Origin: a virus | Lineage: Duplodnaviria > Heunggongvirae > Uroviricota > Caudoviricetes | Reading direction: 5' to 3' (one strand) | IMG/VR virus record: IMGVR_UViG_3300045988_142422 | Length of the DNA stretch: 64,000 nucleotides | Shown: one piece after another, positions 1 to 64,000 of the stretch | Position numbering within the stretch: position 1 is the stretch's first letter | Layout: each line of letters begins with the position of its first letter | Translations under genes and position numbers: made by a program | The notes under the pieces: generated by a model | The model's database searches: none | What the model saw: the letters and a program-made list of their open reading frames with translations, nothing else | What the model was told of the DNA's origin: nothing

Positions 1-1788
1 CTTATTGCTAAGGAAAGCGAGGCTCGTGTTGAAGGCGATGCTGCAAACGCTAAACAACTGGAAGTGTTGCAGTCAACGGTAGAGGAAAGCTCCGCTGCCG
101 TTGAAGAAATGAAAAAGACGGTTGCAGAGGTCGATCGTGCCAGTGCAGAACTGACTACGAACATTGAGGCGTTAGCCAAAACAAATATTGACCTGGCTCT
201 TCGTCAAGATGAAGACCAGCACAAGCAGATGGTCAATAACGCGAAGATCGCAACAACACAGAAAACCTTTGCTGATGATATGTCTGCAATGGCCACGAAG
301 GTTGAGGAAATTCGCGTAGAAATTGGCGAAGACATTAAGGCCAGTATTCTGGAAGAGTCCACCGCTCGTGCCGATGGCGATGAAGCGTTGGCAAAGCGTG
401 TCACTCAGCTGCAATCTAAGTTTGAAGGAGATATCAGCGCGGCGATTAGTACAGAGCAGGAGGCTCGTACATCTGCCGATGAAGCTCTGACGACACAGAT
501 CACTCAGCTTGAGTCGAAAGTAAGCAACGATATCGTCGCAGCTATTAAGGAAGAGCAAGAAGCCCGAGCAACGGAAGATTCGGCTCTGGCAAGCCAGATC
601 ACCCAACTTCAGGCAAAAGTTGATGATGATATTTCTGCTGCAATACGTAGTGAGCAGGAGGCCCGAGCAAGCGGGGACTCTGCGTTAGCCAAACAAATAA
701 ACCAGCTTCAGTCAAAGGTTGACGGTGATATATCCGCTGCCATCACTCAGGAGCAGGAGGCCAGAGCAAGTGCTGACCAGGCGCTCTCACGAGAAATTAA
801 CAGCCTGCGAGCACAAACCGGAACTGATATTGCCGCAGCGGTTGCTGTAGAGACAAAAGCAAGGACTGATGCCGATAGTGCATTGTCTACCCAGATTACG
901 TCTCTTACAGCAAAAGCTAATGATCTCGAGGCGTCTCTTGCCAGAGAAACAACGGCTCGTGCAGATGGTGATACCGCTTTAACAAAAGAGGTTTCAAGTT
1001 TAAAAGCACAGACAGCGAAAGATATTAGTGCGGCCGTTGCAGTTGAAACGCAGGCTCGAACTGATGCTGACTCGGCGTTGTCGTCTCAGATCACCAAGCT
1101 GACCTCTCAATACAAAGAGGATATTAAAGCGGCTGTAGCAACCGAAACGAAAACGCGTACAGAGCAAGATGCTGCATTGGCGACTCAAATCACAAACTTA
1201 GAGTCTCAAACGGCAGCCAACATTTCCGCGGCGGTAACAACTGAAACGACAGCGAGAACGCAGGCAGATAATGCTCTGAGTGGGCGAATCGATACTCTGA
1301 AAGCAGAGGTGGATGGAAATACCGCGACAATTCAACAGCAGGCAACAGCTATTGCTGATACCAACAAAAAAGTATCAACCGCGTGGACGTTGAAAATGGA
1401 GACTTCAACGAGCGGAGGGCAGAAGTATGTTGCCGGTATTGCGCTTGGTATTGACACCACTGGGCTATCTCAGTTTTTGGTTCAGGCGGACAGGTTTGGT
1501 TTGGTCAACTCTGTTAACGGGAAGATCACAACGCCATTTGTTATCGAAAACAGTATCGCCTATATGAATGGAGCGTATATCAAGGATGGCACAATCACCA
1601 ATGCAAAAGTAGGCGATCTGCAATCTACCAATTTTGTTAGCGGTAGATCTGGATGGCGGTTCGGCAAAAATGGAACGCTTGAGATCAACGGTAATAGCGG
1701 CGGCAATGGGCGATTGGTTATAAATGGTCAGCGGATTGACGTTTATGACGATAACAACGTCCTACGAGTAAGAATTGGCCGTCTGTGA
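1..1788 (+). CDS. Tail fibre protein, 5'-truncated at window edge (repeat-rich rod plus C-terminal distal domain)
   Basis: Frame 1 is open from base 1 (track ORF 64..1788 starts at first internal Met); about ten diverged 33-residue repeats DISAAI..EQEAR..D.AL..QI.QLQ.KV; C-terminal beta-rich tail FVIENSIAYMNGAYIKDGTITNAKVGDL typical of fibre/host-specificity C-termini. Confidence 0.6.
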   Translation, partial: LIAKESEARVEGDAANAKQLEVLQSTVEESSAAVEEMKKTVAEVDRASAELTTNIEALAKTNIDLALRQDEDQHKQMVNNAKIATTQKTFADDMSAMATKVEEIRVEIGEDIKASILEESTARADGDEALAKRVTQLQSKFEGDISAAISTEQEARTSADEALTTQITQLESKVSNDIVAAIKEEQEARATEDSALASQITQLQAKVDDDISAAIRSEQEARASGDSALAKQINQLQSKVDGDISAAITQEQEARASADQALSREINSLRAQTGTDIAAAVAVETKARTDADSALSTQITSLTAKANDLEASLARETTARADGDTALTKEVSSLKAQTAKDISAAVAVETQARTDADSALSSQITKLTSQYKEDIKAAVATETKTRTEQDAALATQITNLESQTAANISAAVTTETTARTQADNALSGRIDTLKAEVDGNTATIQQQATAIADTNKKVSTAWTLKMETSTSGGQKYVAGIALGIDTTGLSQFLVQADRFGLVNSVNGKITTPFVIENSIAYMNGAYIKDGTITNAKVGDLQSTNFVSGRSGWRFGKNGTLEINGNSGGNGRLVINGQRIDVYDDNNVLRVRIGRL

Positions 1789-1819
1789 TGGTGGAAAAAA
1801 ATTTTTATATCGGTAAAAA

Positions 1820-1837
1820 TAGGTAAGTATTTACCTA
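1820..1837. promoter_or_regulatory. Palindromic motif B copy (TAGGTAAGTATTTACCTA) upstream of tail-fibre gene
   Basis: Inverted repeat TAGGTAA/TTACCTA read directly; followed by GC hairpin GGCGGGC-N7-GCCCGCC (1840-1860) and the RBS of the 1882 CDS. Confidence 0.45.
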
Positions 1838-1881
1838 ATGGCGGGCAAGGATAGCCCGCCAAATCAAGGAGCATATTCAAC

Positions 1882-4800
1882 ATGTGGTACAGGGAAGGTA
1901 CTATCACATTTACACAGGGTAGCAATACTCTGGTTGGGGCAGGGACAGCCTGGAACGTAACAGCTAATGGTGTGTTGCCGGGGATGATCGTCATTGGCCC
2001 CGACAATAAGCTGTATGAGATCAAGCGCGTAACCAGTGATACGAACATTGTTCTCTCAGAACCTTATACCGGCGAAACTCAGTCTGAAGTTCCGTGCCGA
2101 ATCATTACGACCTATGAAGGCGACTTAACACAGTTTAGCGCGCGCTTTACAGCACTAATGTCGCGTATGTCGGCTGATTCCAAGTCTATGCGCAGTTGGT
2201 TGACTGCTCTGGATGAGGTGACAATCGAGCGTGAAGACGGTACAGAAGTAACCGTTAAGCCGCTAATGCAGATCGTCAACGAGCACAACGAAAACGTTGA
2301 GTGGTATAAAAATAACACTGACGCGATTGATGCTGCTGGCGACAAAGCTCGTGAGGCGGCGGCCAGTGCTGCCGCAGCAGCAGAAAGCGCCAATACCGCT
2401 GGAGAAAAAGCCTCTCAAGCGTCTCAAAGTGTATCCGCTGCGGCATCCTCACAAAGTGCCGCAAGTGCGAGTGCAACTGCTGCGAAAAAATCTGAAACGA
2501 ATGCCGCAGCGTCACAACAATCAGCAGCCACTTCTGCATCCACCGCGACCACGAAAGCGTCAGAAGCTGCCACCTCAGCCCGGGATGCGGCGGCCTCAAA
2601 AGAGGCAGCGAAATCATCAGAAACGAACGCATCCTTGAGCGCCAGTAGCGCAGCTTCCTCGGCAACGGCGGCAGGAAATTCCGCGAAGGCGGCAAAAACG
2701 TCCGAGACGAACGCCAGGTCTTCTGAGACGGCAGCGGGACAGAGCGCCTCAGCTGCGGCAGGCTCAAAAACAGCGGCTGCGTCGTCTGCCAGTGCCGCGT
2801 CAACAAGTGCCGGGCAGGCCTCAGCCAGTGCCACCGCCGCCGGAAAATCGGCAGAAAGTGCCGCATCGTCTGCTTCAACAGCCACAACGAAGGCTGGCGA
2901 AGCCACTGAACAGGCCAGCGCAGCAGCGAGGTCTGCTTCCGCAGCGAAGACATCCGAAACGAACGCGAAAGCGTCGGAAACCAGCGCAGAATCCTCAAAA
3001 ACGGCTGCCGCATCGTCCGCCAGTTCGGCGGCGTCATCGGCATCATCTGCGTCTGCTTCAAAAGATGAGGCGACCAGACAGGCGTCAGCAGCGAAGGGCA
3101 GTGCCACGACGGCATCCACGAAAGCAACAGAGGCGGCAGGCAGTGCGACGGCAGCATCTCAGAGCAAAACTGCTGCTGAATCCGCTGCGACCCGTGCGGA
3201 AGCTGCTGCTGATCGTGCTGAAGAGATTGCCGGTGCAGTTGCGATGGAAGACGCAAGCCTTACAACTAAAGGTGTTGTGAAACTTAGCAGTGCTGTCGAC
3301 AGCACCAGTGAATCGCTGGCCGCAACGCCAAAAGCAGTTAAAGCAGCCAATGACAATGCGAATAGCAGGGTGCCATCTAACCGAAAAGTTAACGGTAAAG
3401 CACTGACTGCGGATATCACATTAACGCCGAAAGATATTGGTACTTTAAATTCAGTAACGATGTCTTTCTCTGGCGGGGCAGGGTGGTTCAAACTGGCTAC
3501 GGTTACCATGCCACAAGCGAGTTCCATCGTTTACATCGCATTGATTGGTGGCGCTGGTTACAACGTCGGCTCCCCACATCAGGCAGGTATTTCAGAACTG
3601 GTTCTACGAGCAGGCAATGGAAACCCCAAAGGGATTACAGGTGCTTTGTGGAAGCGTACAGCTGTCGGATTAACGAATTTCGCCTGGATCAACACATCCG
3701 GCGATACATATGATATTTACGTTGAGATTGGCAATTATGCGACTCGTGTAAATATCCATTGGGATTGTACTGCAAATGCGACAGTTTCTATTTATACCTC
3801 GCCAACATATTCAGCGAGTAAGCCTTCCAGCGTTACCGATGGTGTTGTTTATACGATGTATAGCTCACATCAGAAACCTACACCATCAGATATTGGAGCA
3901 CTGCCAACAACCGGAGGAACAGTTTCAGGTCCGTTGTCTGTTACAGGTGGATTAACTGGTTCATTGAATGGTAATGCAAGTACAGCCACGAAATTGCAGA
4001 CGGCAAGATCTATCGGTGGAGTTGTTTTCGACGGTTCTGCAAATATTAACCTTCCAGGTGTAAACACTACGGGTAATCAGAACACCACTGGTAATGCTGC
4101 AACTGCTACAAAACTTCAGACGGCAAGAACTATCGGCGGCGTGAGCTTTGATGGTACTGCGAATATTAATTTGCCTGGTGTAAACACGGCAGGTAATCAG
4201 AATACAACGGGCAACGCGGCTACTGCTACGAAGTTGCAAACAGCGAGAAACATCAATGGTGTTAAGTTTGATGGCTCAGGCGATATCAACATTAATACAC
4301 TGGTATCTCGTGGCCGAGTTACGGCGTTAAGTGGCTCTACTCAGGGTACTGCTGGTATTCAAATGTATGAAGCATATAGCAATAATTACCCAACATCATT
4401 CGGCAATGTTCTGCATATGAAAGGGGCGAGTGCTGCTGGTGAGGGCGAGTTGCTTATTGGCTGGAGCGGAACGGATGGTGCTCATGCACCGGTTTATGTT
4501 CGTTCACGCCGTGATACTTCGACAGCGAATTGGTCTGGTTGGGCGCAGGTCTATACCACTGCTCATAAACCCACAGCGAAAGATGTTGGGGCTGCACAGA
4601 CGTTTAGCGCGTCATACAGTACTGGGGCTGGCAACTGGACTACCGCTGAATTTATCGCATGGCTGAAGGAGCGTGGTGCTTTCGCCGTACCGTATTGGAT
4701 GATGAAAGGCTCTTGGTCATATGCCGACAATAAAATTATCACTGATACAGGTGTCGGCAATATTTGTCTTGCTGGTGCGGTTATCGAGGTTTTAGGTCAC

Positions 4801-6270
4801 GAAGGCGCAATGACCATCCGAGTTACTACGCCTACAACGACAACCGGAGGTGGTATTGCCAGTGCTCAGTTCACCTATATTAATCACGGTAGCGCGTATG
4901 CCCCTGCCTGGCGCAGAGATTACAACACGACTCTCAAACCAACTGCGGCTGATGTTGGTGCGTTGCCGAGCGGTGGCGGCACACTTTCCGGCGCACTCAC
5001 ATTATCTATGGTTGCGCCGAGTGTTCAATTACGAGGGCAAGGTACTGATACCAGGCAGTACATCATGGCTTACAGAACCGATGGTGCTACATCATGGTAT
5101 GTAGGTAAGGCTAACAACGGCTCTGATAGCGCGATGCTCTGGAACTATACGGGGGCAAACGGAGTCGAGTTGGCTGCCGATGGCAATGTGCGCATTAATG
5201 CGAAGGGTAAGCAGTTTACGTTCGCAAACAACGGCAATTTGGGGCTTGTCGCTTCGTTGGATCAAAGTTCTGTTCCACAGGGCACTTACCATCAAGTTGC
5301 TATGAACTCTGGAACCAGAGGTGCTAAATCCTATCTTCGTAAGTTCAGGGGTGGGAACGCAGATACCGTCTGGCATGAAACCGTTCAAGACGGAAATTAC
5401 CGACTTGCTACTGGTGACACTGATTCTCAGGGTGAAATGTACCTTTCGACTTCGGGTTGGGTTCGTTTCCGTGGTGAAGTTGTTTCAGAATCGGCCAATG
5501 GTTTGCGAGCCGCATTCGGTAACTTCGGTTTCTTTATCCGAAATGATGGAACGAACACTTATTTCCTTTTGACAGCTTCAGGTGACAAGTACGGTTCTTG
5601 GAATGGTTTGCGGCCTCTGACTATCAACAATGTCAGTGGCGCAGTGTCAATGAGCAACGGACTAACTGTTGCTGGTGGACTTAATGTAACGAGCGGAAAC
5701 CTGAAAATCTCGACGTCCAGCACATCGTGGATCGACATGAGAGCAGGCGTAGCCCTTTCGAACTCTTCAGCTGTTTCGACGTCATCCGCTTCGGCGATAG
5801 TCCGTCAAGAACACGCCGATCGCCATTTCATTCTTGGCGGTTTGGGTAACTCGCAGTTCGGGATTTACATGATTAACAAATCTCGAACTGCGAACGGCAC
5901 TGACGCTGCCGCTTATCTCCAGAACGACGGCACTTGGGTTTGCGCAGGCAACGGTAGTTTTAATGACGTTTACATCCGTTCCGACCGCCGTAGTAAGCGC
6001 AATATTCGCAAAATTGAGCGGGCGCTCGACAAGCTGGAGCAGATCGAAGGTGTTCTCTACGAGATTCAGGTCTGTGGCCGTTATGAGCAGTCTGGTGGCC
6101 TCATCGCTCAGGATGTCCAGAATGTTCAGCCTGAACTGGTAACGGTCGACCATAACGATCAGTCAGGAGAGCCTCGTCTGCGTCTTAACTACAACGGCGT
6201 TATCGGCATGTTGGTTGAGGCTGTCAAAGAGCTGCGCGAGGAAGTGCGCGAACTGAAGGCAAAAATGTAA
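1882..6270 (+). CDS. Long (L-shaped-type) tail fibre protein with C-terminal intramolecular chaperone (peptidase S74-like) domain
   Basis: 1462 aa; long Ala/Ser/Thr-rich low-complexity tract; repeated NLPGVNTTGNQNTTGNAATATKLQTAR units; C-terminus SDRRSKRNIRKIERALDKLEQIEGVLYEI...LRLNYNGVIGMLVEAVKEL matches the autoproteolytic chaperone module of fibre/endosialidase proteins (from memory). Confidence 0.8.
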   Translation: MWYREGTITFTQGSNTLVGAGTAWNVTANGVLPGMIVIGPDNKLYEIKRVTSDTNIVLSEPYTGETQSEVPCRIITTYEGDLTQFSARFTALMSRMSADSKSMRSWLTALDEVTIEREDGTEVTVKPLMQIVNEHNENVEWYKNNTDAIDAAGDKAREAAASAAAAAESANTAGEKASQASQSVSAAASSQSAASASATAAKKSETNAAASQQSAATSASTATTKASEAATSARDAAASKEAAKSSETNASLSASSAASSATAAGNSAKAAKTSETNARSSETAAGQSASAAAGSKTAAASSASAASTSAGQASASATAAGKSAESAASSASTATTKAGEATEQASAAARSASAAKTSETNAKASETSAESSKTAAASSASSAASSASSASASKDEATRQASAAKGSATTASTKATEAAGSATAASQSKTAAESAATRAEAAADRAEEIAGAVAMEDASLTTKGVVKLSSAVDSTSESLAATPKAVKAANDNANSRVPSNRKVNGKALTADITLTPKDIGTLNSVTMSFSGGAGWFKLATVTMPQASSIVYIALIGGAGYNVGSPHQAGISELVLRAGNGNPKGITGALWKRTAVGLTNFAWINTSGDTYDIYVEIGNYATRVNIHWDCTANATVSIYTSPTYSASKPSSVTDGVVYTMYSSHQKPTPSDIGALPTTGGTVSGPLSVTGGLTGSLNGNASTATKLQTARSIGGVVFDGSANINLPGVNTTGNQNTTGNAATATKLQTARTIGGVSFDGTANINLPGVNTAGNQNTTGNAATATKLQTARNINGVKFDGSGDININTLVSRGRVTALSGSTQGTAGIQMYEAYSNNYPTSFGNVLHMKGASAAGEGELLIGWSGTDGAHAPVYVRSRRDTSTANWSGWAQVYTTAHKPTAKDVGAAQTFSASYSTGAGNWTTAEFIAWLKERGAFAVPYWMMKGSWSYADNKIITDTGVGNICLAGAVIEVLGHEGAMTIRVTTPTTTTGGGIASAQFTYINHGSAYAPAWRRDYNTTLKPTAADVGALPSGGGTLSGALTLSMVAPSVQLRGQGTDTRQYIMAYRTDGATSWYVGKANNGSDSAMLWNYTGANGVELAADGNVRINAKGKQFTFANNGNLGLVASLDQSSVPQGTYHQVAMNSGTRGAKSYLRKFRGGNADTVWHETVQDGNYRLATGDTDSQGEMYLSTSGWVRFRGEVVSESANGLRAAFGNFGFFIRNDGTNTYFLLTASGDKYGSWNGLRPLTINNVSGAVSMSNGLTVAGGLNVTSGNLKISTSSTSWIDMRAGVALSNSSAVSTSSASAIVRQEHADRHFILGGLGNSQFGIYMINKSRTANGTDAAAYLQNDGTWVCAGNGSFNDVYIRSDRRSKRNIRKIERALDKLEQIEGVLYEIQVCGRYEQSGGLIAQDVQNVQPELVTVDHNDQSGEPRLRLNYNGVIGMLVEAVKELREEVRELKAKM

Positions 6271-6279
6271 TCAAGGTGA

Positions 6280-7119
6280 ATGGTGAGGGGACACCCTCAC
6301 CAATTCAGGATATTCACATCAAAAAGGAGATTAGATGTGCCAATTGTCGGTGTTCCCGGTTGGATTGGGTCTTCGGCTGTCAGTGTGACAGGCCAGAGAT
6401 GGATGAGTGCGGCTCGAACGGCGGTGCAACTGCCAGCGGCTGGTTCAATGTCTCAAATGGCCGGGCGATCTAAAGAAGTTCAGTACAGCATCGGTGCGAA
6501 TCATAACTACAACAAAGACACACTGATCAACTATTTAAAATCCCAGGGGGCGACGCCAGTCGTTGTTACCATTACAGGGGATCTGGTGTCGTCCAGTAGC
6601 GGCGTGCCATGTTTAGATTTCCCGAGTTCACTTACCAACTCTTATATCAGCCTTGTAATCAACGCAGGTGTGACTGTCTATGGACGCGGTGGCAATGGTG
6701 GTAGTAACGCTGCCGGTGCTGCTGGTGGTAACGCAATTAATAATGGCATCGGTACACGCTTGCGTATTACGAATAATGGTGCAATCGCTGGAGGTGGTGG
6801 CGGCGGTGGCGGCGGTAACAGGGGTAAACTAATATTTGGTGGTGGCGGTGGTCGCCCATTCGGTGCTGGTGGGTCTTCCTCTCATATGAGTTCCGGTGCA
6901 ACTGCTGGTACTATTTCCGCTCCTGGTAAAGGATCTGTTGGTGAGGGGTCTCTTAGTGCATATACAGGCGGTTCGGGTGGTAATGTCGGTGCTGCTGGAG
7001 GAAGATGTAATACTCAAGGTAACGGTACAGAATATAACGGCGGAGCAGCTGGTAAAGCTGTTACTGGTAATGCTCCAACTTGGACTAAAGTTGGGGCAAT
7101 TTACGGCGCTCATGTGTAA
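6280..7119 (+). CDS. Glycine-rich protein of unknown function (possible fibre-associated protein)
   Basis: ORF directly after fibre gene; poly-Gly tracts GGGGGGGGGNRGKLIFGGGGGRPFGAGG; alternative GTG start at 6337 preceded by AAGGAGA. Confidence 0.45.
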   Translation: MVRGHPHQFRIFTSKRRLDVPIVGVPGWIGSSAVSVTGQRWMSAARTAVQLPAAGSMSQMAGRSKEVQYSIGANHNYNKDTLINYLKSQGATPVVVTITGDLVSSSSGVPCLDFPSSLTNSYISLVINAGVTVYGRGGNGGSNAAGAAGGNAINNGIGTRLRITNNGAIAGGGGGGGGGNRGKLIFGGGGGRPFGAGGSSSHMSSGATAGTISAPGKGSVGEGSLSAYTGGSGGNVGAAGGRCNTQGNGTEYNGGAAGKAVTGNAPTWTKVGAIYGAHV

Positions 7120-7193
7120 GTACTTACCTACCAAGTGTGGGCGTTTTATGATATAAAACCGCCATCCCGATTTGACGATTCATGGAGGAAATA

Positions 7194-7517
7194 ATGTCGA
7201 ACGAGATGGCAGGCGTAACGCCAGAGCAGGTAGAGCGCATTGCCGCTATCGTTGCGCGTGAAGTTGTCGGCAAATTAGGTAAGGAGTTGCGTGAGGAAAT
7301 TGGCCAGGAGGTCAACGACCAGCTCAAAACCTACTTTGGCGATATGACGCCTTCGCAACACAGCATTCAGCACTCCAACCTGGACAAACTACTTAATCGG
7401 CTAGACGCCATCTCCAGCGGGTTCTTTGGCGGCATTATCTCAAAGATAACGTCGTTCCTGATTACCGCGCTGCTGCTGGGTCTGGCCGCTTATGGCGTGA
7501 AGAATGGACTGCAATAA
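7194..7517 (+). CDS. Small protein with C-terminal transmembrane helix (holin-like candidate)
   Basis: Second ATG at 7194 preceded by GGAGGA; C-terminal hydrophobic segment GGIISKITSFLITALLLGLAAYGV; sits at head of lysis-like cassette. Confidence 0.4.
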   Translation: MSNEMAGVTPEQVERIAAIVAREVVGKLGKELREEIGQEVNDQLKTYFGDMTPSQHSIQHSNLDKLLNRLDAISSGFFGGIISKITSFLITALLLGLAAYGVKNGLQ

Positions 7518-7530
7518 CAGGAGATCAAGG

Positions 7531-8223
7531 ATGAAAACTCCGAGAGGCATTCGTAATAACAACCCTGGCAACCTCGACAAAGGTTCGCCGTGGCAGGGGC
7601 TAATCGACAACCCTGCCGAACCGCGCTTTTGCACGTTTAAAGACCCTGTTTGGGGGATTCGTGCGCTGGCGGTGACTCTAATTACCTACCACGATAAACG
7701 TCGCGCAAAAGACGGCACAAGTATCGATACCATTCGTGAAGTTATTGAACGCTGGGCACCGCCGAATGAAAACAATACTGACGCCTACATTAATGAGGTG
7801 TCTAAAGCCGTTGGTGTAACCGCAGACATGATCATCGATCTGCATGATTACGACATCCTTCGACCTTTGGTTGAGGCAATCATTCGCCACGAGAATGGCC
7901 GAGGCCCGCTAAAAACGCTGAACACCTGGTATGCGGCAGAAGTTATTGAGGAAGGTCTGCGTCGAGCTGGCGTTGTTAAGCCGGTGAAAACCGTGAAGGC
8001 TGTTCCTGTAACTAAAGAAACCGCAGGCGCAACTGTTACAGCAGGTATTGGTCTGGCGCAGCTGGCCGATGTTATGCCGCAGGTTTCCGCTGCTATGGAT
8101 AAAGCACAAGGTCATATCTCTAGCGGGGATACAGTACGCATCATCTTCGGTATTGCCACTATTGTTGTGGCAGGATTCATTGCCTGGTCGCAGGTAAGAA
8201 AACACCAGAAAGGGATGGTCTAA
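7531..8223 (+). CDS. Membrane-anchored protein with conserved RGIRNNNPGN motif; possible cell-wall hydrolase of the lysis cassette
   Basis: ATG 7531 preceded by AGGAGA; N-terminal motif RGIRNNNPGNL...W.G; C-terminal hydrophobic helix IIFGIATIVVAGFIAW; function inferred from position only. Confidence 0.3.
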   Translation: MKTPRGIRNNNPGNLDKGSPWQGLIDNPAEPRFCTFKDPVWGIRALAVTLITYHDKRRAKDGTSIDTIREVIERWAPPNENNTDAYINEVSKAVGVTADMIIDLHDYDILRPLVEAIIRHENGRGPLKTLNTWYAAEVIEEGLRRAGVVKPVKTVKAVPVTKETAGATVTAGIGLAQLADVMPQVSAAMDKAQGHISSGDTVRIIFGIATIVVAGFIAWSQVRKHQKGMV

Positions 8224-8224
8224 T

Positions 8225-8476
8225 ATGCTAGGCAGCCTGATGACAAAGCTAAAAGTTGCTTTGATTACGCTGGCTGCCGTTCTTTTCGTTCTTGTCGGCG
8301 CTTACACGATGGGCGGGAATGCGGCGCGACGAGCAATGGAAGAGAAGGCAAAACAGGAAGACAGAAAACGACTTCAAAACACAGTGAAAGTGGTGAATGA
8401 GACGAGCAGTAAAATACGTCAGAAAGATGCTTCTGCCGTTCATCGTGAGTTGTATGATAAGTGGGTGCGTCATTAA
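8225..8476 (+). CDS. Rz-like inner-membrane spanin (i-spanin)
   Basis: N-terminal TM segment VALITLAAVLFVLVGAY followed by charged coiled-coil region; overlaps an embedded lipoprotein ORF in another frame. Confidence 0.6.
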   Translation: MLGSLMTKLKVALITLAAVLFVLVGAYTMGGNAARRAMEEKAKQEDRKRLQNTVKVVNETSSKIRQKDASAVHRELYDKWVRH

Positions 8477-8612
8477 ACCACAAACAGCCAGCGTGTTGTT
8501 CTGCGATGGGGCTGAGCCTATCTATATCAGCAATAATGATGTAATGACTGAAGAAACCGAACGCCAAATCCTTTTTCACAATACGATGGGAGAGAGGGTT
8601 TGTGGTTGGTGA
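8397..8612 (+). CDS. Rz1-like outer-membrane lipoprotein spanin (o-spanin), overlapping Rz in a different frame
   Basis: Basic n-region then hydrophobic stretch and lipobox-like ISGC (MRRAVKYVRKMLLPFIVSCMISGC); starts inside the 8225 ORF and extends past it, the classic overlapped spanin architecture. Confidence 0.6.
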   Translation: MRRAVKYVRKMLLPFIVSCMISGCVIKPQTASVLFCDGAEPIYISNNDVMTEETERQILFHNTMGERVCGW

Positions 8613-8644
8613 TGTCGAAGTTCCCCTCAAATGAGGGGAACACA

Positions 8645-9166
8645 TTATTCTTCGAACAATTTTTCGATAGATTTTGTAGGATAGAACAAAGAACGCTCGT
8701 TGTTACCAACCAGCTGGATAAAGCCTAAACTTTTATAAAACGCCTTGGCTTTGTCATTTAACGCCTCAACGAAAAGTCCATGAATGCCTACAGCAAGAGA
8801 TGCATTGTACACAACGCGCATTGCATGTGTTACAAGCATTGAGCCAAATCCTTGACCTTGAAGGGACTTGTCCAAAGCCAGCCTACCCAAAGTAACACTT
8901 GGAACATTCCGATAAGGAACCTTCTTTTGTTTGCTTCTTGAAGGTAAGGACTCCTTTTCAAAACAACTACCTGACAAAGTGTAATATCCTAACACTTTTG
9001 GCCTTTCTTCTTGAGTGCAAAGCACATAAGCACGAAGAATTTTTCCCTCATGCTGCCTTTTTAAGTGGTTGGCTAAAAAGGCGTTTAGTGACTCTTCGCC
9101 GCAATCAAAACCGTTTAGATCATAATCTTTCTCTCCAGAGAAAATCTCTATCGTTGTATTGCTCAC
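8645..9166 (-). CDS. GNAT-family acetyltransferase toxin (TacT/AtaT-like)
   Basis: 173 aa; acetyl-CoA motif LQGQGFGSML; directly downstream of a DUF1778-like antitoxin ORF on same strand. Confidence 0.7.
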   Translation of the reverse strand: MSNTTIEIFSGEKDYDLNGFDCGEESLNAFLANHLKRQHEGKILRAYVLCTQEERPKVLGYYTLSGSCFEKESLPSRSKQKKVPYRNVPSVTLGRLALDKSLQGQGFGSMLVTHAMRVVYNASLAVGIHGLFVEALNDKAKAFYKSLGFIQLVGNNERSLFYPTKSIEKLFEE

Positions 9167-9173
9167 GAGTAAA

Positions 9174-9443
9174 CTACTCCATGCTTTTCAGACGATCAGC
9201 AGCTCGTTTCAGCTTGTCGTTCGGTGCCGGAGGATTGCTTATAGCGTCCATAACCAGATTCCAGGATTCTTCATTCAGAACTAGTCTACGGTGTTGCTCT
9301 ATAACTTTCACGGCACGTTCAGATGCACTGCTAACCATAAACTGAGTAATGCTCTGGTTAGACATTGCGGCAGCTTCCTCGATGATGCTTTTATCGTCAT
9401 CGGTTAATCTCAAATCGATGCGCTGCTTTTTTAGTGCTGACAT
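9174..9443 (-). CDS. DUF1778/RHH-type antitoxin (TacA-like) partner of GNAT toxin
   Basis: About 90 aa from ATG preceded by AGGAGGA (track ORF starts further upstream); sequence MSALKKQRIDLRLTDDDKSIIEEAA...SITQFMV matches DUF1778 antitoxins from memory; 7 bp from toxin start. Confidence 0.7.
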   Translation of the reverse strand: MSALKKQRIDLRLTDDDKSIIEEAAAMSNQSITQFMVSSASERAVKVIEQHRRLVLNEESWNLVMDAISNPPAPNDKLKRAADRLKSME

Positions 9444-9713
9444 GTATTCCTCCTGATGGCCGTGATGTAGGAAGGCCATCAATCTCCTCTGTTCAAACTG
9501 AGTTTTCGACTCAAAAATTACTTTAAAAGGCTATAGCCCATTACGTGTGCATTATCAAATTGTGTACGGCATATCACCGTACTTGTAATATAGAGGTCAT
9601 TGTTACTTTTTTCAACAGACAAATACAAGCTATGATTGCCAATTGTTAATCACAACCTACCATTTAACCTTTACACCGCAGCCGTAGGCATTTAGGCTAT
9701 ATCACATATAAGA

Positions 9714-9726
9714 AAACAAGTTGTTT
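9714..9726. promoter_or_regulatory. Palindromic motif A copy (AAACAAGTTGTTT) upstream of parA
   Basis: Perfect 6+1+6 inverted repeat, 36 nt upstream of parA ATG. Confidence 0.4.
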
Positions 9727-9761
9727 CAGACGATAATTATATACGCAAAGGGAACTCTCCA

Positions 9762-10430
9762 ATGACCAAGATCTTTGTGGTTGGCGGCACAAAGGGCGGG
9801 CCTGGCAAATCCACCGTTGCCCAGCAAATTGCCGTTTGCCTGAAAGTCAAAAAGAAGAAGAAGGTTTATATTACCGATATAGATATTCAGCGCACGACAA
9901 CGAGCTGGTGTGAAGACCGTCGACAGAACGAAGACCTTGAGCTGATTCCTTTTGCATACGTTCAGGATGACATCATTAAGCACCTAAAATCGCTTCAGGG
10001 TAGAGCTGAGTTTGTAGTGGTAGATGCTGGTGGCTTCGACTCCGAAATTCAGCGACAAGCGATGCTGATGGCTGACGTTATCATTATCCCGCTGCGTCCT
10101 AAGCGTCGTGATTTGAAATCTTTACGTGACATCGATCCTATTATCGACAATGTTCGCAATGTAAACGATAAAGTGAAGGTCCGCGCGGTCATGAACCAGT
10201 GCCCGGCTTTGCCATCACAAGTGTCTCGCATTCTGGCGGCTAAAGAGATTGTTGAGACGTTTGGAATCGAGTCTGCGCCAGTCAATCTGTATAACCGCAA
10301 CGTCTATGATGATGCGGAAGAGTCTGGTCGTTCTATCTTTGAAATGACCGGTAGCGAGCGCGACAAAAAGGCGGAAGCCGAGTTTGAAGAATTTGTAGAT
10401 TATCTGTTGAGTCTGGAGGAAGAAGAATAA
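9762..10430 (+). CDS. parA: ParA-family partition ATPase
   Basis: Deviant Walker A GGTKGGPGKST near N-terminus, about 220 aa, followed by small partner gene with ATGA-type overlap. Confidence 0.8.
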   Translation: MTKIFVVGGTKGGPGKSTVAQQIAVCLKVKKKKKVYITDIDIQRTTTSWCEDRRQNEDLELIPFAYVQDDIIKHLKSLQGRAEFVVVDAGGFDSEIQRQAMLMADVIIIPLRPKRRDLKSLRDIDPIIDNVRNVNDKVKVRAVMNQCPALPSQVSRILAAKEIVETFGIESAPVNLYNRNVYDDAEESGRSIFEMTGSERDKKAEAEFEEFVDYLLSLEEEE

Positions 10431-10789
10431 TGTCCATGAAAATGGGTGACCTAGCAAAGCGCAAAGAGCCTGATGCACCGGCTAAGAACACAACTCCTTT
10501 GCGCCAACCAGTCAGACCACAGGGACGCCCGACTCGTGGCAAAGAGAAAATTAAAAGCCGCACAATGTCACTGGAGGACGAATACTTCGAACTGCTGGAG
10601 ATGATGAAGTTCATCCCTCGCTTCGAGAAGTTCACTCGTTCTGACGTGATTCGAGCTGCTATTTTCCATCTTGCGGAGAAGACACCGCAGGAAATCGAGG
10701 ACATCGTGAAACTTAACGAGGCGATCACAGCTGCCGACGTAACGATGCGTACCGATGAAATCAAACGCGAGTTGATGAAGAAGAGTTAA
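10430..10789 (+). CDS. Small partition partner protein (ParB/ParG-like centromere-binding candidate)
   Basis: 119 aa basic N-terminus, start overlaps parA stop (TAATG); position and size typical of type Ib partition adaptor; no motif verified. Confidence 0.45.
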   Translation: MSMKMGDLAKRKEPDAPAKNTTPLRQPVRPQGRPTRGKEKIKSRTMSLEDEYFELLEMMKFIPRFEKFTRSDVIRAAIFHLAEKTPQEIEDIVKLNEAITAADVTMRTDEIKRELMKKS

Positions 10790-10827
10790 GAATAAGGCGC
10801 CAGATGGCGCCTATATTTTAAAGTGGT

Positions 10828-11505
10828 TTATTTATTGCCAGACGGTAATACATAGTAGCGGATTGTAGTACCCTCCATTTCAATAACCTTGAATGCAAGG
10901 TTTTTATATTCGACTTTTGTTTTCGCATCGGAAAGAGGCACTGAAAACTCGGTCTTAGTTTCATCTAAACTTGGGTAGCTTTCGGAATAAATAAATTTAA
11001 GGTCGTCGCCACTTTTGCCATTATAAGAAATAGACTGAACAATCTTTTTCTCTACATGGCAGGGGACATTTTGTGCGAATTTTATGGATATTTCGGAGGC
11101 GTCGAACGTCGTAGTGTTGGGAGGAGATATAGTGTTTTTGACCTTGTCATACTTGACGTTATCAGTGTGGCTCACTACCTGCCCTGTAATGGCCTTCAGG
11201 CCAACAGCTTTTGAGTCTTCAAAGTTCCGGTAGACCCCACCACCAACGTGGCAGTAGTTGCCCGCTTTAATCTCAGACATCGAACCAGAAGCGTTACCAA
11301 GAGTGACCATGTCGGTTTTTAACGTGGACACAAACGTGTTATAAACGACAAGGTCACCCATTTTCGCCTTTGACTCTACGTTAGAGGAAGGCAATATTTC
11401 TTGGGTTAGGATTGGTTTTACAGTGGCATTTTGTTGTGGGTTACTTTGTTGCGCGCAACCGGCTAATAATAAAACTAAAAGTGCCGCTGACTTATTCGCC
11501 TTCAT
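10828..11505 (-). CDS. Lipoprotein of unknown function
   Basis: Signal peptide with lipobox MKANKSAALLVLLLAGC; 225 aa. Confidence 0.55.
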   Translation of the reverse strand: MKANKSAALLVLLLAGCAQQSNPQQNATVKPILTQEILPSSNVESKAKMGDLVVYNTFVSTLKTDMVTLGNASGSMSEIKAGNYCHVGGGVYRNFEDSKAVGLKAITGQVVSHTDNVKYDKVKNTISPPNTTTFDASEISIKFAQNVPCHVEKKIVQSISYNGKSGDDLKFIYSESYPSLDETKTEFSVPLSDAKTKVEYKNLAFKVIEMEGTTIRYYVLPSGNK

Positions 11506-11868
11506 TCTTAATTCCCTTTCTACGTGATTGGTACATTGTTTATTTCTGGACGTTTCTTAAGTTGTAGACGCTATTCTGTGTCTGAGTAATCTACAATAAT
11601 TTGTTACACTTAACAATGTTGCAACCGTCTGGCGTGCAGCTGTTTTGAAGTAGATCTTAAGGTTGCATACCATGAGACTAAAAACTAGGTTGGGTTGGTT
11701 TTTGACCTGCTTCCGTATATAAATACTAAGTTACTTATTATTATTTATACGGAAGCAGGTCTTTTATCTGCTGACTTCCCAGATACATTCCCTTCCGTTT
11801 CCACTTCCAAAAACTGCCACCAGTCGCTATCATCCGCTCATCGTGATAAGTAAGTAACTACCTACCAG

Positions 11869-12618
11869 GTGAGCCACATGAGCCAAATCTTTTTCGATAC
11901 CATCGACAACTACCAGTACGACTTCATGACAGAGTGGAATACCGCTGTTATGGACAAGTGGGTCGCTGAAAACATTGGTTTGTCGCGCTGTAAAGATGAG
12001 GCTGAACTCTTCGAGACGAAGTGGTTTGATTACCGCGACATGCATCCTCTGATGGCCACCTGTCTATTTACGGAGACATACAAACGTCAGTACTCAAATA
12101 TCATGCTGACGCACGGTCGCGAACACTTTGAAACAGCTCCGTTCACCACCGGGTTAAAACGCCTGCCTTATCAGGAGTTGTCGACTGCCAATAAAACGTC
12201 GCTATGGAAAGCACGCCAGTTTGCTGACCGCTATTGCTGCTCATACGACTACTTTATCTCCACCGTTCTTTCCGCAGCTGCACGACGGCTGTGGGACAAG
12301 CTGCCGCGCCCACAGCATTTATGGCAGCCAGAGCTGATTGAGATATTCGAAGAGAAATTAGCCAGACGCGCAACAACCCGTCTGGATGACTCTCTCGTTA
12401 GCTTTAAGCATATGGGAGACATGCAGTTCAACCCGATTCAGGAAAGCTATTTTGAGTGGATTCTGGAGCGTTTACGCACCATCCCCCGCAGCAAGCGCAT
12501 ACGCGCAATTTTCTCCGCTATCTGGCTAATGGAAATCGTTCCAGAGCGCCTTATTTCCGCCCACTTTCCAGAAGAACTGGAAGAAGCACGGCGGTTTATT
12601 GATCCCCTATCTAATTAA
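11869..12618 (+). CDS. Hypothetical protein (upstream of replicative helicase)
   Basis: 249 aa ORF, GTG start at 11869 or ATG at 11878; motif B copy (11845-11866) immediately upstream. Confidence 0.5.
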   Translation: MSHMSQIFFDTIDNYQYDFMTEWNTAVMDKWVAENIGLSRCKDEAELFETKWFDYRDMHPLMATCLFTETYKRQYSNIMLTHGREHFETAPFTTGLKRLPYQELSTANKTSLWKARQFADRYCCSYDYFISTVLSAAARRLWDKLPRPQHLWQPELIEIFEEKLARRATTRLDDSLVSFKHMGDMQFNPIQESYFEWILERLRTIPRSKRIRAIFSAIWLMEIVPERLISAHFPEELEEARRFIDPLSN

Positions 12619-12629
12619 CTAATACTAGA

Positions 12630-12642
12630 AAACAATTTGTTT
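12630..12642. promoter_or_regulatory. Palindromic motif A copy (AAACAATTTGTTT) upstream of helicase gene
   Basis: Perfect inverted repeat 19 nt upstream of ATG 12662. Confidence 0.4.
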
Positions 12643-12661
12643 AAAAAACAAAGGAAAGCAC

Positions 12662-14002
12662 ATGACCGAACTTTGCCATACAGGACGCGGGCTGTCCGAA
12701 GAGTTTGATGAAGATTTTCAGAACAGATTGACGGCCTATTTTTGTCGTGATCACGAGTTTCTTACTCGTGCTGGAGATCTGGTTGTACCTAGCCAATTTG
12801 CCAATGCGGCCAATGCCATATTGGTTAATATGGTTTCGGGCTATTACCGTATGTACAAGAGCGCGCCCTCTTCATCTGCAATTCTGGATATGCTTAAGCG
12901 TGCGAAACGCGATAAGACTATCCGTGAGGAACTATTCGCCGATGTTGTTGCTGCGTTTAAGCGCATCCTTGCAGAAAAATTGTCCGATACCTCGTACATG
13001 GTTGACCAGGTATCAACCTTCGCAAAAAGCGTAGCGTTTGATGATGCTCTGATTAAGGCTGCTGAACTGAAAGAGAAGGGCGACTTTCAGGGGGCGATGG
13101 CAATCATGGCCAAGGTTCAGCAGATAGGCTCGAACGAAGCAACCGGAATCTATGACTACTACACCTCAGCAAGTGAGCGACTGAAAGCGCGTGAATATGA
13201 GGCCTCAGAGGAGTATGTGCCAAACAGCATTACAACTGGACTCCCTCTGCTCGATAGGTTGCTGTACCAAAAAGGCTGGGCGAAGCGTGAAATGGTGCTC
13301 TTCATGGGGTTCGCTAAATCCGGTAAATCGACCGCAATGGGTGAGTTTTCCATAAACGCAACGCTTGCTGGCTACAATGTTCTGTATCTCTCGCTGGAGG
13401 TTCACACCACCATTTTATCCGACCGTTTTGATGCAAGATTGTCGGAGACGGAAATGTCCAAGTTGGTGGAACGGCGCGATGAAGTTCATCGTAAGTTGGC
13501 AGAGTTGGGAGCCTCTAAGGGGATTGGTAGTTTGTGGGTTGTTGAGCGTCCGTCAGGAAGTATGTCACCGGCAGATCTGGACCGTATGCTTAACAGCATG
13601 AAAGCCAACGGCATGGTGCCTGACATGGTTGTTGTCGACTACGCAGATTTGATGCGTGCCAGTTATGACCTTCGTGATGATCGCGCCAACATACGTAGTA
13701 TCTATACCGACTTACGTGCTCTTTATGACAAACACAACGTTGCTGGTATCACAGCATCGCAAACAAACCGTGAAGGTGGCGCGTCAGAAGTTGCCACAAT
13801 GATGCACGCTGCCGACAACATCGAAAAAGTACGTATTGCTGACCTGGTAATAACGATCAACAAAACAGAAGAAGAAGAAGCGAAAGGAGAGGCTCGTCTC
13901 TACTTTGCTGGTTCACGTAACCAGCAGGGAGGGATCAGCATTCGCGTTAAACAAAACCTCGAACAAATGCGCTTCATTGAGCGAATCTTAGACGTTACCT
14001 AA
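12662..14002 (+). CDS. DnaB-family replicative DNA helicase
   Basis: Walker A GFAKSGKST, Walker B VVVDYADLM, motif SQTNREG; 446 aa. Confidence 0.8.
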   Translation: MTELCHTGRGLSEEFDEDFQNRLTAYFCRDHEFLTRAGDLVVPSQFANAANAILVNMVSGYYRMYKSAPSSSAILDMLKRAKRDKTIREELFADVVAAFKRILAEKLSDTSYMVDQVSTFAKSVAFDDALIKAAELKEKGDFQGAMAIMAKVQQIGSNEATGIYDYYTSASERLKAREYEASEEYVPNSITTGLPLLDRLLYQKGWAKREMVLFMGFAKSGKSTAMGEFSINATLAGYNVLYLSLEVHTTILSDRFDARLSETEMSKLVERRDEVHRKLAELGASKGIGSLWVVERPSGSMSPADLDRMLNSMKANGMVPDMVVVDYADLMRASYDLRDDRANIRSIYTDLRALYDKHNVAGITASQTNREGGASEVATMMHAADNIEKVRIADLVITINKTEEEEAKGEARLYFAGSRNQQGGISIRVKQNLEQMRFIERILDVT

Positions 14003-14009
14003 AAAATAA

Positions 14010-14040
14010 GCGTGGAGAACGCCTCCACGCTTGATTCATT
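14010..14040 (+). terminator. Hairpin terminator candidate after helicase gene
   Basis: 8-bp stem GCGTGGAG/CTCCACGC with 5-nt loop followed by U-rich TTGATTCATT. Confidence 0.4.
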
Positions 14041-14149
14041 GGTGAAACAACTTTTCTTTTGCCAAACCACAAAAGAAAAACACATGAGCCTTTATGTTAT
14101 ATCAACATTTAGGTTGGTCACAATATTGCCTATTAAAAGTTGAATTATC

Positions 14150-15262
14150 GTGAGCGAGCTGAAAGAGCTAATTACCGAATTAGATTTTGAACAATGGTTG
14201 GACACTGAAGGTATCGTTTATCGACGTGGAGGCGTGAGTGCTCGCGGTCGTGAAGTGAATATCAAGGAGTGTCCGGTATGCGGCAGCTCCAACTGGAAGG
14301 TATATTTCAATCTGACCAGTGGCGTCGGTAAATGCTTCGCTGGTGATCATCCCGAAGAGATTCAGTTCAATAAGCTGGTCTTCCTCAAGCACTACAGCGG
14401 CAAATCACGACGACAGTTCGAGGAATATGTGCAGAACGCCCTTCTTTCCCAGGGGTGGGCACCAAAGAAAGAAGAGATAGTGCTTGCAAGCACAGTCGAG
14501 TTAGAGGGACCACTTGCACTCCCTCGTCATTACGAACTTCCTATAGATGGCCGTCTTCCAGACTATCTGGTTGAACGAAACATATCGCCTGAAATGGCAA
14601 AGTATTTTGACCTACGATACTGCGTCGAAGGTAAGCACGCCTATGTAGATCCGTATACAGATCAGGTTAAAGGACAGATATTCGATATGCGAATACTGAT
14701 ACCGGTTTACGATCTGGATGGGGTAATGAAGACATTTCAGGGACGAGACATTACCGGTACAGCAGAACGCCGCTACCTCTTTCCTATGCAGCTTCCAGCT
14801 TCAGGTAAGTTTCTCTACAACGGCCATAATGCAGTCGGCAAACAGACTGTAGTTGTCTGTGAGGGGGCGTTCGATGTTATGGGGGTTAAACGAGCTATTT
14901 TTGACGAAGAAACATTACGTGATTACGTGGAACCAATAGGAACGTTCGGGATGCATCTATCTGGTAACACCACTCAGGATGCAGAAGATCAGTTAGGCGC
15001 GTTCCTGACGCTCAAGGCGCGTGGGTTACGTAATGTGATCATGATGTGGGATAGTGAAAAGCAAGCTATACGTAATACGATGGCCGCAGCCAGGCGACTG
15101 ACCAGTATTGGTCTTAATGTCAAAGTGGCGTGTTTGGGCGAGGAAGGACTCGACCCGGGCGATGCAACGCCAGAGCAAATCATCAAAGCCTATTATCGGG
15201 CAAAACCGTATACCAAGCAGTTGGAGTTACAAAGCAAGGTTTTGGGCATTAAGGCTCTATGA
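14150..15262 (+). CDS. DNA primase (zinc-finger plus TOPRIM)
   Basis: GTG start; zinc-binding CPVCGSSNW...C; TOPRIM-like VVVCEGAFDVMG. Confidence 0.7.
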   Translation: MSELKELITELDFEQWLDTEGIVYRRGGVSARGREVNIKECPVCGSSNWKVYFNLTSGVGKCFAGDHPEEIQFNKLVFLKHYSGKSRRQFEEYVQNALLSQGWAPKKEEIVLASTVELEGPLALPRHYELPIDGRLPDYLVERNISPEMAKYFDLRYCVEGKHAYVDPYTDQVKGQIFDMRILIPVYDLDGVMKTFQGRDITGTAERRYLFPMQLPASGKFLYNGHNAVGKQTVVVCEGAFDVMGVKRAIFDEETLRDYVEPIGTFGMHLSGNTTQDAEDQLGAFLTLKARGLRNVIMMWDSEKQAIRNTMAAARRLTSIGLNVKVACLGEEGLDPGDATPEQIIKAYYRAKPYTKQLELQSKVLGIKAL

Positions 15263-15340
15263 TAACAATCACCTTTAAAATAAGTAGATGATTACTTATC
15301 TTTCTGTGAGAATACTTTCATCTGTTAGCTAGGAGTTGGT

Positions 15341-16117
15341 ATGAAAGACGAAATTCAGAAATTAGCCTGCGACATCATTGATAAAACTGGTTTAGAAATC
15401 AGCGAGAGCAATCGGCTAGACATCATTGAAAAAGCCGTAAAAACAGCAATGGATCATATCGCCACTCGTTTGGTCGAGATCCCGCTACCAGGGCTACCTT
15501 ATCTGAAAGTTGAGTTACACGTATGGGGTGAATCTTCTTGTTCACGGCGTTCTGCATTAGTTGTTTTTATTAGCAAAGAAAACCCGCTCAGTCTTAAAGT
15601 GCAGGTTGGTGCATGGATGGATGGAAAAGTGATCTACACAAATACCGTTTTTTGTCTTTCAAACGACGAAACTATTGAAGCGGCCATTCAAGAAGCAGTT
15701 CTAGCAATGCGCAGCAGCGGTTTGATGAAGAATAACTACGAAGAGTACTTGCGTTCGATAAGTGGTGAAAAGACATTATCTCTGAAAGCAGATTTCGTTA
15801 CCCCGAAAAATCTGTTGGAAGTCTTGCTTAATAAAGGGGCTAATGATGCCGTAAATGTAATCAGAGAGAGTGAGTATGCGTCTCTTTGCGACATGTGCAA
15901 AAGCCAGTTGGATCTGGTGCATATCGTTATTGATGCTGGGAAGGCATGTGATGGCGTAATGGCGGAATTTGCTTGGAAGGTGGTCAGGATTGCTAACGAA
16001 TTACCGATGATAGAGCAAGAGGCCAAATCATACGCCACCAATCATGTCACAGAGCTTCTTGTCCCCTATCGCTTAGAAAGCAATCAGCGCAAGATGGTTA
16101 GCTGGGGAAGTTGGTAA
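15341..16117 (+). CDS. Hypothetical protein
   Basis: 258 aa ORF between primase and ligase; motif B copy at 15280-15299 upstream. Confidence 0.5.
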   Translation: MKDEIQKLACDIIDKTGLEISESNRLDIIEKAVKTAMDHIATRLVEIPLPGLPYLKVELHVWGESSCSRRSALVVFISKENPLSLKVQVGAWMDGKVIYTNTVFCLSNDETIEAAIQEAVLAMRSSGLMKNNYEEYLRSISGEKTLSLKADFVTPKNLLEVLLNKGANDAVNVIRESEYASLCDMCKSQLDLVHIVIDAGKACDGVMAEFAWKVVRIANELPMIEQEAKSYATNHVTELLVPYRLESNQRKMVSWGSW

Positions 16118-16172
16118 TCTCTCCGCGCGTCGTTTTTTACGCAAATAACGATAGGTAAGTACAAGATTATTT

Positions 16173-16655
16173 ATGGCGGTAGTTGTGAAAGCTGATTTGT
16201 CAAAAATCCCTTCTATTTCAGGAAATAACGGTTATTCACTTCGTTGTGAGGAAGTAAAGATAAACGGTGAGTCGGCATATTGCAGCTATTCCGTTTGCCA
16301 GCACACCATTCTTGCCTTCAAAGAAAACCGTCTTCCTCGAACTTCTTTCCAGTCGTGCGCAACCGCTATTAAAGCAGGCAAATGCAAGGCGTTAAAAATG
16401 ATGGTTGAAGAGATTCGTAAAGGAGAATCTCTGTATTTCGAAGATATGACCGCGCTCATTAAGGAGGTTGAAGAACGGAATAAACAAGCCAGAACTATAA
16501 AACGAAAACGTGACAGTGTAACGATTAATAGCATGGTTAAGAAGAGCACCACATCACAAACAGCGATCACTGACGTGTATGCGGCGTTGCTTGAAGAAAC
16601 AACAAAAGAAACACATGAGCAAATCGATCAACATATGGAGGTAAAACAACAATGA
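16173..16655 (+). CDS. Hypothetical protein
   Basis: 160 aa ORF; stop overlaps ligase start. Confidence 0.5.
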   Translation: MAVVVKADLSKIPSISGNNGYSLRCEEVKINGESAYCSYSVCQHTILAFKENRLPRTSFQSCATAIKAGKCKALKMMVEEIRKGESLYFEDMTALIKEVEERNKQARTIKRKRDSVTINSMVKKSTTSQTAITDVYAALLEETTKETHEQIDQHMEVKQQ

Positions 16656-17974
16656 AAAAGTTGATCGCACTTAAGCATAAGCTGGACGAAATGAAAGCTA
16701 TGGGAACCAATGCAAAAAAAGAGGCATTGGCCAACATGGATGACTTCGAGCAAAGCATGGTTTCATTGATGCTCAACCCTTTCATCCGTTTTGGGGTAAA
16801 GAAATACAAAGTGGCAGAGCCGCTTAGTGAGTCCATCCCAAGTGACGAAAAAGCCATTGATGTACTGAATAAGCTGGCCTCTCGCGAGCTAACGGGGAAC
16901 GCAGCAATAGCAGCTGTTGAGTCTATCGTGGCGTCAATGTGCGCCGATGGGCAGGACGTGTTCCGTCGTTTCCTCTTAAAAGACCCGAAAGCAGGTGTTG
17001 GGATTAGCCTATGCAACAAGGTTTTTGAAAATCCCATTCCGAAATTCGAGGTGCAGCTGGCGTCACCGTATAAAGAAAAAGGCGACAAATACCCCTTCAA
17101 GCCAAATCCTAAAGCAAAATGGCCGATGATTGGCAGTCTTAAGCTCGATGGTTTGCGAGTAATTTGCGAGGTTATTGTTGACGAGGAAGAGGTTAACTTC
17201 CTTTCTCGTACTGGTAATCCAATCACGTCTCTCGATCACCTAAAGCCAGCAATGCTCGAATTAGGCAAACTTTCAGGCCACAAACACATCTTCTTCGATG
17301 GTGAAGGAACAGCAGGTTCATTTAACCAGTCCGTATCTGCATTGCGCAAAAAGAACGTGCAGGCAATTGGCGCTATTTATCATGTTTTCGACTTCTTCCT
17401 ACCGGAATGGCGAGCACAGGCTAAATCCAAAGAGTATGCAAAGACAGGTATGAAGCTGAAAGAGCGCCTGGCTATGCTGGTGGCGTTGTTCAAAAACGAT
17501 CGCAGTGAAGGCTACACACAAGACATTCACCTGCATCCGTTCTATATCATCCATAGCCACGAAGACTTCATCGAACGCTTCATGAAACGCCTGGACGATA
17601 ACGAAGAAGGGGAGATGGGCAAAGATCCGAACTCTGTTTACGAGTTTAAACGTACCCGCAGCTGGTGGAAGTTAAAAGACGAAGATTCAGAAGATGGTGA
17701 AATTATCGACTTTGAGCCGGGCGACCCGGACTCTGGTTTTGCCAATACACTTGGAAAAATTGTTATTCGTCTTGAAAACGGCGTCATCGTTCGTGCGGGC
17801 GGCATTAAGCATAAATATCTGGATGAGATCTGGAACAACAAAGAGAAGTACCGTGGTCGTATTGTCGAGGTTCATTGTCACGAGAAAACACCGGACGGCA
17901 GCTTACGCCACCCACGACTGAAATGGCCGCGTTGCTTACGCGATACAGAAGATCGAATCGGAGATAAAGAATGA
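16652..17974 (+). CDS. ATP-dependent DNA ligase
   Basis: Motif I KLDGLR (KxDG), motif III-like FFDGEG; 440 aa. Confidence 0.75.
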   Translation: MKKLIALKHKLDEMKAMGTNAKKEALANMDDFEQSMVSLMLNPFIRFGVKKYKVAEPLSESIPSDEKAIDVLNKLASRELTGNAAIAAVESIVASMCADGQDVFRRFLLKDPKAGVGISLCNKVFENPIPKFEVQLASPYKEKGDKYPFKPNPKAKWPMIGSLKLDGLRVICEVIVDEEEVNFLSRTGNPITSLDHLKPAMLELGKLSGHKHIFFDGEGTAGSFNQSVSALRKKNVQAIGAIYHVFDFFLPEWRAQAKSKEYAKTGMKLKERLAMLVALFKNDRSEGYTQDIHLHPFYIIHSHEDFIERFMKRLDDNEEGEMGKDPNSVYEFKRTRSWWKLKDEDSEDGEIIDFEPGDPDSGFANTLGKIVIRLENGVIVRAGGIKHKYLDEIWNNKEKYRGRIVEVHCHEKTPDGSLRHPRLKWPRCLRDTEDRIGDKE

Positions 17975-18150
17975 TGCTCGGCTGGATGATTGCATTTTTA
18001 GCAGTTGGTTTTTTCATAGGTATTGTGGTGATGTCCAGTTGCATCAATGACTACATTAAAAGCGGTGTTATAGAAAGACGCGGTCGTATTTATCGCATTG
18101 TAGAAATAACCAACACCCTGAAGGAGATTAAGGATGATCGTATTAAGTAA
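17971..18150 (+). CDS. Small membrane protein (59 aa), translationally coupled to ligase
   Basis: ATGATG start overlaps ligase stop; RBS GGAG; TM segment MLGWMIAFLAVGFFIGIVVM; paralogous to the 18346 ORF. Confidence 0.45.
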   Translation: MMLGWMIAFLAVGFFIGIVVMSSCINDYIKSGVIERRGRIYRIVEITNTLKEIKDDRIK

Positions 18151-18349
18151 ACGGGAGAAGGAAACGCTTCATGAAATCAGTAAGTGGCCGGAGTTCCCTG
18201 AGTACTGGAAGCCTAAAACGCGAGCTAAGTTAGAGCGTTTAGGGTTGGTTGCAAACGTTTCTGAAACGTGGTGTTCGGCCAACTACCAGTTAACTGATAA
18301 AGGGAAAGTATTGCTACAGCAATTAGTAGAATCAGGAGTGTTAAAATGA
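18134..18349 (+). CDS. Hypothetical small soluble protein
   Basis: 71 aa; start overlaps previous small ORF. Confidence 0.45.
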   Translation: MIVLSKREKETLHEISKWPEFPEYWKPKTRAKLERLGLVANVSETWCSANYQLTDKGKVLLQQLVESGVLK

Positions 18350-18498
18350 TTCCATACATCTCATTAGCTTTTATGGGTGGCTTCCTTATCGGCTTCGGCA
18401 TCTGTCGTGATTTAATTAAGCAGGAACTTAAAACCAAAACACTGTGCATCGGAAAGCGTGTGTATCGGGTAGTTCATGAAACAAAGGTGAAAAAATGA
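18346..18498 (+). CDS. Small membrane protein (50 aa), paralogue of the 17971 ORF
   Basis: ATGA overlap with previous stop, RBS AGGAG; TM then GKRVYRVVHET tail resembling GRIYRIVEIT of the 17971 ORF. Confidence 0.45.
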   Translation: MIPYISLAFMGGFLIGFGICRDLIKQELKTKTLCIGKRVYRVVHETKVKK

Positions 18499-18785
18499 GC
18501 AATTTAACTTCTTGGGAATGGTGGTTGGCCACCTATTTCTTAGCGGCCGGAGTCGCATTCGCCTTTTACGTAGGTCAGTTAGTCGTAAAACTGTTGCTGA
18601 TTAAATTTGCTAGTCATAAACGTATCGATGATGGTCTGTGGCGTCTTGGCACCCTGGTGGAAACTCGCTACGGGCAACTTAAGGAGAACGAAACCATTAC
18701 TATCCAAGCGAAACGATTCACTGCCACCATTACAAGAACACCTAGTCGTAGAGTGGCCTTGATCAAAAAAGTCACAACCGAATAA
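18495..18785 (+). CDS. Small membrane protein
   Basis: 96 aa; N-terminal TM WWLATYFLAAGVAFAFYVG; ATGA overlap with upstream ORF. Confidence 0.5.
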   Translation: MSNLTSWEWWLATYFLAAGVAFAFYVGQLVVKLLLIKFASHKRIDDGLWRLGTLVETRYGQLKENETITIQAKRFTATITRTPSRRVALIKKVTTE

Positions 18786-18794
18786 AAACATATT

Positions 18795-18816
18795 GATAAG
18801 TATTTACTTACTTATC
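18795..18816. promoter_or_regulatory. Palindromic motif B copy (GATAAGTATTTACTTACTTATC)
   Basis: 8-bp arms GATAAGTA/TACTTATC around TTTACT. Confidence 0.45.
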
Positions 18817-19175
18817 TTTTGTGTATAAGATGACTTTGTTTTCGTTGAGACGCGACTGTTTGAACTTAAATACAAGTGCAAACGAAGAAGTCTATCTGGC
18901 AGTAGCCTAATAAGCCAAACACCAGCGAGGTCAGTTTCCAGCCTCGTTACCGAAATGGGACACACTGAGCGAGTGTGATTGCAGAACGCAGGAGGGAACA
19001 TTCATGTTCCCTCCGATGAAGTAACAGAATGGGCGGTTGGTATATTTTCAACTCCATATGACTCCCGGATTCTTAGCCACTGACCGCCCATCCTGTTACG
19101 TCATTTTGTTCAATTATGTCGTTTATACTGGGTTAAAAAGCGGCGACGTAGCCCGGCTGGTATGGTTAGCCAGCA

Positions 19176-19297
19176 CACAACGTTGAGGCCATTACATTTT
19201 TATCAATTCTAAGGTTCTATTCACAGAGATACCGGCGAGCGTTGATATGTAACATGTTGGGCAAACATTCAATCGGAGTAGTGGCCTCAACGTTGTG
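19176..19297. other. Long hairpin: 16-bp perfect inverted repeat CACAACGTTGAGGCCA separated by about 90 nt
   Basis: Arms at 19176-19191 and 19282-19297 are exact reverse complements; upstream of tRNA pair. Confidence 0.6.
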
Positions 19298-19563
19298 AAG
19301 ACAGGATTGTTGTGTAGGTTTAACCACTGTTGCCATTGGTGCCTGTTTTCACAACAAATGATTCCATACATCACATTGTATAAATTACAAAGTAGGTGCT
19401 GTCCTCAGAAACATCATCTACTTAAAGAGTTTGCCTTCTACTATTGAGCGAAGTCGAAAGCGTCTGGCACTAACGAAAAGTGCAAGTAGCGGTGCGTTTC
19501 CTGGCAGAAACTAAACCGTCGCGATTGGCACTGTTGAGTAATAAATACAGGCAGTGCTGAATT

Positions 19564-19638
19564 GATGGTGTAGCTCAGCGGTAGAGCAGTTGGCTGTTAA
19601 CCAACTGGTCGGTGGTTCGAATCCACCCACCATCGCCA
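19564..19638 (+). tRNA. tRNA-Asn (anticodon GTT)
   Basis: Cloverleaf by eye: acceptor GATGGTG/CACCATC, D-arm GCTC/GAGC, anticodon loop CTGTTAA, T-loop GGTTCGAATCC, 3' GCCA. Confidence 0.85.
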
Positions 19639-19640
19639 AT

Positions 19641-19716
19641 GCCGGTTTAGCTCAGTTGGTAGAGCGCCTGCCTTGTAAGCAGGATGTCAGCGGTTCGAGT
19701 CCGTTAACCGGCACCA
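19641..19716 (+). tRNA. tRNA-Thr (anticodon TGT)
   Basis: Acceptor GCCGGTT/AACCGGC, anticodon loop CTTGTAA, T-loop TTCGAGT, 3' ACCA; 2 nt after tRNA-Asn. Confidence 0.85.
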
Positions 19717-19786
19717 ATACAACGATAAGATCATTACGGTTAATCGTCGTTCATGTGCACAATGACTGGTCGAAAGGTAGTGATCT

Positions 19787-19938
19787 TACCGTTGTGGTGG
19801 ATTCGCAGACTGATGCGATAGCTTTCTTGGATGTTAGGGAAATGCGGCCGCAAATCTTCCCTTTCGCGAGCGGTGATCGTCCGTAGTCCTAATTGGCTGC
19901 ACCGTATGCCGGAGATTCAGTACCGGCCACCACAACGG
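19787..19938. other. Long-range inverted repeat (12 bp CCGTTGTGGTGG / CCACCACAACGG) enclosing about 126 nt
   Basis: Arms 19787-19800 and 19927-19938; second arm ends 2 nt before tRNA-Ser. Confidence 0.5.
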
Positions 19939-19940
19939 CC

Positions 19941-20027
19941 GGAGAGTAGGGAGCATGGTGCTCAAGCGGTCTTGAAAACCGTCCCATTGCGCAAGCGATG
20001 ATGGTTCGATTCCATTACTCTCCGCCA
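19941..20027 (+). tRNA. tRNA-Ser (anticodon TGA), long variable arm
   Basis: Acceptor GGAGAGT/ACTCTCC, anticodon loop CTTGAAA, long variable arm, T-loop GGTTCGATTCC, 3' GCCA; D-arm atypical. Confidence 0.7.
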
Positions 20028-20029
20028 GA

Positions 20030-20107
20030 CACAGCGTTGAGCGGTTTGGCCTTTTAATCAACTCGATTAAGACTCCGCTAACATAAACCAGACCGCTCAA
20101 CGCTGTG
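20030..20107. other. Long hairpin: 16-bp perfect inverted repeat CACAGCGTTGAGCGGT with about 46-nt loop, directly after tRNA-Ser
   Basis: Arms 20030-20045 and 20092-20107; shares CACARCGTTGAG core with the 19176 hairpin. Confidence 0.6.
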
Positions 20108-20181
20108 ATAGACAATTACGGCAGACGTTCTTAACCATAGCTTGCTAACATCCTAGCAACACTTTTTTAAGCGCAAAATCC

Positions 20182-20205
20182 AAAGGGGCTTCGGCCCCTT
20201 TTTTG
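20182..20205. terminator. Bidirectional rho-independent terminator
   Basis: GGGGC-TTCG-GCCCC stem-loop flanked by A-run and T-run (AAAGGGGCTTCGGCCCCTTTTTTG). Confidence 0.8.
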
Positions 20206-21114
20206 TTAATGATTGCCTAGATATGATTTTAGTTCTTCTTTAATGATTAGTGAGTATTCTAAAATATCACTTAGTAAAAATTTTGCTCTGTTAAAATACC
20301 CACCAAAAGAACCTAAAATTTCAGATGGTCTTTCTAAGAGCATCACAATATCATCTTCTTGCACTTTAGTAATGTAACTTCTAACAGCTTTTTCTCCAAT
20401 AACTCTTTTCTTACCGTTTATTTCAGATTCATCTAAAACCTTATTTATAAATTTTTCTGTATCATTGAATCGTCCACTATTGTGTACTATTGTATGTCTT
20501 AGTAGTTCAATTAGCTTGATGTTAAAGCGATAGTTTTTGCCAATCTTGTTGTTTGTTTCTATCTCTTTGAAGCCAGGTATTTTATTTCTGAAAATTTTAG
20601 TTATTTTTTTCGATGGGTTACTTTTTGCTTTTAATAATCTGTAATAAACTTCCCTTTTCCCAATTTCATCATCTTCAACCTTACCAAAATCACTTGAGGA
20701 CCATAAATCATTTCGAACACATACAGTATAGACATATATTGCCTCAATATAGTCTTCCAGTAACTCATAGGCTTCAGTAATAACCCACTGATATTGTTTA
20801 TTTTTCAAAGTATTACACAATCTTATCTTTTCTTCTAAATCAATGGCGCTGTTACCTATCTCTAATGTTGAACCTGTATATGGGTTTGAACATAAATGGC
20901 GAGCTAACGTTGTGCCACACTTAATCTTAATAGTTTCATTAATATTAATAATAGTATCTGGATTCTGTGCATACTCCACTTCTTTAAGAAGACGTTTTAT
21001 ATTTTTCTTTGTTGTATCATTTATCTGATTTAAATAGTCAAAAAGTAAAGATATTTCTTCTCTAAATTCGTTGTATTTATTTTCAATCAAAGAATCAGAC
21101 AACTTACCAATCAT
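20206..21114 (-). CDS. AT-rich hypothetical protein with HEPN-like R-x4-H motif (candidate abortive-infection/defence protein)
   Basis: 302 aa, Lys/Asn/Ile-rich, markedly lower GC than flanks; motif LLRHTIVHNSG; isolated on minus strand between tRNA cluster and glutaredoxin. Confidence 0.3.
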   Translation of the reverse strand: MIGKLSDSLIENKYNEFREEISLLFDYLNQINDTTKKNIKRLLKEVEYAQNPDTIININETIKIKCGTTLARHLCSNPYTGSTLEIGNSAIDLEEKIRLCNTLKNKQYQWVITEAYELLEDYIEAIYVYTVCVRNDLWSSSDFGKVEDDEIGKREVYYRLLKAKSNPSKKITKIFRNKIPGFKEIETNNKIGKNYRFNIKLIELLRHTIVHNSGRFNDTEKFINKVLDESEINGKKRVIGEKAVRSYITKVQEDDIVMLLERPSEILGSFGGYFNRAKFLLSDILEYSLIIKEELKSYLGNH

Positions 21115-21287
21115 TAAAACCTCTATAAAATGTACATTTCAAGGCAATCCTTACTGTAATCTATTGTCGTAATCACTTCAATTGTTTACTAGTCAATCAA
21201 TAAGTTACTACATACTTATCAAAAAAATCTGTTTGTAGTATAGTCTGATATGTTCGAATCAATATTTATAAAGGTATTTGTTAAGTT

Positions 21288-21533
21288 ATGACGATCACTA
21301 TCTACGGACGAGATAACTGCTCATACTGCAAACGTGCGGTCGAGCTGGCGAAGCAACTAAAGGGACATGGCTACGGTGATTATGAGTACATCGACATCAC
21401 CACTGCCGGTATCGACAAGGAAAAACTAAGTGAAATTGTTGGTAAACCGGTAGAGACTATCCCCCAGGTGCTGATCGATGGCCAGCCGATTGGCGGATAC
21501 ACAGAACTGGCTGTATACGTCAGCACCCTCTGA
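21288..21533 (+). CDS. Glutaredoxin-like protein
   Basis: 81 aa; redox motif CSYC near N-terminus; size and pattern typical of Grx/NrdH. Confidence 0.7.
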   Translation: MTITIYGRDNCSYCKRAVELAKQLKGHGYGDYEYIDITTAGIDKEKLSEIVGKPVETIPQVLIDGQPIGGYTELAVYVSTL

Positions 21534-21540
21534 TTTTAAC

Positions 21541-21563
21541 GGCTCACAGGAGCCGTTTTTTAT
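21541..21563 (+). terminator. Rho-independent terminator
   Basis: CGGCTC-ACAG-GAGCCG followed by TTTTTTA. Confidence 0.7.
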
Positions 21564-21743
21564 TCCCACCAAACCACTCCTGTTTCCCTTAAAATTCAAA
21601 AAACAACGTCTAAATGATTCCATACCTACTATGTATGGAATCATTGCTGAAAATGAGTTACTTTTACTCTTGATCCTATAAGAATCTATGCCTAATATAC
21701 TGTTTACTTATACAGTGCATCGGCGTAACTCGGTGATTGTCAT

Positions 21744-22847
21744 ATGAAAAATAGCTTTGACAGAGCACGCGCTGCGGAGAACACCTCAAAAGAGGCGATA
21801 GAGTATCTCGAAAGAGCATCTCAAATGCAGGCCGTTATGATCTCCCAGGTCAGCAATGACATGAGATTCTCGGACGCATTCATGTTATTCACTCGCTTAT
21901 CTCTGCTGATAACCAGACGTCGGCCAGAGATCGCTGTTCATTGTATTTTGATACATGTTTTGCCGCACATTGCCGATGTAAAAGTAAGTGACATTAATAG
22001 GTTCATGGTGAACCAACTGGTCAACCCACTAATACTGGATGGCAAAATTGTTATGGGCCGCCGCGTTTTCTCTCTGATGAAGCAGTTCCTTAGCTGGTGC
22101 GCCTTCCAGGGGATGATAGACGTGTCACCGTTAAACGATATGTCACTTAACAAAGTTGCCGGTGGCGCAAAGCCCACACCTCGCGAGCGGAAGCTGACCG
22201 ACGCAGAGGTATGGGTGTTCTGGAATATATGGGACTACTTCAATGTGTGTGCTGGTACAAAATGGGCGGCCAGGCTATGTCTTGTATCCGCAAGACGACC
22301 TGACGAAGTACTGCGGGCTAAAAAAAGTGAGTTCAATCTTAAGCGTGGGGTTTGGAATCAAGGCAAGAGGAACAAATCTGCCCGTGAGCATTCTCTGCCT
22401 TTAAGCTCATTAATGCGCACTTGTATTGAAGAGTTGTTCGAATATGGTAAAGACAGCCAGTGGCTCGTGCCTTCGAATAAAAAAATCGGGAAAGACCTTC
22501 CTATGTCTAAAGTGGCAATAGCCCAGGCATTACGTCGTATTCTGGAACGACCAGAACTGATGGAGCTTGAGCCATTTACACCCCGAGATTTGCGCCGTAC
22601 TGCGCGTAGTTACTTCCCAGCATTAGGCATAAGCCAGGAGGTATCACGTAAAATCATGAACCACAGTCTTGAGGGGATAGATCGGGTCTACGACCGGCAC
22701 GATTATATGGACGAGATGCGAGACGCCTTAGAAAGTTTCTCGACGTACATCGCATCAATCGTAGAGCAACCGGATTTAGACGAAATTGACCACAAATTTA
22801 AGGGAGATCGTCTATCAACAGAGCTTATTCGTGTAAATTTTTCATAG
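21744..22847 (+). CDS. Tyrosine recombinase (integrase or resolvase)
   Basis: C-terminal catalytic region DLRRTARSYF...HSLEGIDRVYDRHDY with R..H..Y signature. Confidence 0.7.
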   Translation: MKNSFDRARAAENTSKEAIEYLERASQMQAVMISQVSNDMRFSDAFMLFTRLSLLITRRRPEIAVHCILIHVLPHIADVKVSDINRFMVNQLVNPLILDGKIVMGRRVFSLMKQFLSWCAFQGMIDVSPLNDMSLNKVAGGAKPTPRERKLTDAEVWVFWNIWDYFNVCAGTKWAARLCLVSARRPDEVLRAKKSEFNLKRGVWNQGKRNKSAREHSLPLSSLMRTCIEELFEYGKDSQWLVPSNKKIGKDLPMSKVAIAQALRRILERPELMELEPFTPRDLRRTARSYFPALGISQEVSRKIMNHSLEGIDRVYDRHDYMDEMRDALESFSTYIASIVEQPDLDEIDHKFKGDRLSTELIRVNFS

Positions 22848-23228
22848 AGACTTTATGGCCTCAACAACCTTTTGTGATGCGCCTTTCTCTTTACCGAATC
22901 GCTCGTTATATGCAGCAAGAACCTGTTTTTCGTCCTCGTTAAGAGGAGCAGTGCCTTCTTTGTATAAAAATGCTGCGAGTTCGGGTTGGCGTTCTTCCAG
23001 CACCATCATCATAAGACGACTTGGCTCAATGCCCAGTGCCAGCGCCAGCGGACGAACCTTATCGATAGGCAAAGGAATTTTGCCGCTTTTAATTAAAGAA
23101 AGGTTGTTGGCGTTTTTATACCCAATTGTTTTGGCTATCTGGGCCTGGCTCATAGGTGAGGATTCAATCAACCCTGCGATAAAAGCAGCGTAGCGACTTT
23201 CTATAAATTCAATCTTGTTATCAGACAT
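22842..23228 (-). CDS. HTH (XRE-family) transcriptional regulator, candidate repressor
   Basis: Helix-turn-helix MSQAQIAKTIGYKNANNLSLIKSGK; divergent from downstream plus-strand genes across a 560-bp AT-rich intergenic region. Confidence 0.6.
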   Translation of the reverse strand: MSDNKIEFIESRYAAFIAGLIESSPMSQAQIAKTIGYKNANNLSLIKSGKIPLPIDKVRPLALALGIEPSRLMMMVLEERQPELAAFLYKEGTAPLNEDEKQVLAAYNERFGKEKGASQKVVEAIKSL

Positions 23229-23479
23229 GGTTACAACCTTTGCGCGTTCAATTCTCTCTGGTAAGTGCTTACCGATATTACATCAAAGGTTAGGGTTGTA
23301 AAGCTATTATCATTTTTTTCGATAGGCACTTAAAAGACCGGTTAAAGGCCATTGCACGGAGAAAAATTAGCCCAAAATAGGTAAGAAAATCAACTTGCAT
23401 ATGATATGAATGTATTCAGTATTGATACAAATTTTAGTAGTATTCCTTACCATAGTATAAGTTAGAATGGATTGATTGA

Positions 23480-23692
23480 ATGAACACCACTATTTCCAGC
23501 CTAATCGCTCTTGAGATCGGACACGTACAGAAATTAGCTGATGAGTGTGTAGCTGACATCCTCACCGATCTACCGAATGAGCAGATTCAGGTTGGTGTGA
23601 ATGACACAACTGGCTTTATATTCGAACTTAACAACAAACGCTTCACGCTTCTCAATACCGGCTCCGGGTCTTTAGCCGTCAGAATCTGTTAA
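23480..23692 (+). CDS. Hypothetical small protein
   Basis: 70 aa ORF in divergent control region. Confidence 0.35.
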   Translation: MNTTISSLIALEIGHVQKLADECVADILTDLPNEQIQVGVNDTTGFIFELNNKRFTLLNTGSGSLAVRIC

Positions 23693-23790
23693 CCCCTCTT
23701 CTCCCTGCGCGAATGGCTTAGTTCCCTGTTCGCGCAGTGCTACATTAAACACACTAGTAAATAATTTGTTTTCATAACAAAGGATTAGCC

Positions 23791-25899
23791 ATGTCTAAAA
23801 AACGTTCCATCAAAGAGGTTCAGGACTTCCGTGACAGTGTAAAACGAGTAGTCGCTCTCCTTTCAGGTAAAAACATCCCTGTTGCAGAACGAGGGGACGA
23901 CGCTTATGTACGCTATAACGATGATGGAGAGCCAATTCTCGTAAACATCCCATCAATCCCGGATAACGCAACACCGGCATTGATGAATGCTGTGCGCGGA
24001 TTTCTCGATCATGAGGTTGCTCACATTTTGTTTACCGATATTCGTGTGTCCAACAAAATGAGAGAAAAAGGACGCGTTCCTTCCTGGTCGCTATGGAATG
24101 CCTTAGAAGACGTGTTCATCGAGCGAAAAATGGGTCAGGTCTTTAACGGAACAAGACGTAATCTGATGGCAACTCAGCGCCTTATAATCGAAAAAGTCTT
24201 TAAACCAAAGGCTTCAGAGGCTATTGCTTATTGTGGCAAAGATCAGCGCGCGCTTTTTCTAAACTTCTTTCTCTGTCCGGTTGTAAGAGCCTGGGATGGC
24301 CAAGCACCGTTCGTAGATTTCATGGATGAATATTGGCCTGTCATTGAGAAACCAATTTCATTATTAAAAGAACATGGTATCGATGTGGCCGTGCGTAACA
24401 TGTCTTGCACCGAGGATTGTGTAAAGGTGGCTGCGACCATAGCTAAGATCCTCAAAGACACTGAAAGTGAAAGCAAAGGTAAGGAGTCAGCTCCGGGAAA
24501 AACTTCCGATCCTTCAGACGCTGACCAGACGGATGCCTCTGGAGAAAACAATGAAGACAACGAAGATCATGAGACACCCTCATCGTTAGATAATCACAAA
24601 TCTATTAAATCAGAGTCACATAGTAAGCACAAACATGATAATAACGACAGTGATGATTCAGATAATCCTGAATCATCAGAAACAATATTCGATGATACAG
24701 AAAATGATAAAGCGGTATCAGATTCTGATGCTTCTGATAACGCGGCGTCAGAATCATTAACCGCTGACCACGAAAAAAGAAAAACGACAGAAGACGGCTC
24801 TTCAGACATTCCAACTCCGTCAAAAATGAGTCTGGAAGAGGCTTTAGAGGAGTTGGATAGCATGGAAGATGAAGTCGGAGGCATGACAGAAGATGCGCTA
24901 TCCGAAACGATTAAAAGCGAGTTAACAGAAAGCTCGAAAAGCGAATACAGGCCATACAATCGCTCATACGACTTCATCGGCTCGATTGATCAGGCAGAAG
25001 CCCATATCAAACGGCTTATTAAAACATTCTCCGATATTGATTTAGGTGGATATCCAATCAGCCGTTATCGCATCGTTCCTGAAGGCAACCAACTCTTCGA
25101 CAAATATATTGAAAAGCACCTTTCGTCAGGTGTTTCGTCGACGCTGGCAAAAGACCTGGAACGTGCAATAGCAAGCAGAAACAGAGTTCAGTTTATACCT
25201 GGCCAGCGTCGGGGGCGCATTCATGGTTCAAGTATCTACAGATTAACAATGAATGATGATCGCGTGTTTCGTAAAAAAGAAGAATCTAAAGCCGTTAACG
25301 CCTGTGTTCAACAAGTGATTGATTTATCGGGTTCAATGAGTGGCGAAACGATAAAACTAGCTCTTGCAAGTGCATATACCATCGCCGATGCACTTGATCG
25401 AATAAATGTTCCCAACATTATCACCGGCTTCACTACATTTGGCAGTCATATGGCAGCAGGAGAACTTAAGGCTATCAAATATGAGTTCTCTCGCTTTGAA
25501 TCTTTAATGCTACCTATCATCAAAAATTGGAATGAAAAAGCAAATTCTCGCGAAGTTCGCTCACGTATGGGGTGCGTAGGCTACACATTCCCACTTCTTA
25601 ATAACGTGGATGGTGAAAGCATAGCCAGCCTTGCATCGTTATTTTCCGGTCGCTTGGAGGACAGGAAGATCATGCTTGTTCTGAGCGATGGCGCGCCGTG
25701 GGCTGTTGGGAGAGGTTTTGACGCCCATTTGCGTTCGGTTACGAAGCAAATTGAAACGCAGACTGACATTGATTTGATGGCAATTGGCATCATGACTGAT
25801 GCACCGGAGAGATTTTACGCAAATCATGCCCTGGTAACTAGTGTTGATAGTCTTGGTTCATCTGTAGTTACTGAACTATCTCGTATCATTTTGAAGTAA
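23791..25899 (+). CDS. CobT-like vWA-domain protein with long acidic linker
   Basis: 702 aa; C-terminal MIDAS-like VIDLSGSMSG; central Asp/Glu/Ser-rich region; paired with downstream AAA+ ATPase. Confidence 0.5.
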   Translation: MSKKRSIKEVQDFRDSVKRVVALLSGKNIPVAERGDDAYVRYNDDGEPILVNIPSIPDNATPALMNAVRGFLDHEVAHILFTDIRVSNKMREKGRVPSWSLWNALEDVFIERKMGQVFNGTRRNLMATQRLIIEKVFKPKASEAIAYCGKDQRALFLNFFLCPVVRAWDGQAPFVDFMDEYWPVIEKPISLLKEHGIDVAVRNMSCTEDCVKVAATIAKILKDTESESKGKESAPGKTSDPSDADQTDASGENNEDNEDHETPSSLDNHKSIKSESHSKHKHDNNDSDDSDNPESSETIFDDTENDKAVSDSDASDNAASESLTADHEKRKTTEDGSSDIPTPSKMSLEEALEELDSMEDEVGGMTEDALSETIKSELTESSKSEYRPYNRSYDFIGSIDQAEAHIKRLIKTFSDIDLGGYPISRYRIVPEGNQLFDKYIEKHLSSGVSSTLAKDLERAIASRNRVQFIPGQRRGRIHGSSIYRLTMNDDRVFRKKEESKAVNACVQQVIDLSGSMSGETIKLALASAYTIADALDRINVPNIITGFTTFGSHMAAGELKAIKYEFSRFESLMLPIIKNWNEKANSREVRSRMGCVGYTFPLLNNVDGESIASLASLFSGRLEDRKIMLVLSDGAPWAVGRGFDAHLRSVTKQIETQTDIDLMAIGIMTDAPERFYANHALVTSVDSLGSSVVTELSRIILK

Positions 25900-25994
25900 T
25901 TAAAACAACCTTAATGATAAGTAACTACTTACCATAGTTAATGGTATATTTATATAAGAACTTGAACGCTCATTAGAGAACAAAGGAAAAGCGC

Positions 25995-27230
25995 ATGACT
26001 ACTACTGCACTGCAAAATGATAAAAATCCTTCTGATTACCTTGTTTGCAAGTGGTGCGGCAAATCATTTCACTATTTTAAGTCCCATGTAACCAATGGTA
26101 ATTGCGAGGGCATTCCTGAGTCAGTAAAAGATGCCGATCCTGACACCGTACTGAAAATGTACACAACGCAGTTTCCAGATGAACCAACGCTATCGAAAAA
26201 GGCACTTGATGCAATTCAAGCTAAACGTGCCGAGCAAAAAAGCGAAATGGCCAAATCTTCTGGCTTGACCAGTAGCCCAGGCTACACAGGCACAGTTGAG
26301 TACAAGACAGATCTGGTCGCAGCTCACGAACTGCTAAACGTAACGGTGGAAGAACTCGGAACAAAACGTGGGACGCCGCTCATGGTTAGCGTCAACGTCA
26401 ATACGCCGTATCCAGAGTTCGTTCCAGAAGTGAAGAAGGGCTACGTATATGGCGACTTCGAACTGATCAAAGATATTTTCATGATGCTTGAACTTGGCAT
26501 ACCTGGCTATTTGTGGGGTCATGCAGGAACAGGCAAATCGTCATTGCCTACACAGCTATGTGCTTTGCTCAATCGTCCGTTGATCCGTGCCCAACATACA
26601 GCATCAATGGAAGAGGCACATGTTACGGGGCAAATTCTGGCGCGTGATGGCTCTACGTATTTCGAGCCTGGCTTGCTTGCGCTCGCAATGAAGCATGGCT
26701 GGGTTTACCTCGCGGATGAATACGACTTTGCGTTTCCACAAATTCTTGGCGTGTATCAGCCAGTGCTGGAAGGTGAGGCGTTGGTCATCAAAGAGGCAAC
26801 TCCAGAATGGCGTCGCATTACTCCGCATGAACGGTTTGCTTTCATTGGCACTGGCAACACAAACGGTTCTGGTGATGAAACCGGCTTGTACCAGGGTACA
26901 AACATCCAGAACGCCGCGAACTTTTCACGTTTTGGCATCGTTTCGAATGTGAAATACATGAGCAAAGAGGCAGAGATCAACATGTTGATAAATGCCGGCA
27001 TCGTGGATGAATACGCTGAAAAGATGGTTAAGTTTGCCGGTATCGTTCGCGATGGATATGAAGAACACCTTATCAGCCAGCCAATTGGGCCTCGTGAGCT
27101 TTTGTTGTCGGCCAAGATTGGAATGATGCGAGGCGACTTTGTGACAGGTATTGAGCGTTCTTTCATTAACAAACTCCCTTCAGCTTCTGCGCAAGCGGCT
27201 CGTGAAGTTGTTCAAAAAATATTTGGTTAA
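25995..27230 (+). CDS. CobS/MoxR-like AAA+ ATPase
   Basis: Walker A GHAGTGKSSL, Walker B-like VYLADEYDFA; N-terminal Cys/His cluster CKWCGKSFHY. Confidence 0.6.
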   Translation: MTTTALQNDKNPSDYLVCKWCGKSFHYFKSHVTNGNCEGIPESVKDADPDTVLKMYTTQFPDEPTLSKKALDAIQAKRAEQKSEMAKSSGLTSSPGYTGTVEYKTDLVAAHELLNVTVEELGTKRGTPLMVSVNVNTPYPEFVPEVKKGYVYGDFELIKDIFMMLELGIPGYLWGHAGTGKSSLPTQLCALLNRPLIRAQHTASMEEAHVTGQILARDGSTYFEPGLLALAMKHGWVYLADEYDFAFPQILGVYQPVLEGEALVIKEATPEWRRITPHERFAFIGTGNTNGSGDETGLYQGTNIQNAANFSRFGIVSNVKYMSKEAEINMLINAGIVDEYAEKMVKFAGIVRDGYEEHLISQPIGPRELLLSAKIGMMRGDFVTGIERSFINKLPSASAQAAREVVQKIFG

Positions 27231-27232
27231 TC

Positions 27233-27436
27233 GTGCGTAAAGGATGTTTCGGCTCTCTTATCGCTGCTTCTGAAACTGGCAAGGCTTGTCTGGGGTGTCC
27301 AGACAAGCCCGATTGTCACCAATCAGCAAAAGAAGTTGCGATTTCGATGTATGGGAAGTTCGTAGGCTTCCCCAATGACAAAATCAAAAAAACCAGAAAG
27401 GTAAAAACACATGAAGGCACTGATGGTTCGAACTGA
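27233..27436 (+). CDS. Small Cys-rich protein (possible zinc ribbon)
   Basis: GTG start; 67 aa; CLGCPDKPDC; overlaps dnaE start region. Confidence 0.3.
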   Translation: MRKGCFGSLIAASETGKACLGCPDKPDCHQSAKEVAISMYGKFVGFPNDKIKKTRKVKTHEGTDGSN

Positions 27437-30400
27437 CTTCTCACTTGGGGAGTCGGCTCTAAAAGCAGAAAACGCGGTGAAGATTGCCAGAGAAGCTGGC
27501 TACACCGCTGTAATTTCAGCAGATAGCATGAATATTGCGAGCGTTATTCCACTACAACGTGCCGCTGGTGACGACATGGCGATTATTTGTGGTGTGAAAC
27601 TAAACATTGTTGATGATCCCACATACGAGCACCGGGCTAAACTTGCTAAAGAATCTATGAGATGTATGGAATCATTAGAGCGGGGACGTAACTACTCGTT
27701 TACCGCTCTAATTAAAAATGAGCAAGGATATCGCGACATCTGCGAACTAATGACGGCGGCCAACACACGAGAACAGTTCTACTTTGTACCGCGTCTCTCG
27801 CTCGAACAGTTGGTTTCTACATATGCCAAAGGCAACATCATCCTGCTTACTTCCGACATCGGTAGCGTGTTCCAACGCAACGATTTTGCAAAAATCATAA
27901 GCACACTGATTACAGCGGGTGGAAAAGACAACTTCTATAGTGTGGTTTATCCGCACCCTACCCCATTCTACGACCAGATTAACGTCCGGGCGATGAAAGT
28001 CGCCAGCGCATTGAAAATAGAGCCAGTGGCGTTCTATCCCGCTTATTACGAATCGATCGACGATGCAGACATTAAAGACATTGCGCACATGGTTACGAAC
28101 AACATCAAAATCGACCAGCCGCATCGTCTGCGTATCCCCCACCAGCGAGATAACGCCGTCAATGGTCGCCGCCATCTCCTTGAGGCGCTTAAAGCCTTCT
28201 CCGTTCGCATGGATGTGCCGGTAACAGCTGCAATGGCCTCAACAACGCAGGATACCATTATCGATTCCTGCACATGGCGCTGGCATGAATTGCCACCAGC
28301 ACTGCCCAAGATGGCAGACGACGAACCTGCAACGCTGATGAAACTGGCTGTTGCAGGGCTGCGTAAACGTCTTACCACAAAAGAGTTTGGATACACACCG
28401 CCTGCTTCTGAGAACAGGGTTTATGTTGAGCGGCTAAAGTACGAAATGGACACGCTGACTCGCCTGGGATTCTGTGGTTACTTCCTGATGGTGCGCGATC
28501 TGATGAATCATAGTCGTGAAACTGGCATTCCCGTTGGGCCTGGTCGTGGTTCCTCTGCCGGTTCTCTGGTGGCGTGGTGCATAGGCATAACCAACGTCGA
28601 CCCAATCCGTCACGGTCTTCTGTTTGAGCGTTTCATCAACCCTGAGCGTCTCGACTTGCCGGATGCGGACTTGGACTTCAGCCAGGCACGTCGCCATGAG
28701 GTGATCGAGTATCTGAATGAACGCTACGGCGAAGATTACGTTGCGGGTATTCCGAACTTCACCTACCTGGGCGCCGCTTCTGCGCTGCGAGACACTGCGC
28801 GTATTTACGGTGTCGACGCTGCGGATATGGCGGTATCCAAAGAGTTCAAGAATCTGGAAGACGATAGCCTGTCTCTGGAAGAGCTGCGCGAGCAACTGGC
28901 CAGCCTGGACAAATACGCCACGAAAAACCCGGAAGCGTTCAAAGCGGCGTGTAAGCTGCAAAGCCTGATGCGTGGTTTTGGTCGTCACGCTGCGGGGATG
29001 ATCGTCGCTGGCGTTCCACTGGTAGAGCGCACGCCCGTCGAGCTGCGTGGCAACGCTCGCTGTATTGCGTTCGATAAACGTTACTGCGAGGCGATGGGGC
29101 TGATTAAGCTGGACGTTCTCGGTCTGGCAACGCTCGATCTGCTGGATAGCGCGAAACGCTACATCAAAGAGAGTACCGGGGAAGACATCAATCTCGATGC
29201 TATTCCACTGGACGATCGTAAGGTTCTGGATGGGTTCGCTGCAGGGTACACGCAGGGCGTATTCCAGCTGGAGTCCGGCCCCATGCGCAAGCTGCTTAAA
29301 GATTTAGGTGGTGGAATTGAGCCAATGAGCTTTAAAACGGTCGTCGCTACAACTGCGCTCTTCCGGCCGGGGCCAATTCAATCAGGAATGTTGGATGACT
29401 ATGTTTCTGTCGCCAAAGGCTTTATGACGCCGGAATCATTACACCCCGTTCTTGATGAACTTACCGCGGAAACAAATGGCGTGATTCTCTATCAGGAACA
29501 GACGATGAACGCGACTCGATTGCTTGCCGGCTTCACAATGGCTGAAGCTGACGCTGTGCGTTCCGCAATCGGTAAGAAGAACATGGAAAAAATGAAGAGC
29601 ATGGGCGAGAAGTTCATCGTTCAGGCTCAAGCTGGCTGGATAGACGTTGAGCTGGAAGATGGCACTACACAGCGCATTCACCGTGCGGAACATTTTAAAT
29701 GCGAAGACGGAACTCTGAAAACTGTCGAAGAGGCACTTGAGCACGGCGCAAAACTACCTATAAACGCAGTACGCGTTACAGCGTCACATCCAGGGCTATC
29801 AGAGATGAAAGCGAAGGAGATCTGGACCGCATTTGAGAAAAACGGAGCCTATCAGTTCAATAAATCACACTCCGTTGCTTATTCTTTAATCAGTTATCAG
29901 TCTATGTGGCTAAAGACGCACTACCCTGCTGAGTTCTTCGCAGCTGCGCTCACCATTCTGGGCGAGGATAAGCATCAGGGGCTGGTGAAGGATGCGCTGA
30001 CCTATGGCATTCGCGTATTGCCACCAGACGTTAATGTGTCATCTAACCGAATTGAGATCCGCACACTCGAAGACGGCAGTCAGGCACTGTATGCGCCATT
30101 CTCTGCTGTGAAAGGCTGTTCTGAAAATGGTTGTCAGGCAATTATGCGTGCGCGTGAGAAAGTTGGTGGCAAATTCGAGTCAGTGGCACAATTCGATGAA
30201 GCGGTCGAGAAGCGTGCATGTAACAGTCGTGTACGCGAGTCGCTTCATAAAGTAGGGGCTTTTGCGTCAATTGAGCCAGGCAGTCTGCCAGCAACTGATC
30301 CTGAACGACTGCGCGACCAGGCTGAGCTGATGGGCAATCTCATCATTGACGCTGTTAAAGCATCACGTCCGTTCGAAATGAATCCTAAGCGTTCTGCCGA

Positions 30401-30929
30401 AATCAACGTACTCATGACACGTATGGCGGCTGAAATGGGCTTGGGTGAGGAGTTGATACGCCCGACTATTGGTATTAAACCCAAAATCATGATCATTCTG
30501 GACAATGCGAACGGCAATGACGCTCGTACCGGCTACTTCATGGAGAACGGATACGACGACTTTAAGGCAAAACTACTGACAGTTGGAGATCTGCGCATGG
30601 GCGATCTTTATGTCACGGGTGTTTGTAAGAAGGTTAAGGACAAAGAGAAAGACTATACCAAAGACGAGATAGGCCAGTTCACAGACTTTATGCGGGAAGA
30701 AATTAATCTTGTACGACCAACCTACATTTTGACGTGTGGTAGTCGTTCAACCGCACTATTTAACAATAAGAGTAAACCATCAGATCTGATTGGTCGTAAG
30801 GAGTACTTCCCAGAGCTTGATGCAACCGTCTTCTACGGATTTAACCCGAATATCCTGTACTTCCGACCGGAAGAAGGAGAGCGACTGGAGGCCATTCTGG
30901 CTGATATCGCGGAGACAATAAATAAGTAA
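27411..30929 (+). CDS. dnaE: DNA polymerase III alpha-type (DnaE family) replicative polymerase
   Basis: 1172 aa; PHP-like N-terminus; palm motif [36 protein letters not shown]...PDADLDF. Confidence 0.85.
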   Translation: [1172 protein letters not shown]

Positions 30930-30935
30930 TAAAGA

Positions 30936-30960
30936 AAACCCGCCTGTTGGCGGGTTTATA
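30936..30960. terminator. Rho-independent terminator after dnaE
   Basis: AAACCCGCC-TGTT-GGCGGGTTT then TATAAAG. Confidence 0.8.
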
Positions 30961-31232
30961 AAGAATTATGGCGCTTGTTGAGGAAGTCACTCCTCTTACG
31001 CACTTTGTTTTGCCATGCCGGCAGTTAGCTTCTGCCTTTGACTATTCATGCGGCAACCCCGCATTTCGCCACAATGGGCAATTCACTTTTATGGAATAAA
31101 CTGGCCGTTGTGTCGATTTAATTAGCATGGCCTTACCATGCTAATTTATTCAACTTGTACAATCCTACAAATCTATCCACTCAGGCTTACACCGTCTTCG
31201 TTATTGTAGAAATGAGGATCATCAGCGTTGAA

Positions 31233-31448
31233 TCAGCTTAGAGCAACGACATTTGCTGCTGCTGGGCCTTTAGCCCCATTCTCGATAGAGAATTCGACCT
31301 GCTGGCCTTCTTCCAAAGTGCGGAAATTATTACTCTGAATTGCCGAAAAATGTACAAAAACATCTTTACTGCCATCAGCAGGAGAAATAAAGCCAAAGCC
31401 TTTATCAGAGTTAAACCATTTTACTAAACCAGTCATTTTATTAGACAT
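31233..31448 (-). CDS. cspA: Cold-shock protein (CspA family)
   Basis: [38 protein letters not shown]... near-identical in pattern to enterobacterial CspA; track ORF extended upstream of true start. Confidence 0.95.
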
Positions 31449-31777
31449 AGATATTACCTTCTTAATTTTGTGAGCCACATAGTGCGGCGAGAATTTGATC
31501 TGTATAGATTGGGACTTACTTAGGCACTTAAGGAGGAGACTCACGAAGAAGGGAAATCAGAAGATAACACTGAACTGAGACTGCTTTACTAAAACTGCTT
31601 ACATAAGGTCTGTCTTGCAAACCAACGATGCTATTAACGCATACCCCTTCTTTTCATGCAACCTTTATTTTTCAAAGATAACTAATTTTTGTCACCATTG
31701 GTTTAGTAAACGTTAACGAACCAGACGATGCCAGACACCTTTACAGAGAACAGATGCCCGCCAATTGGCGGGCATCA

Positions 31778-32341
31778 TTATGCGCATTTCGCAATATCTT
31801 TGCGGCGTTTAATCAGTTTCTCCGCAATTTGCTCTATTTCGTTGAAATCTTTCGAGACGCTGTTTCGAAGCGCCAGATTCCATTTACTCAAAGTTCGGGC
31901 ATTTTGGACAATTTGATCGCCCTCTTTAAGTCGTCCGTTATTCATGAGCCATTCAGCCACATCAGCCCAATCCCAGAGAGGAGACTGGCCTTTTATGCGT
32001 TGTACAGGGCAAGGGAAGTCGCCGCTTCCGCGCTTACCGTCTTTGAGCAACGCCACTGCCTGGCGAGACAGGTCTGTCAGTTCCGCGATATCGCTTAAGC
32101 CCACAAGAGCCGAGTCGACGGATTCAACAATTGCACCGATACCGGCTGATTCAATATTGTCGACCGCAGATGCGATAGCTGCATCAAGTGATTGTGCTTC
32201 GCGGTCAAATTCTACATAGACGGAGTTTCCATATGCGCAAATTAGCGCATCGTCACAGCCGTTTTGGTACAGCGCGTCTTCCAGTCCTTCCGTCTCATAC
32301 GATACGCCTGAGAGCGTCAGAGTGAAGTTATAAAGCGCCAT
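31778..32341 (-). CDS. Two-domain protein with C-terminal AlpA-like HTH
   Basis: Start at ATG preceded by AAGGAAA; C-terminal IAELTDLSRQAVALLKDGKRG...FPCPVQRI...WDWADVAEWL resembles AlpA/excisionase-type HTH; N-terminal domain unassigned. Confidence 0.5.
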   Translation of the reverse strand: MALYNFTLTLSGVSYETEGLEDALYQNGCDDALICAYGNSVYVEFDREAQSLDAAIASAVDNIESAGIGAIVESVDSALVGLSDIAELTDLSRQAVALLKDGKRGSGDFPCPVQRIKGQSPLWDWADVAEWLMNNGRLKEGDQIVQNARTLSKWNLALRNSVSKDFNEIEQIAEKLIKRRKDIAKCA

Positions 32342-32401
32342 AGTTTTCCTTTGAAGATAGTTGGACAGTTTCTGCAAAAGGCGGCTAATGCCGCCTTGAA
32401 A

Positions 32402-32626
32402 TCATTTACAACGATCAACCATTCGTTTGATCTGTTTGGCATGGTTTTCGGGATTACCCGGAGTCGACCATACGCTCATTTGGTGAGTTTTGTGTTCACC
32501 TTCTGGATTACCGCATCGCAGTCTGCAAAAACAATGTGCAGCACCACCAGCTGCTACCCAGATCCAGCCTTTACTTAATGCATAGTCAATGGCTGCTTGA
32601 ATATGCTTATTCGGATGTTGCTTCAT
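32402..32626 (-). CDS. Small Cys/His-containing protein (74 aa), possible toxin-like partner
   Basis: Immediately upstream of the AlpA-HTH gene on same strand; weak HicA-like pattern GW...H.F...P...K.I.K; unverified. Confidence 0.35.
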   Translation of the reverse strand: MKQHPNKHIQAAIDYALSKGWIWVAAGGAAHCFCRLRCGNPEGEHKTHQMSVWSTPGNPENHAKQIKRMVDRCK

Positions 32627-32880
32627 TCGCCTCCGATAATAGTATTCTATTCACAGTGTTGACATCTGTCAACGGCGACTGAATTTCATCCGTTCATGCC
32701 ACCCCCCCATCCATCTCATGTATGTGACCTAAAGATGGTCAGCACAGCTTACCAAAATAAGACAACTAATTATCTTCGGTGATCTCAATATTTTCCCCTG
32801 AACAAAGTTGACATGACGCCATAAACCCGTTCTCTGTTTGATATAATTGATACAGATTTTATAAGTAGGAACCTATTAGA

Positions 32881-33312
32881 GTGAACACTGATATTTTTTC
32901 TAAAATCATGGCCGATCTGGAGTTCGACCGCGACAACCTTGAGGAAGTATGGCGTAAACAGCCACGGCTTTTAATGGAGTATGGGTCAAAACTAGCGCAG
33001 GCAGATCGAGATGTCGCAGAGGCAAAACTTAACCTTGAAGCTGTTGAAGCAAAGCTATACGACACAGAGCGTAAGAACTTGAGTATGAACGGCATTAAGT
33101 TCAACGAGTCTGTACTGGACGCTAAGGTTAAAACAAACCCACAGTATCTGTCTAAACGGCAGAAGTTGGATGAAGCACGGCACATCGCAGACATATACAA
33201 ACATGCTGTCGCCGCCTTTTCGCATCGCCGAGACATGATCGTTCAGGCGTCAAAGATGGCCATCGTTGAATTAGAGCGATTAGGCTCTGAACGCTTTATT
33301 ACTCCCCGTTGA
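32881..33312 (+). CDS. Hypothetical protein (candidate recombination mediator by position)
   Basis: 143 aa coiled-coil-rich ORF (GTG start) immediately upstream of gp32-like SSB; no motif verified. Confidence 0.4.
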   Translation: MNTDIFSKIMADLEFDRDNLEEVWRKQPRLLMEYGSKLAQADRDVAEAKLNLEAVEAKLYDTERKNLSMNGIKFNESVLDAKVKTNPQYLSKRQKLDEARHIADIYKHAVAAFSHRRDMIVQASKMAIVELERLGSERFITPR

Positions 33313-33317
33313 TTTTT

Positions 33318-33346
33318 GATAGATAATAAGTAAGTACTGATCTATC
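33318..33346. promoter_or_regulatory. Palindromic motif B copy (GATAGAT...ATCTATC)
   Basis: 7-bp arms flanking AATAAGTAAGTACTG, 84 nt upstream of SSB gene. Confidence 0.4.
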
Positions 33347-33429
33347 ATTTAACAGCTCGAAAGAGCCACGAATGAACGAAAGCCCAACGCGCATAGCGCC
33401 ATCGGCCAAATCACAACAAGGAGAAACAC

Positions 33430-34458
33430 ATGTCTAAGACATTACTTGATTTGCTTAACAAAACTCGTGAAGACATTGCCGCCAAACGTGGCAACAACGT
33501 TGATCTGACTCGCTTAAAAGACGGCGTCAACTATATCCGCATCTTCCCGAATAAAGACGACCCAAACGGTAAGTTCTTCCAGACTTTCGGTATGCACTAC
33601 GTTAAGTATCAGAACGAGGAAGGTAAAGAAGCAACCAACGCTTATATTTGTGAGCAACATACTCACGGTCGCGCTTGTCAGCTATGCGAAATGGTTATGG
33701 AAGGTCGCGCTCGTCACAAGGGTAACAAAGCAATGGAAGAACGCATCGGTCAAATGCGTGCCACTCCTCGCTACCTGGTCAACGGCATTCTTTCTGCTCG
33801 TGAGGATTTCGCAGATGCTGAGAAATGCCAGTTAATCGAGCTGCCGTCTACTGTATTCGATGATATCTGCAAAGCAATCACCGAAGACATCGCTGATGAT
33901 ATCGGCAATCCACTGAGCAAAGAGGAAGGCTACGCATTCCTGATTAAACGTACTGGCTCTGGTCGCGATACCAAATATGACGTCTCGCCTAAGCGTAAAG
34001 TCTACAAAGGCGATATCGAAGATAAATTCTGGAACACCCAGCATGATCTGATCGCATACGCAAATCAGGCTGATGAAACTCGTCTTCTGTCGACAGTTCG
34101 CACTATGGGTCGTCTGATTGGCATCGCTGCACCAACTGCCGCAGCATCTGCACCAGCAATTTCCTCAACCGCGAAAACATCGGCTGCGGCACTACCTGGA
34201 TTTGGCTCTGTCACTGGTCATACGGAGGGTGCGACTGCTGTAGCAACCGCTCACACCCCAGCTTCTGAACCAACCAGTCTGGTTGATGAAGAAATCCTCC
34301 GTGCCGTTGAAACTGAATTTAAACCAGAAGCAAGTTCCGCTGCCGTTGCCGTATCAGTCAAAGAGTCTGAAGCAGTCGCAGCGACATCTGTAGCAGCCGC
34401 ATCTGCGACGGAAGATGAAGGTCTGGATGACCTACTGAGAGAGCTGGACTCTCTGTAA
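33430..34458 (+). CDS. Single-stranded DNA-binding protein, T4 gp32-like
   Basis: Zinc-binding pattern CEQHTHGRACQLC; N-terminal IRIFPNKDD; acidic C-terminal tail DEGLDDLLRELDSL. Confidence 0.7.
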   Translation: MSKTLLDLLNKTREDIAAKRGNNVDLTRLKDGVNYIRIFPNKDDPNGKFFQTFGMHYVKYQNEEGKEATNAYICEQHTHGRACQLCEMVMEGRARHKGNKAMEERIGQMRATPRYLVNGILSAREDFADAEKCQLIELPSTVFDDICKAITEDIADDIGNPLSKEEGYAFLIKRTGSGRDTKYDVSPKRKVYKGDIEDKFWNTQHDLIAYANQADETRLLSTVRTMGRLIGIAAPTAAASAPAISSTAKTSAAALPGFGSVTGHTEGATAVATAHTPASEPTSLVDEEILRAVETEFKPEASSAAVAVSVKESEAVAATSVAAASATEDEGLDDLLRELDSL

Positions 34459-34474
34459 TCCCATTACGTGACCA

Positions 34475-34504
34475 GTAAGGCGTCTACGGACGCCTTACTT
34501 TTTG
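34475..34504 (+). terminator. Rho-independent terminator after SSB gene
   Basis: GTAAGGCGTC-TACG-GACGCCTTAC then TTTTT; lies inside the track ORF 34468..35463, arguing for a later start. Confidence 0.75.
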
Positions 34505-34518
34505 GAAGGAATGTACCG

Positions 34519-35463
34519 GTGAATTATCTCTTCGTAGATGGCAATAGCCTGGGTTATTACCACCAACAATCTGACAAATTGCACAACGGCGAAATGGAAG
34601 TACAGGCTGCTTTCGGCTTTGTTAAGAACGTCCGTCGTTATGCCTCCATCCTCCATGCCCGACCTATGATTCTTTGGGATGGATTTAGTGACAAGCGTCG
34701 CGACTTTTACCCGGACTACAAAGCAAATCGCGACGACGATCCTGATATGAAAAAGATGAAGGAAGGCTTTGCTATCCAGAAGCCATACATCCTCAAAATG
34801 ATGACCGCGCTTGGAGTTACCCAACTCATTGCAAAAGATGCAGAAGCGGATGATCTGGCCGGGCTGCTGGTATCCCGCATGGCACCGCAGCCAACCGTTG
34901 AACACATCTATCTGTTAACAGGCGATAGCGACTGGCTTCAGTTAGTTCGTGAAAACGTAAGCTGGGTAAGCCTGCGTGAAGACGCCAAAAACAAGCAGGT
35001 TAATTTTGAGCAATTTGCGGAGCTGACAGGATTCGCCACGCCTCGCGCATTTTTGGAAGCAAAAGCATTACAAGGCGATAACTCGGACAACATTAGCGGT
35101 GTTGGTGGCATTGGTGCTGGCGGTGCGAAAGAGCTGCTGCATGAATGGGGAAGTGTCGCAACGATGGTACGCGGCATCAACGACGGCTCAATCGTGGTTA
35201 ATAAAGGGCGTCATAAGACCGCCTTCAACAAACTAGCGAAGAATGCCTTCAACGAGAAAACAGGCTGTCGAATGCTCGAAGCGTTCAAGAGAAACATCAC
35301 GCTAATGAACCTGATTGAGACGAAGTTTCCGCCTACCGAAATCGAAACAATCAAAGGCAATCGTGACGTGAAAGCATTCGAGCAACTGTGCTACGAGCTG
35401 AATTTCCGTTCGTTCCTTGAAGACCTTGAAGTGTTTGTTCTTCCATTCGAAAGGTATTGCTAA
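34519..35463 (+). CDS. 5'-3' exonuclease / flap endonuclease (T4 RNase H-like)
   Basis: GTG start after GGAAGG; N-terminus VNYLFVDGNSLGYY typical of 5' nuclease family. Confidence 0.7.
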   Translation: MNYLFVDGNSLGYYHQQSDKLHNGEMEVQAAFGFVKNVRRYASILHARPMILWDGFSDKRRDFYPDYKANRDDDPDMKKMKEGFAIQKPYILKMMTALGVTQLIAKDAEADDLAGLLVSRMAPQPTVEHIYLLTGDSDWLQLVRENVSWVSLREDAKNKQVNFEQFAELTGFATPRAFLEAKALQGDNSDNISGVGGIGAGGAKELLHEWGSVATMVRGINDGSIVVNKGRHKTAFNKLAKNAFNEKTGCRMLEAFKRNITLMNLIETKFPPTEIETIKGNRDVKAFEQLCYELNFRSFLEDLEVFVLPFERYC

Positions 35464-35729
35464 TGCTTAAATCGATTATCAATGGCGCTACAACCACCCC
35501 TGCCCAACTGGCAAAAGAGATTGTCTTTTATCACGGTGAGTACGCTGTCATCGCACTGCCGTCAATTCTAGGCGCTGCCGGAATGAAAGCGACAGATCGC
35601 GAGTTTGGATTAGTCAGCGAGCAGGTCGTAAAAATCCTCGCTCGTGTATCCAGACTCCTTAACCACGATGCGATTGTATTCGATGAATCCGCCGCTTTAA
35701 AACGAATCAACGAAACAAAAGGAGCCTGA
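35457..35729 (+). CDS. Hypothetical small protein
   Basis: 90 aa ORF overlapping upstream stop. Confidence 0.4.
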   Translation: MLMLKSIINGATTTPAQLAKEIVFYHGEYAVIALPSILGAAGMKATDREFGLVSEQVVKILARVSRLLNHDAIVFDESAALKRINETKGA

Positions 35730-35731
35730 TC

Positions 35732-36805
35732 ATGGCAAAAGGAAAATCCGCACTGGCACTTGCTCTGAAAAAGAAAATCGGTAGCAACGACGAAATTCAG
35801 AAAGTAACTCATTGGATTGATACAGGCTTTCCACCGTTAAACAAAGCTATTTCTGGTCGTTACGATGGCGGCTTCCCATGTGGTCGTATCGTCGAAGTAT
35901 TCGGTCCTCCAAGTGCAGGGAAAACGTTCCTTGCAACAGCAGCGATGATCTCCGCTCAAAAACAAGATGGTCTGGCGGTATTCCTCGATCATGAAAACAG
36001 TTTTGACGTTGGCCTGGCTGTCGCCAATGGCCTGAACGCAGATGAGGATGACGGTCAGTGGGTATACAAGCAGCCAGATACCTTCGAAGACTCTGTAGAG
36101 TTGATCGGCACAATACTTAAATTGGTTCGTGATGAAGAGCTTATCCCCGAATCAGCACCTATCTGTATCGTGGCTGACTCTCTTGCGTCTATGGTTCCGA
36201 ACTCCAAAGCCGAGAAGTTCGAAAAGATGGCTGAAGGCACTGCCAAAGACAAAGATCAGCTAAACATGAACGACAATACGGCACTGGCTCGTGCGACGAG
36301 TGCGAACTTCCCTACTCTGGCTTTGTGGGCACGCAAATACAACGCCTGCATCATCTTCTTGAATCAGGTTCGCACAAAAATCGGTGTAATGTTTGGCGAC
36401 CCTACTACGTCGCCAGGTGGAGATTCACCGAAGTTCTACGCTTCTGTACGTATCCGTCTTGGTGCATCGGTGATGAAGGATGGTAAAGAGAAGATCGGCC
36501 AGGACGTAGGCGCAGAATGCATCAAAAACAAAGTTGCACCACCGTATGGCAAATGCACCTGGAAATTCTACTTCGATCCTACTCGTGGCCTCGACGTTAT
36601 CGAATCGCTCGTCGAGTACATGCTGGAAGAAGGATACCTGCCAAAGAACGCCAGCGGGCGAGTTGAAATTGGTGACAAGAAATACACCAAATCGCAGATC
36701 GTTGAGATGTATCGGGAGAAGCCACTGGCTGAAATCATTGCGGCTTTACAGGCAATCGACGACCGAAGAGCAAAAGACAACCCCACCGAGTCAGTAGAAG
36801 AGTAA
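35732..36805 (+). CDS. RecA/UvsX-like recombinase
   Basis: Walker A FGPPSAGKTFLA, 357 aa. Confidence 0.75.
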   Translation: MAKGKSALALALKKKIGSNDEIQKVTHWIDTGFPPLNKAISGRYDGGFPCGRIVEVFGPPSAGKTFLATAAMISAQKQDGLAVFLDHENSFDVGLAVANGLNADEDDGQWVYKQPDTFEDSVELIGTILKLVRDEELIPESAPICIVADSLASMVPNSKAEKFEKMAEGTAKDKDQLNMNDNTALARATSANFPTLALWARKYNACIIFLNQVRTKIGVMFGDPTTSPGGDSPKFYASVRIRLGASVMKDGKEKIGQDVGAECIKNKVAPPYGKCTWKFYFDPTRGLDVIESLVEYMLEEGYLPKNASGRVEIGDKKYTKSQIVEMYREKPLAEIIAALQAIDDRRAKDNPTESVEE

Positions 36806-36810
36806 ACACA

Positions 36811-36836
36811 AGGCGTCCACAGGACGCCTTTTTTAT
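36811..36836 (+). terminator. Rho-independent terminator
   Basis: AGGCGTCC-ACA-GGACGCCT then TTTTTTATC. Confidence 0.8.
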
Positions 36837-36897
36837 CTCTTGAAAGTATATAAGTACTTACTTATTATTTTCACATAACAACCACATAGGAAAACAC

Positions 36898-37098
36898 ATG
36901 ATCAAAATCTATCTATTGGCAGTAGCCACAGGCCTTTCAGTGGCTCTCATCTACGGTTTACTGGTTCCGTCGCTGATTTCTACCAAGAGTGATTTAGCCG
37001 TCATGTTTGGAGTTATCGTTGGTTTTGGTGCTCCTGTAATCGGTCTTATTGCTGGTCGTAAGTTTATCAACTCATTAATCAAAGCAAAGGGGAAATAA
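36898..37098 (+). CDS. Small two-helix membrane protein
   Basis: 66 aa, almost entirely hydrophobic; ATG after AGGAAAACAC; 3 nt before SPFH gene. Confidence 0.5.
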   Translation: MIKIYLLAVATGLSVALIYGLLVPSLISTKSDLAVMFGVIVGFGAPVIGLIAGRKFINSLIKAKGK

Positions 37099-37101
37099 GT
37101 A

Positions 37102-37932
37102 ATGAAGAAAGGTTTACTTGCAGTTGCTCAGGCGGCTATTTGCACAATGGGTCTTACTGGCTGCGATCGCGTGGAGCCTGGATACGTTGGCATCAAAGTA
37201 AACAAATTAGGTGAAGACAAAGGGATTGGTGAAGTGGTTGGCGTTGGTCGCCAATGGACAGGTCTTAACACCGAACTTTACGTATTCCCGACCTTCAAAC
37301 AAATGAAGACCTACGACGAGCCGTTCACATTCCAGATGAGTGACGGTACTGCTATTGGTCACAAAATTGGCGTTGCGTATCTGGTTAATCGTGACAAGGT
37401 AACGACGGTGTTCCAGACCTATCGCAAAGGCGTAGACGATATCACCGAATCAGATCTGCGTCAGAAAATTGCCGACTCTCTAAACCGTTTGGCCAGCCGT
37501 ATGACCACTGACTCATTTATCGACGGTGGTAAGGCACAATTGCTGGACAACGCACTGAAAGATATTCAGAAAGAGATGTCTCCGGTTGGTATTGAGGTAC
37601 TGAGCCTGTCATGGGTTGGAAAGCCTGATTACCCAAAAACTGTCATTGAATCTATTAACGCCAAAGTAACGGCTAACCAGCGTACTCTGCAACGTCAGCA
37701 GGAAGTTGAACAACGTAAAGCTGAGGCGAATATGCTACGTGAACAGGCTAATGGTGAAGCTGATGCTATCCGTGCTCGTGCGCAAGCAGAAGCAGACGCC
37801 ATTCGTCTGCGCGGTGAAGCTCTGCGTCAAAACCCGAACGTTATGGAACTGGAAGCCATCAATAAATGGAATGGCCAGTTACCGCAGTACATGACTCAAG
37901 GGGCTAACACTCCTTTCATTACAGTGAAATAA
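37102..37932 (+). CDS. SPFH/band-7 (stomatin/prohibitin-like) lipoprotein
   Basis: Lipobox LTGC; band-7-like core with C-terminal Ala/Arg/Glu coiled coil. Confidence 0.6.
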   Translation: MKKGLLAVAQAAICTMGLTGCDRVEPGYVGIKVNKLGEDKGIGEVVGVGRQWTGLNTELYVFPTFKQMKTYDEPFTFQMSDGTAIGHKIGVAYLVNRDKVTTVFQTYRKGVDDITESDLRQKIADSLNRLASRMTTDSFIDGGKAQLLDNALKDIQKEMSPVGIEVLSLSWVGKPDYPKTVIESINAKVTANQRTLQRQQEVEQRKAEANMLREQANGEADAIRARAQAEADAIRLRGEALRQNPNVMELEAINKWNGQLPQYMTQGANTPFITVK

Positions 37933-37948
37933 CTCCCCTAAAAAGTTC

Positions 37949-37974
37949 AGGCGTCCAGTTGGACGCCTTTTTTA
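37949..37974 (+). terminator. Rho-independent terminator (same stem as 36811 copy)
   Basis: AGGCGTCC-AGTT-GGACGCCT then TTTTTTATC. Confidence 0.8.
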
Positions 37975-37994
37975 TCGCAATTATCTTATTAAGA

Positions 37995-38007
37995 AAACAA
38001 TTTGTTT
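37995..38007. promoter_or_regulatory. Palindromic motif A copy (AAACAATTTGTTT)
   Basis: 16 nt upstream of ATG 38024. Confidence 0.4.
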
Positions 38008-38023
38008 AAAAGGATAAGAAAAC

Positions 38024-38449
38024 ATGACAGCTATTAAGAAACTCTACGATGCCGCAAACGTGGCTCTGGATGTTATTGATGATGAAGCAGCAAAAGGCTT
38101 TCCTGAACCTGATTGGGCGCATCAGCTACGAAACGCTATCGCAGAAATGACCCCACCAGATCCAACCCCCGAGGAGACAGACTGGCAGCGATTCATCCGT
38201 ATGTACGCTCAGGAAATAGGTCCAACGCCAACGGCAGAGCAGGCAATGCTGCTGAAATACTTCAAAGAGGCGGGAGAGGATTTACCAATTGATGACTCAG
38301 CATATTGGTTCCACTGCGCATGGCGTAAGTATGACGTGATATTCACACAAGGCATGGGAAGCAAAGATATGGTTGTGTGGCATCTACTCCATATAGACAC
38401 AGCCGTTGACAGAGTTATTGAACAGTTTTTCCCTAAACAAGAAGATTGA
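38024..38449 (+). CDS. Hypothetical protein
   Basis: 141 aa ORF with canonical upstream context. Confidence 0.5.
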   Translation: MTAIKKLYDAANVALDVIDDEAAKGFPEPDWAHQLRNAIAEMTPPDPTPEETDWQRFIRMYAQEIGPTPTAEQAMLLKYFKEAGEDLPIDDSAYWFHCAWRKYDVIFTQGMGSKDMVVWHLLHIDTAVDRVIEQFFPKQED

Positions 38450-38504
38450 TCGCCTATTCATAACTAACAAAATAAGTAAACACTAACCACAAAAGGAAAA
38501 ACAC

Positions 38505-38780
38505 ATGAGAGTTTTAGTTCGAATCGTTACCAGCACTGTCTATGACGTGTTTCCGCTTTTTATGGTCAAAGCCGATGGCCTTAACGACGAAGAAACTGAC
38601 GCGCTGATCCAGCGTATTCTCGTTGAATATACAGGTCATGACGCTGATTCAGTGATGGTTGATGATGATGGTGTTTGTTGGCATAACGGCAACTGTTGGT
38701 ACGTAGAAGAGACTCAACAAATCAGTGATGAAGATGCCGAACATCTTGAGCGTATTTTAAGCATCAGCACTTTTGAGTGA
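38505..38780 (+). CDS. Hypothetical acidic small protein
   Basis: 91 aa; ATG after AAAGGAAAAACAC. Confidence 0.5.
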   Translation: MRVLVRIVTSTVYDVFPLFMVKADGLNDEETDALIQRILVEYTGHDADSVMVDDDGVCWHNGNCWYVEETQQISDEDAEHLERILSISTFE

Positions 38781-38820
38781 GTTTACAGTAAAATTTATAT
38801 AAGTTAGTATCTACCTATCA

Positions 38821-38999
38821 TGAAGATTTTTATTGAATACTTGTTACTCATCGTTTCAATAGCTTTTGTCATCGACTGCATTTTCACTGGTGTCATTCGT
38901 AAAGTCTTTTCCCCGGTGCACGACGTAGTCATAAACGCTTTGGCTATCGTGCTCGTATTTAATTCAGCATTTGATGTAATCAAAGAGGTGGCAGCATGA
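38821..38999 (+). CDS. Small membrane protein (58 aa)
   Basis: Not in ORF track (under 60 aa); hydrophobic; stop overlaps start of 38996 ORF (ATGA). Confidence 0.3.
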
Positions 39000-39331
39000 A
39001 GGCCATCCCATTCGCGCTGTTGTTCCTTTCTTCGATCGTTGTGGCCGACACCACTGTTTATCAGTGTGAAATGTCTGTAGCCGACGTTAAGAATGGCGCT
39101 CTTACCGACGTCATAAAAGCACCATATGGAGCGATGGTCGTAGACAGCGGCGACCAGTTCTATGTTGTGCGTGACGATCGAGTGTTGTCATCCCCATATC
39201 TCACAAATCGTAATGGCAAACTGACCGGAGTAGGAGAAGACCACTTCACATACAACAAATACCAGGGCTTTTATGGCATTCACGCTTCTACAAAAAGCTA
39301 CCTTTTCGATGACTGCAAGGAGATTGGATAA
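38996..39331 (+). CDS. Secreted/periplasmic small protein
   Basis: Signal-peptide-like N-terminus MKAIPFALLFLSSIVVA. Confidence 0.45.
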   Translation: MKAIPFALLFLSSIVVADTTVYQCEMSVADVKNGALTDVIKAPYGAMVVDSGDQFYVVRDDRVLSSPYLTNRNGKLTGVGEDHFTYNKYQGFYGIHASTKSYLFDDCKEIG

Positions 39332-39543
39332 TGGCGGTGACACTGGCAGGTCTGGAAATCGAGAAAACAAGCGGATACTGGCGTTCCAAAGGATTCAAAA
39401 AAGCCAGCATACAAGATCGGCTAGAGCGTGAAGATGGATACATCATCCACCAGCGCAAGGAGTGGAGAATGGTTGATCCTGAGACTGGTAAGCTCGCAAC
39501 GAAGGCTCAGACACTCTGGGGTTTATTGAAGAAAATTCACTGA
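39331..39543 (+). CDS. Hypothetical small basic protein
   Basis: 70 aa, start overlaps upstream stop. Confidence 0.4.
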   Translation: MAVTLAGLEIEKTSGYWRSKGFKKASIQDRLEREDGYIIHQRKEWRMVDPETGKLATKAQTLWGLLKKIH

Positions 39544-39552
39544 TAACACCAA

Positions 39553-40030
39553 CCACTGCGGTGAGTAGTCTGCTCACCGCATTCGTATCCAGCTCATTAT
39601 CCACTGTAGTCAGTAACAAAACCTTCCTACATATCTGCTAACCACTGTAGCGAGTAGACAGCCTTTCATTCGCATCAAACAACCACTATGGTGAGTATTG
39701 GAGTGAGATGTCCAGCGGGTATCCACTATGGTGAGTAAGCCTTTGCTGTTTTCAGTGGATATCCACTCGCCACAGTGGATACGCTCAAAGATGAGGGCGA
39801 CAACAACCACTATAGACAGTAAATTTTCCAAGATACCCAGTGACCACTAACCTCGCAGCCCTTGTTTCATCAGTGTTAGTGATCACTAACATTTAATTCG
39901 GTATTTGCATTCTACTGCCTACAGTGGTTATCAACAGATAACGATACTCACTATAGTGGATAGCGAATTACAGATATAAGTAAGGCTCACTACAGTGGAT
40001 AGTGAGCCTTACTACTAACTACAGTGGTTG
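39553..40030. repeat. Iteron array downstream of repA (copy-control locus candidate)
   Basis: At least 9 copies of about 16-22 bp units with core CCACTRYRG / CYRYAGTGG in both orientations. Confidence 0.8.
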
Positions 40031-40032
40031 GG

Positions 40033-41088
40033 CTATTTGCGAGTCTTTGCCTTGCGCAACTCTTCGAGAAGCGCCAGTTCTTCTTTACTCAACATGACCA
40101 TTTTGCCTTCTTTTTCGTCAGGCACAACGTCGATAATGTCATCTTGATTCTCATCTGGGAGGCTATATTCCGTCTCATCATTATCGATTTTTGTTGATAT
40201 TTGTGCCTGGCGTAACTTTGGCCGCCTATAGTGGATGACGAAGTAGACCGAGTTTCCGCGCTTAACTTCCGTGTAATCGAGATATCCTATCTCTCGCAGC
40301 TGTTCCATAGCCTTTCTTACCGTCGCATTCTGAGTAATAGTGCGACTTGTCAGATTAAGTCTGGCGCGTAAACGGGCTAGTGATATTGGTGCCGGATCAG
40401 GCGGCAAACTTTCAATAAAAGTATAAAGCGCCTGAGCGGATTCTTTTCTTGAGAGTTCGTTTATAGCCCGGAGTTGCAGAAGAACCTTTTTGTCGAACTG
40501 GTAGAGTTCGAAAATCTTGGGATCTGCTTTCAGTTCGACCGTATCGTGCTTGACACTATATTTTGCCGTTTGCACAAGATGCGTTACGTAAAACTCATCA
40601 GAGCCTTTGCTACGGAACGAGATGGTATTTGTGGCAATACGGCTTAGCGAACTGTCCAGGCGTTTGCGTAACTTCGCTGATGACCTGGCGGTCGGAATGC
40701 CACACAGCCTTACAAACTCAACGAACGGCAACGTGACAGTATCGCCAACGACCTTGTGTTTGGCAAACGCGTGGATTATTCCCACCCACGTTTTAAAGTC
40801 GTTATCCATATCAAGCCGAAGGCCAGAGATCCTTATGTCTTCGTACCCTTCGGCTTTTGCCAGAGACAGCTGTTTGAGTTCAGCAGAGGCATCCATAGAG
40901 ACCATTTGCCCCTTTCTTCCTCTGGATGTCGATTTCAGCGTCGGAACGAAGAGGCCCAGACGCATCAAAGCAACAGGCTGAACAGTGTTATTAGTGTTAG
41001 GAACCAACGTAACAACTTCGCCTGTCTTTTTATCTGTTTCTGAAAATGCTTCAACGATCGCTATGTTTTTATTGCCGTTTTCGCTCAT
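40033..41088 (-). CDS. repA: Iteron-binding replication initiator RepA (Rep_3 / RepFIB-P1-like)
   Basis: 351 aa minus-strand ORF flanked on both sides by iterons; family assignment by context and general resemblance, not searched. Confidence 0.7.
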
Positions 41089-41130
41089 TCCAAATGTCTC
41101 TTGTTATTCGACGGCTTTGGTGGCCTTTGC

Positions 41131-41256
41131 TGATTACAGTGGATAGTAGCACTCATCACAGCGGTTATCCTACCGTCTATAGTGGTTTTTCTCCTCTCTA
41201 TAGTGGTTGCTTTGCTCCCTATAGTGGATTATTCGCTCTCTATAGTGGATATCGAT
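41131..41256. repeat. Iteron array immediately upstream of repA
   Basis: Six tandem units about 21 bp: TACAGTGGATAG, CACAGCGGTTAT, CTATAGTGGTTT, CTATAGTGGTTG, CTATAGTGGATT, CTATAGTGGATA. Confidence 0.8.
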
Positions 41257-41298
41257 CATGTCTGAAGGCAGATGGCACAACGGTTTGAGGTGGGCGGG

Positions 41299-41513
41299 GA
41301 TCTTATTGGGTCTTTATGGGTCTCTTTGGTTCTCTTTGTGATCTGAATTACTGGATCGGGCCTGTGGATAAAAATCAGAGGATTTCAAGAACAGGTAACT
41401 CTACTCTTCTGTGGATATTTAAGGACATAAGAATCATGACTAAGAGTAGAGTTTAAAATATATCTATGTATATCAGTATGTTAATGAAGAATTAAGTCAT
41501 TAAGTTATCCATA
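41299..41513. promoter_or_regulatory. Origin-like region: DnaA-box matches, AT-rich tract, GATC sites
   Basis: TGTGGATAA at 41363-41371 (perfect DnaA box complement), TGTGGATAT at 41410-41418, TTATCCATA at 41505-41513; GATC at 41299, 41340, 41354; AT-rich 41440-41500. Confidence 0.6.
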
Positions 41514-41525
41514 AAAGACAATGTG

Positions 41526-41636
41526 CTCTACTCTCTACAGTGGATATATACAGCTCTCCAGAGTGGTTGTTTTACTCTTCATAGCGGTTATTCAGCTCTC
41601 TACAGAGGTTTCTTTGCTCTCCATAGTGGATGGCAA
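41526..41636. repeat. Second upstream iteron array
   Basis: Five units about 22 bp with cores CTACAGTGGATA, CCAGAGTGGTTG, CATAGCGGTTAT, CTACAGAGGTTT, CCATAGTGGATG. Confidence 0.75.
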
Positions 41637-41672
41637 CACCCTTTCAGACCAGTAACCGCAACGGCTAGAGGC

Positions 41673-41730
41673 GATCGGGGATCTCTTTGGATCTTCTATT
41701 TGATCTTACTTGGGATCTCTTATTTGGATC
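41673..41730. promoter_or_regulatory. Cluster of six GATC sites in 58 bp (Dam/SeqA-type control candidate)
   Basis: GATC at 41673, 41680, 41690, 41702, 41714, 41727 within GGATCT-type short repeats. Confidence 0.55.
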
Positions 41731-41831
41731 TATCCAGTGGATAACTGGGATAAGTAAAACAGGCAAATGCAGATTAAGGTATGCCTAATGAGTTATCGTA
41801 GCATCGGCTAACAATCACAGAAAAATGACAT

Positions 41832-42476
41832 ATGGATCTAAAACGCACGCGCTGGGTTCGTCGTCTTGAAGACTGCTCCTACACTATCGAATCAAATTCC
41901 AACCTGAATAAGCAGAAGTTGCTTTGTGACATCTGCGGTATAGCGGCGAAGTGCCCGATCTACGAAACCAGAATTAAACTTGATAAGGCTGGTGTGAATT
42001 TTCATTTAAACAGTTGCATCAGGTACGTTCCATTACTCGCATTTCGTAAACCGATCATCGGATTGGATGCTCCCTACTTCAACACACTCCGTTCAGGTGT
42101 GACGTGGCGAGATCGTTTATCACCAGACAAGCTGATTTGCCTCGTATCCGCAGACACAGGGAAAATCATCCGTTTTGGGAAAGTAGACAAGGTTTACTCA
42201 GGCCCAGTAGACGAAATGTTGCGGAAACACAGCCGGTTTAATCATCTCTGTATGGGTGGTGAGAAAATCGAGAAAGTAGAAGAAGTGATCCGCAAATCCT
42301 ACGGACACTTTCTGACCAAAGATAGCCTGCTCACCGCAATCTACATCAGACATGTAAAACGTGAGTTCGACCTCGAATACCACAGCGAAGAAGAGCTTAA
42401 CCTTGTTGACCCACGTCCAAAAGCTGGCGTCATAAGCATAAACGCAGCGCGTAAAAAGCCCACTGACGCGCTGTAA
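41832..42476 (+). CDS. Hypothetical protein
   Basis: 214 aa ORF next to origin region; several Cys near N-terminus. Confidence 0.45.
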   Translation: MDLKRTRWVRRLEDCSYTIESNSNLNKQKLLCDICGIAAKCPIYETRIKLDKAGVNFHLNSCIRYVPLLAFRKPIIGLDAPYFNTLRSGVTWRDRLSPDKLICLVSADTGKIIRFGKVDKVYSGPVDEMLRKHSRFNHLCMGGEKIEKVEEVIRKSYGHFLTKDSLLTAIYIRHVKREFDLEYHSEEELNLVDPRPKAGVISINAARKKPTDAL

Positions 42477-42730
42477 CCCTCCAGATCGTATATTGGCGTA
42501 GATAGAATCTACGCCCCCTCAAAATAGCTCTCATAGCGTTCTACAGTGATCCTGTCTTATTTTTAGTCATACAGACAAGCAAAGTTGCGCCACGATAAAT
42601 AGGTATATACTTACTTATAAATTTTGTATATTAAGGCGCTCGTTTCATTCCTAACATACCGTTATGCATAGTTGTTTACCTCCTCATTGCTCTTAGAATT
42701 TGTATCAAAATAACCACAAAGGAAAAATAC

Positions 42731-43816
42731 ATGACTTTGCCATACGGCGTCATTTCTGACTGCCACTACCACAAATGGGATGCGTTCTCCACGACGAACG
42801 CTGAGGGGCTTAACTCCAGACTTGAAATACAGTTGGAAGCAACGAAAGAAGCAGCCATCGCCATGAAGAAGGCCGGTTGTAAGTACATGTTGGTTGCCGG
42901 TGATACATTTCACGTCCGAGGAACTGTGTCCCCTTCTGTTTTGCATTACGTAACTGAAACGTACAAGTGGATTATCAACGAGCTTGATCTGACAGTAGTA
43001 ATGCTGGCCGGTAATCACGATCTTGAAACCAACGATTCAGTATATAGCGCCAACGCAGCAGCATCGCTGAGTTCTATCGGCGTGGTAATCGTATGTGGCA
43101 AACGCCCACACTCAATAAAAATTGGTGATGTGACTGTCCACCTGATTAGCTGGCGTAACAATCATGCGGAGCTTATCAGCGATCTGAAAGCATTACGTAA
43201 GAGCGTAGAAGGTGATAATCATGACGTTGTTATCCATACATCCATTAACAAAGCCATTCCAACAATGCCTGACGTCGGTATCGATGCGCAGGAGTTAAAG
43301 GATATCGGCTTTCGTCTCGTGCTTAGTGGGCATTACCACAACCACAAAGAGGTCATTCCTGGAGTTATCAGTGTCGGCGCACTGACCCATCAAAATTGGG
43401 GAGATGTTGGATCTCTGGCTGGCTACATGATCGTAAACCCGGACGGCAGTTTCAGTCACTACGAAACCAGTGCGCCTAAATTCATTAACCTGGAAGATGA
43501 TGTTGCTGATGACCAAATTCGCGGCAACTACGTGCGTTTCCGCGCCGTAATTGAGAACGATGAAGAAGGCATTAAGTACCAGAACATCCTCAAAACAATG
43601 GGTGCAAAAGGTGTCGTGTGCAACTTCATCCGTAAGTCATCAATGATGGAAGGTACAGCCAGCACAACTGAAACCAGCAAAATCAATAGCCTGGGAGAGT
43701 CGGTATCTGCTTATTGCAAGATTGTCCACGATACTGACGGCGGATTTGATCTGAGCAAATTGGATATTTTGTGTCAGGAAATCCTCACCGAAGCGGAGAG
43801 TTCGGAGGCTGTGTGA
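42731..43816 (+). CDS. SbcD/Mre11-like nuclease (T4 gp47-like)
   Basis: Phosphoesterase motifs DCHYH, GDTFH, GNHD, GHYH. Confidence 0.75.
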   Translation: MTLPYGVISDCHYHKWDAFSTTNAEGLNSRLEIQLEATKEAAIAMKKAGCKYMLVAGDTFHVRGTVSPSVLHYVTETYKWIINELDLTVVMLAGNHDLETNDSVYSANAAASLSSIGVVIVCGKRPHSIKIGDVTVHLISWRNNHAELISDLKALRKSVEGDNHDVVIHTSINKAIPTMPDVGIDAQELKDIGFRLVLSGHYHNHKEVIPGVISVGALTHQNWGDVGSLAGYMIVNPDGSFSHYETSAPKFINLEDDVADDQIRGNYVRFRAVIENDEEGIKYQNILKTMGAKGVVCNFIRKSSMMEGTASTTETSKINSLGESVSAYCKIVHDTDGGFDLSKLDILCQEILTEAESSEAV

Positions 43817-44045
43817 AGCAAAGTCGTTATGGGAGCTTTCGAGACTTTGCCATCACGATGAAAAGACTTGAACGAGGCCAGACGGTGATGTTTCACAAGC
43901 CCTACCCGCCACAAGGAAATCCCGTAGCGTTTTATCTTGGAAGGTTAACAAGAAAAGGCGTATTGAGGCGCAGATCCTTCCCGGCGCATACGGAGTTCAG
44001 ATTGAAAGAAGGCCAAAAACTAACACACGGTATCAGAGGTGTTAT

Positions 44046-45962
44046 ATGAAGTTTTTAAAACTCCAGGTTGAGAATTTTATGGCTATCGCCAGCGCGGAGG
44101 TCGAGTTAGATCAGCGTGGTTTAGTGCTTATTCAGGGTGTTAATAGTGATGATAGTTCCGCATCAAGTAATGGCTCTGGAAAGTCAACTCTAATGAATAG
44201 CCTGATGTGGTGTCTTTATGGCGAAACAGCTCATGGTGTGAAGGGTGACGATGTGTTGTCTACCGACCATGAAAAGAACTGTCGTGTTGCAGTAACCATC
44301 GAGGATGAAGGCAAGAGATACGCAATCATTCGTCACCGTAAACACAAAGAGTTCAAAAATCGTCTTATCGTTCGTGGTGAAGATGGCGATATGACGAAAG
44401 GCAAAGATGCGCTGACGCAGGAGTTCGTTGAGCGTCTGATCGGTGCATCTAAAGAGGTTTTCATGGCTTCCATCTATGCGAGCCAAGAAGCTATGCCAGA
44501 TTTACCTGGAATGTCCGACAAAAACCTCAAAACCATCGTAGAAGAAGCCGCTGGCGTTGACAGACTGACTCGCGCCTACGCTATTGCTCGTGAGCGAGCT
44601 AATGCAGCTGCCGCACGTATGGATGTGGTTAAAACCAAATTGGAGTCGACAATCTCGACCATTGAGGCAACACAGTCAGAAATTGAGTCAGCGAAAGCCT
44701 CCTCTGAATCATGGGAGCAAGAGCGTTCTAAACGTTATGACGATGCCCTGGCTGGGCTGGCCAGTGCCGAAGTTGAGTTAACGGAAGTTGAACTTGAGAT
44801 CCGCACTCTTCCCGAACAGATCCGTGATACCGAGAAGGCAATCGAAAGTGAGCGCAAAAAGTTAGCCTCAAAAGAAGAACATGACGCCAAGTTGCTCAAA
44901 GTTCGTGGTGCGATAACTGATATTCGGGCAAGCATCAAAGCTACAGAAAATAGTCAGGCTGATGCAATGAACCGCGCGCGTAATTTTAAGACCAAAGCAG
45001 AAGAGGTTGGTACTAAAGTGGGATCACCATGCCCTACTTGTGGCAAAGCCTACTGCGAAGAAGATCTATCAACGGTGAAGGAGAATTTCATTGAACAAGC
45101 ACGTCAGGAAATTGGTCAGGCGAAGACACTTGCAGAGGCAATGGCTAAACACAAAACGAATCTTGAGAAAGCGTTAAGCATTGAGTCTGCCCTTGTTAAA
45201 ACGACACCTGATGTAACGGCTATCATTGCCCGGATTGAAGAGCTTACGAAACAACTCTCATCTTTGCGTCATCGTGAGAAGGAGGTTGTTGCTATTGAGT
45301 CTCTTGTGACTCGTGCTCGTACTGAGGTCGATCGTATATCAAAAGAGATTAATCCGTTTATTGCTCTTATCGCCAGACACGAAGATAACTTGGTATCCAG
45401 TAAGTCTACCTTCAAGTCCTTAAAAGATGAGTTGAAGGCTATTCAGGAACAAACGTTGCTATTGGAAAAAGCTCGTCAGGTCTACTCTCCTGCCGGGGTG
45501 CGTTCTCATATTTTGACGTCTGTTACGCCTTTCCTGAATACACGCACTGCCGAGTATCTCAATACGTTGTCTGACGGGAATATTACTGCTGAGTGGTCGA
45601 CGATGGATGTCACTAAAAAAGGTGAGTATCGCGACAAATTCAACATTAGTGTGCAGAAGAAAGGTTCAAGTAAGTCGTTCCAGACCCTCTCTGGTGGTGA
45701 GAAGCGGAAGGTTCGCATTGCGTGTTCTTTGGCATTGCAGGATCTGGTTAGTAACCGGGCGAGTAAAAACATCGATTTGTTTATCGGCGACGAAATTGAC
45801 GATGCACTCGATACAGCCGGTCTTGAACGCCTCATGGGTATTCTGGAGTCCAAAGCTCGCGAGCGAGGTACTGTGCTGATTATCTCCCATAAAGAGATGA
45901 AGTCATGGTTCCGGGAAACTATTACGCTGGAAGTTAAAGAGGGGCGCAGCTATGTCGTTTAA
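44046..45962 (+). CDS. SbcC/Rad50-like ATPase (T4 gp46-like)
   Basis: Walker A GSGKSTL, long coiled coil, zinc hook CPTCGKAYC, signature LSGGEKRK, Walker B DLFIGDEID. Confidence 0.8.
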   Translation: MKFLKLQVENFMAIASAEVELDQRGLVLIQGVNSDDSSASSNGSGKSTLMNSLMWCLYGETAHGVKGDDVLSTDHEKNCRVAVTIEDEGKRYAIIRHRKHKEFKNRLIVRGEDGDMTKGKDALTQEFVERLIGASKEVFMASIYASQEAMPDLPGMSDKNLKTIVEEAAGVDRLTRAYAIARERANAAAARMDVVKTKLESTISTIEATQSEIESAKASSESWEQERSKRYDDALAGLASAEVELTEVELEIRTLPEQIRDTEKAIESERKKLASKEEHDAKLLKVRGAITDIRASIKATENSQADAMNRARNFKTKAEEVGTKVGSPCPTCGKAYCEEDLSTVKENFIEQARQEIGQAKTLAEAMAKHKTNLEKALSIESALVKTTPDVTAIIARIEELTKQLSSLRHREKEVVAIESLVTRARTEVDRISKEINPFIALIARHEDNLVSSKSTFKSLKDELKAIQEQTLLLEKARQVYSPAGVRSHILTSVTPFLNTRTAEYLNTLSDGNITAEWSTMDVTKKGEYRDKFNISVQKKGSSKSFQTLSGGEKRKVRIACSLALQDLVSNRASKNIDLFIGDEIDDALDTAGLERLMGILESKARERGTVLIISHKEMKSWFRETITLEVKEGRSYVV

Positions 45963-46695
45963 ATTAAGCCGCTCGCAGTTTTTGCAGGCATTTGCAGTGA
46001 TGCAGTCGATAAAACTGATCAATGGGCATACTTCCAATGGTGCGGCTCCACGTATTCTGTGGGGCAGCAACAATATTGACGGAGTACAATTCGCCGCGTT
46101 GCTTGGTCTAATATCCGAGACGCCATTGATGCAAAGTTTGAAATCACTACCACCTGGATGTATTGCGCCGATCCTGATTAATCCTTTTGTTGAGGGGGGA
46201 TATCTTCCCAACGTCGGGCCTGGGTTTATTGCATCCCATGAAACTGAAGATCTTAACATTAATAGCGAAGGGTTCTTTGGGGGAATGGGTGCGCATCACT
46301 GTATGGCTTTCACGAACCTTATTCGACTTGCCAATAAGCGGGTGGATAGTTTGGCATCGCCAGGTGATGCTTTTACTGGTTTCCTTATCCAAAGGAGGGA
46401 TAAAAAGTACAGTGCGGACAAACTACAGTTTGTTGGTAAGTATGGAGAAATGGTAGAAATCGAACTTCAGCTCCCTCATGTTTTAGCAAACGATAGTGCA
46501 GACAGTCGGAGGCTATTGGGCATCATGCGTCATTTCATAGCAAGTGGTGTTAAACATGCCGCAGATAAACGTGTCACGCAGGAAAATGAGTATTCAGACT
46601 TTGCAAACTATCCCCAACCAACGTTGCAAACGGCAATAGTAGCCAATTCGTTGGAGGCGAGATTATTGGAAAACCCTATATGGGGAACATGGTAA
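45952..46695 (+). CDS. Hypothetical protein
   Basis: 247 aa, start overlaps upstream stop. Confidence 0.45.
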   Translation: MSFKLSRSQFLQAFAVMQSIKLINGHTSNGAAPRILWGSNNIDGVQFAALLGLISETPLMQSLKSLPPGCIAPILINPFVEGGYLPNVGPGFIASHETEDLNINSEGFFGGMGAHHCMAFTNLIRLANKRVDSLASPGDAFTGFLIQRRDKKYSADKLQFVGKYGEMVEIELQLPHVLANDSADSRRLLGIMRHFIASGVKHAADKRVTQENEYSDFANYPQPTLQTAIVANSLEARLLENPIWGTW

Positions 46696-46704
46696 GGAGA
46701 CTAT

Positions 46705-47274
46705 ATGAGTAAAAAAATCAGCGTAGTTGGTGTTGATCCCTCAATGAGCAACTTTGGGCTTGCTGTGGGCACTTTAGACCTTGAGACGGACGAACTTGAG
46801 ATTCACGGCCTTACTCTTGTTGAGACTAAAGCGGGGAGTAACAAAAAGACCGTTCGTGTGAACAGTGACGATCTGCGCCGCGCCAGTGAAATATGGCGTG
46901 TTGCGAAGCCAATCATTGATAAGGCAAATATGGTTTTTTGTGAGCTACCGGTTGGGAGCCAAAACTCTCGTTCGCAGACGTCTTACGGTATTTGTATCGG
47001 TGTACTTGCGTGTGTGGATAAGCCATTGATCCAGGTTACTCCAAACGAAATCAAGCATTTTGTCGGCAATAAACTTACTACATCGAAAGAAGAGATTATC
47101 CAGTGGGCTACGAAAAAACACCCTAAAGCACCGTGGCTGCGTCGTAAGCAATCTGGACAGGATGTTCTCGTGAACAAAAACGAACATTTGGCTGATGCGG
47201 TGGCTGCCATCCATACCGGTATGCAAACAGATCAGTTCCGCCAGGTGCGCGATGTTCTTAAGTCTCTCATTTGA
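46705..47274 (+). CDS. RuvC-like Holliday junction resolvase
   Basis: N-terminal VVGVDPSMSNFGLAVG and C-terminal LADAVAAIHTG resemble RuvC motifs. Confidence 0.55.
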   Translation: MSKKISVVGVDPSMSNFGLAVGTLDLETDELEIHGLTLVETKAGSNKKTVRVNSDDLRRASEIWRVAKPIIDKANMVFCELPVGSQNSRSQTSYGICIGVLACVDKPLIQVTPNEIKHFVGNKLTTSKEEIIQWATKKHPKAPWLRRKQSGQDVLVNKNEHLADAVAAIHTGMQTDQFRQVRDVLKSLI

Positions 47275-47308
47275 TTTCATTGATAGGTAAGTGCTTATCT
47301 ATTAACAT

Positions 47309-47338
47309 GGGCCACTATATTTAGTGGCCCTCTTTATT
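47309..47338 (+). terminator. Rho-independent terminator
   Basis: GGGCCACTA-TATT-TAGTGGCCC then TCTTTATTTG. Confidence 0.7.
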
Positions 47339-47347
47339 TGGTGATAC

Positions 47348-49663
47348 ATGATAAGCATCGTAAAACGTAACGGCCAAACAGAGCCGTTATCCGAAGAAAA
47401 ATACAACCGCGTCGTAATGTATGGCGTAGAAGGCATTCGTGGTGTAAGCGCATCCGCTGTAGCAATGGGAGCTGCGGCCAGCATTTTTGATGGGATTACC
47501 ACCAGCCAGTTGCATGAGGCTTTGGTTAAATCTGCCGCTGATTTGATCTCACCAGAAGCACCAAATTACTCACAGGTGGCTGCCCGCCTGAACATTTTTA
47601 AAATCCGCAAAGATGCCTTCGGTCGTTACGACTATCCGAACTTCTACCAACACATTGTCAAGAACGTTAACAAGGGCGTTTATGACAAGGATTTGCTGAC
47701 ACATTATTCGTTTGAAGAGATCGAAGAACTCGGCAATTACATTAAGCCGAAACGTGACGATCTTTTTGGCTATGCAGCTACGGTGCAGTTGCAAAGCAAA
47801 TACCTCGTTCAAAACCGTGTTACTGGTGAGATTCATGAGGGGCCGCAACATATCTATATGCTGGTAGGCATGTGTCTGTTCCAGAATTGGGAAGACGACT
47901 GCGCTGGCAAAACACGTATGGAGATGGTCAAAGGTTTCTATGACGTTACAAGTACGTTCAAACTGTCTCTGCCCACACCAATCATGGCCGGCGTCCGTAC
48001 TCCAACCCGTCAGTTCTCCAGTTGTGTGCTGATTGAGTCTGGCGATAGTCTGAAAGGGATTAGTGCAGCTTCAGCCGCAATTATCGACTACGTTTCACGT
48101 CGTGCTGGAATTGGTATTGGTTTTGGCCGTATCCGTGCGCTGGGCAGCGAGATCCGCAATGGTGAAGCCACCCATACTGGAGTTATTCCATTCCTGAAGC
48201 ATTTCCAGACGGCTGTTAAATCTTGTTCGCAAGGTGGTGTTCGTGGTGGCGCAGCAACAGCGTTTTACCCGATCTGGCATCTTGAAGTTGAAAGTCTGCT
48301 GGTGGTGAAAAATAACCGTGGTATTGATGAAAACCGCGTTCGCCATCTTGATTACGGCGTCATGAGTAACCGTCTAATGTACCGTCGACTCGTCAGAAGC
48401 GAGAACATCACTCTGTTCAGCCCGCATGATGTGCCTGATATGTACGAAGCCTTCTTCACAGACCAGGAGCTGTTTGAAAAGCTGTACCATAAATACGAAG
48501 CCGATGATTCAATTCGCAAGAAGTCAGTACCTGCCATTGAGCTGTTCTCATCTCTGATGCAGGAACGAGCGTCCACGGGCCGAATTTATATTGCGAACGT
48601 CGATCATATTAACGAGCATGGCGCTTTCATTCCTGCTCTTGCACCTGTTCGCCAGTCAAACCTGTGCATGGAGATCACTCTACCCACTCGTCCACTGGCA
48701 TTTACCGACGACCCGAACGGTGAGATCGCGCTATGCACTTTATCCGCTTTTAACCTCGGAGCCATCCGTTCACTGGAGTCTCTTAAAGAGGTGGCGTTCT
48801 ATGCCGTTGCTGCACTGGATTCGTTACTGGATTATCAAGACTATCCGATGGAGGCAGCCGAAGTGCCTGCCAAAGCTCGTCGTAGCTTGGGAATTGGTGT
48901 AACCAACTTTGCTTATTACCTGGCAAAGAATGGCGTTCGTTATTCTGATACCGCTGGCAATAAACTGGTGCATGAAACGTTCGAAGCTATCCAGTATTAC
49001 CTTCTTGATGCCAGCTGCCGACTTGCTGAAGCAAAAGGTGAGTGTGACTGGTTTGAGCAGACCAAGTACGCAATTGGTCAGTTGCCGATCGACCATTACC
49101 GTTCTTCATTAGACGAAAGTGGCGAAACCAACTTTGAGTTAAAGATGCCGTGGGAAGAACTGCGTGAACGTATTGCAAAATACGGCCTTCGCAACTCCAC
49201 ACTGACGGCACAAATGCCATGCGAGACTTCCAGCCAGATCACTAATTCCACCAACGGCATCGAACCGCCTCGTGGCCCGGTGTCGGTGAAATCTTCTAAG
49301 GACGGCATCGTTAAGATGGTCGTGCCTGAGTTTGAAAAACTGAAGGAACAGTATGAATACCTGTGGGATATGCCGGACAACCGCGGCTATCTGACAAAGG
49401 TGGCGATCATCCAGAAGTTCTTTGACCAGGCTATTTCAGCCAATACCAACTATGACCCTTCTCGCTTTGAAGGCGATAAAGTCCCAATGATGACGCTACT
49501 GTCAGATTTGCTTCTCGCCTACAAGATGGGAGTTAAAACGCTTTACTACCACAACACCAGAGATGGGGCAGGAAAGCGTGATGACGACGAACCGCAGAAT
49601 CCACTGACGCAAGCTGTAGCCGTCGAGCCAGAAGATGAGTGCGACGGAGCCTGCAAAATCTGA
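47348..49663 (+). CDS. nrdA: Ribonucleotide reductase class Ia alpha subunit
   Basis: 771 aa; ATP-cone N-terminus; active-site NLCMEITLP; C-terminal CDGACKI like E. coli NrdA. Confidence 0.9.
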   Translation: MISIVKRNGQTEPLSEEKYNRVVMYGVEGIRGVSASAVAMGAAASIFDGITTSQLHEALVKSAADLISPEAPNYSQVAARLNIFKIRKDAFGRYDYPNFYQHIVKNVNKGVYDKDLLTHYSFEEIEELGNYIKPKRDDLFGYAATVQLQSKYLVQNRVTGEIHEGPQHIYMLVGMCLFQNWEDDCAGKTRMEMVKGFYDVTSTFKLSLPTPIMAGVRTPTRQFSSCVLIESGDSLKGISAASAAIIDYVSRRAGIGIGFGRIRALGSEIRNGEATHTGVIPFLKHFQTAVKSCSQGGVRGGAATAFYPIWHLEVESLLVVKNNRGIDENRVRHLDYGVMSNRLMYRRLVRSENITLFSPHDVPDMYEAFFTDQELFEKLYHKYEADDSIRKKSVPAIELFSSLMQERASTGRIYIANVDHINEHGAFIPALAPVRQSNLCMEITLPTRPLAFTDDPNGEIALCTLSAFNLGAIRSLESLKEVAFYAVAALDSLLDYQDYPMEAAEVPAKARRSLGIGVTNFAYYLAKNGVRYSDTAGNKLVHETFEAIQYYLLDASCRLAEAKGECDWFEQTKYAIGQLPIDHYRSSLDESGETNFELKMPWEELRERIAKYGLRNSTLTAQMPCETSSQITNSTNGIEPPRGPVSVKSSKDGIVKMVVPEFEKLKEQYEYLWDMPDNRGYLTKVAIIQKFFDQAISANTNYDPSRFEGDKVPMMTLLSDLLLAYKMGVKTLYYHNTRDGAGKRDDDEPQNPLTQAVAVEPEDECDGACKI

Positions 49664-49726
49664 CATATGGTGGGGTATAACCCCACCTTCTCTTTGATTT
49701 GTAAGCCTTGTTTAAACAAATAAGAT

Positions 49727-49738
49727 AACAACTTGTTT
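49727..49738. promoter_or_regulatory. Palindromic motif A copy (AACAACTTGTTT) upstream of nrdB; second copy TTGTTTAAACAA at 49708-49719
   Basis: Two overlapping-family palindromes 30-60 nt upstream of ATG 49769. Confidence 0.4.
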
Positions 49739-49768
49739 AAACACATCAAAAAGCAAAAGGAAAAACAC

Positions 49769-50911
49769 ATGTCATATTCAACGTTCCGTTTGGGTGCTAA
49801 TGATGCAACCAAAGAGCCTATGTTCCTCGGACAATCTGTCAACGTGGCACGTTACGATCAGCAAAAATACCGTGATTTTGAAAAGTTGATTGAACGTCAA
49901 TTGTCTTTCTTCTGGCGGCCGGAAGAAGTTGATATTTCGAGCGATCGTATCGACTTCAACACGAAGCTGCGGGACCACGAACGTCACATTTTTCTGAGCA
50001 ATCTCCGTTATCAAACGTTACTCGATTCAGTTCAGGGACGTAGCCCAAATGCAACGCTGCTGCCTCTTATCTCTATTCCTGAACTGGAAACGTGGGTTGA
50101 AACATGGTCTTTCTCTGAGACTATCCATAGCCGCAGCTACACCCACATTATTCGTGGCATGGTGGACGATCCGAGCATTGTTTTTGACGGTATTGTTACG
50201 GATGAAGAAATCATCAACCGAGCGATCAGTATCTCTGCTGAATATGACAGGCTTTATGGGATGACCTGCGAGCGCCAGTCGTTAGGTGAGAAGGAGTTTG
50301 AACGTCTGTACGTAAATGAATATGGCTGGGAGCCATACCCTTTGCACCGTCAGCTTTTCCGCACGTTGGTGTCCATTAATGCGCTTGAGGCGATCCGTTT
50401 CTATGTAAGTTTTGCATGTACGTTTGCCTTTGGCGAACGGAAGTTGCTTGAGGGTAACACCAAAATTATGCGCTTTATTGCCCGTGATGAAGCTCTGCAT
50501 TGCGAAGGAACTGAACGCATGATCCGCTTCATGCGTACCGGTCGCGAAGGTTTATTGTGGAAAGAGATTGCTGCTGATGAAGAAAACGTCATTTACGACA
50601 CCATGAAATCAGTCGCCGAACAAGAAATGAACTGGGCAGACTATCTCTTCAAAGACGGTTCGATGATTGGTTTAAACGCGGATATTCTCAAAACCTATGT
50701 AAAATACCGCACCAATCTGGCTATGAATCGTCTTGGCCTGAAGGCTTTATTTCCAGAGGTTACCACCGATCCGCTGGTCTGGATGAACAAGTGGTTGTTA
50801 ACCGACACACTGCAAATTGCACCACAAGAGGCAGAGCAAAGCACATATCTGGTAGGTCAGATCGATTCTACCGTGGATAAGGCTTCTCTAAGCCAGTTTG
50901 CTGACCTGTAA
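49769..50911 (+). CDS. nrdB: Ribonucleotide reductase class Ia beta subunit
   Basis: Start at MSYSTF after AAAGGAAAAACAC; very close match in pattern to E. coli NrdB from memory; C-terminal SQFADL. Confidence 0.9.
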
Positions 50912-50988
50912 ACCGATACAAAGCATTATGTGGCCTGGCAACGCTGGGCCACAATGGATCACAAGAATTAAGAAGGAACAAAACTAGC

Positions 50989-51858
50989 ATGAACTTTACC
51001 AAACTGACTGACCACCTGAAACTTGCCACCGATCGACTCATTGGATTTAAGCCAGAACCATATGAGTTGCATGAAGGTCATGGTGTAGCTACTGAAAGTA
51101 TTTACAAGATGGTCGATCAGTTTCATGAACTCTTCCAGCATCCGAGACGCGTTATGCCGACACCAGAGCTGCTTCGTCTCCGTGCAAGCCTGATTCATGA
51201 AGAAGCTGTAGTGGAAGGTATTCCAGCCGCAATGAATGGGGATATTGAGCAACTGCTGGATGCAATGGCCGACTTTTTATACGTTGGTGTTGGTACGATG
51301 GTCGCCATCAAAGGTGGTATTTCTACCGGCATGACCTATTACACGCAGGAACAGAGCATTGATCGCTTTATGCAGACAATTTTTGTGCCCGGTAACACTG
51401 TTTTCGATGATATGGCAATGCCATTTCAGGAAGCTCGTGAGGCGTCATGTATGCTCGAAGAGCTGGCAGATAAACTTGAGAACAAGACTGTTAAGGATTC
51501 TGAGCTGATTCAGGAACTGCGCCGTGTCATGAACAAAATCTATGTGGCGTGCATGATGACCTATCGACTGGCTGATTTCCTCGGTATCAATGTCGTCGAG
51601 CTGGTTGGCGAAATTCATCGGTCTAACATGACAAAATTATGGCCTGCTGATGTAGAGGAACGTCGCCAGGCTGTGGCCAACTGCAAATACGACTCTTCAG
51701 ACCTGGGATTTCGCCATGCTGATGGCACCGATAAGATGATCGGTTTTCGAATTTCCGATGGAAAGATTCTGAAGTCTCCAACCTATAGTGATGTCGATTT
51801 ATCCTCCTTTGTTGAGCAAGCTAAAGCCTCAGCAATGTACGGAATGATTAAAAAATAA
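50989..51858 (+). CDS. Hypothetical protein, possibly all-alpha NTP pyrophosphohydrolase (MazG-like)
   Basis: 289 aa; acidic pattern EEAVVE...DIEQLLDAMADF reminiscent of MazG E..E...E..D motif; weak. Confidence 0.3.
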   Translation: MNFTKLTDHLKLATDRLIGFKPEPYELHEGHGVATESIYKMVDQFHELFQHPRRVMPTPELLRLRASLIHEEAVVEGIPAAMNGDIEQLLDAMADFLYVGVGTMVAIKGGISTGMTYYTQEQSIDRFMQTIFVPGNTVFDDMAMPFQEAREASCMLEELADKLENKTVKDSELIQELRRVMNKIYVACMMTYRLADFLGINVVELVGEIHRSNMTKLWPADVEERRQAVANCKYDSSDLGFRHADGTDKMIGFRISDGKILKSPTYSDVDLSSFVEQAKASAMYGMIKK

Positions 51859-51926
51859 TTGTAGGTAGTTATCTATCTGTGTATATTGCGTTGGCGCGTT
51901 AAATTTCTGAAACAACTATTCGTTTT

Positions 51927-51952
51927 TGGTGGCCTATGGCCACCATTTTTTT
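51927..51952 (+). terminator. Rho-independent terminator
   Basis: TGGTGGCC-TAT-GGCCACCA then TTTTTTTATC. Confidence 0.8.
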
Positions 51953-52029
51953 ATCTATCTGGCCTTGTTCCCTCAATAAATGTAAACTCACTTAATGAAT
52001 AAGTGGTTACTTATCTTTGTGAGGTTTTT

Positions 52030-53133
52030 GTGTCACTCCTTTTGAATCGTGAGCATACGAACGGTCAGGTAACAAACGCATCGTATGCAAAAGTTATTGA
52101 GACGGTGCTTAAAAGCGGCGTGCAGGCTGATGATCGCACAGGCACTGGTACTTTAAGCACCTGCTACGTTCCCTCTTACTACATGCTTACTGGTGGGACT
52201 GTGCCGCTTATTTCTGGAAAGGCGGTAAATCTTAAGCCACTGCTTGTCGAACTTGAGTGGTATCTGAAAGGCACGGGCAACATCCAATTTCTCAAGGATA
52301 ACGGCGTTAAGATTTGGGATGCATGGGCCGATGAGAATGGCGATTTGGGGCCGGTTTACGGTAAGCAGTGGCGTCGATGGGAAGATACCCGCATCGTGAG
52401 CCATAGTGAATATCTGAGCAAGATCGATACTTTCCGTGAACGCGGGTACAAAGTCGAGGGATACCTGGGTATCAGTGAAGATCGCGTAGTGCTGTCCCGT
52501 GAAATCGATCAGCTACAGCGTATTGTCGATACACTGCGCACGAACCCTACCGATCGTCGCATCATGCTTAACGCATGGAACGTAGGCGAGCTTGAGGATA
52601 TGAAACTGCCACCTTGCCACTTTGTCTTCTCTTTGTGGAGTCGTGAGCTGGATTTTGAAACCCGTTTAACGATGGCAACTGACATTGGTCTTCAACACAG
52701 TCGCCTCGGTTACGAGTCTATCTACACCAAGATGCTATACGATCTGGAGATGGACGGCAGTGTTACTGAAGCTGAACTGGATGAACTTGGAATCCCCAAA
52801 CGCATCCTCAACTCCTGCCTCGTACAGCGTAGCGTAGACACTTTTGTTGGTATGCCATTCAATATTGCTGGCTATGGCATTCTCACTCATTTTCTCGCGA
52901 AGATTACGGGTCACATGGCCGGTGCATTTGTGCATTTTGGCTTTGACGTGCATTTGTACAACAACCACATGGAAGGTGTGTGTGAGCTAATGAAACGACA
53001 AGCTCCAGAGCATTCAGATCCGGTCGTTATTTTCCCTCATGAATGGTCAGAGTTGGATGATTTCAAATGGGACGAGGTTTTAATTCTTGGCTATGACCCT
53101 CTACCGTGGATCAAGGTTCCAGTGGCGGTGTGA
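52030..53133 (+). CDS. thyA: Thymidylate synthase (ThyA family, with insertions)
   Basis: DRTGTGT, IWDAWADENGDLGPVYGKQWR, catalytic LPPCH, GMPFNIA, HLYNNH; start set at GTG 52030 because motif B overlaps the 52003 GTG. Confidence 0.85.
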   Translation: MSLLLNREHTNGQVTNASYAKVIETVLKSGVQADDRTGTGTLSTCYVPSYYMLTGGTVPLISGKAVNLKPLLVELEWYLKGTGNIQFLKDNGVKIWDAWADENGDLGPVYGKQWRRWEDTRIVSHSEYLSKIDTFRERGYKVEGYLGISEDRVVLSREIDQLQRIVDTLRTNPTDRRIMLNAWNVGELEDMKLPPCHFVFSLWSRELDFETRLTMATDIGLQHSRLGYESIYTKMLYDLEMDGSVTEAELDELGIPKRILNSCLVQRSVDTFVGMPFNIAGYGILTHFLAKITGHMAGAFVHFGFDVHLYNNHMEGVCELMKRQAPEHSDPVVIFPHEWSELDDFKWDEVLILGYDPLPWIKVPVAV

Positions 53134-53134
53134 T

Positions 53135-53548
53135 ATGGCAAGAGGTATGTATGTCTTATGCGAAATTGAAGGTGTGCTGGCAAATACCAGTCATCGTAAA
53201 TCTGTATCTGACGCGGATGCAGGCCAGCTCATTGCCGGTGATGAACTCATTTTCCCCACCAGCCGTATGTTGCGTGGTTTTGCTCGCTCAGGGGCTGAAG
53301 TGGTGCTTATCAGTAGCCGCTCTGAAACTCTTGAAGCGCCCACTAAACGATGGCTGAAAGATTTTGGTGTTGATTACGACTGGCTTCATCTCGTACCGAA
53401 TAGCACTAGTTATGAGAAGCATATTAAGCGCACATTAGCGGAGCATAAAGGCGATCTGCTTATCGCTGCGCTGGTGCACGATCCTCGACTCCGTGCCGCT
53501 TTAGCTGACTCTCATCATAGACCGGTCATCTATGAGGTGAGCAAATGA
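53135..53548 (+). CDS. Hypothetical protein (possible HAD-like phosphatase)
   Basis: ATG at 53135 directly after thyA stop; N-terminal MYVLCEIEGVLAN loosely resembles HAD motif I. Confidence 0.3.
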   Translation: MARGMYVLCEIEGVLANTSHRKSVSDADAGQLIAGDELIFPTSRMLRGFARSGAEVVLISSRSETLEAPTKRWLKDFGVDYDWLHLVPNSTSYEKHIKRTLAEHKGDLLIAALVHDPRLRAALADSHHRPVIYEVSK

Positions 53549-54021
53549 AGATGATAGCTGCTGTTGGCCGTAACTATGAGATCGGCATAGCGAACGAACT
53601 GCCCTGGCGTTGTCCTACCGATCTGAAGCTATTTAAGAGACTCACCAAAAACGCCACTGTCGTTATGGGGCGTAAAACGATGGAAAGTCTCAAACGCCCT
53701 CTTCCAGAGCGTCATAACCTCGTTTTGACGCGCTCTCATGGCTTTGTACCAAATGGATTCTACCCTGCTGGTGTGGATGATGTGTTGCGATTACCAGAGC
53801 CTGTGTGGGTGATTGGCGGGGAACAAATTTACTCGCTATTCATGCCGCATGTTGAAGAGATTTGGCTCTCCCACATCGGCGTTGATGTGCCAAACGCCGA
53901 TGCATTCTTCCCGGCAAGCATGATGCGTAATTTAGGCTTTGTGCCTGTTGAAACAGCTTATACCCAACGAGCCAGCGAGGAAGAGCCTGGCTTTTCGCAG
54001 ATCGTATACAGAAGGTCGTAA
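53545..54021 (+). CDS. Dihydrofolate reductase
   Basis: MIAAVGRNYEIGIANELPW...VVMGRKT...NLVLTRS matches DHFR signature. Confidence 0.85.
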   Translation: MKMIAAVGRNYEIGIANELPWRCPTDLKLFKRLTKNATVVMGRKTMESLKRPLPERHNLVLTRSHGFVPNGFYPAGVDDVLRLPEPVWVIGGEQIYSLFMPHVEEIWLSHIGVDVPNADAFFPASMMRNLGFVPVETAYTQRASEEEPGFSQIVYRRS

Positions 54022-54665
54022 TGGATTACCGGATTGGGATCACTGGTGCTCAGGGCAGTGGGAAAACAACCCTGGCTAAATATATCGACAAACATTACGG
54101 AATCCCTTACGTGGATGCTGGTGTCGGAAGTTTGATGAGCCGCCTCGGTGTTCGAGTAGGTGATTCTATGCCTCTATATGAGCGGCTTCAGATTCAAATG
54201 GAAATAGCAAAGCATATAGAGCTACTTACGCGTGGTGTTGAAGGCTTTGTTATCGATCGCACACCTGCTGATGTTATGGCCTACACGTTGGATTTGGTCG
54301 GCCATACAAATGAAGATCGGTGTATTGAGTTAGCCCTCGATATCGAAAAGTTTTGCCACAAAACTGCTATTTCAAACTTTAACGCCATTGCTGGCCTACG
54401 CCCGGGGGTCGCTCTCTCAGAGCGAGATTACTTGCGGTCACAACGAGCATCATTAGACCGTCTGTATGTCGCTCGTATTGATGCGTTGATGTGCGGGGAA
54501 CTGACAAAAATTCACCTGCATCCGCAAAGGGGAGATCTGCAAACCTTCGTCGTTTCCAACCGGTATCGCACAGTTGAAGCAAGAGCCAGATCAGTGATGA
54601 GAATGCTAGATAACGCTGTAGAAAAGATAGAAAACCGGTTCTGTGGCCGAGTGACCGTTCATTAG
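54021..54665 (+). CDS. P-loop nucleotide kinase (dNMP/thymidylate kinase-like)
   Basis: Walker A GITGAQGSGKTTLA; 214 aa; embedded in nucleotide-metabolism block. Confidence 0.55.
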   Translation: MDYRIGITGAQGSGKTTLAKYIDKHYGIPYVDAGVGSLMSRLGVRVGDSMPLYERLQIQMEIAKHIELLTRGVEGFVIDRTPADVMAYTLDLVGHTNEDRCIELALDIEKFCHKTAISNFNAIAGLRPGVALSERDYLRSQRASLDRLYVARIDALMCGELTKIHLHPQRGDLQTFVVSNRYRTVEARARSVMRMLDNAVEKIENRFCGRVTVH

Positions 54666-54726
54666 AAATTGTTCGCCTCTTCGACATTGCGACAATAAAA
54701 CTCTCAAAATGGGTTAAGGATAAAAA

Positions 54727-55146
54727 ATGTTTAGTGAAATGTTGCTTGAAGATGAACTGGATCGGAAAACAACAGAGGCTTTGATTCGTGTAGCGGACGA
54801 ACATTCCCGGTCGCTTATGAGCGATCGAGAGGCTCGTCTGGCTATTCGTGCCATATTCGAAACTGCGCAGGGGCTTGTTGGTACACAAGTGGGTGAAGCC
54901 ATTAACATCGCCATGTCTCAGTTCAGTGAAGGCAGTAAAAAGCCTCTGTTTCCTATGCATTTGATGCTGGCTGGTGGCACGGTGCTTTATATCTCTGTTT
55001 GTCTGGATAGCAACCAAATCAATATTCTCAACACTGTGTCAGGTAAGTGGAAAGATCCGATTGTCTGTGAAACCAGTGAAGAAACTTTGAAAAAAGCGGC
55101 TCAATTTGTACGTAGCGCACTACTTAAGGGCGCTAAGAAGTTGTAA
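54727..55146 (+). CDS. Hypothetical protein
   Basis: 139 aa ORF. Confidence 0.45.
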   Translation: MFSEMLLEDELDRKTTEALIRVADEHSRSLMSDREARLAIRAIFETAQGLVGTQVGEAINIAMSQFSEGSKKPLFPMHLMLAGGTVLYISVCLDSNQINILNTVSGKWKDPIVCETSEETLKKAAQFVRSALLKGAKKL

Positions 55147-55155
55147 GGAGTAGTA

Positions 55156-55950
55156 ATGGGACAACCGGTAGACATAACAGGTAAACGTTTTGGAAAGTTG
55201 GTTGCACTTAAATATTCCGGTATTTCAAACAAACAAGGGCGACTTTGGGATTGCATCTGCGATTGCGGCAACACCTGCCTGGTTAGTTACGGGAAGCTAA
55301 ATCACGGGGCGACAATATCGTGTGGCTGTGTCTACAACGCACATCGCCGTAGCGTAAAGCCTCATGGTATGAGTAAAACGCCAATTTATCGTATATGGCT
55401 GGGTATGCGGGAACGATGTGAAAAACCAACCCATCACGCCTATAAGTGGTATGGCGGCCGAGGTATCAAAGTCTGCGAGCGGTGGCAAATATTTGAAAAC
55501 TTTTATGCTGACATGGGAGAGCGACCAGAGGGGATGTCTCTTGATCGCAAAGATGTGAATGGTGACTACGAACCTGAAAATTGCAGATGGGCGACTTTTG
55601 AAGAACAGGCCAATAACACGCGTTCAAACTTAATTTTGGAGCATAAGGGGGAAAAGCTGACTCTCTCACAATGGGCTAAAAGAGCCGGGATTCAGACATC
55701 AACTCTTCACTATCGAATCAAGAAAGGGTGGCCATTAGATCGCGCGCTTAACGCCAGCGTCGACACGTATGCCAACCGAGATAGTAAGCGTCTGATCGAG
55801 TGTCGCGGCAGAACTCAGCGAATTACCGAATGGGCTAGAGAGATTGGCTTGACTGCGACCATTATCTCGCAGCGAATCTTGAGGGGGTGGGATGTTGAAG
55901 CTGCCATCTTCACACCGTCCAAACGACCAGTAAAAGGAGATAAAAAGTGA
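55156..55950 (+). CDS. HNH-type homing endonuclease candidate
   Basis: Cys cluster CICDCGNTC...CGC; motif YRIWLGMRERC...YKWYGGRGIKVCERW...NCRWATFEEQANNTRSN recalled from phage HNH endonucleases. Confidence 0.5.
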   Translation: MGQPVDITGKRFGKLVALKYSGISNKQGRLWDCICDCGNTCLVSYGKLNHGATISCGCVYNAHRRSVKPHGMSKTPIYRIWLGMRERCEKPTHHAYKWYGGRGIKVCERWQIFENFYADMGERPEGMSLDRKDVNGDYEPENCRWATFEEQANNTRSNLILEHKGEKLTLSQWAKRAGIQTSTLHYRIKKGWPLDRALNASVDTYANRDSKRLIECRGRTQRITEWAREIGLTATIISQRILRGWDVEAAIFTPSKRPVKGDKK

Positions 55951-56495
55951 TTGCTACAGGGGTGGACATCGAATCAACAGGTCTTGATTTCCTCTCAGGC
56001 CATAAAATCATTGAAATCGCAATGGTGAAGTACGAAATTGAGACACAGACAATGGTTGATAGTTTTGTAATGCGGTTCAACCCGCGTCGCAGTATCGATC
56101 CGAAAGCGCAAGCGGTACACGGCATCAGTCTTGAAGATTTAGCCGCCGAGCCGTTACTAGCCGATCACGCTTCATCTGTCGCTTCGTATCTCTCTTCTTC
56201 CGATATTTGGATAGCCCACAACGGCGAAGCGTTCGATATTCCGTTTATTAGGCATGAGCTGAAAAGTTACGGTTTTTCGCTTCCAGACATCCCATTGATT
56301 GACACTCTATTTTCCCTGTGGGCCACAGAAGACGGTAAACGTCCCCGCCTTGAAGAGTTGGCCTTCTCTCTTGGCTTTATATACGATCATGCCAAAGCAC
56401 ATAGTGCCTTATATGACACAAACTTAATGATGCAATGCTTCTTTAAGGCACGTAATAAGTACGGATTTTTTAAATTACCCTCTGAAATTGTGTAA
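55947..56495 (+). CDS. DnaQ-like 3'-5' exonuclease (DEDDh)
   Basis: GTG start after AAGGAG; Exo I DIESTGL, Exo II HNGEAFDIPFI, Exo III HSALYD. Confidence 0.75.
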   Translation: MIATGVDIESTGLDFLSGHKIIEIAMVKYEIETQTMVDSFVMRFNPRRSIDPKAQAVHGISLEDLAAEPLLADHASSVASYLSSSDIWIAHNGEAFDIPFIRHELKSYGFSLPDIPLIDTLFSLWATEDGKRPRLEELAFSLGFIYDHAKAHSALYDTNLMMQCFFKARNKYGFFKLPSEIV

Positions 56496-56501
56496 AACAA
56501 A

Positions 56502-56536
56502 AGCCTACTTTAAAAAGTTTAAAGTAGGCTTTCTTT
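56502..56536 (+). terminator. Rho-independent terminator
   Basis: AGCCTACTTT-N9-AAAGTAGGCT then TTCTTTT. Confidence 0.7.
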
Positions 56537-56653
56537 TAAAGAACAGTCGCCTTTCAATCATTTCCTGCCTGTATTTAATACTTTTCCGCCTGATAGGTTT
56601 AGTCAAAATGCAGCCATCGAAACGCAAATGTAACCAAACAGAAGGAGACTTAC

Positions 56654-57463
56654 ATGAGTTCGGTTGAAAATGTAATGACAAATGATGATCTGGACGAGCT
56701 GACAGCCATGTTGCAATCACTTGATGAACCAGTAAAAAAAGCTGCACAGGTTGAAAATACTGATGATATTGACGATCTGCTGCTCGGCCTAGATGCTGGC
56801 GTAGCCATGAGTTCTGATGATGTTGCCGAAGAACTGTTCAATGAAGAAAAAGCAGGTGATTTCAGCTCTGCTTTAAATGAGTTGGAGTTAGCGCATGAGC
56901 CTATAAACGTAATTAACGCTGAAAGTGTTGAAGCTGCCGAAAACGAGCCAGAACAATTGGGATTGATTGAGGTTGAAGAGTGTGTTGATGTTAATGATGA
57001 ATTAAAAGTTCAACAGTCAAATGATAGCAACACAAATAAAAAAGCGCGTACTGCAAGAGGTTCTCGTTTTACTTTAAGTGATAAAGATGATTCGTTTTTC
57101 AATAAAGCGGGCTTAGAAAAAGATATTTTCTTAGACGCTTACGATAACGCGCCTGTCAAAGCAAAGGATAAGATATTAAACCTTCTTAATTGGTTTAGCG
57201 GAGGTCCAGATATTAGTGTTTACACGGTAATTTCCATGAGACACCTTCTCACAGAAAAGAAGGCTACAAGTAATAGTATTAAGATTGCTTTAATGAGCAA
57301 TCCAGAAAAACCGTATCCGCTTAACACTGCGTCAACTCAGGCTGGGCAAATGATGGCTGTATTTCCAGCGACAGGAATTGCCGTTAGAGACGGTGGAAAT
57401 CTAACATTGAACGAAGAATCACCGATCGTTAAGAAGTTTGTCGCGGAGTACACTATTGGATGA
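56654..57463 (+). CDS. Highly acidic protein of unknown function (DNA-mimic-like composition)
   Basis: 269 aa; N-terminal half dominated by Asp/Glu (DDLDELTAMLQSLDEP...DDIDDLLLGLD). Confidence 0.5.
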   Translation: MSSVENVMTNDDLDELTAMLQSLDEPVKKAAQVENTDDIDDLLLGLDAGVAMSSDDVAEELFNEEKAGDFSSALNELELAHEPINVINAESVEAAENEPEQLGLIEVEECVDVNDELKVQQSNDSNTNKKARTARGSRFTLSDKDDSFFNKAGLEKDIFLDAYDNAPVKAKDKILNLLNWFSGGPDISVYTVISMRHLLTEKKATSNSIKIALMSNPEKPYPLNTASTQAGQMMAVFPATGIAVRDGGNLTLNEESPIVKKFVAEYTIG

Positions 57464-57614
57464 CGTTCCCCTACTGAAAATAAAGCCCATAGAGAGCTTT
57501 ATAGTACTGGGTAAGCCAATCACATACCCAGCACCACAAAAACGCGCCAGAGAGCTTCTCGTTTGCATTTCTGGCGCGTTTTATTTGATTGCCAGACATA
57601 AAATCAAACGCAAA

Positions 57615-57636
57615 AATAGGTATTTACTTACCTATC
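57615..57636. promoter_or_regulatory. Palindromic motif B copy (AATAGGTATTTACTTACCTATC)
   Basis: Arms ATAGGTA/TACCTAT; ends 10 nt before ATG of methyltransferase gene. Confidence 0.45.
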
Positions 57637-57646
57637 GAGAAAGAAG

Positions 57647-58240
57647 ATGATTGCAGCCGAAAAAATCAAACAGCGAAAGCGCGACAACTCTCTTCGTGAC
57701 CTCTGGAGAACACCTGACTGGCTGTTTTCTGCCATTCAACGTTATCTTGGAGTGACATTTGATGTTGACGTTGCCTGCAACAAGGACAATGCAAAGCTGC
57801 CTAATTTCATAGGCGTTGAGCGTGATGCTTTGAAATCTGAATGGGGACAGCCAGGTACAATTGCCTTCCTCAATCCACCCTACTCCAAAATCTCCCCCTG
57901 GATTGATGCGGCTATACGTGAGCAGGCTCGCGGAGTTACAACAGTGATGCTAATTCCTCAATCCCTAGATACAAAGTGGTATGAGCGTGCAACAGAGTGT
58001 GCGAATGAGACGATTATTCTGTCTGGTGGCCGCGTAGCGTTTGTCGAGCCTGACGTAAATCTGGGTCAGGTAGAAGTAAACATCAACCCAGGTGGCAGTA
58101 TGCTCGTTGTTTTTCGAGGATTCTGTCAGGACGCTGGGCACTCTATAAGCAAGATCCCTTTGGACGTCATGAAAAGTCTGGGAGGGTATGATCCTGCGAA
58201 TGTGATCAGGAAAAAAAGACCATCAAAGAAGGCTGCTTAG
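57647..58240 (+). CDS. DNA N6-adenine methyltransferase (phage Dam-type)
   Basis: WRTPDWLF N-terminal motif and catalytic NPPYS. Confidence 0.7.
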   Translation: MIAAEKIKQRKRDNSLRDLWRTPDWLFSAIQRYLGVTFDVDVACNKDNAKLPNFIGVERDALKSEWGQPGTIAFLNPPYSKISPWIDAAIREQARGVTTVMLIPQSLDTKWYERATECANETIILSGGRVAFVEPDVNLGQVEVNINPGGSMLVVFRGFCQDAGHSISKIPLDVMKSLGGYDPANVIRKKRPSKKAA

Positions 58241-58425
58241 TTTGTTCTGGCGTCTGTAATTAGCCTGCTTCTGTATATATAAATAACTACATATTAATTA
58301 TTAATATACGGAAGCAGGCTGTTTTGTATCAGAGACTCCAGACCTGAACATCACTACAGAATCCACTAGAACCCCTTCCCAGACGCTTTAAAATCGATTT
58401 TATGAACCACTTTAAGGAAACCAAC

Positions 58426-58656
58426 ATGTCATACCCGACTAATGTCGTTGCGCTCGTAGAGAGCGATTTTCTGGCCCAGGCTCGTGAAATGATGAAAGAT
58501 CGTGAGCAGGCTTTCAACTTGTACGAATGGGCAATTAAGTGCTTGCATCTTGGCGAGCATCGCGAACTTGTTGAACAGCTTTTAGGTGAGTTGATCAATG
58601 AGGTGTTTGCCTTGAATGTTCAACTACATGGTAGAGAAAATAATCAATCACAATGA
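58426..58656 (+). CDS. Hypothetical small protein
   Basis: ATG after AAGGAAACC; 76 aa. Confidence 0.45.
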   Translation: MSYPTNVVALVESDFLAQAREMMKDREQAFNLYEWAIKCLHLGEHRELVEQLLGELINEVFALNVQLHGRENNQSQ

Positions 58657-59238
58657 TAGATAAGTACAAACTATTCATAAAGTGAATTGTAAGTGCTAAG
58701 ATCTGATAGTTTCCAGTCGTAGACTGGAGACTCGACCTGATGGGTGGGGGTAAGCGTCACTGGCGTCAGGTTTAAAAAAGCTCACTACCAGCGTAGAACT
58801 GGTGCCGTTTAGGTGTCGGGGAAGGGGGAACCAAAGTGAGCAGAGACAAGGGTCACTTTATGATTGTCGAGTCTGGGGGGTTTCGAGAGGTTGAATCCAG
58901 TACTCCCCTTCATAAAGTGTGGGAAGATCTCGGTTCTGGGGTGCTGTCATCCATAACTTCCCAAGTCTAAGCTGGCAGTAGACTTAGACCATAACTTTTC
59001 AGGTTATGAAACGACCAGGTTGGTGAGAGATTTTTATACTCACCTCCCTGGGAGAGTATTACCTGAAAAGACAACCTCTCACTTCGTTCGAGGTGAACTT
59101 CACTCACTTCGTTCGTTCAGTTCAGGTTTATAAAAACCTGTTCTGGGAAGTAATTTGTTTATTTTAATAATTATTAACACGCACGCGTGTGCGCACGCGC
59201 GAGGAAAAATCGGCGCGGCGCTTGATTCAGGAGTTTAT
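58657..59238. other. ORF-free, G-tract-rich structured region with alternating purine-pyrimidine tract (candidate ncRNA, pac or origin element)
   Basis: No ORF of 60 aa or more on either strand in 58657-59154; GGGGG runs near 58742, 58817, 58873, 58938; 13-bp direct repeat CTCACTTCGTTCG at 59078 and 59103; (CG/CA)n tract 59177-59201. Confidence 0.4.
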
Positions 59239-59829
59239 ATGACGACGAAGACACCAGCCCGATCGCAAGCAAAAACTCGCAAAAAAGCCAAAAACAAAAA
59301 TTCCCCCCGCACCAATCCCACAACGCCTGTCGTAGAGTTCAATCCCCAGCTTAAAACCGTGAAAATCTTTAGTGATGGCTCTTGCCTTAAAAATCCGGGT
59401 GGCCCGGGCGGTTACGGTATCGTTCTCCAGTATCGTGGTGAGGAACGCGAGTTCTCAGATGGTTTTCATAGCACCACCAATAACCGCATGGAGATGATGG
59501 GGGCACTTATCGGGCTGGAGCGTTTGAAATATCCATGCAACGTTATTTTGCACTCTGATAGCCAGTATCTGAAAAACGGCATGACACAGTGGATGAAATG
59601 GTGGAAACGCAATGGATGGATGACTTCTGACAAAAAACCGGTAAAGAATGTTGATCTGTGGAAGCGTCTGGATGAGGCCGCAAGTCGACATAATGTTCGC
59701 TGGAAGTGGGTTAAAGGTCACGCCGGGCATCGTGAAAATGAAATATGTGATCGACTCGCGAAGATCGCAGCTTTTTCAGCAGCAGATATGCCTCACAAGA
59801 AAGATATTGGTTTTGTTTATAACAAATAG
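59239..59829 (+). CDS. rnhA: Ribonuclease HI
   Basis: ATG after AGGAG; basic N-terminal linker then [18 protein letters not shown]...HSDSQYL...[17 protein letters not shown]. Confidence 0.85.
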
Positions 59830-59977
59830 TAAGTAAGTGTTTACCTATCATTTTAAATCATGTATCTTATCGGCGTCAGGATGACAATGTGTCGGTAAGA
59901 CACAGTTCCAGGATGGAACGAGAAAGGCGGCTGGCAATCGCCAGCCGCAACTCTTTCTGACACTGGATGGAGTCCAC

Positions 59978-60472
59978 ATGGCACGTCAAACCTATTTCAC
60001 TTCTGTAACTAAACGTCCTCGTTCTTTACGTCAAATTTTGGCCGAATTATTTAGCGGTCGTGTTATGTCACGCCTTGATGAACTAGAGACTACCGTTCGG
60101 TTGCTGAATGAACGTTTAGATAATCAAGCGTCAGTTGTTGCGAACGTGGGGGCGATTGTTGCCTCTGGTTCTTCACGCGAAGCGAAAAATGCACGGCCTT
60201 TAGTGAAGGAGAAAAACAACAAGGACAGTTCGAATGGAAAATTTTCAAAGAAAGAGGCTGAAACCAATGGCCTACGTTCTCATTATAGTTTCACTGGCGA
60301 CGGTAGCCGTTCCAGCCGGTCAGAGCCTTTTGATGCCGGATTCATCCACCACCACACCTTCGTCGACGACAATTACCACCACTCCAGTGGAGCGTCCTGT
60401 CACTCTGGATGGGATGGCGGTGGATGCGATACCTCAAGTTCATCCAGTTACTCAGGATCATGCTGTGACTAA
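59978..60472 (+). CDS. Hypothetical protein with Cys/His-rich C-terminus
   Basis: 164 aa; overlapped in another frame by 60234..60485 ORF encoding a Thr/Pro-rich hydrophobic-N-terminus peptide; true frame unresolved. Confidence 0.35.
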   Translation: MARQTYFTSVTKRPRSLRQILAELFSGRVMSRLDELETTVRLLNERLDNQASVVANVGAIVASGSSREAKNARPLVKEKNNKDSSNGKFSKKEAETNGLRSHYSFTGDGSRSSRSEPFDAGFIHHHTFVDDNYHHSSGASCHSGWDGGGCDTSSSSSYSGSCCD

Positions 60473-60481
60473 GGCGGTTGT

Positions 60482-60670
60482 ATGAACTGGTTTTCAAATC
60501 ACTTTGGAAAAATTTGGCTGGCAATTCTTGCCCTCATGGCCGCCGGTTGGGTATCGAACATTATAAAACTTGTTTGCTCTGGCGATCTCCAGTTTCAGGC
60601 TGGCATGACCTTGGCTCGTGTAGTTGGGATTTTTATTTTTCCAGTCGGTTCGGTACTTGGTTATTTCTGA
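60482..60670 (+). CDS. Small membrane protein
   Basis: 62 aa, two hydrophobic segments. Confidence 0.4.
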   Translation: MNWFSNHFGKIWLAILALMAAGWVSNIIKLVCSGDLQFQAGMTLARVVGIFIFPVGSVLGYF

Positions 60671-60726
60671 CGGTTGTTAGTGCATATGCATTGACCGTCT
60701 TTGCGTAAGCAATTTATTTAACTAGA

Positions 60727-60739
60727 AAACAACTTGTTT
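60727..60739. promoter_or_regulatory. Palindromic motif A copy (AAACAACTTGTTT)
   Basis: 24 nt upstream of ATG 60764. Confidence 0.4.
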
Positions 60740-60763
60740 TGACAAATAACAAAAGGAAAACAC

Positions 60764-61189
60764 ATGTTAGGTTTCTTCAAAAAGAAAACTCGTAAAGCAG
60801 TTATCGAAGTCAAAAAAATGGAGAACCGTGATGCGGTTGAGGCCACCGTGTGGGGCGCGTACATGATCTCCTATGCCGACGGCACATGTGACGCAAAAGA
60901 AATTGCCATTCTTGAGAAGACAATTGCAGCTCTGCCTGCGTTTTCTCCGTTTGCTGGTGAAATTGCCCAAATGAGCGCCAATATCCGTGCTCGTTACGAA
61001 GCGTCCCCTCGTTCTGCTAATGCACAGGCTATTCGTGAGCTGTCTGATATTGCGGGTACTCCAGAGGCGGTCGATGTTCTGTGTCTGTGCCTTGATATTG
61101 CCGATCAGGACGGCATTGGTGAACAAGAAGAGCAGGCACTGAAAAAGATCGCCCAGGCGCTTCAGTTGTCACTGGATGCTTATCTCTAA
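60764..61189 (+). CDS. TerB-like domain protein (tentative)
   Basis: 141 aa; pattern AYMISYADGTCDAKEIAILEKTI and second acidic repeat resemble TerB-type domains; unverified. Confidence 0.3.
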   Translation: MLGFFKKKTRKAVIEVKKMENRDAVEATVWGAYMISYADGTCDAKEIAILEKTIAALPAFSPFAGEIAQMSANIRARYEASPRSANAQAIRELSDIAGTPEAVDVLCLCLDIADQDGIGEQEEQALKKIAQALQLSLDAYL

Positions 61190-61347
61190 TGCTTGAGAGA
61201 TTCCGGCTTGTGACCGTCATTGCTCTTCTGGTGATGGCGGTGTTGGTGGATTTTACGGGAAAGATGATGTCTGTCATTTCTGATGGCGTCCTCATTGGTC
61301 TGGCGATCTACTTCGCTTATCCGCTAGTCCGTAAAGCAACGTGTTAA
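61189..61347 (+). CDS. Small membrane protein (52 aa), translationally coupled
   Basis: ATG overlaps upstream TAA (TAATG); hydrophobic VTVIALLVMAVLV and LIGLAIYFAY; below ORF-track size cutoff. Confidence 0.35.
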   Translation: MLERFRLVTVIALLVMAVLVDFTGKMMSVISDGVLIGLAIYFAYPLVRKATC

Positions 61348-61455
61348 TGACAAGGGCCATTTGGCCCTTGTGTTTCGTTGACCGAAATAGAGAGTTTGCA
61401 CCTTTACGTTTAGCTTGCTCCCCTTTTATGCCACATCACAATAAAGCCAATAAGA

Positions 61456-61468
61456 AAACAACTTGTTT
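61456..61468. promoter_or_regulatory. Palindromic motif A copy (AAACAACTTGTTT)
   Basis: 18 nt upstream of ATG 61487. Confidence 0.4.
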
Positions 61469-61486
61469 AAGCATTAGGAAAAACAC

Positions 61487-62056
61487 ATGTGCAAGAAATG
61501 CAAAGCGATAGCTGATGAACAAAACGCCTTATTCGAAGAAATGGATGCTAATGAACTGGTCAAAATGTTAGCCATTCTTCGAGGAATAGAAGACGTTTCC
61601 ATATTTGAGAGAGTGGTTACAGCACTTAATTTTGAGTCCACCTTTGAAGAGCCAACTCAGGTTGTAGCTTTAGCACATCATTTCGGTGTTCATTATCTTG
61701 CTGAAAAAGAGCGCGCTGATAAGTTGCAGGCGACTTTGGATATGGTGAGCGAGATTCAACGAACTGATGACACTAACAAGAGTGAGGCGATTATTGCCAG
61801 CAAAGATCGTGAAATTGCTGGGCTTAAATCCTCTCTAACGATGTTGATGTCTGCGTTCAATCTTATGTCTTCTCAGGCGGGTTATAAAATGCCATCACTA
61901 AACAGCGATGATCCGATGGCCGTTCGTCAGCTTTTGGGAGCAATGGCCGACCAACTCGACGACACAAAGAGTCGCCTTGAAGACATGATGCGTGAGTTAA
62001 GCCATCGACATAACCTCGCAACACAACCACACAAAGTCTTTCAAAGCTCTAATTGA
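61487..62056 (+). CDS. Hypothetical protein
   Basis: 189 aa ORF with canonical upstream context. Confidence 0.5.
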   Translation: MCKKCKAIADEQNALFEEMDANELVKMLAILRGIEDVSIFERVVTALNFESTFEEPTQVVALAHHFGVHYLAEKERADKLQATLDMVSEIQRTDDTNKSEAIIASKDREIAGLKSSLTMLMSAFNLMSSQAGYKMPSLNSDDPMAVRQLLGAMADQLDDTKSRLEDMMRELSHRHNLATQPHKVFQSSN

Positions 62057-62110
62057 TCTGATATGGCCGCATGATCGGCCATATCGTGTTGATAAAAACA
62101 AGGATGAAAA

Positions 62111-62392
62111 ATGGCATACGGTACAGGGATTTACAACAATAAAGGAATTAACGTTACTGGCTTCCTTACACCTATTTTTTTTCTTGATCGATTTACGGCG
62201 TCATCAGGCTCTAAGACGTACTCTAATCCGCCACCGGGTAAATCACTTCATGCCGTGTGGTCATTGATGCCTCTTAACAACGACAACTACATCAATTTAC
62301 CTGTTCCAAAAGTTACTATTAATGGAAATACGGTTAGTTGGTCAAATTTATATACGGGGCTTGGTTCTTACATATATACATACTGGGGATAA
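62111..62392 (+). CDS. Hypothetical protein (AT-rich block)
   Basis: 93 aa; lower GC than surroundings. Confidence 0.4.
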   Translation: MAYGTGIYNNKGINVTGFLTPIFFLDRFTASSGSKTYSNPPPGKSLHAVWSLMPLNNDNYINLPVPKVTINGNTVSWSNLYTGLGSYIYTYWG

Positions 62393-62395
62393 TTA

Positions 62396-63009
62396 TGTTC
62401 GGGATGTCAATTACTCAATCAGATGGAAGTTTGTGGATGAGTCCTGAATTTACTCCGCAAAATCTGATTAATAAAGGGACAATGTCTGCATCTAAAGGTT
62501 CTGTTTTTAAAACATCAATCCCATCAAACAAATCATGCTTTTTCTTCATAAAAAGCAGTAATAAGGCGAACATGATGTTTATTCATGAACATAGTAACGG
62601 ATACAATGCTCTCAGATTGCATCAGGTAAATGGTAGCCCCGGAACAATAACAGTTTATGCTTTTTCTGATATGGTGTTACCACATTCTGGCTATGGCATT
62701 GCCATGTATAACAGCGCAGGCGCAATGGTGTATCACGGTGAGATGATGCCACTTGATGCGAAACTTATCACTATTTCGGACCCTCAATTTACCATAGATG
62801 TGGGGTATCCGTGTGCGGTAATGCCTGCTATGGTTGGGGTTTATAACTATAGACGAACCGATTACGACAGACCTGTCTATGTAACTATGACCGGTGCAAC
62901 TGGAAACCAAGTATATAACGGTCAATGGTATTCCGGTAATGTCACATGGGATATTAAGAAGATTTATACAAACAAAATCCTGGTTATAAATACCTCAAAG
63001 TATGATTAG
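62396..63009 (+). CDS. Hypothetical beta-rich protein (AT-rich block)
   Basis: ATG at 62396 three nt after upstream stop; Tyr/Asn/Gly-rich. Confidence 0.4.
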
Positions 63010-63112
63010 CAAATACCTTTATTTAAAGGATTGCCTGTTAATTTCTATTTAGCACCTTTTCATTTTTGAAATAATTGCACCATTAAACAAATCTTTTCTT
63101 AATGGTGCAATT

Positions 63113-63589
63113 ATGAATACAGCTCTTTCCATCATCGACGATGCCAACTCAAACACTGCTATCGATTATCGTCAGGAAATGAACGTCATCCACGAAATTG
63201 TGGCCGAGTGCGAGAAAGAGATCGCCTTCATGTATCAGGTTCACGACTTCGTTTATGGAGACGAACGCCACAACATGATTAATCGCCTGCTGCGACTAAA
63301 CCATCGACCAGATGAAGATCGCTCACGTTTAAATCGAGGTTGGTTGGATAAAGTCGATCTGGAATGGGTGAAACAGAATATTTGGGCCGAGTACTGGAGG
63401 AAGGTCACGGACATGACTAACGTTCTGCTGATTATGCCAGATTCCCGTCGCGACGAGTGGCGTGAGCAGTTTATCGAGGGCAAGCAGGAAACGATCAAGA
63501 CTGACAGAACTGGCTGTCAGATGAAGGTTAAAGAGTTCGTTGGTGTACCTGAGTTCAAAGTGGATACAGACATCCCTACGATGGCTTGA
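63113..63589 (+). CDS. Hypothetical protein
   Basis: 158 aa ORF. Confidence 0.45.
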   Translation: MNTALSIIDDANSNTAIDYRQEMNVIHEIVAECEKEIAFMYQVHDFVYGDERHNMINRLLRLNHRPDEDRSRLNRGWLDKVDLEWVKQNIWAEYWRKVTDMTNVLLIMPDSRRDEWREQFIEGKQETIKTDRTGCQMKVKEFVGVPEFKVDTDIPTMA

Positions 63590-63647
63590 TCTGACAGCTA
63601 TCTGCAATTTGCACAGATATCTGCCAGATCTGGTTCAGATTAATACA

Positions 63648-64000
63648 CTATATCTGCCCACCTACTCCTTTGAACTTTTCAATAAACGTGACGATTTTCT
63701 GGAAAACGGTCTGTTTTTTCGTTTTATATTGCGGGTTTAACGGACTAAGTTTTGGTAATGTCTCGTTTAATTCTGTGCCATTTTCGGTGGCGTATTCGCG
63801 TTTTAAAGACGTGCGAATATAGCGTTTCGCCGCCTCTTCATTGAGATTTTCTTCTTTAATCAACGCTTCTGCTTCACGTAGCTGTTCGTGTTGAGCAAAG
63901 GTAAAGAACGCGTCAATGATGCTGGCTTTGTCTGGTAAATCATCCAGGTTCGTTTGCTGAATAAAATCGACCACCAGGCCCTCTTTCGCCCGGTTCCCCA
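63648..64000 (-). CDS. C-terminal part of a larger protein running off the window end (possibly type I restriction R-subunit C-terminal domain)
   Basis: Minus-strand frame stays open to base 64000; helical Glu/Lys-rich C-terminus ...[31 protein letters not shown]; family assignment from memory only. Confidence 0.3.

What the first reader, a model, noticed from the sequence alone, without database searches (positions are those of the whole stretch)
27411..56495. Bacterial-type replisome: DnaE-family polymerase with a separately encoded DnaQ-like proofreader
The replicative polymerase is a 1172-aa Pol III alpha homologue rather than a family A or B phage polymerase, and a stand-alone DEDDh exonuclease lies 25 kb away. 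Together with a DnaB-type helicase, primase and gp32-like SSB, the element assembles a hybrid replisome from bacterial and T4-like parts.
Basis: partly seen in the sequence, partly recalled or inferred. Interest (0 to 1): 0.45.

Follow-up and report, generated by a model that had tools for sequence, protein, structure and literature searches.

The report
Phage-plasmid's own DnaE polymerase and exonuclease
The window is a common SSU5-type phage-plasmid of E. coli that carries its own bacterial-type DNA polymerase and a separate epsilon-like exonuclease; both genes are real but already annotated in hundreds of public records, and the polymerase's one unusual trait, a uracil-glycosylase-like tail, has been noted in print and never tested.

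Summary
ORF 27411-30929 encodes a 1172-aa DnaE-type (C-family) polymerase. ORF 55947-56495, 25 kb downstream, encodes a 182-aa DEDDh exonuclease whose closest solved relative is the catalytic domain of E. coli epsilon.

The window is an SSU5/pHCM2-type phage-plasmid, 98-99% identical to known E. coli plasmids. The dnaE copy occurs in 244 of 5,426 complete E. coli genomes, always on plasmids, and RefSeq names it dnaE. Public phage records already call the exonuclease "PolIII subunit epsilon" or dnaQ. The finding as stated is therefore already known.

Three details were not in the finding:
- The PHP domain has lost all nine metal ligands, so it cannot proofread.
- A family-4 UDG-fold domain replaces the OB fold and tau-binding tail. 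Timinskas et al. 2014 noted this in one sentence.
- The exonuclease lacks epsilon's C-terminal tether to alpha.

The exonuclease co-occurs almost one-to-one with this DnaE-UDG variant in phages and plasmids, but all carriers belong to one syntenic lineage. Proofreading in trans is the best inference (about 0.55), not a demonstrated function. I found no clamp or clamp loader, though a conserved Qx[ED]L[LM]PG motif could be a host beta-clamp site. "Hybrid replisome" fits the gene content; assembly is unproven.

The parts
27411..30929 (+). DnaE-type (C-family) DNA polymerase, 1172 aa, 'DnaE-UDG' variant
   Evidence: Pfam PHP, DNA_pol3_alpha, finger and HHH_6. NCBIfam TIGR00594 scores 624.6 bits, above its cut-off of 434; the DnaE1 equivalog PRK05673 scores 674.6, below its cut-off of 1002. 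30% identical to E. coli DnaE aa 9-893; D418, D420 and D568 correspond to E. coli D401, D403 and D555. Best PDB match is Taq Pol III alpha, E 4e-121.
27411..28280 (+). Degenerate PHP domain (aa 1-290), 0 of 9 metal ligands kept
   Evidence: The positions matching M. tuberculosis DnaE1 H14, H16, D23, H48, E73, H107, C158, D226 and H228 are M5, R7, E14, S39, K63, S96, S148, P210 and Y212. E. coli alpha keeps 5 of 9.
29628..29783 (+). 52-aa insertion (aa 740-791) relative to E. coli and Taq DnaE
   Evidence: Appears as a gap in the alignments. It coincides with the point where relatives are split into two genes (P0274 starts at aa ~784; L004 has 790-aa and 385-aa parts) or carry inteins (P0045).
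30006..30275 (+). (HhH)2 domain (aa 866-955)
   Evidence: Pfam HHH_6, E 3e-16. Homology to E. coli alpha ends at aa 956, which matches E. coli 893.
30318..30341 (+). Conserved motif Q970-AELMGNL, candidate host beta-clamp-binding site
   Evidence: The family consensus is R-x-[KR]-D-Q-x-E-L-[LM]-P-G-[LI]. Among 115 cluster representatives, Q occurs in 92, L in 84 and [LMI] in 100. The motif lies just after the HhH domain, as E. coli 920-QADMF-924 does. AF2 places it in a helix with pLDDT 75-83, so its status as a free linear motif is uncertain.
30423..30926 (+). C-terminal UDG-fold domain (aa ~1005-1172) in place of the OB fold and tau-binding domain
   Evidence: NCBIfam UDG_fam4, E 5e-7, below cut-off. 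Family profiles hit PDB family-4 UDGs: 4zbx at E 1.7e-21 and 1.4e-19, 1vk2 and 1ui0. The AF2 model has pLDDT 90.3, and Foldseek matches 4zbx at E 1.3e-11 with TM 0.80. Motif A reads LDNAN instead of GEAPG, motif B reads NPN instead of HPx, and the Fe-S cysteines are absent.
55947..56495 (+). Stand-alone epsilon-like DEDDh 3'-5' exonuclease, 182 aa
   Evidence: Pfam RNase_T, E 1e-22. phrog_192 'DNA polymerase exonuclease subunit', E 6e-51. Best PDB sequence match is the E. coli epsilon N-terminal domain, E 7e-12. D7, E9, D97, H152 and D157 are invariant. The AF2 model has pLDDT 96, and Foldseek matches epsilon at TM 0.79-0.83, rmsd 2.4 A.
12662..14002 (+). DnaB-family replicative helicase
   Evidence: Pfam DnaB_C, E 4e-13. 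phrog_19, E 5e-88, and NCBIfam phage_DnaB at 51.7 bits, below cut-off.
14150..15262 (+). DnaG/Toprim-type primase
   Evidence: phrog_47, E 7e-65. TIGR01391, E 2e-9, below cut-off. Weak Pfam hits to DNAG_N and Toprim_2.
16652..17974 (+). ATP-dependent DNA ligase
   Evidence: Pfam DNA_ligase_A_M, E 6e-13.
23791..27230 (+). CobT-like (VWA) and CobS-like (AAA+) pair directly upstream of dnaE
   Evidence: Pfam CobT_C at 6e-83 and AAA_5 at 2e-15. The CobS-dnaE adjacency is kept in Pseudomonas phage nickie and in metagenomic locus L004. Function unknown.
32881..36805 (+). UvsY-like mediator, gp32-like SSB, FEN-type 5'-3' exonuclease and RecA-like recombinase
   Evidence: Pfam gp32 at 1.7e-66, 5_3_exonuc_N at 2e-24 and RecA at 2e-42. 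The UvsY name comes from the Cyrano annotation.
40033..41088 (-). RepA (Rep3-type) plasmid replication initiator
   Evidence: Pfam Rep3_N, E 1e-10. RefSeq names it 'replication protein RepA' and PLSDB types the replicon as IncFIB. It marks the separate plasmid-mode replication system.
42731..47274 (+). SbcD/SbcC-like nuclease pair, a 247-aa unknown ORF and a RuvC-like resolvase
   Evidence: Pfam Metallophos, AAA_23 and SMC_N. phrog_159 RuvC-like, E 3e-57.
47348..54021 (+). Nucleotide-supply block: NrdA, NrdB, MazG-like, ThyA, Pnk-like, DHFR
   Evidence: Pfam hits.
59155..59829 (+). RNase H
   Evidence: Pfam RNase_H, E 1e-44.

Best explanation
The window is about 60% of an SSU5/pHCM2-type phage-plasmid of E. 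coli. In the prophage state the element probably replicates as a low-copy IncFIB plasmid through RepA and the host replisome (inferred). For lytic growth it carries its own replication, recombination and nucleotide-supply module.

The polymerase is a catalytically intact DnaE-type enzyme with two unusual features. Its PHP domain has lost every metal ligand, so it cannot proofread. Its OB fold and tau-binding tail are replaced by a family-4 UDG-fold domain, so it cannot be held in a host-type holoenzyme through tau.

The 182-aa DEDDh exonuclease encoded 25 kb downstream is the element's only DEDDh-type 3'-5' exonuclease. It most likely removes misincorporated 3' ends for this polymerase, acting in trans as epsilon does for E. 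coli alpha. It must be attached differently, because epsilon's C-terminal tether is missing.

Processivity probably comes from the host beta clamp through the conserved Qx[ED]L[LM]PG motif, from the UDG-fold domain acting as a DNA-binding module, or from both.

Shown: gene identities, intact active sites, dead PHP, UDG fold, co-occurrence and synteny. [quoted passage not shown]
For: Identity of the element: 98-99% nucleotide identity to E. coli plasmids such as NZ_KP792123, and 87-94% to phages SSU5 and Cyrano.

Polymerase: the domain hits and the conserved Asp triad.

Dead PHP: 0 of 9 ligands are kept, and 40 of 44 full-length relatives are equally degenerate. This creates a need for an external proofreader if fidelity is to be kept.

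Exonuclease: all DEDDh residues are invariant across 43 aligned sequences (42 family members plus E. coli epsilon). The best sequence match is epsilon, which also gives the best TM-score and rmsd, although some other DEDDh domains have slightly lower Foldseek E-values.

Co-occurrence:
- In 50,697 phage records the exonuclease orthologue occurs in 31 records and the DnaE-UDG tail in 32. The counts per host genus are identical, apart from one extra 13-kb "Bacteriophage sp." fragment that carries only the tail. The DnaE core hits 1,192 records.
- In 72,556 plasmids the counts are 884 for the exonuclease and 976 for the DnaE-UDG tail, with near-equal numbers per genus.
- The one outlier is Yersinia pMT1. 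In pMT1 of strain CO92, the one record examined, dnaE is broken by IS100 and the whole replication block is deleted.

Synteny: the order helicase-primase-ligase-CobT-CobS-DnaE-SSB-FEN-RecA-SbcDC-RuvC-RNR-ThyA-DHFR-exo is kept in Pseudomonas phage nickie.

No clamp or loader: none is annotated in the whole Cyrano genome, and there is no Pfam hit among the window's ORFs of at least 100 aa that were scanned (the named + strand set and four - strand ORFs).

Clamp-like motif: conserved in 115 cluster representatives.
Against: No physical link between the exonuclease and the polymerase was found.
- The exonuclease has no epsilon-type C-terminal segment.
- No relative fuses the two proteins. The long DnaE-UDG relatives carry inteins, not exonuclease domains, and all 153 exonuclease relatives are stand-alone proteins of about 180-200 aa.
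- The two genes are never adjacent.

Co-occurrence is confounded, because all carriers are one syntenic lineage.

The fold search does not separate epsilon from the DinG exonuclease domain, RNase T or a Cas-associated DnaQ domain by E-value.

The clamp-like motif is predicted to be helical rather than an exposed peptide.

The absence of a clamp rests on annotation and profile searches. Several conserved ORFs of 240-270 aa remain unassigned (15341-16117, 11869-12618, 45952-46695, 56654-57463).
Confidence: 0.6

Rival explanations
1. The exonuclease is not a polymerase subunit. It is a free-standing 3'-5' DNA or RNA exonuclease used in recombination-dependent replication, DNA-end processing, host-DNA breakdown or nucleotide salvage, like T4 DexA or E. 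coli ExoX and RNase T. On this view it merely travels in the same conserved early-gene block as dnaE.
For: It lies 25 kb from dnaE, at the end of the nucleotide-metabolism block (RNR, ThyA, DHFR, kinase-like ATPase) rather than next to replication genes. It has no tether motif. RNase T, ExoX and the DinG exonuclease domain are nearly as good fold matches as epsilon. The element is rich in recombination nucleases (FEN, SbcCD, RuvC-like) that would need partner activities.
Against: The best sequence matches are consistently epsilon-type models: NCBIfam dnaQ_proteo and PRK05711 at the top, RNase T and ExoX about 15 orders of magnitude weaker. Epsilon is also the best match by TM-score and rmsd. 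The polymerase has no proofreading activity of its own. Distribution is tightly matched with the DnaE-UDG variant and not with other DnaE phages.
Confidence: 0.28
2. The DnaE-UDG protein is not the replicative polymerase. It would be a repair or uracil-processing polymerase, either DnaE2-like or coupled to base excision, while host Pol III copies the element in both plasmid and lytic modes.
For: It lacks the OB fold and the tau-binding domain that define replicative DnaE1. It carries a glycosylase-fold domain. The element has RepA, which normally recruits the host replisome. No clamp or loader is encoded.
Against: It scores much closer to the DnaE1 model than to the error-prone DnaE2 model: PRK05673 at 674.6 bits against PRK05672 at 403.3 bits. 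It is embedded in a full set of fork proteins (helicase, primase, SSB, FEN, RNase H, ligase) plus dNTP-synthesis genes. The same polymerase and gene order occur in Pseudomonas phage nickie and Rhizobium phage RHEph10, whose records list no other DNA polymerase in the regions examined. The UDG-like domain has lost two of the three canonical uracil-contact residues.
Confidence: 0.1
3. The genes are decaying remnants with no current function in this element.
For: Some relatives do carry broken copies. The dnaE of pMT1 is split by IS100. Internal deletion variants P0291 and P0289 exist.
Against: Both ORFs here are full-length with every catalytic residue intact. They are 97% and 93% identical in protein sequence to copies in isolated phages. 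The close relative Cyrano produces virions on induction (PMC9928086).
Confidence: 0.02

Closest known systems
SSU5 / pHCM2 / pLF82 (Cyrano) / pECOH89 phage-plasmids (SSU5 supergroup)
   Same: Same element type, with 87-99% nucleotide identity, the same gene order and the same dnaE and exonuclease genes. pECOH89 was described as sharing dnaE, dnaG, rnhA, dam, dfrA and nrdAB (PMC3999498). Cyrano's record annotates 'DNA polymerase III alpha subunit' and 'Exonuclease, PolIII subunit epsilon'.
   Different: There is only allelic mosaicism. The exonuclease allele is 93% identical to Klebsiella phage copies but 79% to E. coli phages Cyrano and PhiR41_1. An HNH gene is inserted just upstream of it. 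dnaE is one fused ORF here, whereas many relatives have it as two genes.
E. coli Pol III core (alpha DnaE + epsilon DnaQ)
   Same: A C-family polymerase with a non-catalytic PHP domain is paired with a separately encoded DEDDh exonuclease. Polymerase and exonuclease active-site residues are conserved.
   Different: There is no OB fold and no tau-binding domain. PHP keeps 0 of 9 ligands against 5 of 9 in E. coli. The exonuclease lacks epsilon residues ~181-243, which hold the clamp motif and the alpha-binding tail. No theta, tau or gamma complex or beta is encoded. Both proteins fall below the NCBIfam equivalog cut-offs.
'DnaEX' UDG variant of Timinskas et al. 2014 (NAR 42:1393, PMC3919608)
   Same: [quoted passage not shown]
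   Different: That paper gave one sentence and did not link the variant to phages. Here it is shown to be the polymerase of a broad phage and phage-plasmid lineage: 140 clusters at 50% identity, 976 plasmids and 32 phage records. It has a dead PHP domain and a co-distributed epsilon-like exonuclease.
Phage A-family polymerases fused to a UDG domain (SPO1-like, SP15-like; bioRxiv 10.1101/2025.03.26.645540; Kazlauskas & Venclovas 2011, PMC3201878)
   Same: A replicative phage polymerase is covalently joined to a family-4-type UDG-fold domain. The proposed roles are uracil handling and/or processivity.
   Different: The polymerase family differs (C rather than A). The domain is C-terminal rather than N-terminal. 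The canonical motifs are altered here (D for E in motif A, N for H in motif B, uracil-binding Asn lost), so activity is doubtful.
M. tuberculosis DnaE1 (PHP-domain proofreader)
   Same: A DnaE-type replicative polymerase. It was used here as the reference for the nine PHP metal ligands.
   Different: The M. tuberculosis PHP domain is an active exonuclease. The phage PHP domain has none of the ligands. Only 3 of 44 full-length DnaE-UDG relatives (P0130, P0135, P0145) keep 8 of 9.

Membership tests
C-family DNA polymerase, DnaE type | PHP, palm/thumb/fingers and (HhH)2 core architecture | tested here: met
   Pfam PF02811, PF07733, PF17657 and PF14579 all score above their cut-offs. TIGR00594 scores 624.6 against a cut-off of 434.
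C-family DNA polymerase, DnaE type | Catalytic aspartates (E. coli D401, D403, D555) | tested here: met
   D418, D420 and D568 align with them.
DnaE1 (replicative alpha subunit, equivalog) | C-terminal OB fold and tau-binding domain; curated equivalog score | tested here: not met
   There is no OB (PF01336) or CTD hit. Homology to E. coli ends at aa 956, which matches E. coli 893. PRK05673 scores 674.6 bits against a cut-off of 1002. The tail is a UDG fold.
DnaE1 (replicative alpha subunit, equivalog) | Internal beta-clamp-binding motif after the HhH domain | tested here: inconclusive
   Q970-AELM fits Qx[DE]L[hydrophobic] and is conserved in 115 representatives. It is predicted to be helical, and binding was not tested.
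PHP-domain proofreading exonuclease | Nine metal-coordinating residues | tested here: not met
   0 of 9 are kept (M, R, E, S, K, S, S, P, Y). The ligand list is from established knowledge of M. tuberculosis DnaE1.
DnaQ / Pol III epsilon | DEDDh catalytic residues and RNase T-type fold | tested here: met
   D7, E9, D97, H152 and D157 are invariant. Pfam RNase_T scores 81.5 bits against a cut-off of 24. TM-score to 1j53 and 2gui is 0.79-0.83.
DnaQ / Pol III epsilon | C-terminal segment that binds the alpha PHP domain, and the QTSMAF-type clamp motif | tested here: not met
   The protein ends at aa 182, which corresponds to about epsilon residue 190. Nothing aligns with epsilon 190-243. The conserved C-terminal GFFxLP does not fit the clamp-motif consensus and is modelled as packed, with pLDDT 93.
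DnaQ / Pol III epsilon | Curated family score (NCBIfam dnaQ models) | tested here: not met
   PRK05711 scores 77.3 against a cut-off of 196, TIGR01406 scores 76.5 against 222.7, and TIGR00573 scores 59 against 71.5.
DnaQ / Pol III epsilon | Physical association with, and proofreading for, the polymerase | not testable with these tools
   No multimer prediction or biochemistry was available. Only co-occurrence could be measured.
Family-4 uracil-DNA glycosylase | UDG alpha/beta fold | tested here: met
   Foldseek matches 4zbx at E 1.3e-11 with TMt 0.80. The family profile matches 4zbx at E 1.7e-21.
Family-4 uracil-DNA glycosylase | Motif A GE(A/G)PG, uracil-binding Asn, motif B HP(S/A), and four Fe-S cysteines | tested here: not met
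   The window has LDNAN, Gly in place of the Asn, and NPN. Only two Cys residues occur in the domain, neither at a cluster position. The window's own copy also misses the Pfam PF03167 threshold, while 40 of 41 relatives pass it.
SSU5-type phage-plasmid | Near-identity and synteny with known members; plasmid RepA and ParA together with siphovirus structural genes | tested here: met
   98-99% identity to E. coli plasmids. RepA, ParA, tail-tip, tail-fibre and lysis genes lie in the window.
T4-type gp32 SSB | gp32 DNA-binding domain | tested here: met
   Pfam PF08804 at E 1.7e-66, 224.7 bits against a cut-off of 26.8.

The most novel reading that the evidence does not exclude
The DnaE-UDG polymerase and the tail-less epsilon-like exonuclease may form a distinct, tau-independent, phage-type Pol III replicase. 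In this reading the UDG-fold domain has been converted from a glycosylase into a template-uracil sensor or a built-in processivity and DNA-binding module. The polymerase would dock on the host beta clamp through the Qx[ED]L[LM]PG motif. The exonuclease would be recruited by an interface unlike the epsilon-PHP tether, with the dead PHP domain kept only as that docking surface. No member of this family has been studied biochemically, as far as the searched literature shows.
Probability: 0.3. Interest if true: 0.5.

Novelty: already known. Interest (0 to 1): 0.25.

Why it matters
As stated, the finding adds nothing new. These genes are annotated as dnaE and as an epsilon-like exonuclease in hundreds of plasmid and phage records, and the element belongs to one of the best-catalogued phage-plasmid groups.

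What remains open is biochemical. This may be the most accessible natural case of a Pol III-type polymerase working without tau, without an OB domain and without PHP chemistry, with a UDG-fold domain attached. It sits in an E. coli element carried by about 4.5% of complete genomes.

Characterising it could show how a C-family polymerase is made processive and accurate outside the bacterial holoenzyme. It could also show whether these common plasmids, some of which carry resistance genes, have a replication fidelity of their own during lytic growth.

Tried and rejected
1. Fusion ("Rosetta stone") search. The long DnaE-UDG relatives (P0045, P0130, P0113, P0145) contain inteins and LAGLIDADG domains, not an exonuclease. 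All 153 exonuclease relatives are stand-alone proteins. No fusion supports a physical link.

2. The search for related loci with alignment A1 failed because no stretch was conserved enough. Neighbourhoods came instead from the look-up of encoding contigs and annotated phage records.

3. The exonuclease's conserved C-terminal GFFxLP was considered as a clamp-binding or PIP-like peptide, because MAFFT places it under epsilon's QTSMAF. I judge this weak: it lacks the Q/L pattern and AF2 models it as packed, with pLDDT 93.

4. Yersinia pMT1 looked like a counter-example, with the DnaE tail present in 63 plasmids and the exonuclease in about none. It is not one. In pMT1 CO92, dnaE is split by IS100, and the helicase, primase, ligase, RNR, ThyA, DHFR, exonuclease and RNase H genes are all gone.

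5. Clamp and clamp-loader search. Pfam, NCBIfam, PHROGs and PADLOC gave nothing on the unassigned ORFs.

6. The supplement of Kazlauskas et al. 2016 was not held.

7. The SSU5 literature that was searched contains no experimental work on this polymerase or exonuclease.

Full report
**What the window is.** A nucleotide search of the large ORF and of the right-hand 24 kb shows that the window is an SSU5/pHCM2-type phage-plasmid of E. coli.
- It is 98-99% identical to plasmids such as NZ_KP792123 and CP088852.
- It is 94.5% identical to phage Cyrano (pLF82) and 87% identical to Salmonella phage SSU5.
- The window carries siphovirus tail and lysis genes, ParA, toxin-antitoxin pairs, three tRNAs, an integrase, a Rep3-type RepA and a long early-gene block.
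- The dnaE copy is found in 244 of 5,426 complete E. coli genomes, always on plasmids, and RefSeq names it "dnaE: DNA polymerase III subunit alpha".
- The family is well catalogued as the SSU5 supergroup (PMC7969092). pECOH89 was described in 2014 as sharing dnaE, dnaG, rnhA, dam, dfrA and nrdAB (PMC3999498). Cyrano is inducible and makes virions (PMC9928086).

**Checking the observation.**
- ORF 27411-30929 (1172 aa) hits Pfam PHP, DNA_pol3_alpha (E 5e-73), DNA_pol3_finger and HHH_6. Its best solved relative is Taq Pol III alpha (E 4e-121).
- It aligns with E. coli DnaE aa 9-893 at 30% identity. The catalytic aspartates are conserved: D418, D420 and D568 match E. coli D401, D403 and D555.
- ORF 55947-56495 (182 aa, GTG start) hits Pfam RNase_T (E 1e-22). 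Its best solved relative by sequence is the N-terminal domain of E. coli epsilon (E 7e-12, 32% identity).
- All five DEDDh residues (D7, E9, D97, H152, D157) are invariant in a 43-sequence alignment (42 family members plus E. coli epsilon).
- The helicase (12662-14002), primase (14150-15262) and gp32-like SSB (33430-34458) are also present.

**The polymerase is not a standard DnaE.** Three features stand out.
- PHP domain. I mapped the nine metal ligands of the M. tuberculosis DnaE1 PHP exonuclease (H14, H16, D23, H48, E73, H107, C158, D226, H228; established knowledge) through the HMMER alignment to 7pu7/5lew and a MAFFT alignment. The window has M, R, E, S, K, S, S, P and Y at those positions, so 0 of 9 are kept. 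E. coli keeps 5 of 9. The PHP domain therefore cannot be an exonuclease. Forty of 44 full-length relatives are equally degenerate; three keep 8 of 9 ligands and a fourth (P0078) keeps some.
- C-terminal region. Homology to E. coli alpha stops at aa 956, before the OB fold and tau-binding domain. The C-terminal ~170 aa are a uracil-DNA-glycosylase fold:
  - NCBIfam gives a weak UDG_fam4 hit.
  - A 41-sequence family profile hits solved family-4 UDGs (4zbx E 1.7e-21, 1vk2 and 1ui0).
  - Forty of 41 relatives pass Pfam UDG on their own. The window's copy is the exception.
  - An AlphaFold2 model of aa 860-1172 (pLDDT 90.3) matches 4zbx with TM 0.80.
  - Against 4zbx, motif A GEAPG reads LDNAN (the Asp is invariant in the family), the uracil-contacting Asn is Gly, and motif B HP reads NP. 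The Fe-S cysteines still visible in distant relatives are gone. Glycosylase activity is therefore doubtful.
- Insertion. A 52-aa insertion (aa 740-791) sits exactly where many relatives are split into two genes or carry inteins.

**Prior knowledge of this architecture.**
- Timinskas et al. [quoted passage not shown] That variant is this protein family.
- Kazlauskas and Venclovas 2011 noted that viral C-family polymerases diverge from E. coli after the fingers domain and mostly lack clamps (PMC3201878).
- UDG fusions to phage A-family polymerases are known and at least some are active (bioRxiv 10.1101/2025.03.26.645540).
- I found no experimental work on the C-family version.

**Is the exonuclease the proofreader?**
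- Evidence for:
  - The polymerase has no intrinsic proofreader.
  - This is the only DEDDh-type 3'-5' exonuclease found in the element.
  - Its best sequence models are epsilon models: NCBIfam PRK05711 and TIGR01406 at E ~1e-21, against ~1e-4 for RNase T and ExoX.
  - An AF2 model (pLDDT 96) superposes best on epsilon, with TM 0.79-0.83 and rmsd 2.4 A.
  - The distribution matches. In 50,697 phage records the exonuclease orthologue is in 31 and the UDG-type DnaE tail in 32. The host-genus counts are identical: 12 SSU5-like records (Klebsiella 6, Escherichia 4, Salmonella 2), Rhizobium 10, Pseudomonas 6, Stenotrophomonas 2 and Xanthomonas 1. The one extra tail-only record is a 13-kb "Bacteriophage sp." fragment. 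DnaE cores occur in 1,192 records.
  - In 72,556 plasmids the counts are 884 and 976, nearly equal genus by genus.
  - The apparent exception, Yersinia pMT1, is a decayed element, at least in the CO92 record examined. Its dnaE is split by IS100, and the helicase, primase, ligase, RNR, ThyA, DHFR, exonuclease and RNase H genes are deleted.
- Evidence against:
  - The protein is only the catalytic domain. Epsilon's clamp motif and alpha-binding tail have no counterpart, and it scores below every curated dnaQ cut-off.
  - No relative fuses it to the polymerase.
  - The genes are always ~25 kb apart.
  - All carriers share one gene order, as in nickie, so co-occurrence may reflect common descent alone.
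  - The fold search ranks the DinG exonuclease domain and RNase T about as high as epsilon by E-value.
- I put trans-proofreading at about 0.55 and an independent exonuclease role at about 0.3.

**Processivity and holoenzyme.**
- No clamp or clamp loader is annotated in the complete Cyrano genome.
- None is detected by Pfam among the window's ORFs of at least 100 aa that were scanned. NCBIfam and PHROGs gave none on the subsets they were run on.
- Without a tau-binding domain the polymerase cannot join a host-type holoenzyme in the usual way.
- Just after the HhH domain, where E. coli alpha has its internal clamp motif QADMF, the family has a strongly conserved R-x-[KR]-D-Q-x-E-L-[LM]-P-G-[LI]. 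In this window it reads Q970-AELMGNL.
- This fits the Qx[DE]L[hydrophobic] clamp-binding pattern (established knowledge) and would explain its conservation across hosts.
- AF2 places the motif in a helix of moderate confidence, so I treat it as a candidate only.
- Several conserved ORFs of 240-270 aa remain unassigned and could hide a divergent accessory factor.

**Overall reading.**
- The element has two replication systems: RepA for plasmid maintenance, and a phage module for lytic growth. The timing of the phage module is inferred.
- The module combines DnaE and an epsilon-like exonuclease with DnaB- and DnaG-family proteins, a gp32-like SSB, a UvsY-like mediator, RecA, FEN, RNase H, ligase, SbcCD-like and RuvC-like nucleases, and RNR, ThyA, DHFR and MazG enzymes.
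- "Hybrid" is a fair description of the gene content. However, helicase and primase family membership does not separate bacterial from T4 ancestry.

**Verdict.** The one non-textbook feature, a DnaE with a dead PHP domain and a UDG-fold tail, is already in the literature as a one-line note and is uncharacterised. Interest is 0.25.

Noticed in passing
window 55156-55950 (+), overlapping the exonuclease start at 55947: An HNH-endonuclease-like ORF (264 aa; phrog_374 E 2e-79) sits between the 139-aa ORF 54727-55146 and the exonuclease. Its stop overlaps the exonuclease GTG start by 4 nt. Phage Cyrano lacks it; there the exonuclease follows the 139-aa ORF directly. The exonuclease allele here is 93% identical to Klebsiella phage copies but only 79% to E. 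coli phages, while DnaE is 97% identical to E. coli phage PhiR41_1. This pattern would fit homing-endonuclease-driven allele replacement.
   Followed up: partly
window 29628-29783 (DnaE aa 740-791); loci L004, P0274, P0045, P0291, P0289: The 52-aa insertion in DnaE marks a hotspot. Many relatives have dnaE as two genes split at this point: P0274 stands for 1,459 member sequences, and L004 has a 184-aa ORF between the halves. Others carry inteins there. Some Enterobacter and other copies have large internal deletions, with aa 1-495 joined to 936-1172.
   Followed up: partly
window 23791-27230 (+): A CobT-like (VWA) and CobS-like (AAA+, MoxR-type) gene pair lies immediately upstream of dnaE. The adjacency is conserved in Pseudomonas phage nickie and in a distant metagenomic relative (L004), and pMT1 also keeps it. 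This suggests a role tied to the polymerase rather than to cobalamin synthesis.
   Followed up: partly
window 19564-22847: A tRNA cluster (Asn, Thr, Ser) is followed by a low-GC island (GC 0.358 against about 0.46 elsewhere). The island holds a 302-aa minus-strand ORF (20206-21114) that matches only phrog_35492 of unknown function. A tyrosine integrase (21744-22847) and a putative repressor follow. The island differs from the corresponding Cyrano segment.
   Followed up: partly
window 35732-36805 versus Cyrano (L001 28309-30648): The RecA-like gene is 357 aa here but 779 aa in Cyrano. This suggests an intein or other large insertion in the Cyrano copy.
   Followed up: no
window 56654-57463 (+) and 54727-55146 (+): Two unassigned ORFs flank the exonuclease. 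The 269-aa ORF has a homologue downstream of the exonuclease in phage nickie (33% identity over its C-terminal 106 aa). The 139-aa ORF gives only a weak hit near the RHEph10 exonuclease. They may be conserved neighbours of unknown function.
   Followed up: partly
window 1882-7119 (+): This siphovirus-type element carries a long tail-fibre protein with T4 gp34 and gp37 trimerisation domains and an endosialidase-chaperone domain. A T-even-type Gp38 adhesin follows (Pfam GP38, E 2e-70). The receptor-binding module therefore looks borrowed from T-even phages.
   Followed up: no
locus L010/L011 (Y. pestis CO92 pMT1): In pMT1 the dnaE homologue is disrupted by IS100. aa 1-1012 lie at 93170-96211 and aa 1009-1172 at 57272-56781, next to the second IS100 copy. 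The whole helicase-primase-ligase and RNR-ThyA-DHFR-exonuclease blocks are missing, while CobT, CobS, SSB, FEN, RecA, SbcCD and RuvC remain.
   Followed up: yes
window 52003-53133 (+): The thymidylate synthase ORF (376 aa from a GTG start) matches the Pfam ThyA profile in two separate stretches. This suggests an internal insertion relative to canonical ThyA. RefSeq calls a 367-aa product.
   Followed up: no

Follow-up and report, generated by a model that had tools for sequence, protein, structure and literature searches.

The window (the whole stretch of viral DNA analysed here, 64,000 nt in length) carries three minus-strand genes between the plus-strand dnaE gene and a plus-strand block of recombination genes. 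This arrangement had been noted in the original prediction, and all three ORFs were confirmed. They are referred to below as csp and as genes A and B. The genes of the region are as follows.

27411..30929, plus strand: dnaE, flanking the minus-strand genes on one side
31233..31448 (including stop; ATG at 31448), minus strand: csp, encoding a CspA-family cold-shock protein of 70 aa, nearest to CspG/CspB
31778..32341, minus strand: gene B (putative antitoxin/autorepressor), 187 aa plus stop
32402..32626, minus strand: gene A (putative toxin), 74 aa plus stop, with a ribosome binding site (GGAGG) at 32630..32634
32881..33312, plus strand: UvsY-like gene, the first gene of the other flanking block
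33430..34458, plus strand: gp32-like SSB gene
34468..35463, plus strand: 5′–3′ exonuclease gene
35732..36805, plus strand: RecA gene

The sequence comes from an SSU5-like phage-plasmid. Over the studied region it shows 99.7% identity with Escherichia phage Cyrano (OV696614.1, 108 kb), which is also known as pLF82, an SSU5-like phage-plasmid carried by E. coli LF82 (PMC9928086; pLF82 record NC_011917.1). The same site in Enterobacter phage-plasmids holds the A-B pair, with another gene in place of csp. Neither the pair nor the csp gene is mentioned in the phage-plasmid surveys found in the literature.

The three minus-strand genes had been grouped as a single island, a view that did not hold. 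Only 14 of 57 viral relatives have csp next to the A-B pair, and csp is equipped with a promoter and a leader separate from those of the pair; csp and A-B are therefore better treated as two independent cassettes. A functional link between csp and the pair was considered and rejected on the same count. In the explanation that we favour on balance for the locus as a whole, the region comprises two independent accessory cassettes placed at a variable site of an SSU5-like phage-plasmid.

The csp cassette

The identification of the first gene as encoding a CspA cold-shock protein was correct. Its product scores 115 bits against the Pfam CSD model (cut-off 27) and passes the NCBIfam cut-offs for both CspG (146.6 bits, cut-off 144) and CspA (140.2 bits, cut-off 130). 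Identity to the E. coli paralogues is 83% for CspG, 82% for CspB and 73% for CspA, and the RNP1 (KGFGFI) and RNP2 (VFVHF) motifs are intact and invariant in the alignment with these three proteins. Two regulatory features accompany the gene.

31208..31626, minus strand: cspA-type mRNA thermoregulator (RF01766), consisting of a 5′ leader of about 180 nt that includes a cold-box stem, and of the stretch matching the coding portion of the Rfam model
31633..31661, minus strand: putative csp promoter, read from the sequence, with a −35 box TTGCAT (31656..31661), a 17-nt spacer and an extended −10 box TGcGTTAAT (hexamer at 31633..31638)

The match to RF01766 covers the full length of the model (positions 1–428), with 185.7 bits (E = 2.4e-49) where the gathering score is 78; the Rfam terminator stem found no match at the cassette. 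An AT-rich, UP-like tract lies upstream of the putative promoter. The promoter blocks and the cold-box stem have counterparts at aligned positions upstream of E. coli cspA, cspB and cspG, and by analogy with the cspA promoter we take the blocks upstream of the leader to be promoter elements. The phage gene shares with these E. coli genes the promoter blocks, the cold box, the long 5′ leader and 73–83% of its protein sequence, and differs from them in its plasmid location and in the unmatched terminator stem.

At the DNA level the cassette shows only 73–76% identity to any chromosomal E. coli csp gene, indicating that it is a distinct paralogue. Copies at least 99% identical to it are plasmid-borne in 90 of 5,426 complete E. 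coli genomes, and PGAP names the gene cspG there; the plasmids carrying it are roughly 95–155 kb in size, most of them about 100–115 kb. The gene is absent from the Cyrano annotation.

Phage-borne cspA paralogues are already known: CspB and CspI are expressed morons of Tritos, a prophage of strain LF82 (PMC9928086), and the PHROG collection includes a family of phage cold-shock proteins, PHROG 729. Judged from its sequence, the csp gene is an ordinary, self-contained and presumably cold-inducible moron, and as such the cassette is routine. A cspG/cspB-type RNA-chaperone gene would have been captured whole, along with a cspA-type promoter, cold box and mRNA thermosensor. Since the complete regulatory cassette is retained, the product would be expected mainly after a temperature downshift.

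The A-B operon and its promoter palindrome

Genes A and B lie on the same strand, 57 nt apart, and are associated with the following signals.

31753..31776, minus strand: terminator-like hairpin right after the B stop codon, with a 10-bp stem that includes 8 G-C pairs
32378..32397, minus strand: G+C-rich hairpin between A and B, AAGGCGGC-ATTA-GCCGCCTT, followed by TTGCAG
32644..32672, minus strand: sigma-70 promoter of the A-B operon, TTGACA, 17-nt spacer, TAGAAT (11 of 12 consensus positions)
32658..32673, no strand assigned: putative operator, a 16-bp palindrome GTTGACA-NN-TGTCAAC over the −35 box

From these predicted signals, A and B are read as one operon with a strong promoter and terminator. 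The description of A as a 74-aa, Cys/His-containing protein directly upstream of B stood up in both length and gene order, and Cys and His residues are near-invariant among its relatives. The length of 188 aa given for B had counted the stop codon and is corrected to 187 aa. In an LF82 lysogen grown in LB, A is transcribed at 30 times and B at 14 times the prophage background (PMC9928086), so the pair is expressed in a Crohn's-disease-associated E. coli lysogen. This transcription, together with the many relatives of both proteins, indicates that A and B are real genes and not chance ORFs.

The hairpin between the two genes has counterparts elsewhere. A perfect stem of at least 6 bp is found in 22 of 35 related loci with an A-B gap of at least 40 nt, compared with 8% of shuffled sequences, and the stem sequences vary between lineages. 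Folding of the whole A-B spacer was no better than that of shuffled sequence (z −0.95), the local hairpin alone standing out. T-runs are rare among the spacer hairpins, which may therefore act as transcription attenuators or lend stability to the mRNA upstream of them. Either role would agree with the LF82 data, in which A transcript is twice as abundant as B transcript. In a toxin-antitoxin operon it would be unusual for toxin mRNA to outnumber antitoxin mRNA.

The 16-bp palindrome overlapping the −35 box occurs once in the 64-kb window, where a pattern search gives 0.03 occurrences as the chance expectation. Of 80 species loci, 69 carry its core, GTTGAC-N4-GTCAAC with at most one mismatch, at a distance of 27–69 nt upstream of the A gene, and several of the 11 loci lacking it reflect wrong start codons assigned to A. 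The background is low, with three matches in 857 kb of flanking DNA of the relatives. Conservation of the palindrome spans Enterobacterales to Acinetobacter, Neisseria and Alphaproteobacteria, part of it reflecting the promoter itself, as the palindrome contains the −35 consensus. Symmetric variants occur as well, GTTTAC-N4-GTAAAC in six loci and GTGGAC-N4-GTCCAC in one; in these both arms are altered and the symmetry is kept, as expected for a site that is read by a dimer. The single occurrence in the window and the near-absence from the 857 kb of flanking DNA argue for self-regulation rather than control of a regulon. We infer that the palindrome is an autoregulatory operator at the A-B promoter and that B is the protein that would bind it.

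Proteins A and B and their distribution

The A family comprises 711 clusters at 50% identity (E up to 1e-3), and relatives occur in 506 of 185,579 species genomes. The AlphaFold model of A (pLDDT 88.7) is a helix, three strands and a helix (alpha-beta-beta-beta-alpha), with a short helix in the loop between strands 2 and 3. Near-invariant residues among 85 members are H4, W21, H31, C38, T55, P56 and C73; H31, at the start of strand 2, is present in 82 of the 85 and H62 in 70. Position 48 is Cys in 69 members and His in nine, a swap that behaves as a metal ligand would. Judging from the predicted secondary structure, C38, C/H48 and C73 would lie at one end of the protein (the hairpin of strands 2 and 3, and helix 2) and may make up a structural zinc site. 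An active site of RNase type could be built at the other end from H31 and H62, perhaps together with H4 and K7.

Searches of Pfam and NCBIfam gave no match for either A or B. Sequence-profile searches of the PDB, using narrow and broad alignments of A and an alignment of B, returned chance-level matches only, and a Foldseek search of the A model against the PDB found nothing at E < 0.9. In PHROGs, A belongs to phrog_5923, for which the database label is "unknown function", and B to phrog_2620 ("excisionase and transcriptional regulator"; 2.4e-105).

The B family contains at least 273 clusters at 90% identity. The predicted model of B (pLDDT 86.9) has three parts.

Residues 1–75: ferredoxin-like N-domain
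Residues about 78–135: winged helix-turn-helix (HTH) of the AlpA/excisionase type
Residues 143–186: C-terminal helical hairpin

An AlpA/excisionase-type HTH had been proposed at the C-terminus of B. The type agrees with the winged helix of the model; the position does not, the domain being central (residues ~78–135) and followed by the helical hairpin, so that it is not at the extreme C-terminus. The hairpin is absent from forms of about 150 aa in Pasteurellaceae, Neisseria and Acinetobacter. The HTH resembles those of AlpA and the small terminases and has a winged-helix fold of the MerR/excisionase type, and for the ferredoxin-like N-domain the likeness is to the RAM/ACT domains with which Lrp/AsnC regulators bind ligands. 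The Pfam model Phage_AlpA (PF05930) does not match the B protein of the window, and among B relatives it matches 4 of 31, weakly (best E 0.025). In three loci B is cut to its N-domain (87–91 aa, no HTH); these loci lack the palindrome and have kept A, which fits a division of labour in which the N-domain would neutralise A and the HTH would read the palindrome.

The two genes are closely linked. A search with A retrieved 90 loci, among them 80 from different species; every one of the 90 has a B homologue directly downstream on the same strand, and none has A without B. In about a quarter of them the genes overlap by 4 or 1 nt, typical of translational coupling. The 57 IMG/VR viral loci found through B include 49 with an intact A and 8 without A; with one locus in which A has an in-frame stop, a missing or inactivated A accompanies B in 9 of 57. 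Where A is missing, B is full-length in three loci and N-terminally truncated in five, with no replacement ORF for A. Loss or inactivation of A beside B spans at least five lineages. This asymmetry is suggestive rather than conclusive, because the two sets are different collections and sampling could contribute to it.

The pair is found in varied settings. In E. coli it is always plasmid-borne, being present in 110 of 5,426 complete genomes (2%), and it is also carried on plasmids of Yersinia pestis, Enterobacter, Citrobacter and Klebsiella, mostly of about 100–115 kb and non-mobilizable. Other copies lie beside YefM/YoeB in a P2-like prophage, beside a RelE/MqsA-like pair in a P4-like island, and in a small integrase/IS island, and bare two-gene inserts occur in the chromosomes of Providencia and Sodalis. 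With about 500 species in all, A-B is thus a widespread module, including on enterobacterial and Y. pestis plasmids of about 100 kb.

Interpretation of the A-B pair

The pair belongs to a catalogued family. PADLOC identifies A as PDC-M06A (1.2e-19), with matches to five further A models, and the adjacent B, which follows A, as PDC-M06B (1.3e-32). PDC-M06 is listed among 145 phage defence candidates that were recognised by their embedding in BREX, DISARM or type I RM loci (bioRxiv 10.1101/2024.01.29.577857). The genes of the window are of the same family as the PDC-M06 pair of Payne et al., and differ in setting, lying at an accessory site of a phage-plasmid and not embedded in a defence system. 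Literature searches with the name PDC-M06 and with the RefSeq protein accessions of the pair found nothing.

The original prediction had suggested a toxin-antitoxin-like pair. The gene order in 90 of 90 loci, the promoter palindrome, the orphan-B asymmetry and the PDC-M06 match all speak for this, and from them we infer the roles of toxin and antitoxin. Several general features of type II systems are present: two small, adjacent and co-transcribed genes, one of them with an HTH, a palindrome at the promoter, and an asymmetry in which only the putative antitoxin gene is found alone. That A-B is an autoregulated two-gene module with B as its DNA-binding partner is very probable. That it is a true toxin-antitoxin pair is a reading that leans towards the probable. 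That A is a HicA-type RNase is doubtful.

The explanation favoured on balance is a type II toxin-antitoxin-like operon that regulates itself, has the toxin gene in first place and would stabilise the plasmid, exclude phages, or both. A dimer of B would bind GTTGAC-N4-GTCAAC over the −35 box through its winged HTH and repress the operon, and its ferredoxin-like N-domain would bind and neutralise A. Protein A would be a small growth inhibitor, probably zinc-stabilised, with a HicA-like topology and possibly an RNase. Loss or titration of B, as when the plasmid is lost or an infecting phage imposes shut-off, would leave A free to arrest the cell, and this arrest could stabilise the phage-plasmid, abort infection by a competing phage, or both.

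A regulatory switch without a toxin would account for some of the same observations. B would then act as a transcription factor of AlpA/excisionase type or as a recombination directionality factor, with A serving as a small zinc-binding co-factor or as an anti-repressor, and the two would control other phage-plasmid genes. The name of the PHROG family matched by B, the likeness of its HTH to those of AlpA and the small terminases, and the likeness of its N-domain to the RAM/ACT domains of Lrp/AsnC regulators are in keeping with such a role. However, the palindrome, found in the window only at the pair's own promoter and almost absent from the flanking DNA of relatives, points to self-regulation, many loci have no integrase or recombinase nearby, and B persists where A has been lost or disrupted by a nonsense codon, which fits an A gene that is costly to carry. 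A switch of this kind is therefore unlikely.

The GenBank record of Cyrano labels the pair HicA/HicB, a label transferred via BLASTP or Pfam annotation, which would make A an mRNA interferase of the HicA type and B its HicB antitoxin. The label does not hold up in the sequence comparisons. The Pfam model HicA_toxin (PF07927) matches neither A (E up to 1) nor any of 85 relatives (E up to 0.1), and no HicA was returned by the PDB profile searches with the A alignments. With hhalign, 19 columns of A could be paired with an E. coli-type HicA (75.8% probability), in a register that is not topologically equivalent and with a HicA profile that is itself too narrow to find other HicA structures. A has, in addition, a likely Cys/His metal site that sets it apart from HicA. 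The model of A has a HicA-like topology, yet A is not a demonstrable HicA, because the Pfam, PDB-profile, Foldseek and hhalign results give no equivalent match. Nor does B correspond to HicB: its N-domain is predicted to be ferredoxin-like, whereas that of HicB has a partial RNase H-like fold (beta-beta-beta-alpha-beta), and where a HicB would have an RHH or Xre domain for DNA binding, B has an AlpA/excisionase-type winged helix. With both the sequence tests and the HicB fold test failed, a genuine HicAB system is improbable, and the catalogued family appears to have been mislabelled.

The least probable alternative is an Acr-Aca-type operon, akin to the anti-defence regulatory pair also raised in the original prediction, in which A would be a small phage effector (e.g., an inhibitor of host defence) and B a mere HTH repressor damping a strong promoter; the genes upstream of Aca regulators are of many kinds, whereas the partner of B is of the A family in 90 of 90 loci, the pair also forms a stand-alone chromosomal cassette without phage context, it is catalogued on the defence side from BREX, DISARM and type I RM loci, and the large, conserved extra N-domain of B stays beside A even when the HTH is lost.

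A more specific version of the toxin-antitoxin reading can be offered only tentatively. PDC-M06 might represent a new toxin-antitoxin or abortive-infection family, in which the toxin is a zinc-stabilised mini-nuclease unrelated in sequence to HicA, and the antitoxin joins an excisionase-type winged helix to an ACT/ferredoxin-like N-domain that might double as a sensor of a phage or metabolic signal. It would be used by phage-plasmids of the SSU5/pHCM2/pMT1 group for persistence and for the exclusion of rival phages, and the hairpin between A and B would set the unusual excess of toxin mRNA. If A is toxic, the pair would add a new variant of toxin fold and a new antitoxin architecture, and would help to explain the maintenance of SSU5-type phage-plasmids in clinical Enterobacteriaceae. 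For a test of the PADLOC candidate, the present analysis offers a defined 16-bp putative operator, candidate catalytic and metal-binding residues, and natural forms of B that consist of the N-domain alone.

The phd-doc genes of the phage-plasmid P1 are likewise a small, autoregulated two-gene module on a plasmid-maintained phage. Their proteins are unrelated to A and B, and the gene order is the opposite, the antitoxin gene of phd-doc being first. Phage-plasmids have been reported to carry toxin-antitoxin systems (PMC7969092), and Cyrano itself has modules of the KacT type and of the RelE/ParE type (PMC9928086).

The dnaE-to-uvsY gap and the csp gene

The interval between dnaE and the uvsY-like gene looks like a variable accessory site, since in the Enterobacter hormaechei phage-plasmids (L002-L004) the csp slot is filled differently and dnaE is itself interrupted. 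In these three loci the slot (about 8930..10056) holds genes for a 214-aa protein, for which no Pfam match was found, and a DUF7740 protein, and the interruption of dnaE is an HNH/NUMOD4 gene. The features of the csp part of the window are:

31233..31448, minus strand, csp (about 8334..8549 in locus L001)
31118..31151, hairpin between dnaE and csp, TTAATTAGCATGG..CCATGCTAATT
30936..30957, hairpin between dnaE and csp, G+C-rich stem and subsequent T-run

Although csp is labelled cspG by PGAP on related E. coli plasmids, the GenBank record of Cyrano (OV696614.1) carries no annotation for it, and for this reason the LF82 moron study did not cover its expression. The two hairpins may be terminators for the transcripts that converge from dnaE and csp. 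For the Rfam cspA terminator stem itself there was no match.

Natural variants of the A-B pair

In three related loci, two from Cardiobacteriaceae MAGs (L054, L071) and one from a Planctomycetaceae MAG (L083), B is reduced to its ferredoxin-like N-domain (87-91 aa) and has no HTH; the promoter palindrome is missing as well, and A is retained. Viral relatives in which B is kept and A has a nonsense codon or is missing are the IMG/VR loci L111, L131, L135, L136 and L142-L146; the B of the last five is N-terminally truncated as well. The gap between the two genes contains one further feature:

32378..32397, minus strand, G+C-rich hairpin between A and B

A hairpin at the same position recurs in related loci (L011-L089), with sequences that differ by lineage, and may act in transcription attenuation or mRNA stabilisation.

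Other phage-plasmid cargo and comparison with Cyrano

Two further features of the window lie outside the dnaE-to-uvsY gap:

19564..20027, plus strand, three-tRNA cluster (Asn-GTT, Thr-TGT, Ser-TGA)
35732..36805, plus strand, RecA gene (357 aa, no intein)

Only Asn-GTT and Thr-TGT of the three clustered tRNA genes were recovered by Rfam at the gathering threshold. Besides A-B, Cyrano carries at least two further modules of the toxin-antitoxin type, with expression during lysogeny (PMC9928086): CYRAN_26/27, a KacT-type acetyltransferase with an antitoxin, and CYRAN_29, a RelE/ParE-type toxin. The RecA CDS of Cyrano is 780 aa, compared with the intein-free 357 aa of the window, which is thus a close relative of Cyrano/pLF82 and not identical to it in sequence. 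The RecA of Enterobacter relatives contains an intein with a LAGLIDADG domain.

Follow-up and report, generated by a model that had tools for sequence, protein, structure and literature searches.

The window analysed here, a stretch of 64,000 nucleotides, is from an SSU5-like phage-plasmid of Escherichia coli and carries a two-gene cassette that consists of a promoter-like site, two close-set genes and a terminator. The second gene encodes a 276-aa lipoprotein of the SPFH (band 7) type, and the first encodes a 66-aa protein that gene adjacency and in-frame fusions identify as its dedicated membrane partner. By profile comparison, both genes belong to phage families that are already catalogued (PHROG 1130 and PHROG 200). 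The structural model of the lipoprotein, read together with the pairing, suggests that the two products probably build a periplasm-facing SPFH cage with a membrane subunit of its own. Our best overall reading, in which this cage with its own subunit acts as an envelope shield, is tentative, and we hold it at slightly below even likelihood. What SPFH proteins do in phages has been called unknown (PMC7760394, PMC13239085), and a literature search on SPFH proteins together with superinfection exclusion, anti-phage activity, phage-plasmids or defence found no functional study. The phage SPFH family is large and well conserved and comes with its own tiny partner, sometimes fused to it, and the removable two-gene cassette offers a compact system for expression, deletion and purification. 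Its features are as follows.

36810..36836, + strand: terminator T1 (hairpin 36810-36830), AAGGCGTCC-ACA-GGACGCCTT followed by a T-run, -14.7 kcal/mol, found by terminator scan
36840..36868, + strand: candidate sigma-70-like promoter, TTGAAA-17 nt-TATTAT, 30 nt 5' of the small gene
36898..37098, + strand: small partner gene, 66 aa, hairpin of two membrane helices, PHROG 1130
37102..37932, + strand: SPFH lipoprotein gene, 276 aa, with signal peptide, lipobox LTGC (Cys21) and Asp22, PHROG 200
37949..37974, + strand: terminator T2 (hairpin 37949-37968), AGGCGTCC-AGTT-GGACGCCT followed by a T-run, -15.1 kcal/mol, right border of the cassette

Borders of the cassette and its gain or loss

T1 closes the recA transcription unit and delimits the cassette on the left. 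Exactly two copies of the pattern AGGCGTCC-loop-GGACGCCTTTTTT are present in the window, against none in 100 shuffles, in agreement with the first-pass annotation, which had described the pair as bracketed by terminators with the same stem. The stem is not confined to the cassette: a related hairpin, the third of this stem family, follows the SSB gene at 34477-34500, which makes the stem a terminator type that recurs in this region. The promoter candidate between T1 and the small gene matches the consensus at 10 of 12 positions, the top score in the 5-kb region in a consensus scan, and in SSU5 the corresponding site reads TTGAAA-17-TATCAT. The two genes are separated by 3 nt, as annotated: the stop codon TAA at 37096-37098 is followed by GTA and then by the ATG at 37102. 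The search for structured RNA in the cassette brought no Rfam family near its gathering score (best 24.7 bits versus 51.4).

The Klebsiella phage ST13-OXA48phi12.3 has a single such hairpin at the position that T1, the cassette and T2 occupy in the window, with the same sequences on both flanks; likewise, the SSU5 sequence 3' of T2 matches the one 3' of the lone terminator in this cassette-free phage. Because the Klebsiella relative has one terminator at the cassette site, the cassette is a discrete unit of gain and loss, and the earlier description of a terminator-bounded cassette holds. Its presence or absence also varies among sister phage-plasmids. The cassette thus shows what defines a moron, namely a promoter and terminator of its own and presence or absence between collinear relatives, the promoter being one predicted from sequence.

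The lipoprotein and its membrane partner

The 276-aa protein starts with a signal peptide (MKK, a hydrophobic region and L18-T-G-C21) and has Asp as the +2 residue, so the lipoprotein with lipobox LTGC that had been read from the letters is present, with Cys21 and Asp22. The SPFH core proposed at the same time was recovered by Pfam as Band_7 (PF01145; E 2.6e-30, 106.2 bits versus a cut-off of 23.6, residues 23-209), and the protein matches PHROG 200, labelled 'lipoprotein', at E 1e-106. In the AlphaFold monomer model (pLDDT 78), the annotated coiled-coil tail takes the form of one unbroken helix over residues 179-243. The C-terminal 24 residues are modelled at pLDDT <50 and may be a segment that is ordered solely in the oligomer; the C-terminal motif KWNGxLP is conserved. 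Foldseek with this model returned 67 PDB chains at E<=0.001, headed by HflK/C (7vhq, E 1.6e-13) and followed by erlin, prohibitin, stomatin, flotillin and QmcA-YbbJ (8z5g), the erlin and prohibitin matches being, like HflK/C, at E about 1e-13.

Asp at position +2 is the enterobacterial signal for retention of lipoproteins in the inner membrane, and at the sequence level the protein combines a lipobox of the form [LVI][ASTVI][GAS]C with this Asp. The lipobox Cys is nearly invariant in an alignment of 26 diverse family members, and the processing site is L-[TS]-G-C followed directly by D-R (Asp +2, Arg +3) in 79/80 viral contigs. Position +2 is Glu, Ser or Asn in some family members, and one closely related lineage of E. 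coli has Tyr in place of the lipobox Cys; the lipid anchor is therefore not indispensable. In some homologues an N-terminal membrane anchor replaces the lipobox, and these predicted anchors support an inner-membrane location.

The first-pass annotation had also recognized a two-helix membrane protein of 66 aa starting at 36898, and the open reading frame at 36898-37098 indeed encodes two hydrophobic stretches (residues 4-24 and 33-53, with Kyte-Doolittle means of 2.1-2.4). The helices are only about 8 residues apart, which leaves no periplasmic domain, and just 13 residues with a basic C-terminal tail come after the second one; the predicted topology is N-in/C-in. The protein matches PHROG 1130 (E 2e-25), which is labelled 'membrane protein' and placed in the category 'moron, auxiliary metabolic gene and host takeover', and it matches no Pfam family at E<=0.1. 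Its turn motif P24-S-L-I-S28 is conserved, and Pro, Ser and Gly are conserved across 30 partners and fusion N-termini. The dN/dS of the small gene against SSU5 and Cyrano is 0.08-0.23, and that of the SPFH gene against SSU5 is 0.03; since, in addition, each has many homologues, both cassette genes are real.

The association of the two proteins is seen at several phylogenetic distances. In 80/80 viral contigs the partner lies directly upstream of the SPFH gene, at a distance of 3, -1 or -20 nt; this sample comprises the 80 closest loci, and the figure holds for close relatives. In genomes, where loci were collected with a narrow alignment and are mainly from Enterobacterales and Sutterella, it is upstream in 14/18, and in 2 more only an IS1 separates it from the SPFH gene. 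Pairing in distant relatives was judged from individual phage records and from fusions. The partners of P88, of the N4-like phage vB_EamP-S6 and of the Mydovirus KpS8 all match PHROG 1130 (E 1e-22 to 1e-26), and some distant phages (Bruynoghevirus, Felix O1-like) have no partner next to their SPFH gene. Among the best 150 distant representatives, 18 (~12%) have an N-terminal extension, and in each of the 12 extended proteins that were read, partner, signal/lipobox and SPFH domain are joined in frame; the lipobox Cys is invariant in the 18 fusion proteins. Such fusions place the SPFH domain outside the cytoplasm.

These data make the following architecture probable. The SPFH protein would be exported, lipid-modified at Cys21 and held in the inner membrane by Asp +2, and with this anchoring its SPFH domain and long helix would be periplasmic, on the outer leaflet of that membrane. 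It would form a ring or cage, like the best-matching SPFH proteins with solved assemblies. The partner hairpins would fill the membrane patch under the cage and contact it via their short conserved periplasmic turn (P-x-L/M-I/V-S), and they would do the job that in cellular systems belongs to NfeD proteins or to the N-terminal membrane helices of HflK/C.

Relation to known SPFH and exclusion proteins

The cellular system that the cassette most resembles is HflK/HflC-FtsH of E. coli, with which it shares the SPFH1/SPFH2 domains, the long wall helix, the C-terminal segment and the predicted position on the periplasmic side of the inner membrane. HflK/C has historically been tied to phage biology via lambda lysogenization, and HflKC-FtsH alters the stability of lambda CII. 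SPFH proteins are repeatedly associated with membrane proteases, as in HflKC-FtsH, prohibitin-mAAA and stomatin-NfeD. One could suppose that the cassette encodes a viral mimic of HflK/C, a periplasmic cage that captures or displaces FtsH or another inner-membrane protease and so makes phage or host proteins more or less stable. In favour of this, HflK and HflC give the best matches both in structure and in NCBIfam and the sole sequence match among solved structures, and a universal host target would account for the strong conservation and the wide host range. QmcA/YbbK faces the cytoplasm and HflK/C the periplasm (PMC2636767), so that the cassette protein shares its predicted orientation with HflK/C, unlike QmcA/YbbK. 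However, its NCBIfam scores are far under the equivalog cut-offs (TIGR01932 HflC, 30.2 versus 134.4 bits; TIGR01933 HflK, 18.7 versus 159.4 bits), which excludes an HflK/C orthologue, and the structural alignment shows just ~17% identity to HflK/C. The cassette also has a single SPFH gene where HflK/C is a hetero-pair, and its predicted anchor is a lipid instead of an N-terminal membrane helix, the SPFH protein lacking any such helix itself; the enclosed membrane is presumably filled by the separate, dedicated two-helix partner. Moreover, many of the carrier phages are virulent, and in these there is no lysogeny decision that could be tuned. On balance we regard the mimic, and with it the protease regulation that the first-pass annotation had mentioned, as an unlikely rival.

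The SPFH-NfeD operons (QmcA-YbbJ, YqiK-YqiJ, FloT-YuaF and archaeal stomatin PH1511-PH1510) likewise combine an SPFH scaffold with a small membrane partner and follow the same logic of a partner in the membrane beneath the cage. The cassette differs from QmcA in that its SPFH domain is predicted to face the periplasm, whereas that of QmcA is cytoplasmic, and in that the pair is phage-borne. The 66-aa protein is not an NfeD partner with the PF01957 OB-fold: it has no Pfam match, its family (PHROG 1130) is a distinct one, and the 13 residues after its second helix leave no room for such a domain. A flotillin was rejected as well, as the Flot domain (PF15975) reached 19.9 bits against a cut-off of 27.

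T4 Imm and Sp and T5 Llp are products of non-essential early genes and reside in the periplasm or the inner membrane. T4 Imm resembles the partner in being small and having two membrane helices, and T5 Llp, like the SPFH protein, is a lipoprotein, but none of the three has an SPFH domain and homology is not detectable. Kinship with T4 Imm was specifically rejected, with the partner profile scoring -3.9 bits against T4 Imm, which itself matches PF14373 at E 7e-16. The PhiSH19 'superinfection exclusion protein' encoded near an SPFH gene is a soluble GP17-family protein (PF17420), with another small ORF in between, and this proximity is uninformative.

PM0222 (OAZ06802.1) of Pasteurella multocida, an HflK/C-like prophage protein of 25-35 kDa, is reported to be located in outer-membrane vesicles, to activate TLR1/2 and, when deleted, to leave virulence attenuated (PMC9872710). 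By description it resembles the cassette protein as a prophage-encoded SPFH protein of similar size that is associated with the envelope and vesicles; it differs in its reported role, which is in virulence and innate immune signalling and not in phage biology. By analogy with PM0222, the cassette product could be a lysogenic-conversion or virulence lipoprotein, released in vesicles and sensed by an animal host. The likeness is at the level of description, TLR2 activation is a general trait of bacterial lipoproteins, and virulent phages whose hosts are environmental and plant bacteria carry the family in abundance; we therefore consider such a role highly improbable.

Distribution and possible roles

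The SPFH family has 373 records in the phage collection, from temperate as well as virulent phages, and is as frequent in strictly virulent ones; virulent carriers are numerous among phages of environmental and plant bacteria. All 60 phage records drawn at even intervals along the ranking have hosts with two membranes. Members of PHROG 200/PHROG 1130 include SSU5 gp62/gp61, Cyrano CYRAN_57/56, P88 gp12/gp11 and phiP27 L05, and the cassette SPFH protein is 76-100% identical to the named PHROG 200 members, with no structural difference. Identity between the SPFH proteins of P2-like and SSU5-like phages is 76%. Virulent phages carry the SPFH gene among early or replication genes, and the pair of P2-like prophages belongs to the early operon, where it overlaps the preceding early gene, with no separate promoter visible. 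The early-gene context and the virulent carriers point to a function in lytic growth rather than to purely prophage-expressed exclusion.

The cassette or a relative of it occurs in 283/5426 complete E. coli genomes (~5%), mostly on phage-plasmids. This frequency, the promoter-like site and terminator, the patchy presence among sister phage-plasmids and the PHROG category of the partner would all suit a prophage-type defence gene that works in the carrier state only and guards the lysogen by abortive infection or exclusion. However, a comparison with known defence systems gave no PADLOC-DB v2 model for either protein at E<=1, the P2-like pair shows no promoter apart from that of its early operon, and many carriers are strictly virulent, so that restriction to the carrier state appears improbable, more so than mimicry of HflK/C.

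A lysis function was also considered, either as a regulator of holin timing or as a spanin-like pair of lipoprotein and membrane protein. The pair does look superficially spanin-like, and holin rafts could in principle be organized by SPFH scaffolds. Nevertheless, in all contexts examined it lies outside lysis cassettes, next to recombination, replication or early genes; Asp +2 argues against an outer-membrane lipoprotein, and the small protein, with its closely spaced helices, has no periplasmic domain. A spanin (Rz/Rz1 or unimolecular) was rejected on the basis of these neighbouring recombination and replication genes and of the inner-membrane retention signalled by Asp +2, and we give a lysis role of any kind very little credence.

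Under the reading we prefer, the membrane patch walled off by the cage might shield the envelope while the phage develops and, in this phage-plasmid, perhaps in the carrier state too. Such a shield could either hamper the entry of a second phage's DNA or steady the inner membrane until lysis. We rate the shield role itself as a possibility that falls somewhere between doubtful and nearly even. Exclusion or envelope remodelling, the functions suggested in the first-pass annotation, is plausible. As a rule, classical exclusion proteins are narrow and evolve fast, and the strong conservation of the SPFH protein (76% identity, dN/dS 0.03) and its spread over unrelated phage types count against exclusion specifically. 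A bolder version, which we think unlikely, sees in the pair a minimal self-sufficient device made of a lipoprotein cage and a new two-helix partner that replaces NfeD, with signal peptidase II cutting fused precursors to release both subunits. Early in infection, such a device would let many unrelated phages of double-membrane bacteria seal or reorganize the inner membrane, thereby raising a broad barrier to the entry of secondary-phage DNA or to host defences that target the membrane. If either the inner-membrane shield or control of FtsH proves true, the cassette would represent a new class of envelope-acting phage tool and also a simple model for the working of SPFH cages; if both fail, it would be an ordinary accessory membrane gene.

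Deposited records name members of the SPFH family 'SPFH domain / band 7 protein', 'stomatin-like integral membrane protein', 'lipoprotein' or, wrongly, 'serine protease'. The last name appears in several phage records (P88, phiP27, vB_EamP-S6), but no protease domain was found. The only protease-labelled match of the cassette is to PHROG 11227 (E 2.8e-4) and covers the helical tail, and the label probably derives from 'membrane protease subunit', an old name for SPFH proteins.

Sequence and predicted topology of the two cassette proteins

The cassette consists of two genes on the same strand, each preceded by a purine-rich ribosome-binding stretch, and no ORF longer than 51 codons is found on its opposite strand.

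36898-37098, + strand, small partner ORF encoding 66 aa
37102-37932, + strand, SPFH lipoprotein ORF encoding 276 aa

The first-pass annotation had described a two-helix membrane protein followed 3 nt later by a lipoprotein with the lipobox LTGC, and both the ORF coordinates and the protein sequences bear this out. The 66-aa partner has hydrophobic stretches at residues 4-24 and 33-53, separated by about 8 residues and followed by a Lys/Arg-rich tail; by the positive-inside rule, both of its termini should be cytoplasmic and just a short turn periplasmic. The 276-aa protein opens with MKK, after which come a hydrophobic stretch and the lipobox L-T-G-C21, with Asp at +2 and Arg at +3 (Cys21 being +1). 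Asp at +2 is the canonical inner-membrane retention signal of lipoproteins in Enterobacteriaceae. The SPFH-type core and coiled-coil tail proposed in the same annotation were recovered as a full-length Band_7/SPFH domain in the domain search it called for (Pfam, E 2.6e-30) and as an SPFH fold and, after it, a 65-residue helix in the AlphaFold model (pLDDT 78). The best structural matches of this model are cage-forming SPFH proteins, with HflK/C first, and then erlin, prohibitin, stomatin, flotillin and QmcA-YbbJ. The small and large proteins are members of PHROG 1130 and PHROG 200, respectively, and dN/dS values (partner 0.08-0.23, SPFH gene 0.03) indicate that purifying selection acts on both.

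Several other identities were rejected. NCBIfam models exclude an HflK or HflC orthologue (HflC 30 bits against a cut-off of 134, HflK 19 against 159), the Flot domain score is under the threshold for a flotillin, and the partner is neither an NfeD protein (Pfam search, sequence layout) nor related to T4 Imm (partner profile and Pfam). Several deposited phage records, among them P88, phiP27, vB_EamP-S6 and Pastis, name the SPFH protein a 'serine protease'; no domain search supports this label, and it is probably an annotation error passed from record to record. Rfam has no family in the cassette. PADLOC defence models match neither protein. A defence gene with expression limited to the carrier state is one of the less probable readings of the pair.

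Pairing and fusion of the partner and the SPFH protein

The partner gene is immediately upstream of the SPFH gene in 80/80 viral contigs, and the two are spaced by 3, -1 or -20 nt; these contigs are the 80 best-matching loci, so that the count applies to close relatives. The same order is found in 14 of 18 genome loci, while IS1 lies between the two genes in two more (L009 and L010, Shigella flexneri and E. coli chromosomes) and one appears to be a pseudogene. In L010 (5018-6001), IS1 insA/insB are on the minus strand at ~5218-5944 and the 3' end of the partner is clipped. In L014, from the insect symbiont Candidatus Symbiopectobacterium, the SPFH frame at 5992-6153 ends after 53 codons within a full-length tblastn match, which suggests a pseudogene.

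Between the window and the P2-like phage P88, the SPFH proteins are 76% identical and the partners 25% over 44 residues. The partners of P88, N4-like vB_EamP-S6 and Mydovirus KpS8 all match PHROG 1130 (E 1e-22 to 1e-26), and the single conserved feature of 30 aligned partners is the turn that follows the first helix (Pro-x-Leu/Met-Ile/Val-Ser), with a Gly near the start of the second. The PHROG 1130 partner is absent in some of the distant phages examined. In Salmonella phage PhiSH19 (L112), the start of the SPFH lipoprotein gene directly adjoins a 72-aa ORF at 1432-1650 on the minus strand that carries no annotation. This ORF encodes two hydrophobic helices with a highly basic loop and resembles a small membrane partner of another kind; the adjacent upstream gene encodes a GP17-family 'superinfection exclusion' protein (PF17420).

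Gene fusions connect the two proteins directly. An exhaustive cluster-representative search yielded 192 clusters at E<1e-30, and 18 of the best 150 of these representatives carry an N-terminal extension of 50-100 residues. Each of the 12 extended proteins that were read consists of an in-frame partner, a signal peptide with lipobox and the SPFH domain; the lipobox Cys is invariant in 18/18 fusions, and the predicted model of one has three N-terminal helices and then the SPFH fold. The fusions provide strong evidence that the partner and the SPFH protein work together, and they fix the course of the chain through the membrane as in, out, in and out again, which places the SPFH domain on the non-cytoplasmic side. 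Because the lipobox Cys is kept, signal peptidase II may cleave the fused precursors into the two subunits.

In one classification of prokaryotic SPFH proteins, NfeD partners are tied only to cytoplasm-facing subfamilies, the periplasm-facing ones are HflK/C and perhaps prokaryotic prohibitins, and phages and lipoproteins are not mentioned (PMC2636767). SPFH-NfeD systems combine a cytoplasm-facing SPFH protein with an NfeD partner, whereas the phage pair would combine a periplasm-facing one with a non-NfeD partner. The cassette genes are already known: both are catalogued, under annotations such as SPFH protein, lipoprotein or membrane protein, and phage genome papers note the gene with a role termed unclear or poorly understood (PMC7760394; PMC13239085). 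New here are the small protein as a dedicated, sometimes fused, non-NfeD-type partner and the predicted periplasm-facing topology with an inner-membrane retention signal.

Distribution and proposed role

A translated search of the phage collection returned 373 records of the SPFH family. Temperate carriers include phiP27, Stx2a-converting, P2-like and SSU5-like phages, and strictly virulent carriers include N4-like, Mydovirus, Seunavirus, Felix O1-like, Bruynoghevirus, jumbo, phiCbK, crAss-like and Lak phages. The hosts have two membranes in 60/60 phage records sampled evenly down the ranking; a pan-phage family in which all hosts seen have two membranes is likewise new. In virulent phages, the SPFH gene lies among early and replication genes, and in P88-type prophages the pair is inside the early operon, the partner start codon overlapping the stop of the preceding gene. 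The cassette or a relative occurs in 283 of 5426 complete E. coli genomes (~5%), at 198 plasmid and 101 chromosomal places, and the chromosomal copies examined are in P2-like, P88-type prophages.

The anchor is a lipobox in most family members, and an uncleaved N-terminal membrane helix without a lipobox in Sutterella-type homologues. In one closely related E. coli lineage (proteins P0002 and P0006, on 23 and 175 contigs; 95-96% identity), the lipobox Cys is replaced by Tyr (IIGYDRVEPG), so that lipidation is impossible and an uncleaved signal sequence is probably the anchor. In the Sutterella assemblies with distant homologues (L016-L019), a two-helix small partner is still upstream; a phage-type DNA primase gene is 3' of the pair in L018 (5812-9462), and one assembly has two copies.

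The first steps of the proposed mechanism have support from the sequence: the 3-nt-spaced genes are probably translated together, the SPFH protein is predicted to be exported, acylated and held at the periplasmic leaflet of the inner membrane, and the partner to adopt a hairpin in the membrane. By analogy with the solved HflKC-FtsH, QmcA-YbbJ, prohibitin, erlin and flotillin assemblies, the SPFH protein would form a ring or cage above an inner-membrane patch, and the partner hairpins would fill the enclosed patch and touch the cage base via their conserved turn. We regard this periplasm-side architecture as a whole as likely. Early expression, non-essential and patchy occurrence, restriction to two-membrane hosts and periplasmic placement point to an accessory function in phage development, acting on the envelope from the periplasmic side. 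Our tentative preference is for a shield that either hinders DNA entry of a second phage or steadies the inner membrane until lysis. HflK/C-like control of FtsH, the main rival, would better account for the strong conservation across unrelated phages, and we consider it rather unlikely; a lysis function is given less weight still. The same low weight applies to a virulence lipoprotein, a role reported for the Pasteurella multocida prophage protein PM0222, which one study describes as HflK/C-like and as a vesicle-borne virulence factor (PMC9872710). Among these readings, the shield remains our favoured one.

Cassette borders and genomic setting

The pair is flanked by two hairpins (T1, 36810..36836; T2, 37949..37974) that share the stem AGGCGTCC and each precede a T-run. 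The first-pass annotation had stated that terminators with a common stem bracket the pair, and what it observed was right in every detail. The hairpin pattern occurs twice in the window and in none of 100 shuffles, and a promoter-like site (TTGAAA-17-TATTAT) lies directly 3' of the first hairpin. The Klebsiella phage ST13-OXA48phi12.3, collinear with the window as far as recA, lacks the pair and has one hairpin of the same type after recA. On its left, this hairpin is bordered by sequence that matches the left side of T1, and on its right by sequence that matches the right side of T2 in SSU5. Because both flanks match, the two genomes differ exactly as 'terminator-promoter-two genes-terminator' versus 'terminator', the pattern that gain or loss via recombination between terminator copies would leave, in either direction. 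These exact borders at a duplicated terminator are also new. A third hairpin at 34477-34500 (GTAAGGCGTC-TACG-GACGCCTTAC and a T-run), right after an SSB-like gene, has a stem of the same family; such terminators therefore recur in the region, and look-alike terminators may be portable sites for the recombination of gene cassettes. A sharp mosaic junction relative to phage Cyrano (L001) falls at ~37100, exactly between the two genes: identity is 62-88% upstream (recA end, T1, promoter, partner gene), 98-100% in the SPFH gene and 92-100% in the region downstream of it. Partner alleles have therefore been swapped independently of the SPFH gene.

Comparison of the region with known phages gives identities of 99% ('Escherichia phage CMS-2020a'), 96-97% (Cyrano and PhiR41_1) and 81% (Salmonella phage SSU5), which identifies the window as an E. 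coli phage-plasmid of the SSU5-like type. A recombination operon (UvsY-like gene, SSB, exonuclease, RecA) is 5' of the cassette, and a DUF7238 gene (38024-38449, E 2e-37), small ORFs, a Cra-like gene and repA are 3' of it. In the Klebsiella phage without the cassette (L003, 4280-4456), the DUF7238 gene seems reduced to a short N-terminal remnant. The RecA-like gene of the window (35732-36805) is uninterrupted and encodes 357 aa; in the close relatives Cyrano, PhiR41_1 and plasmid pXH988_2, it encodes 779 aa and is labelled LAGLIDADG homing endonuclease by PGAP, which suggests an intein-type insertion of ~1.27 kb for which the window has the empty allele.
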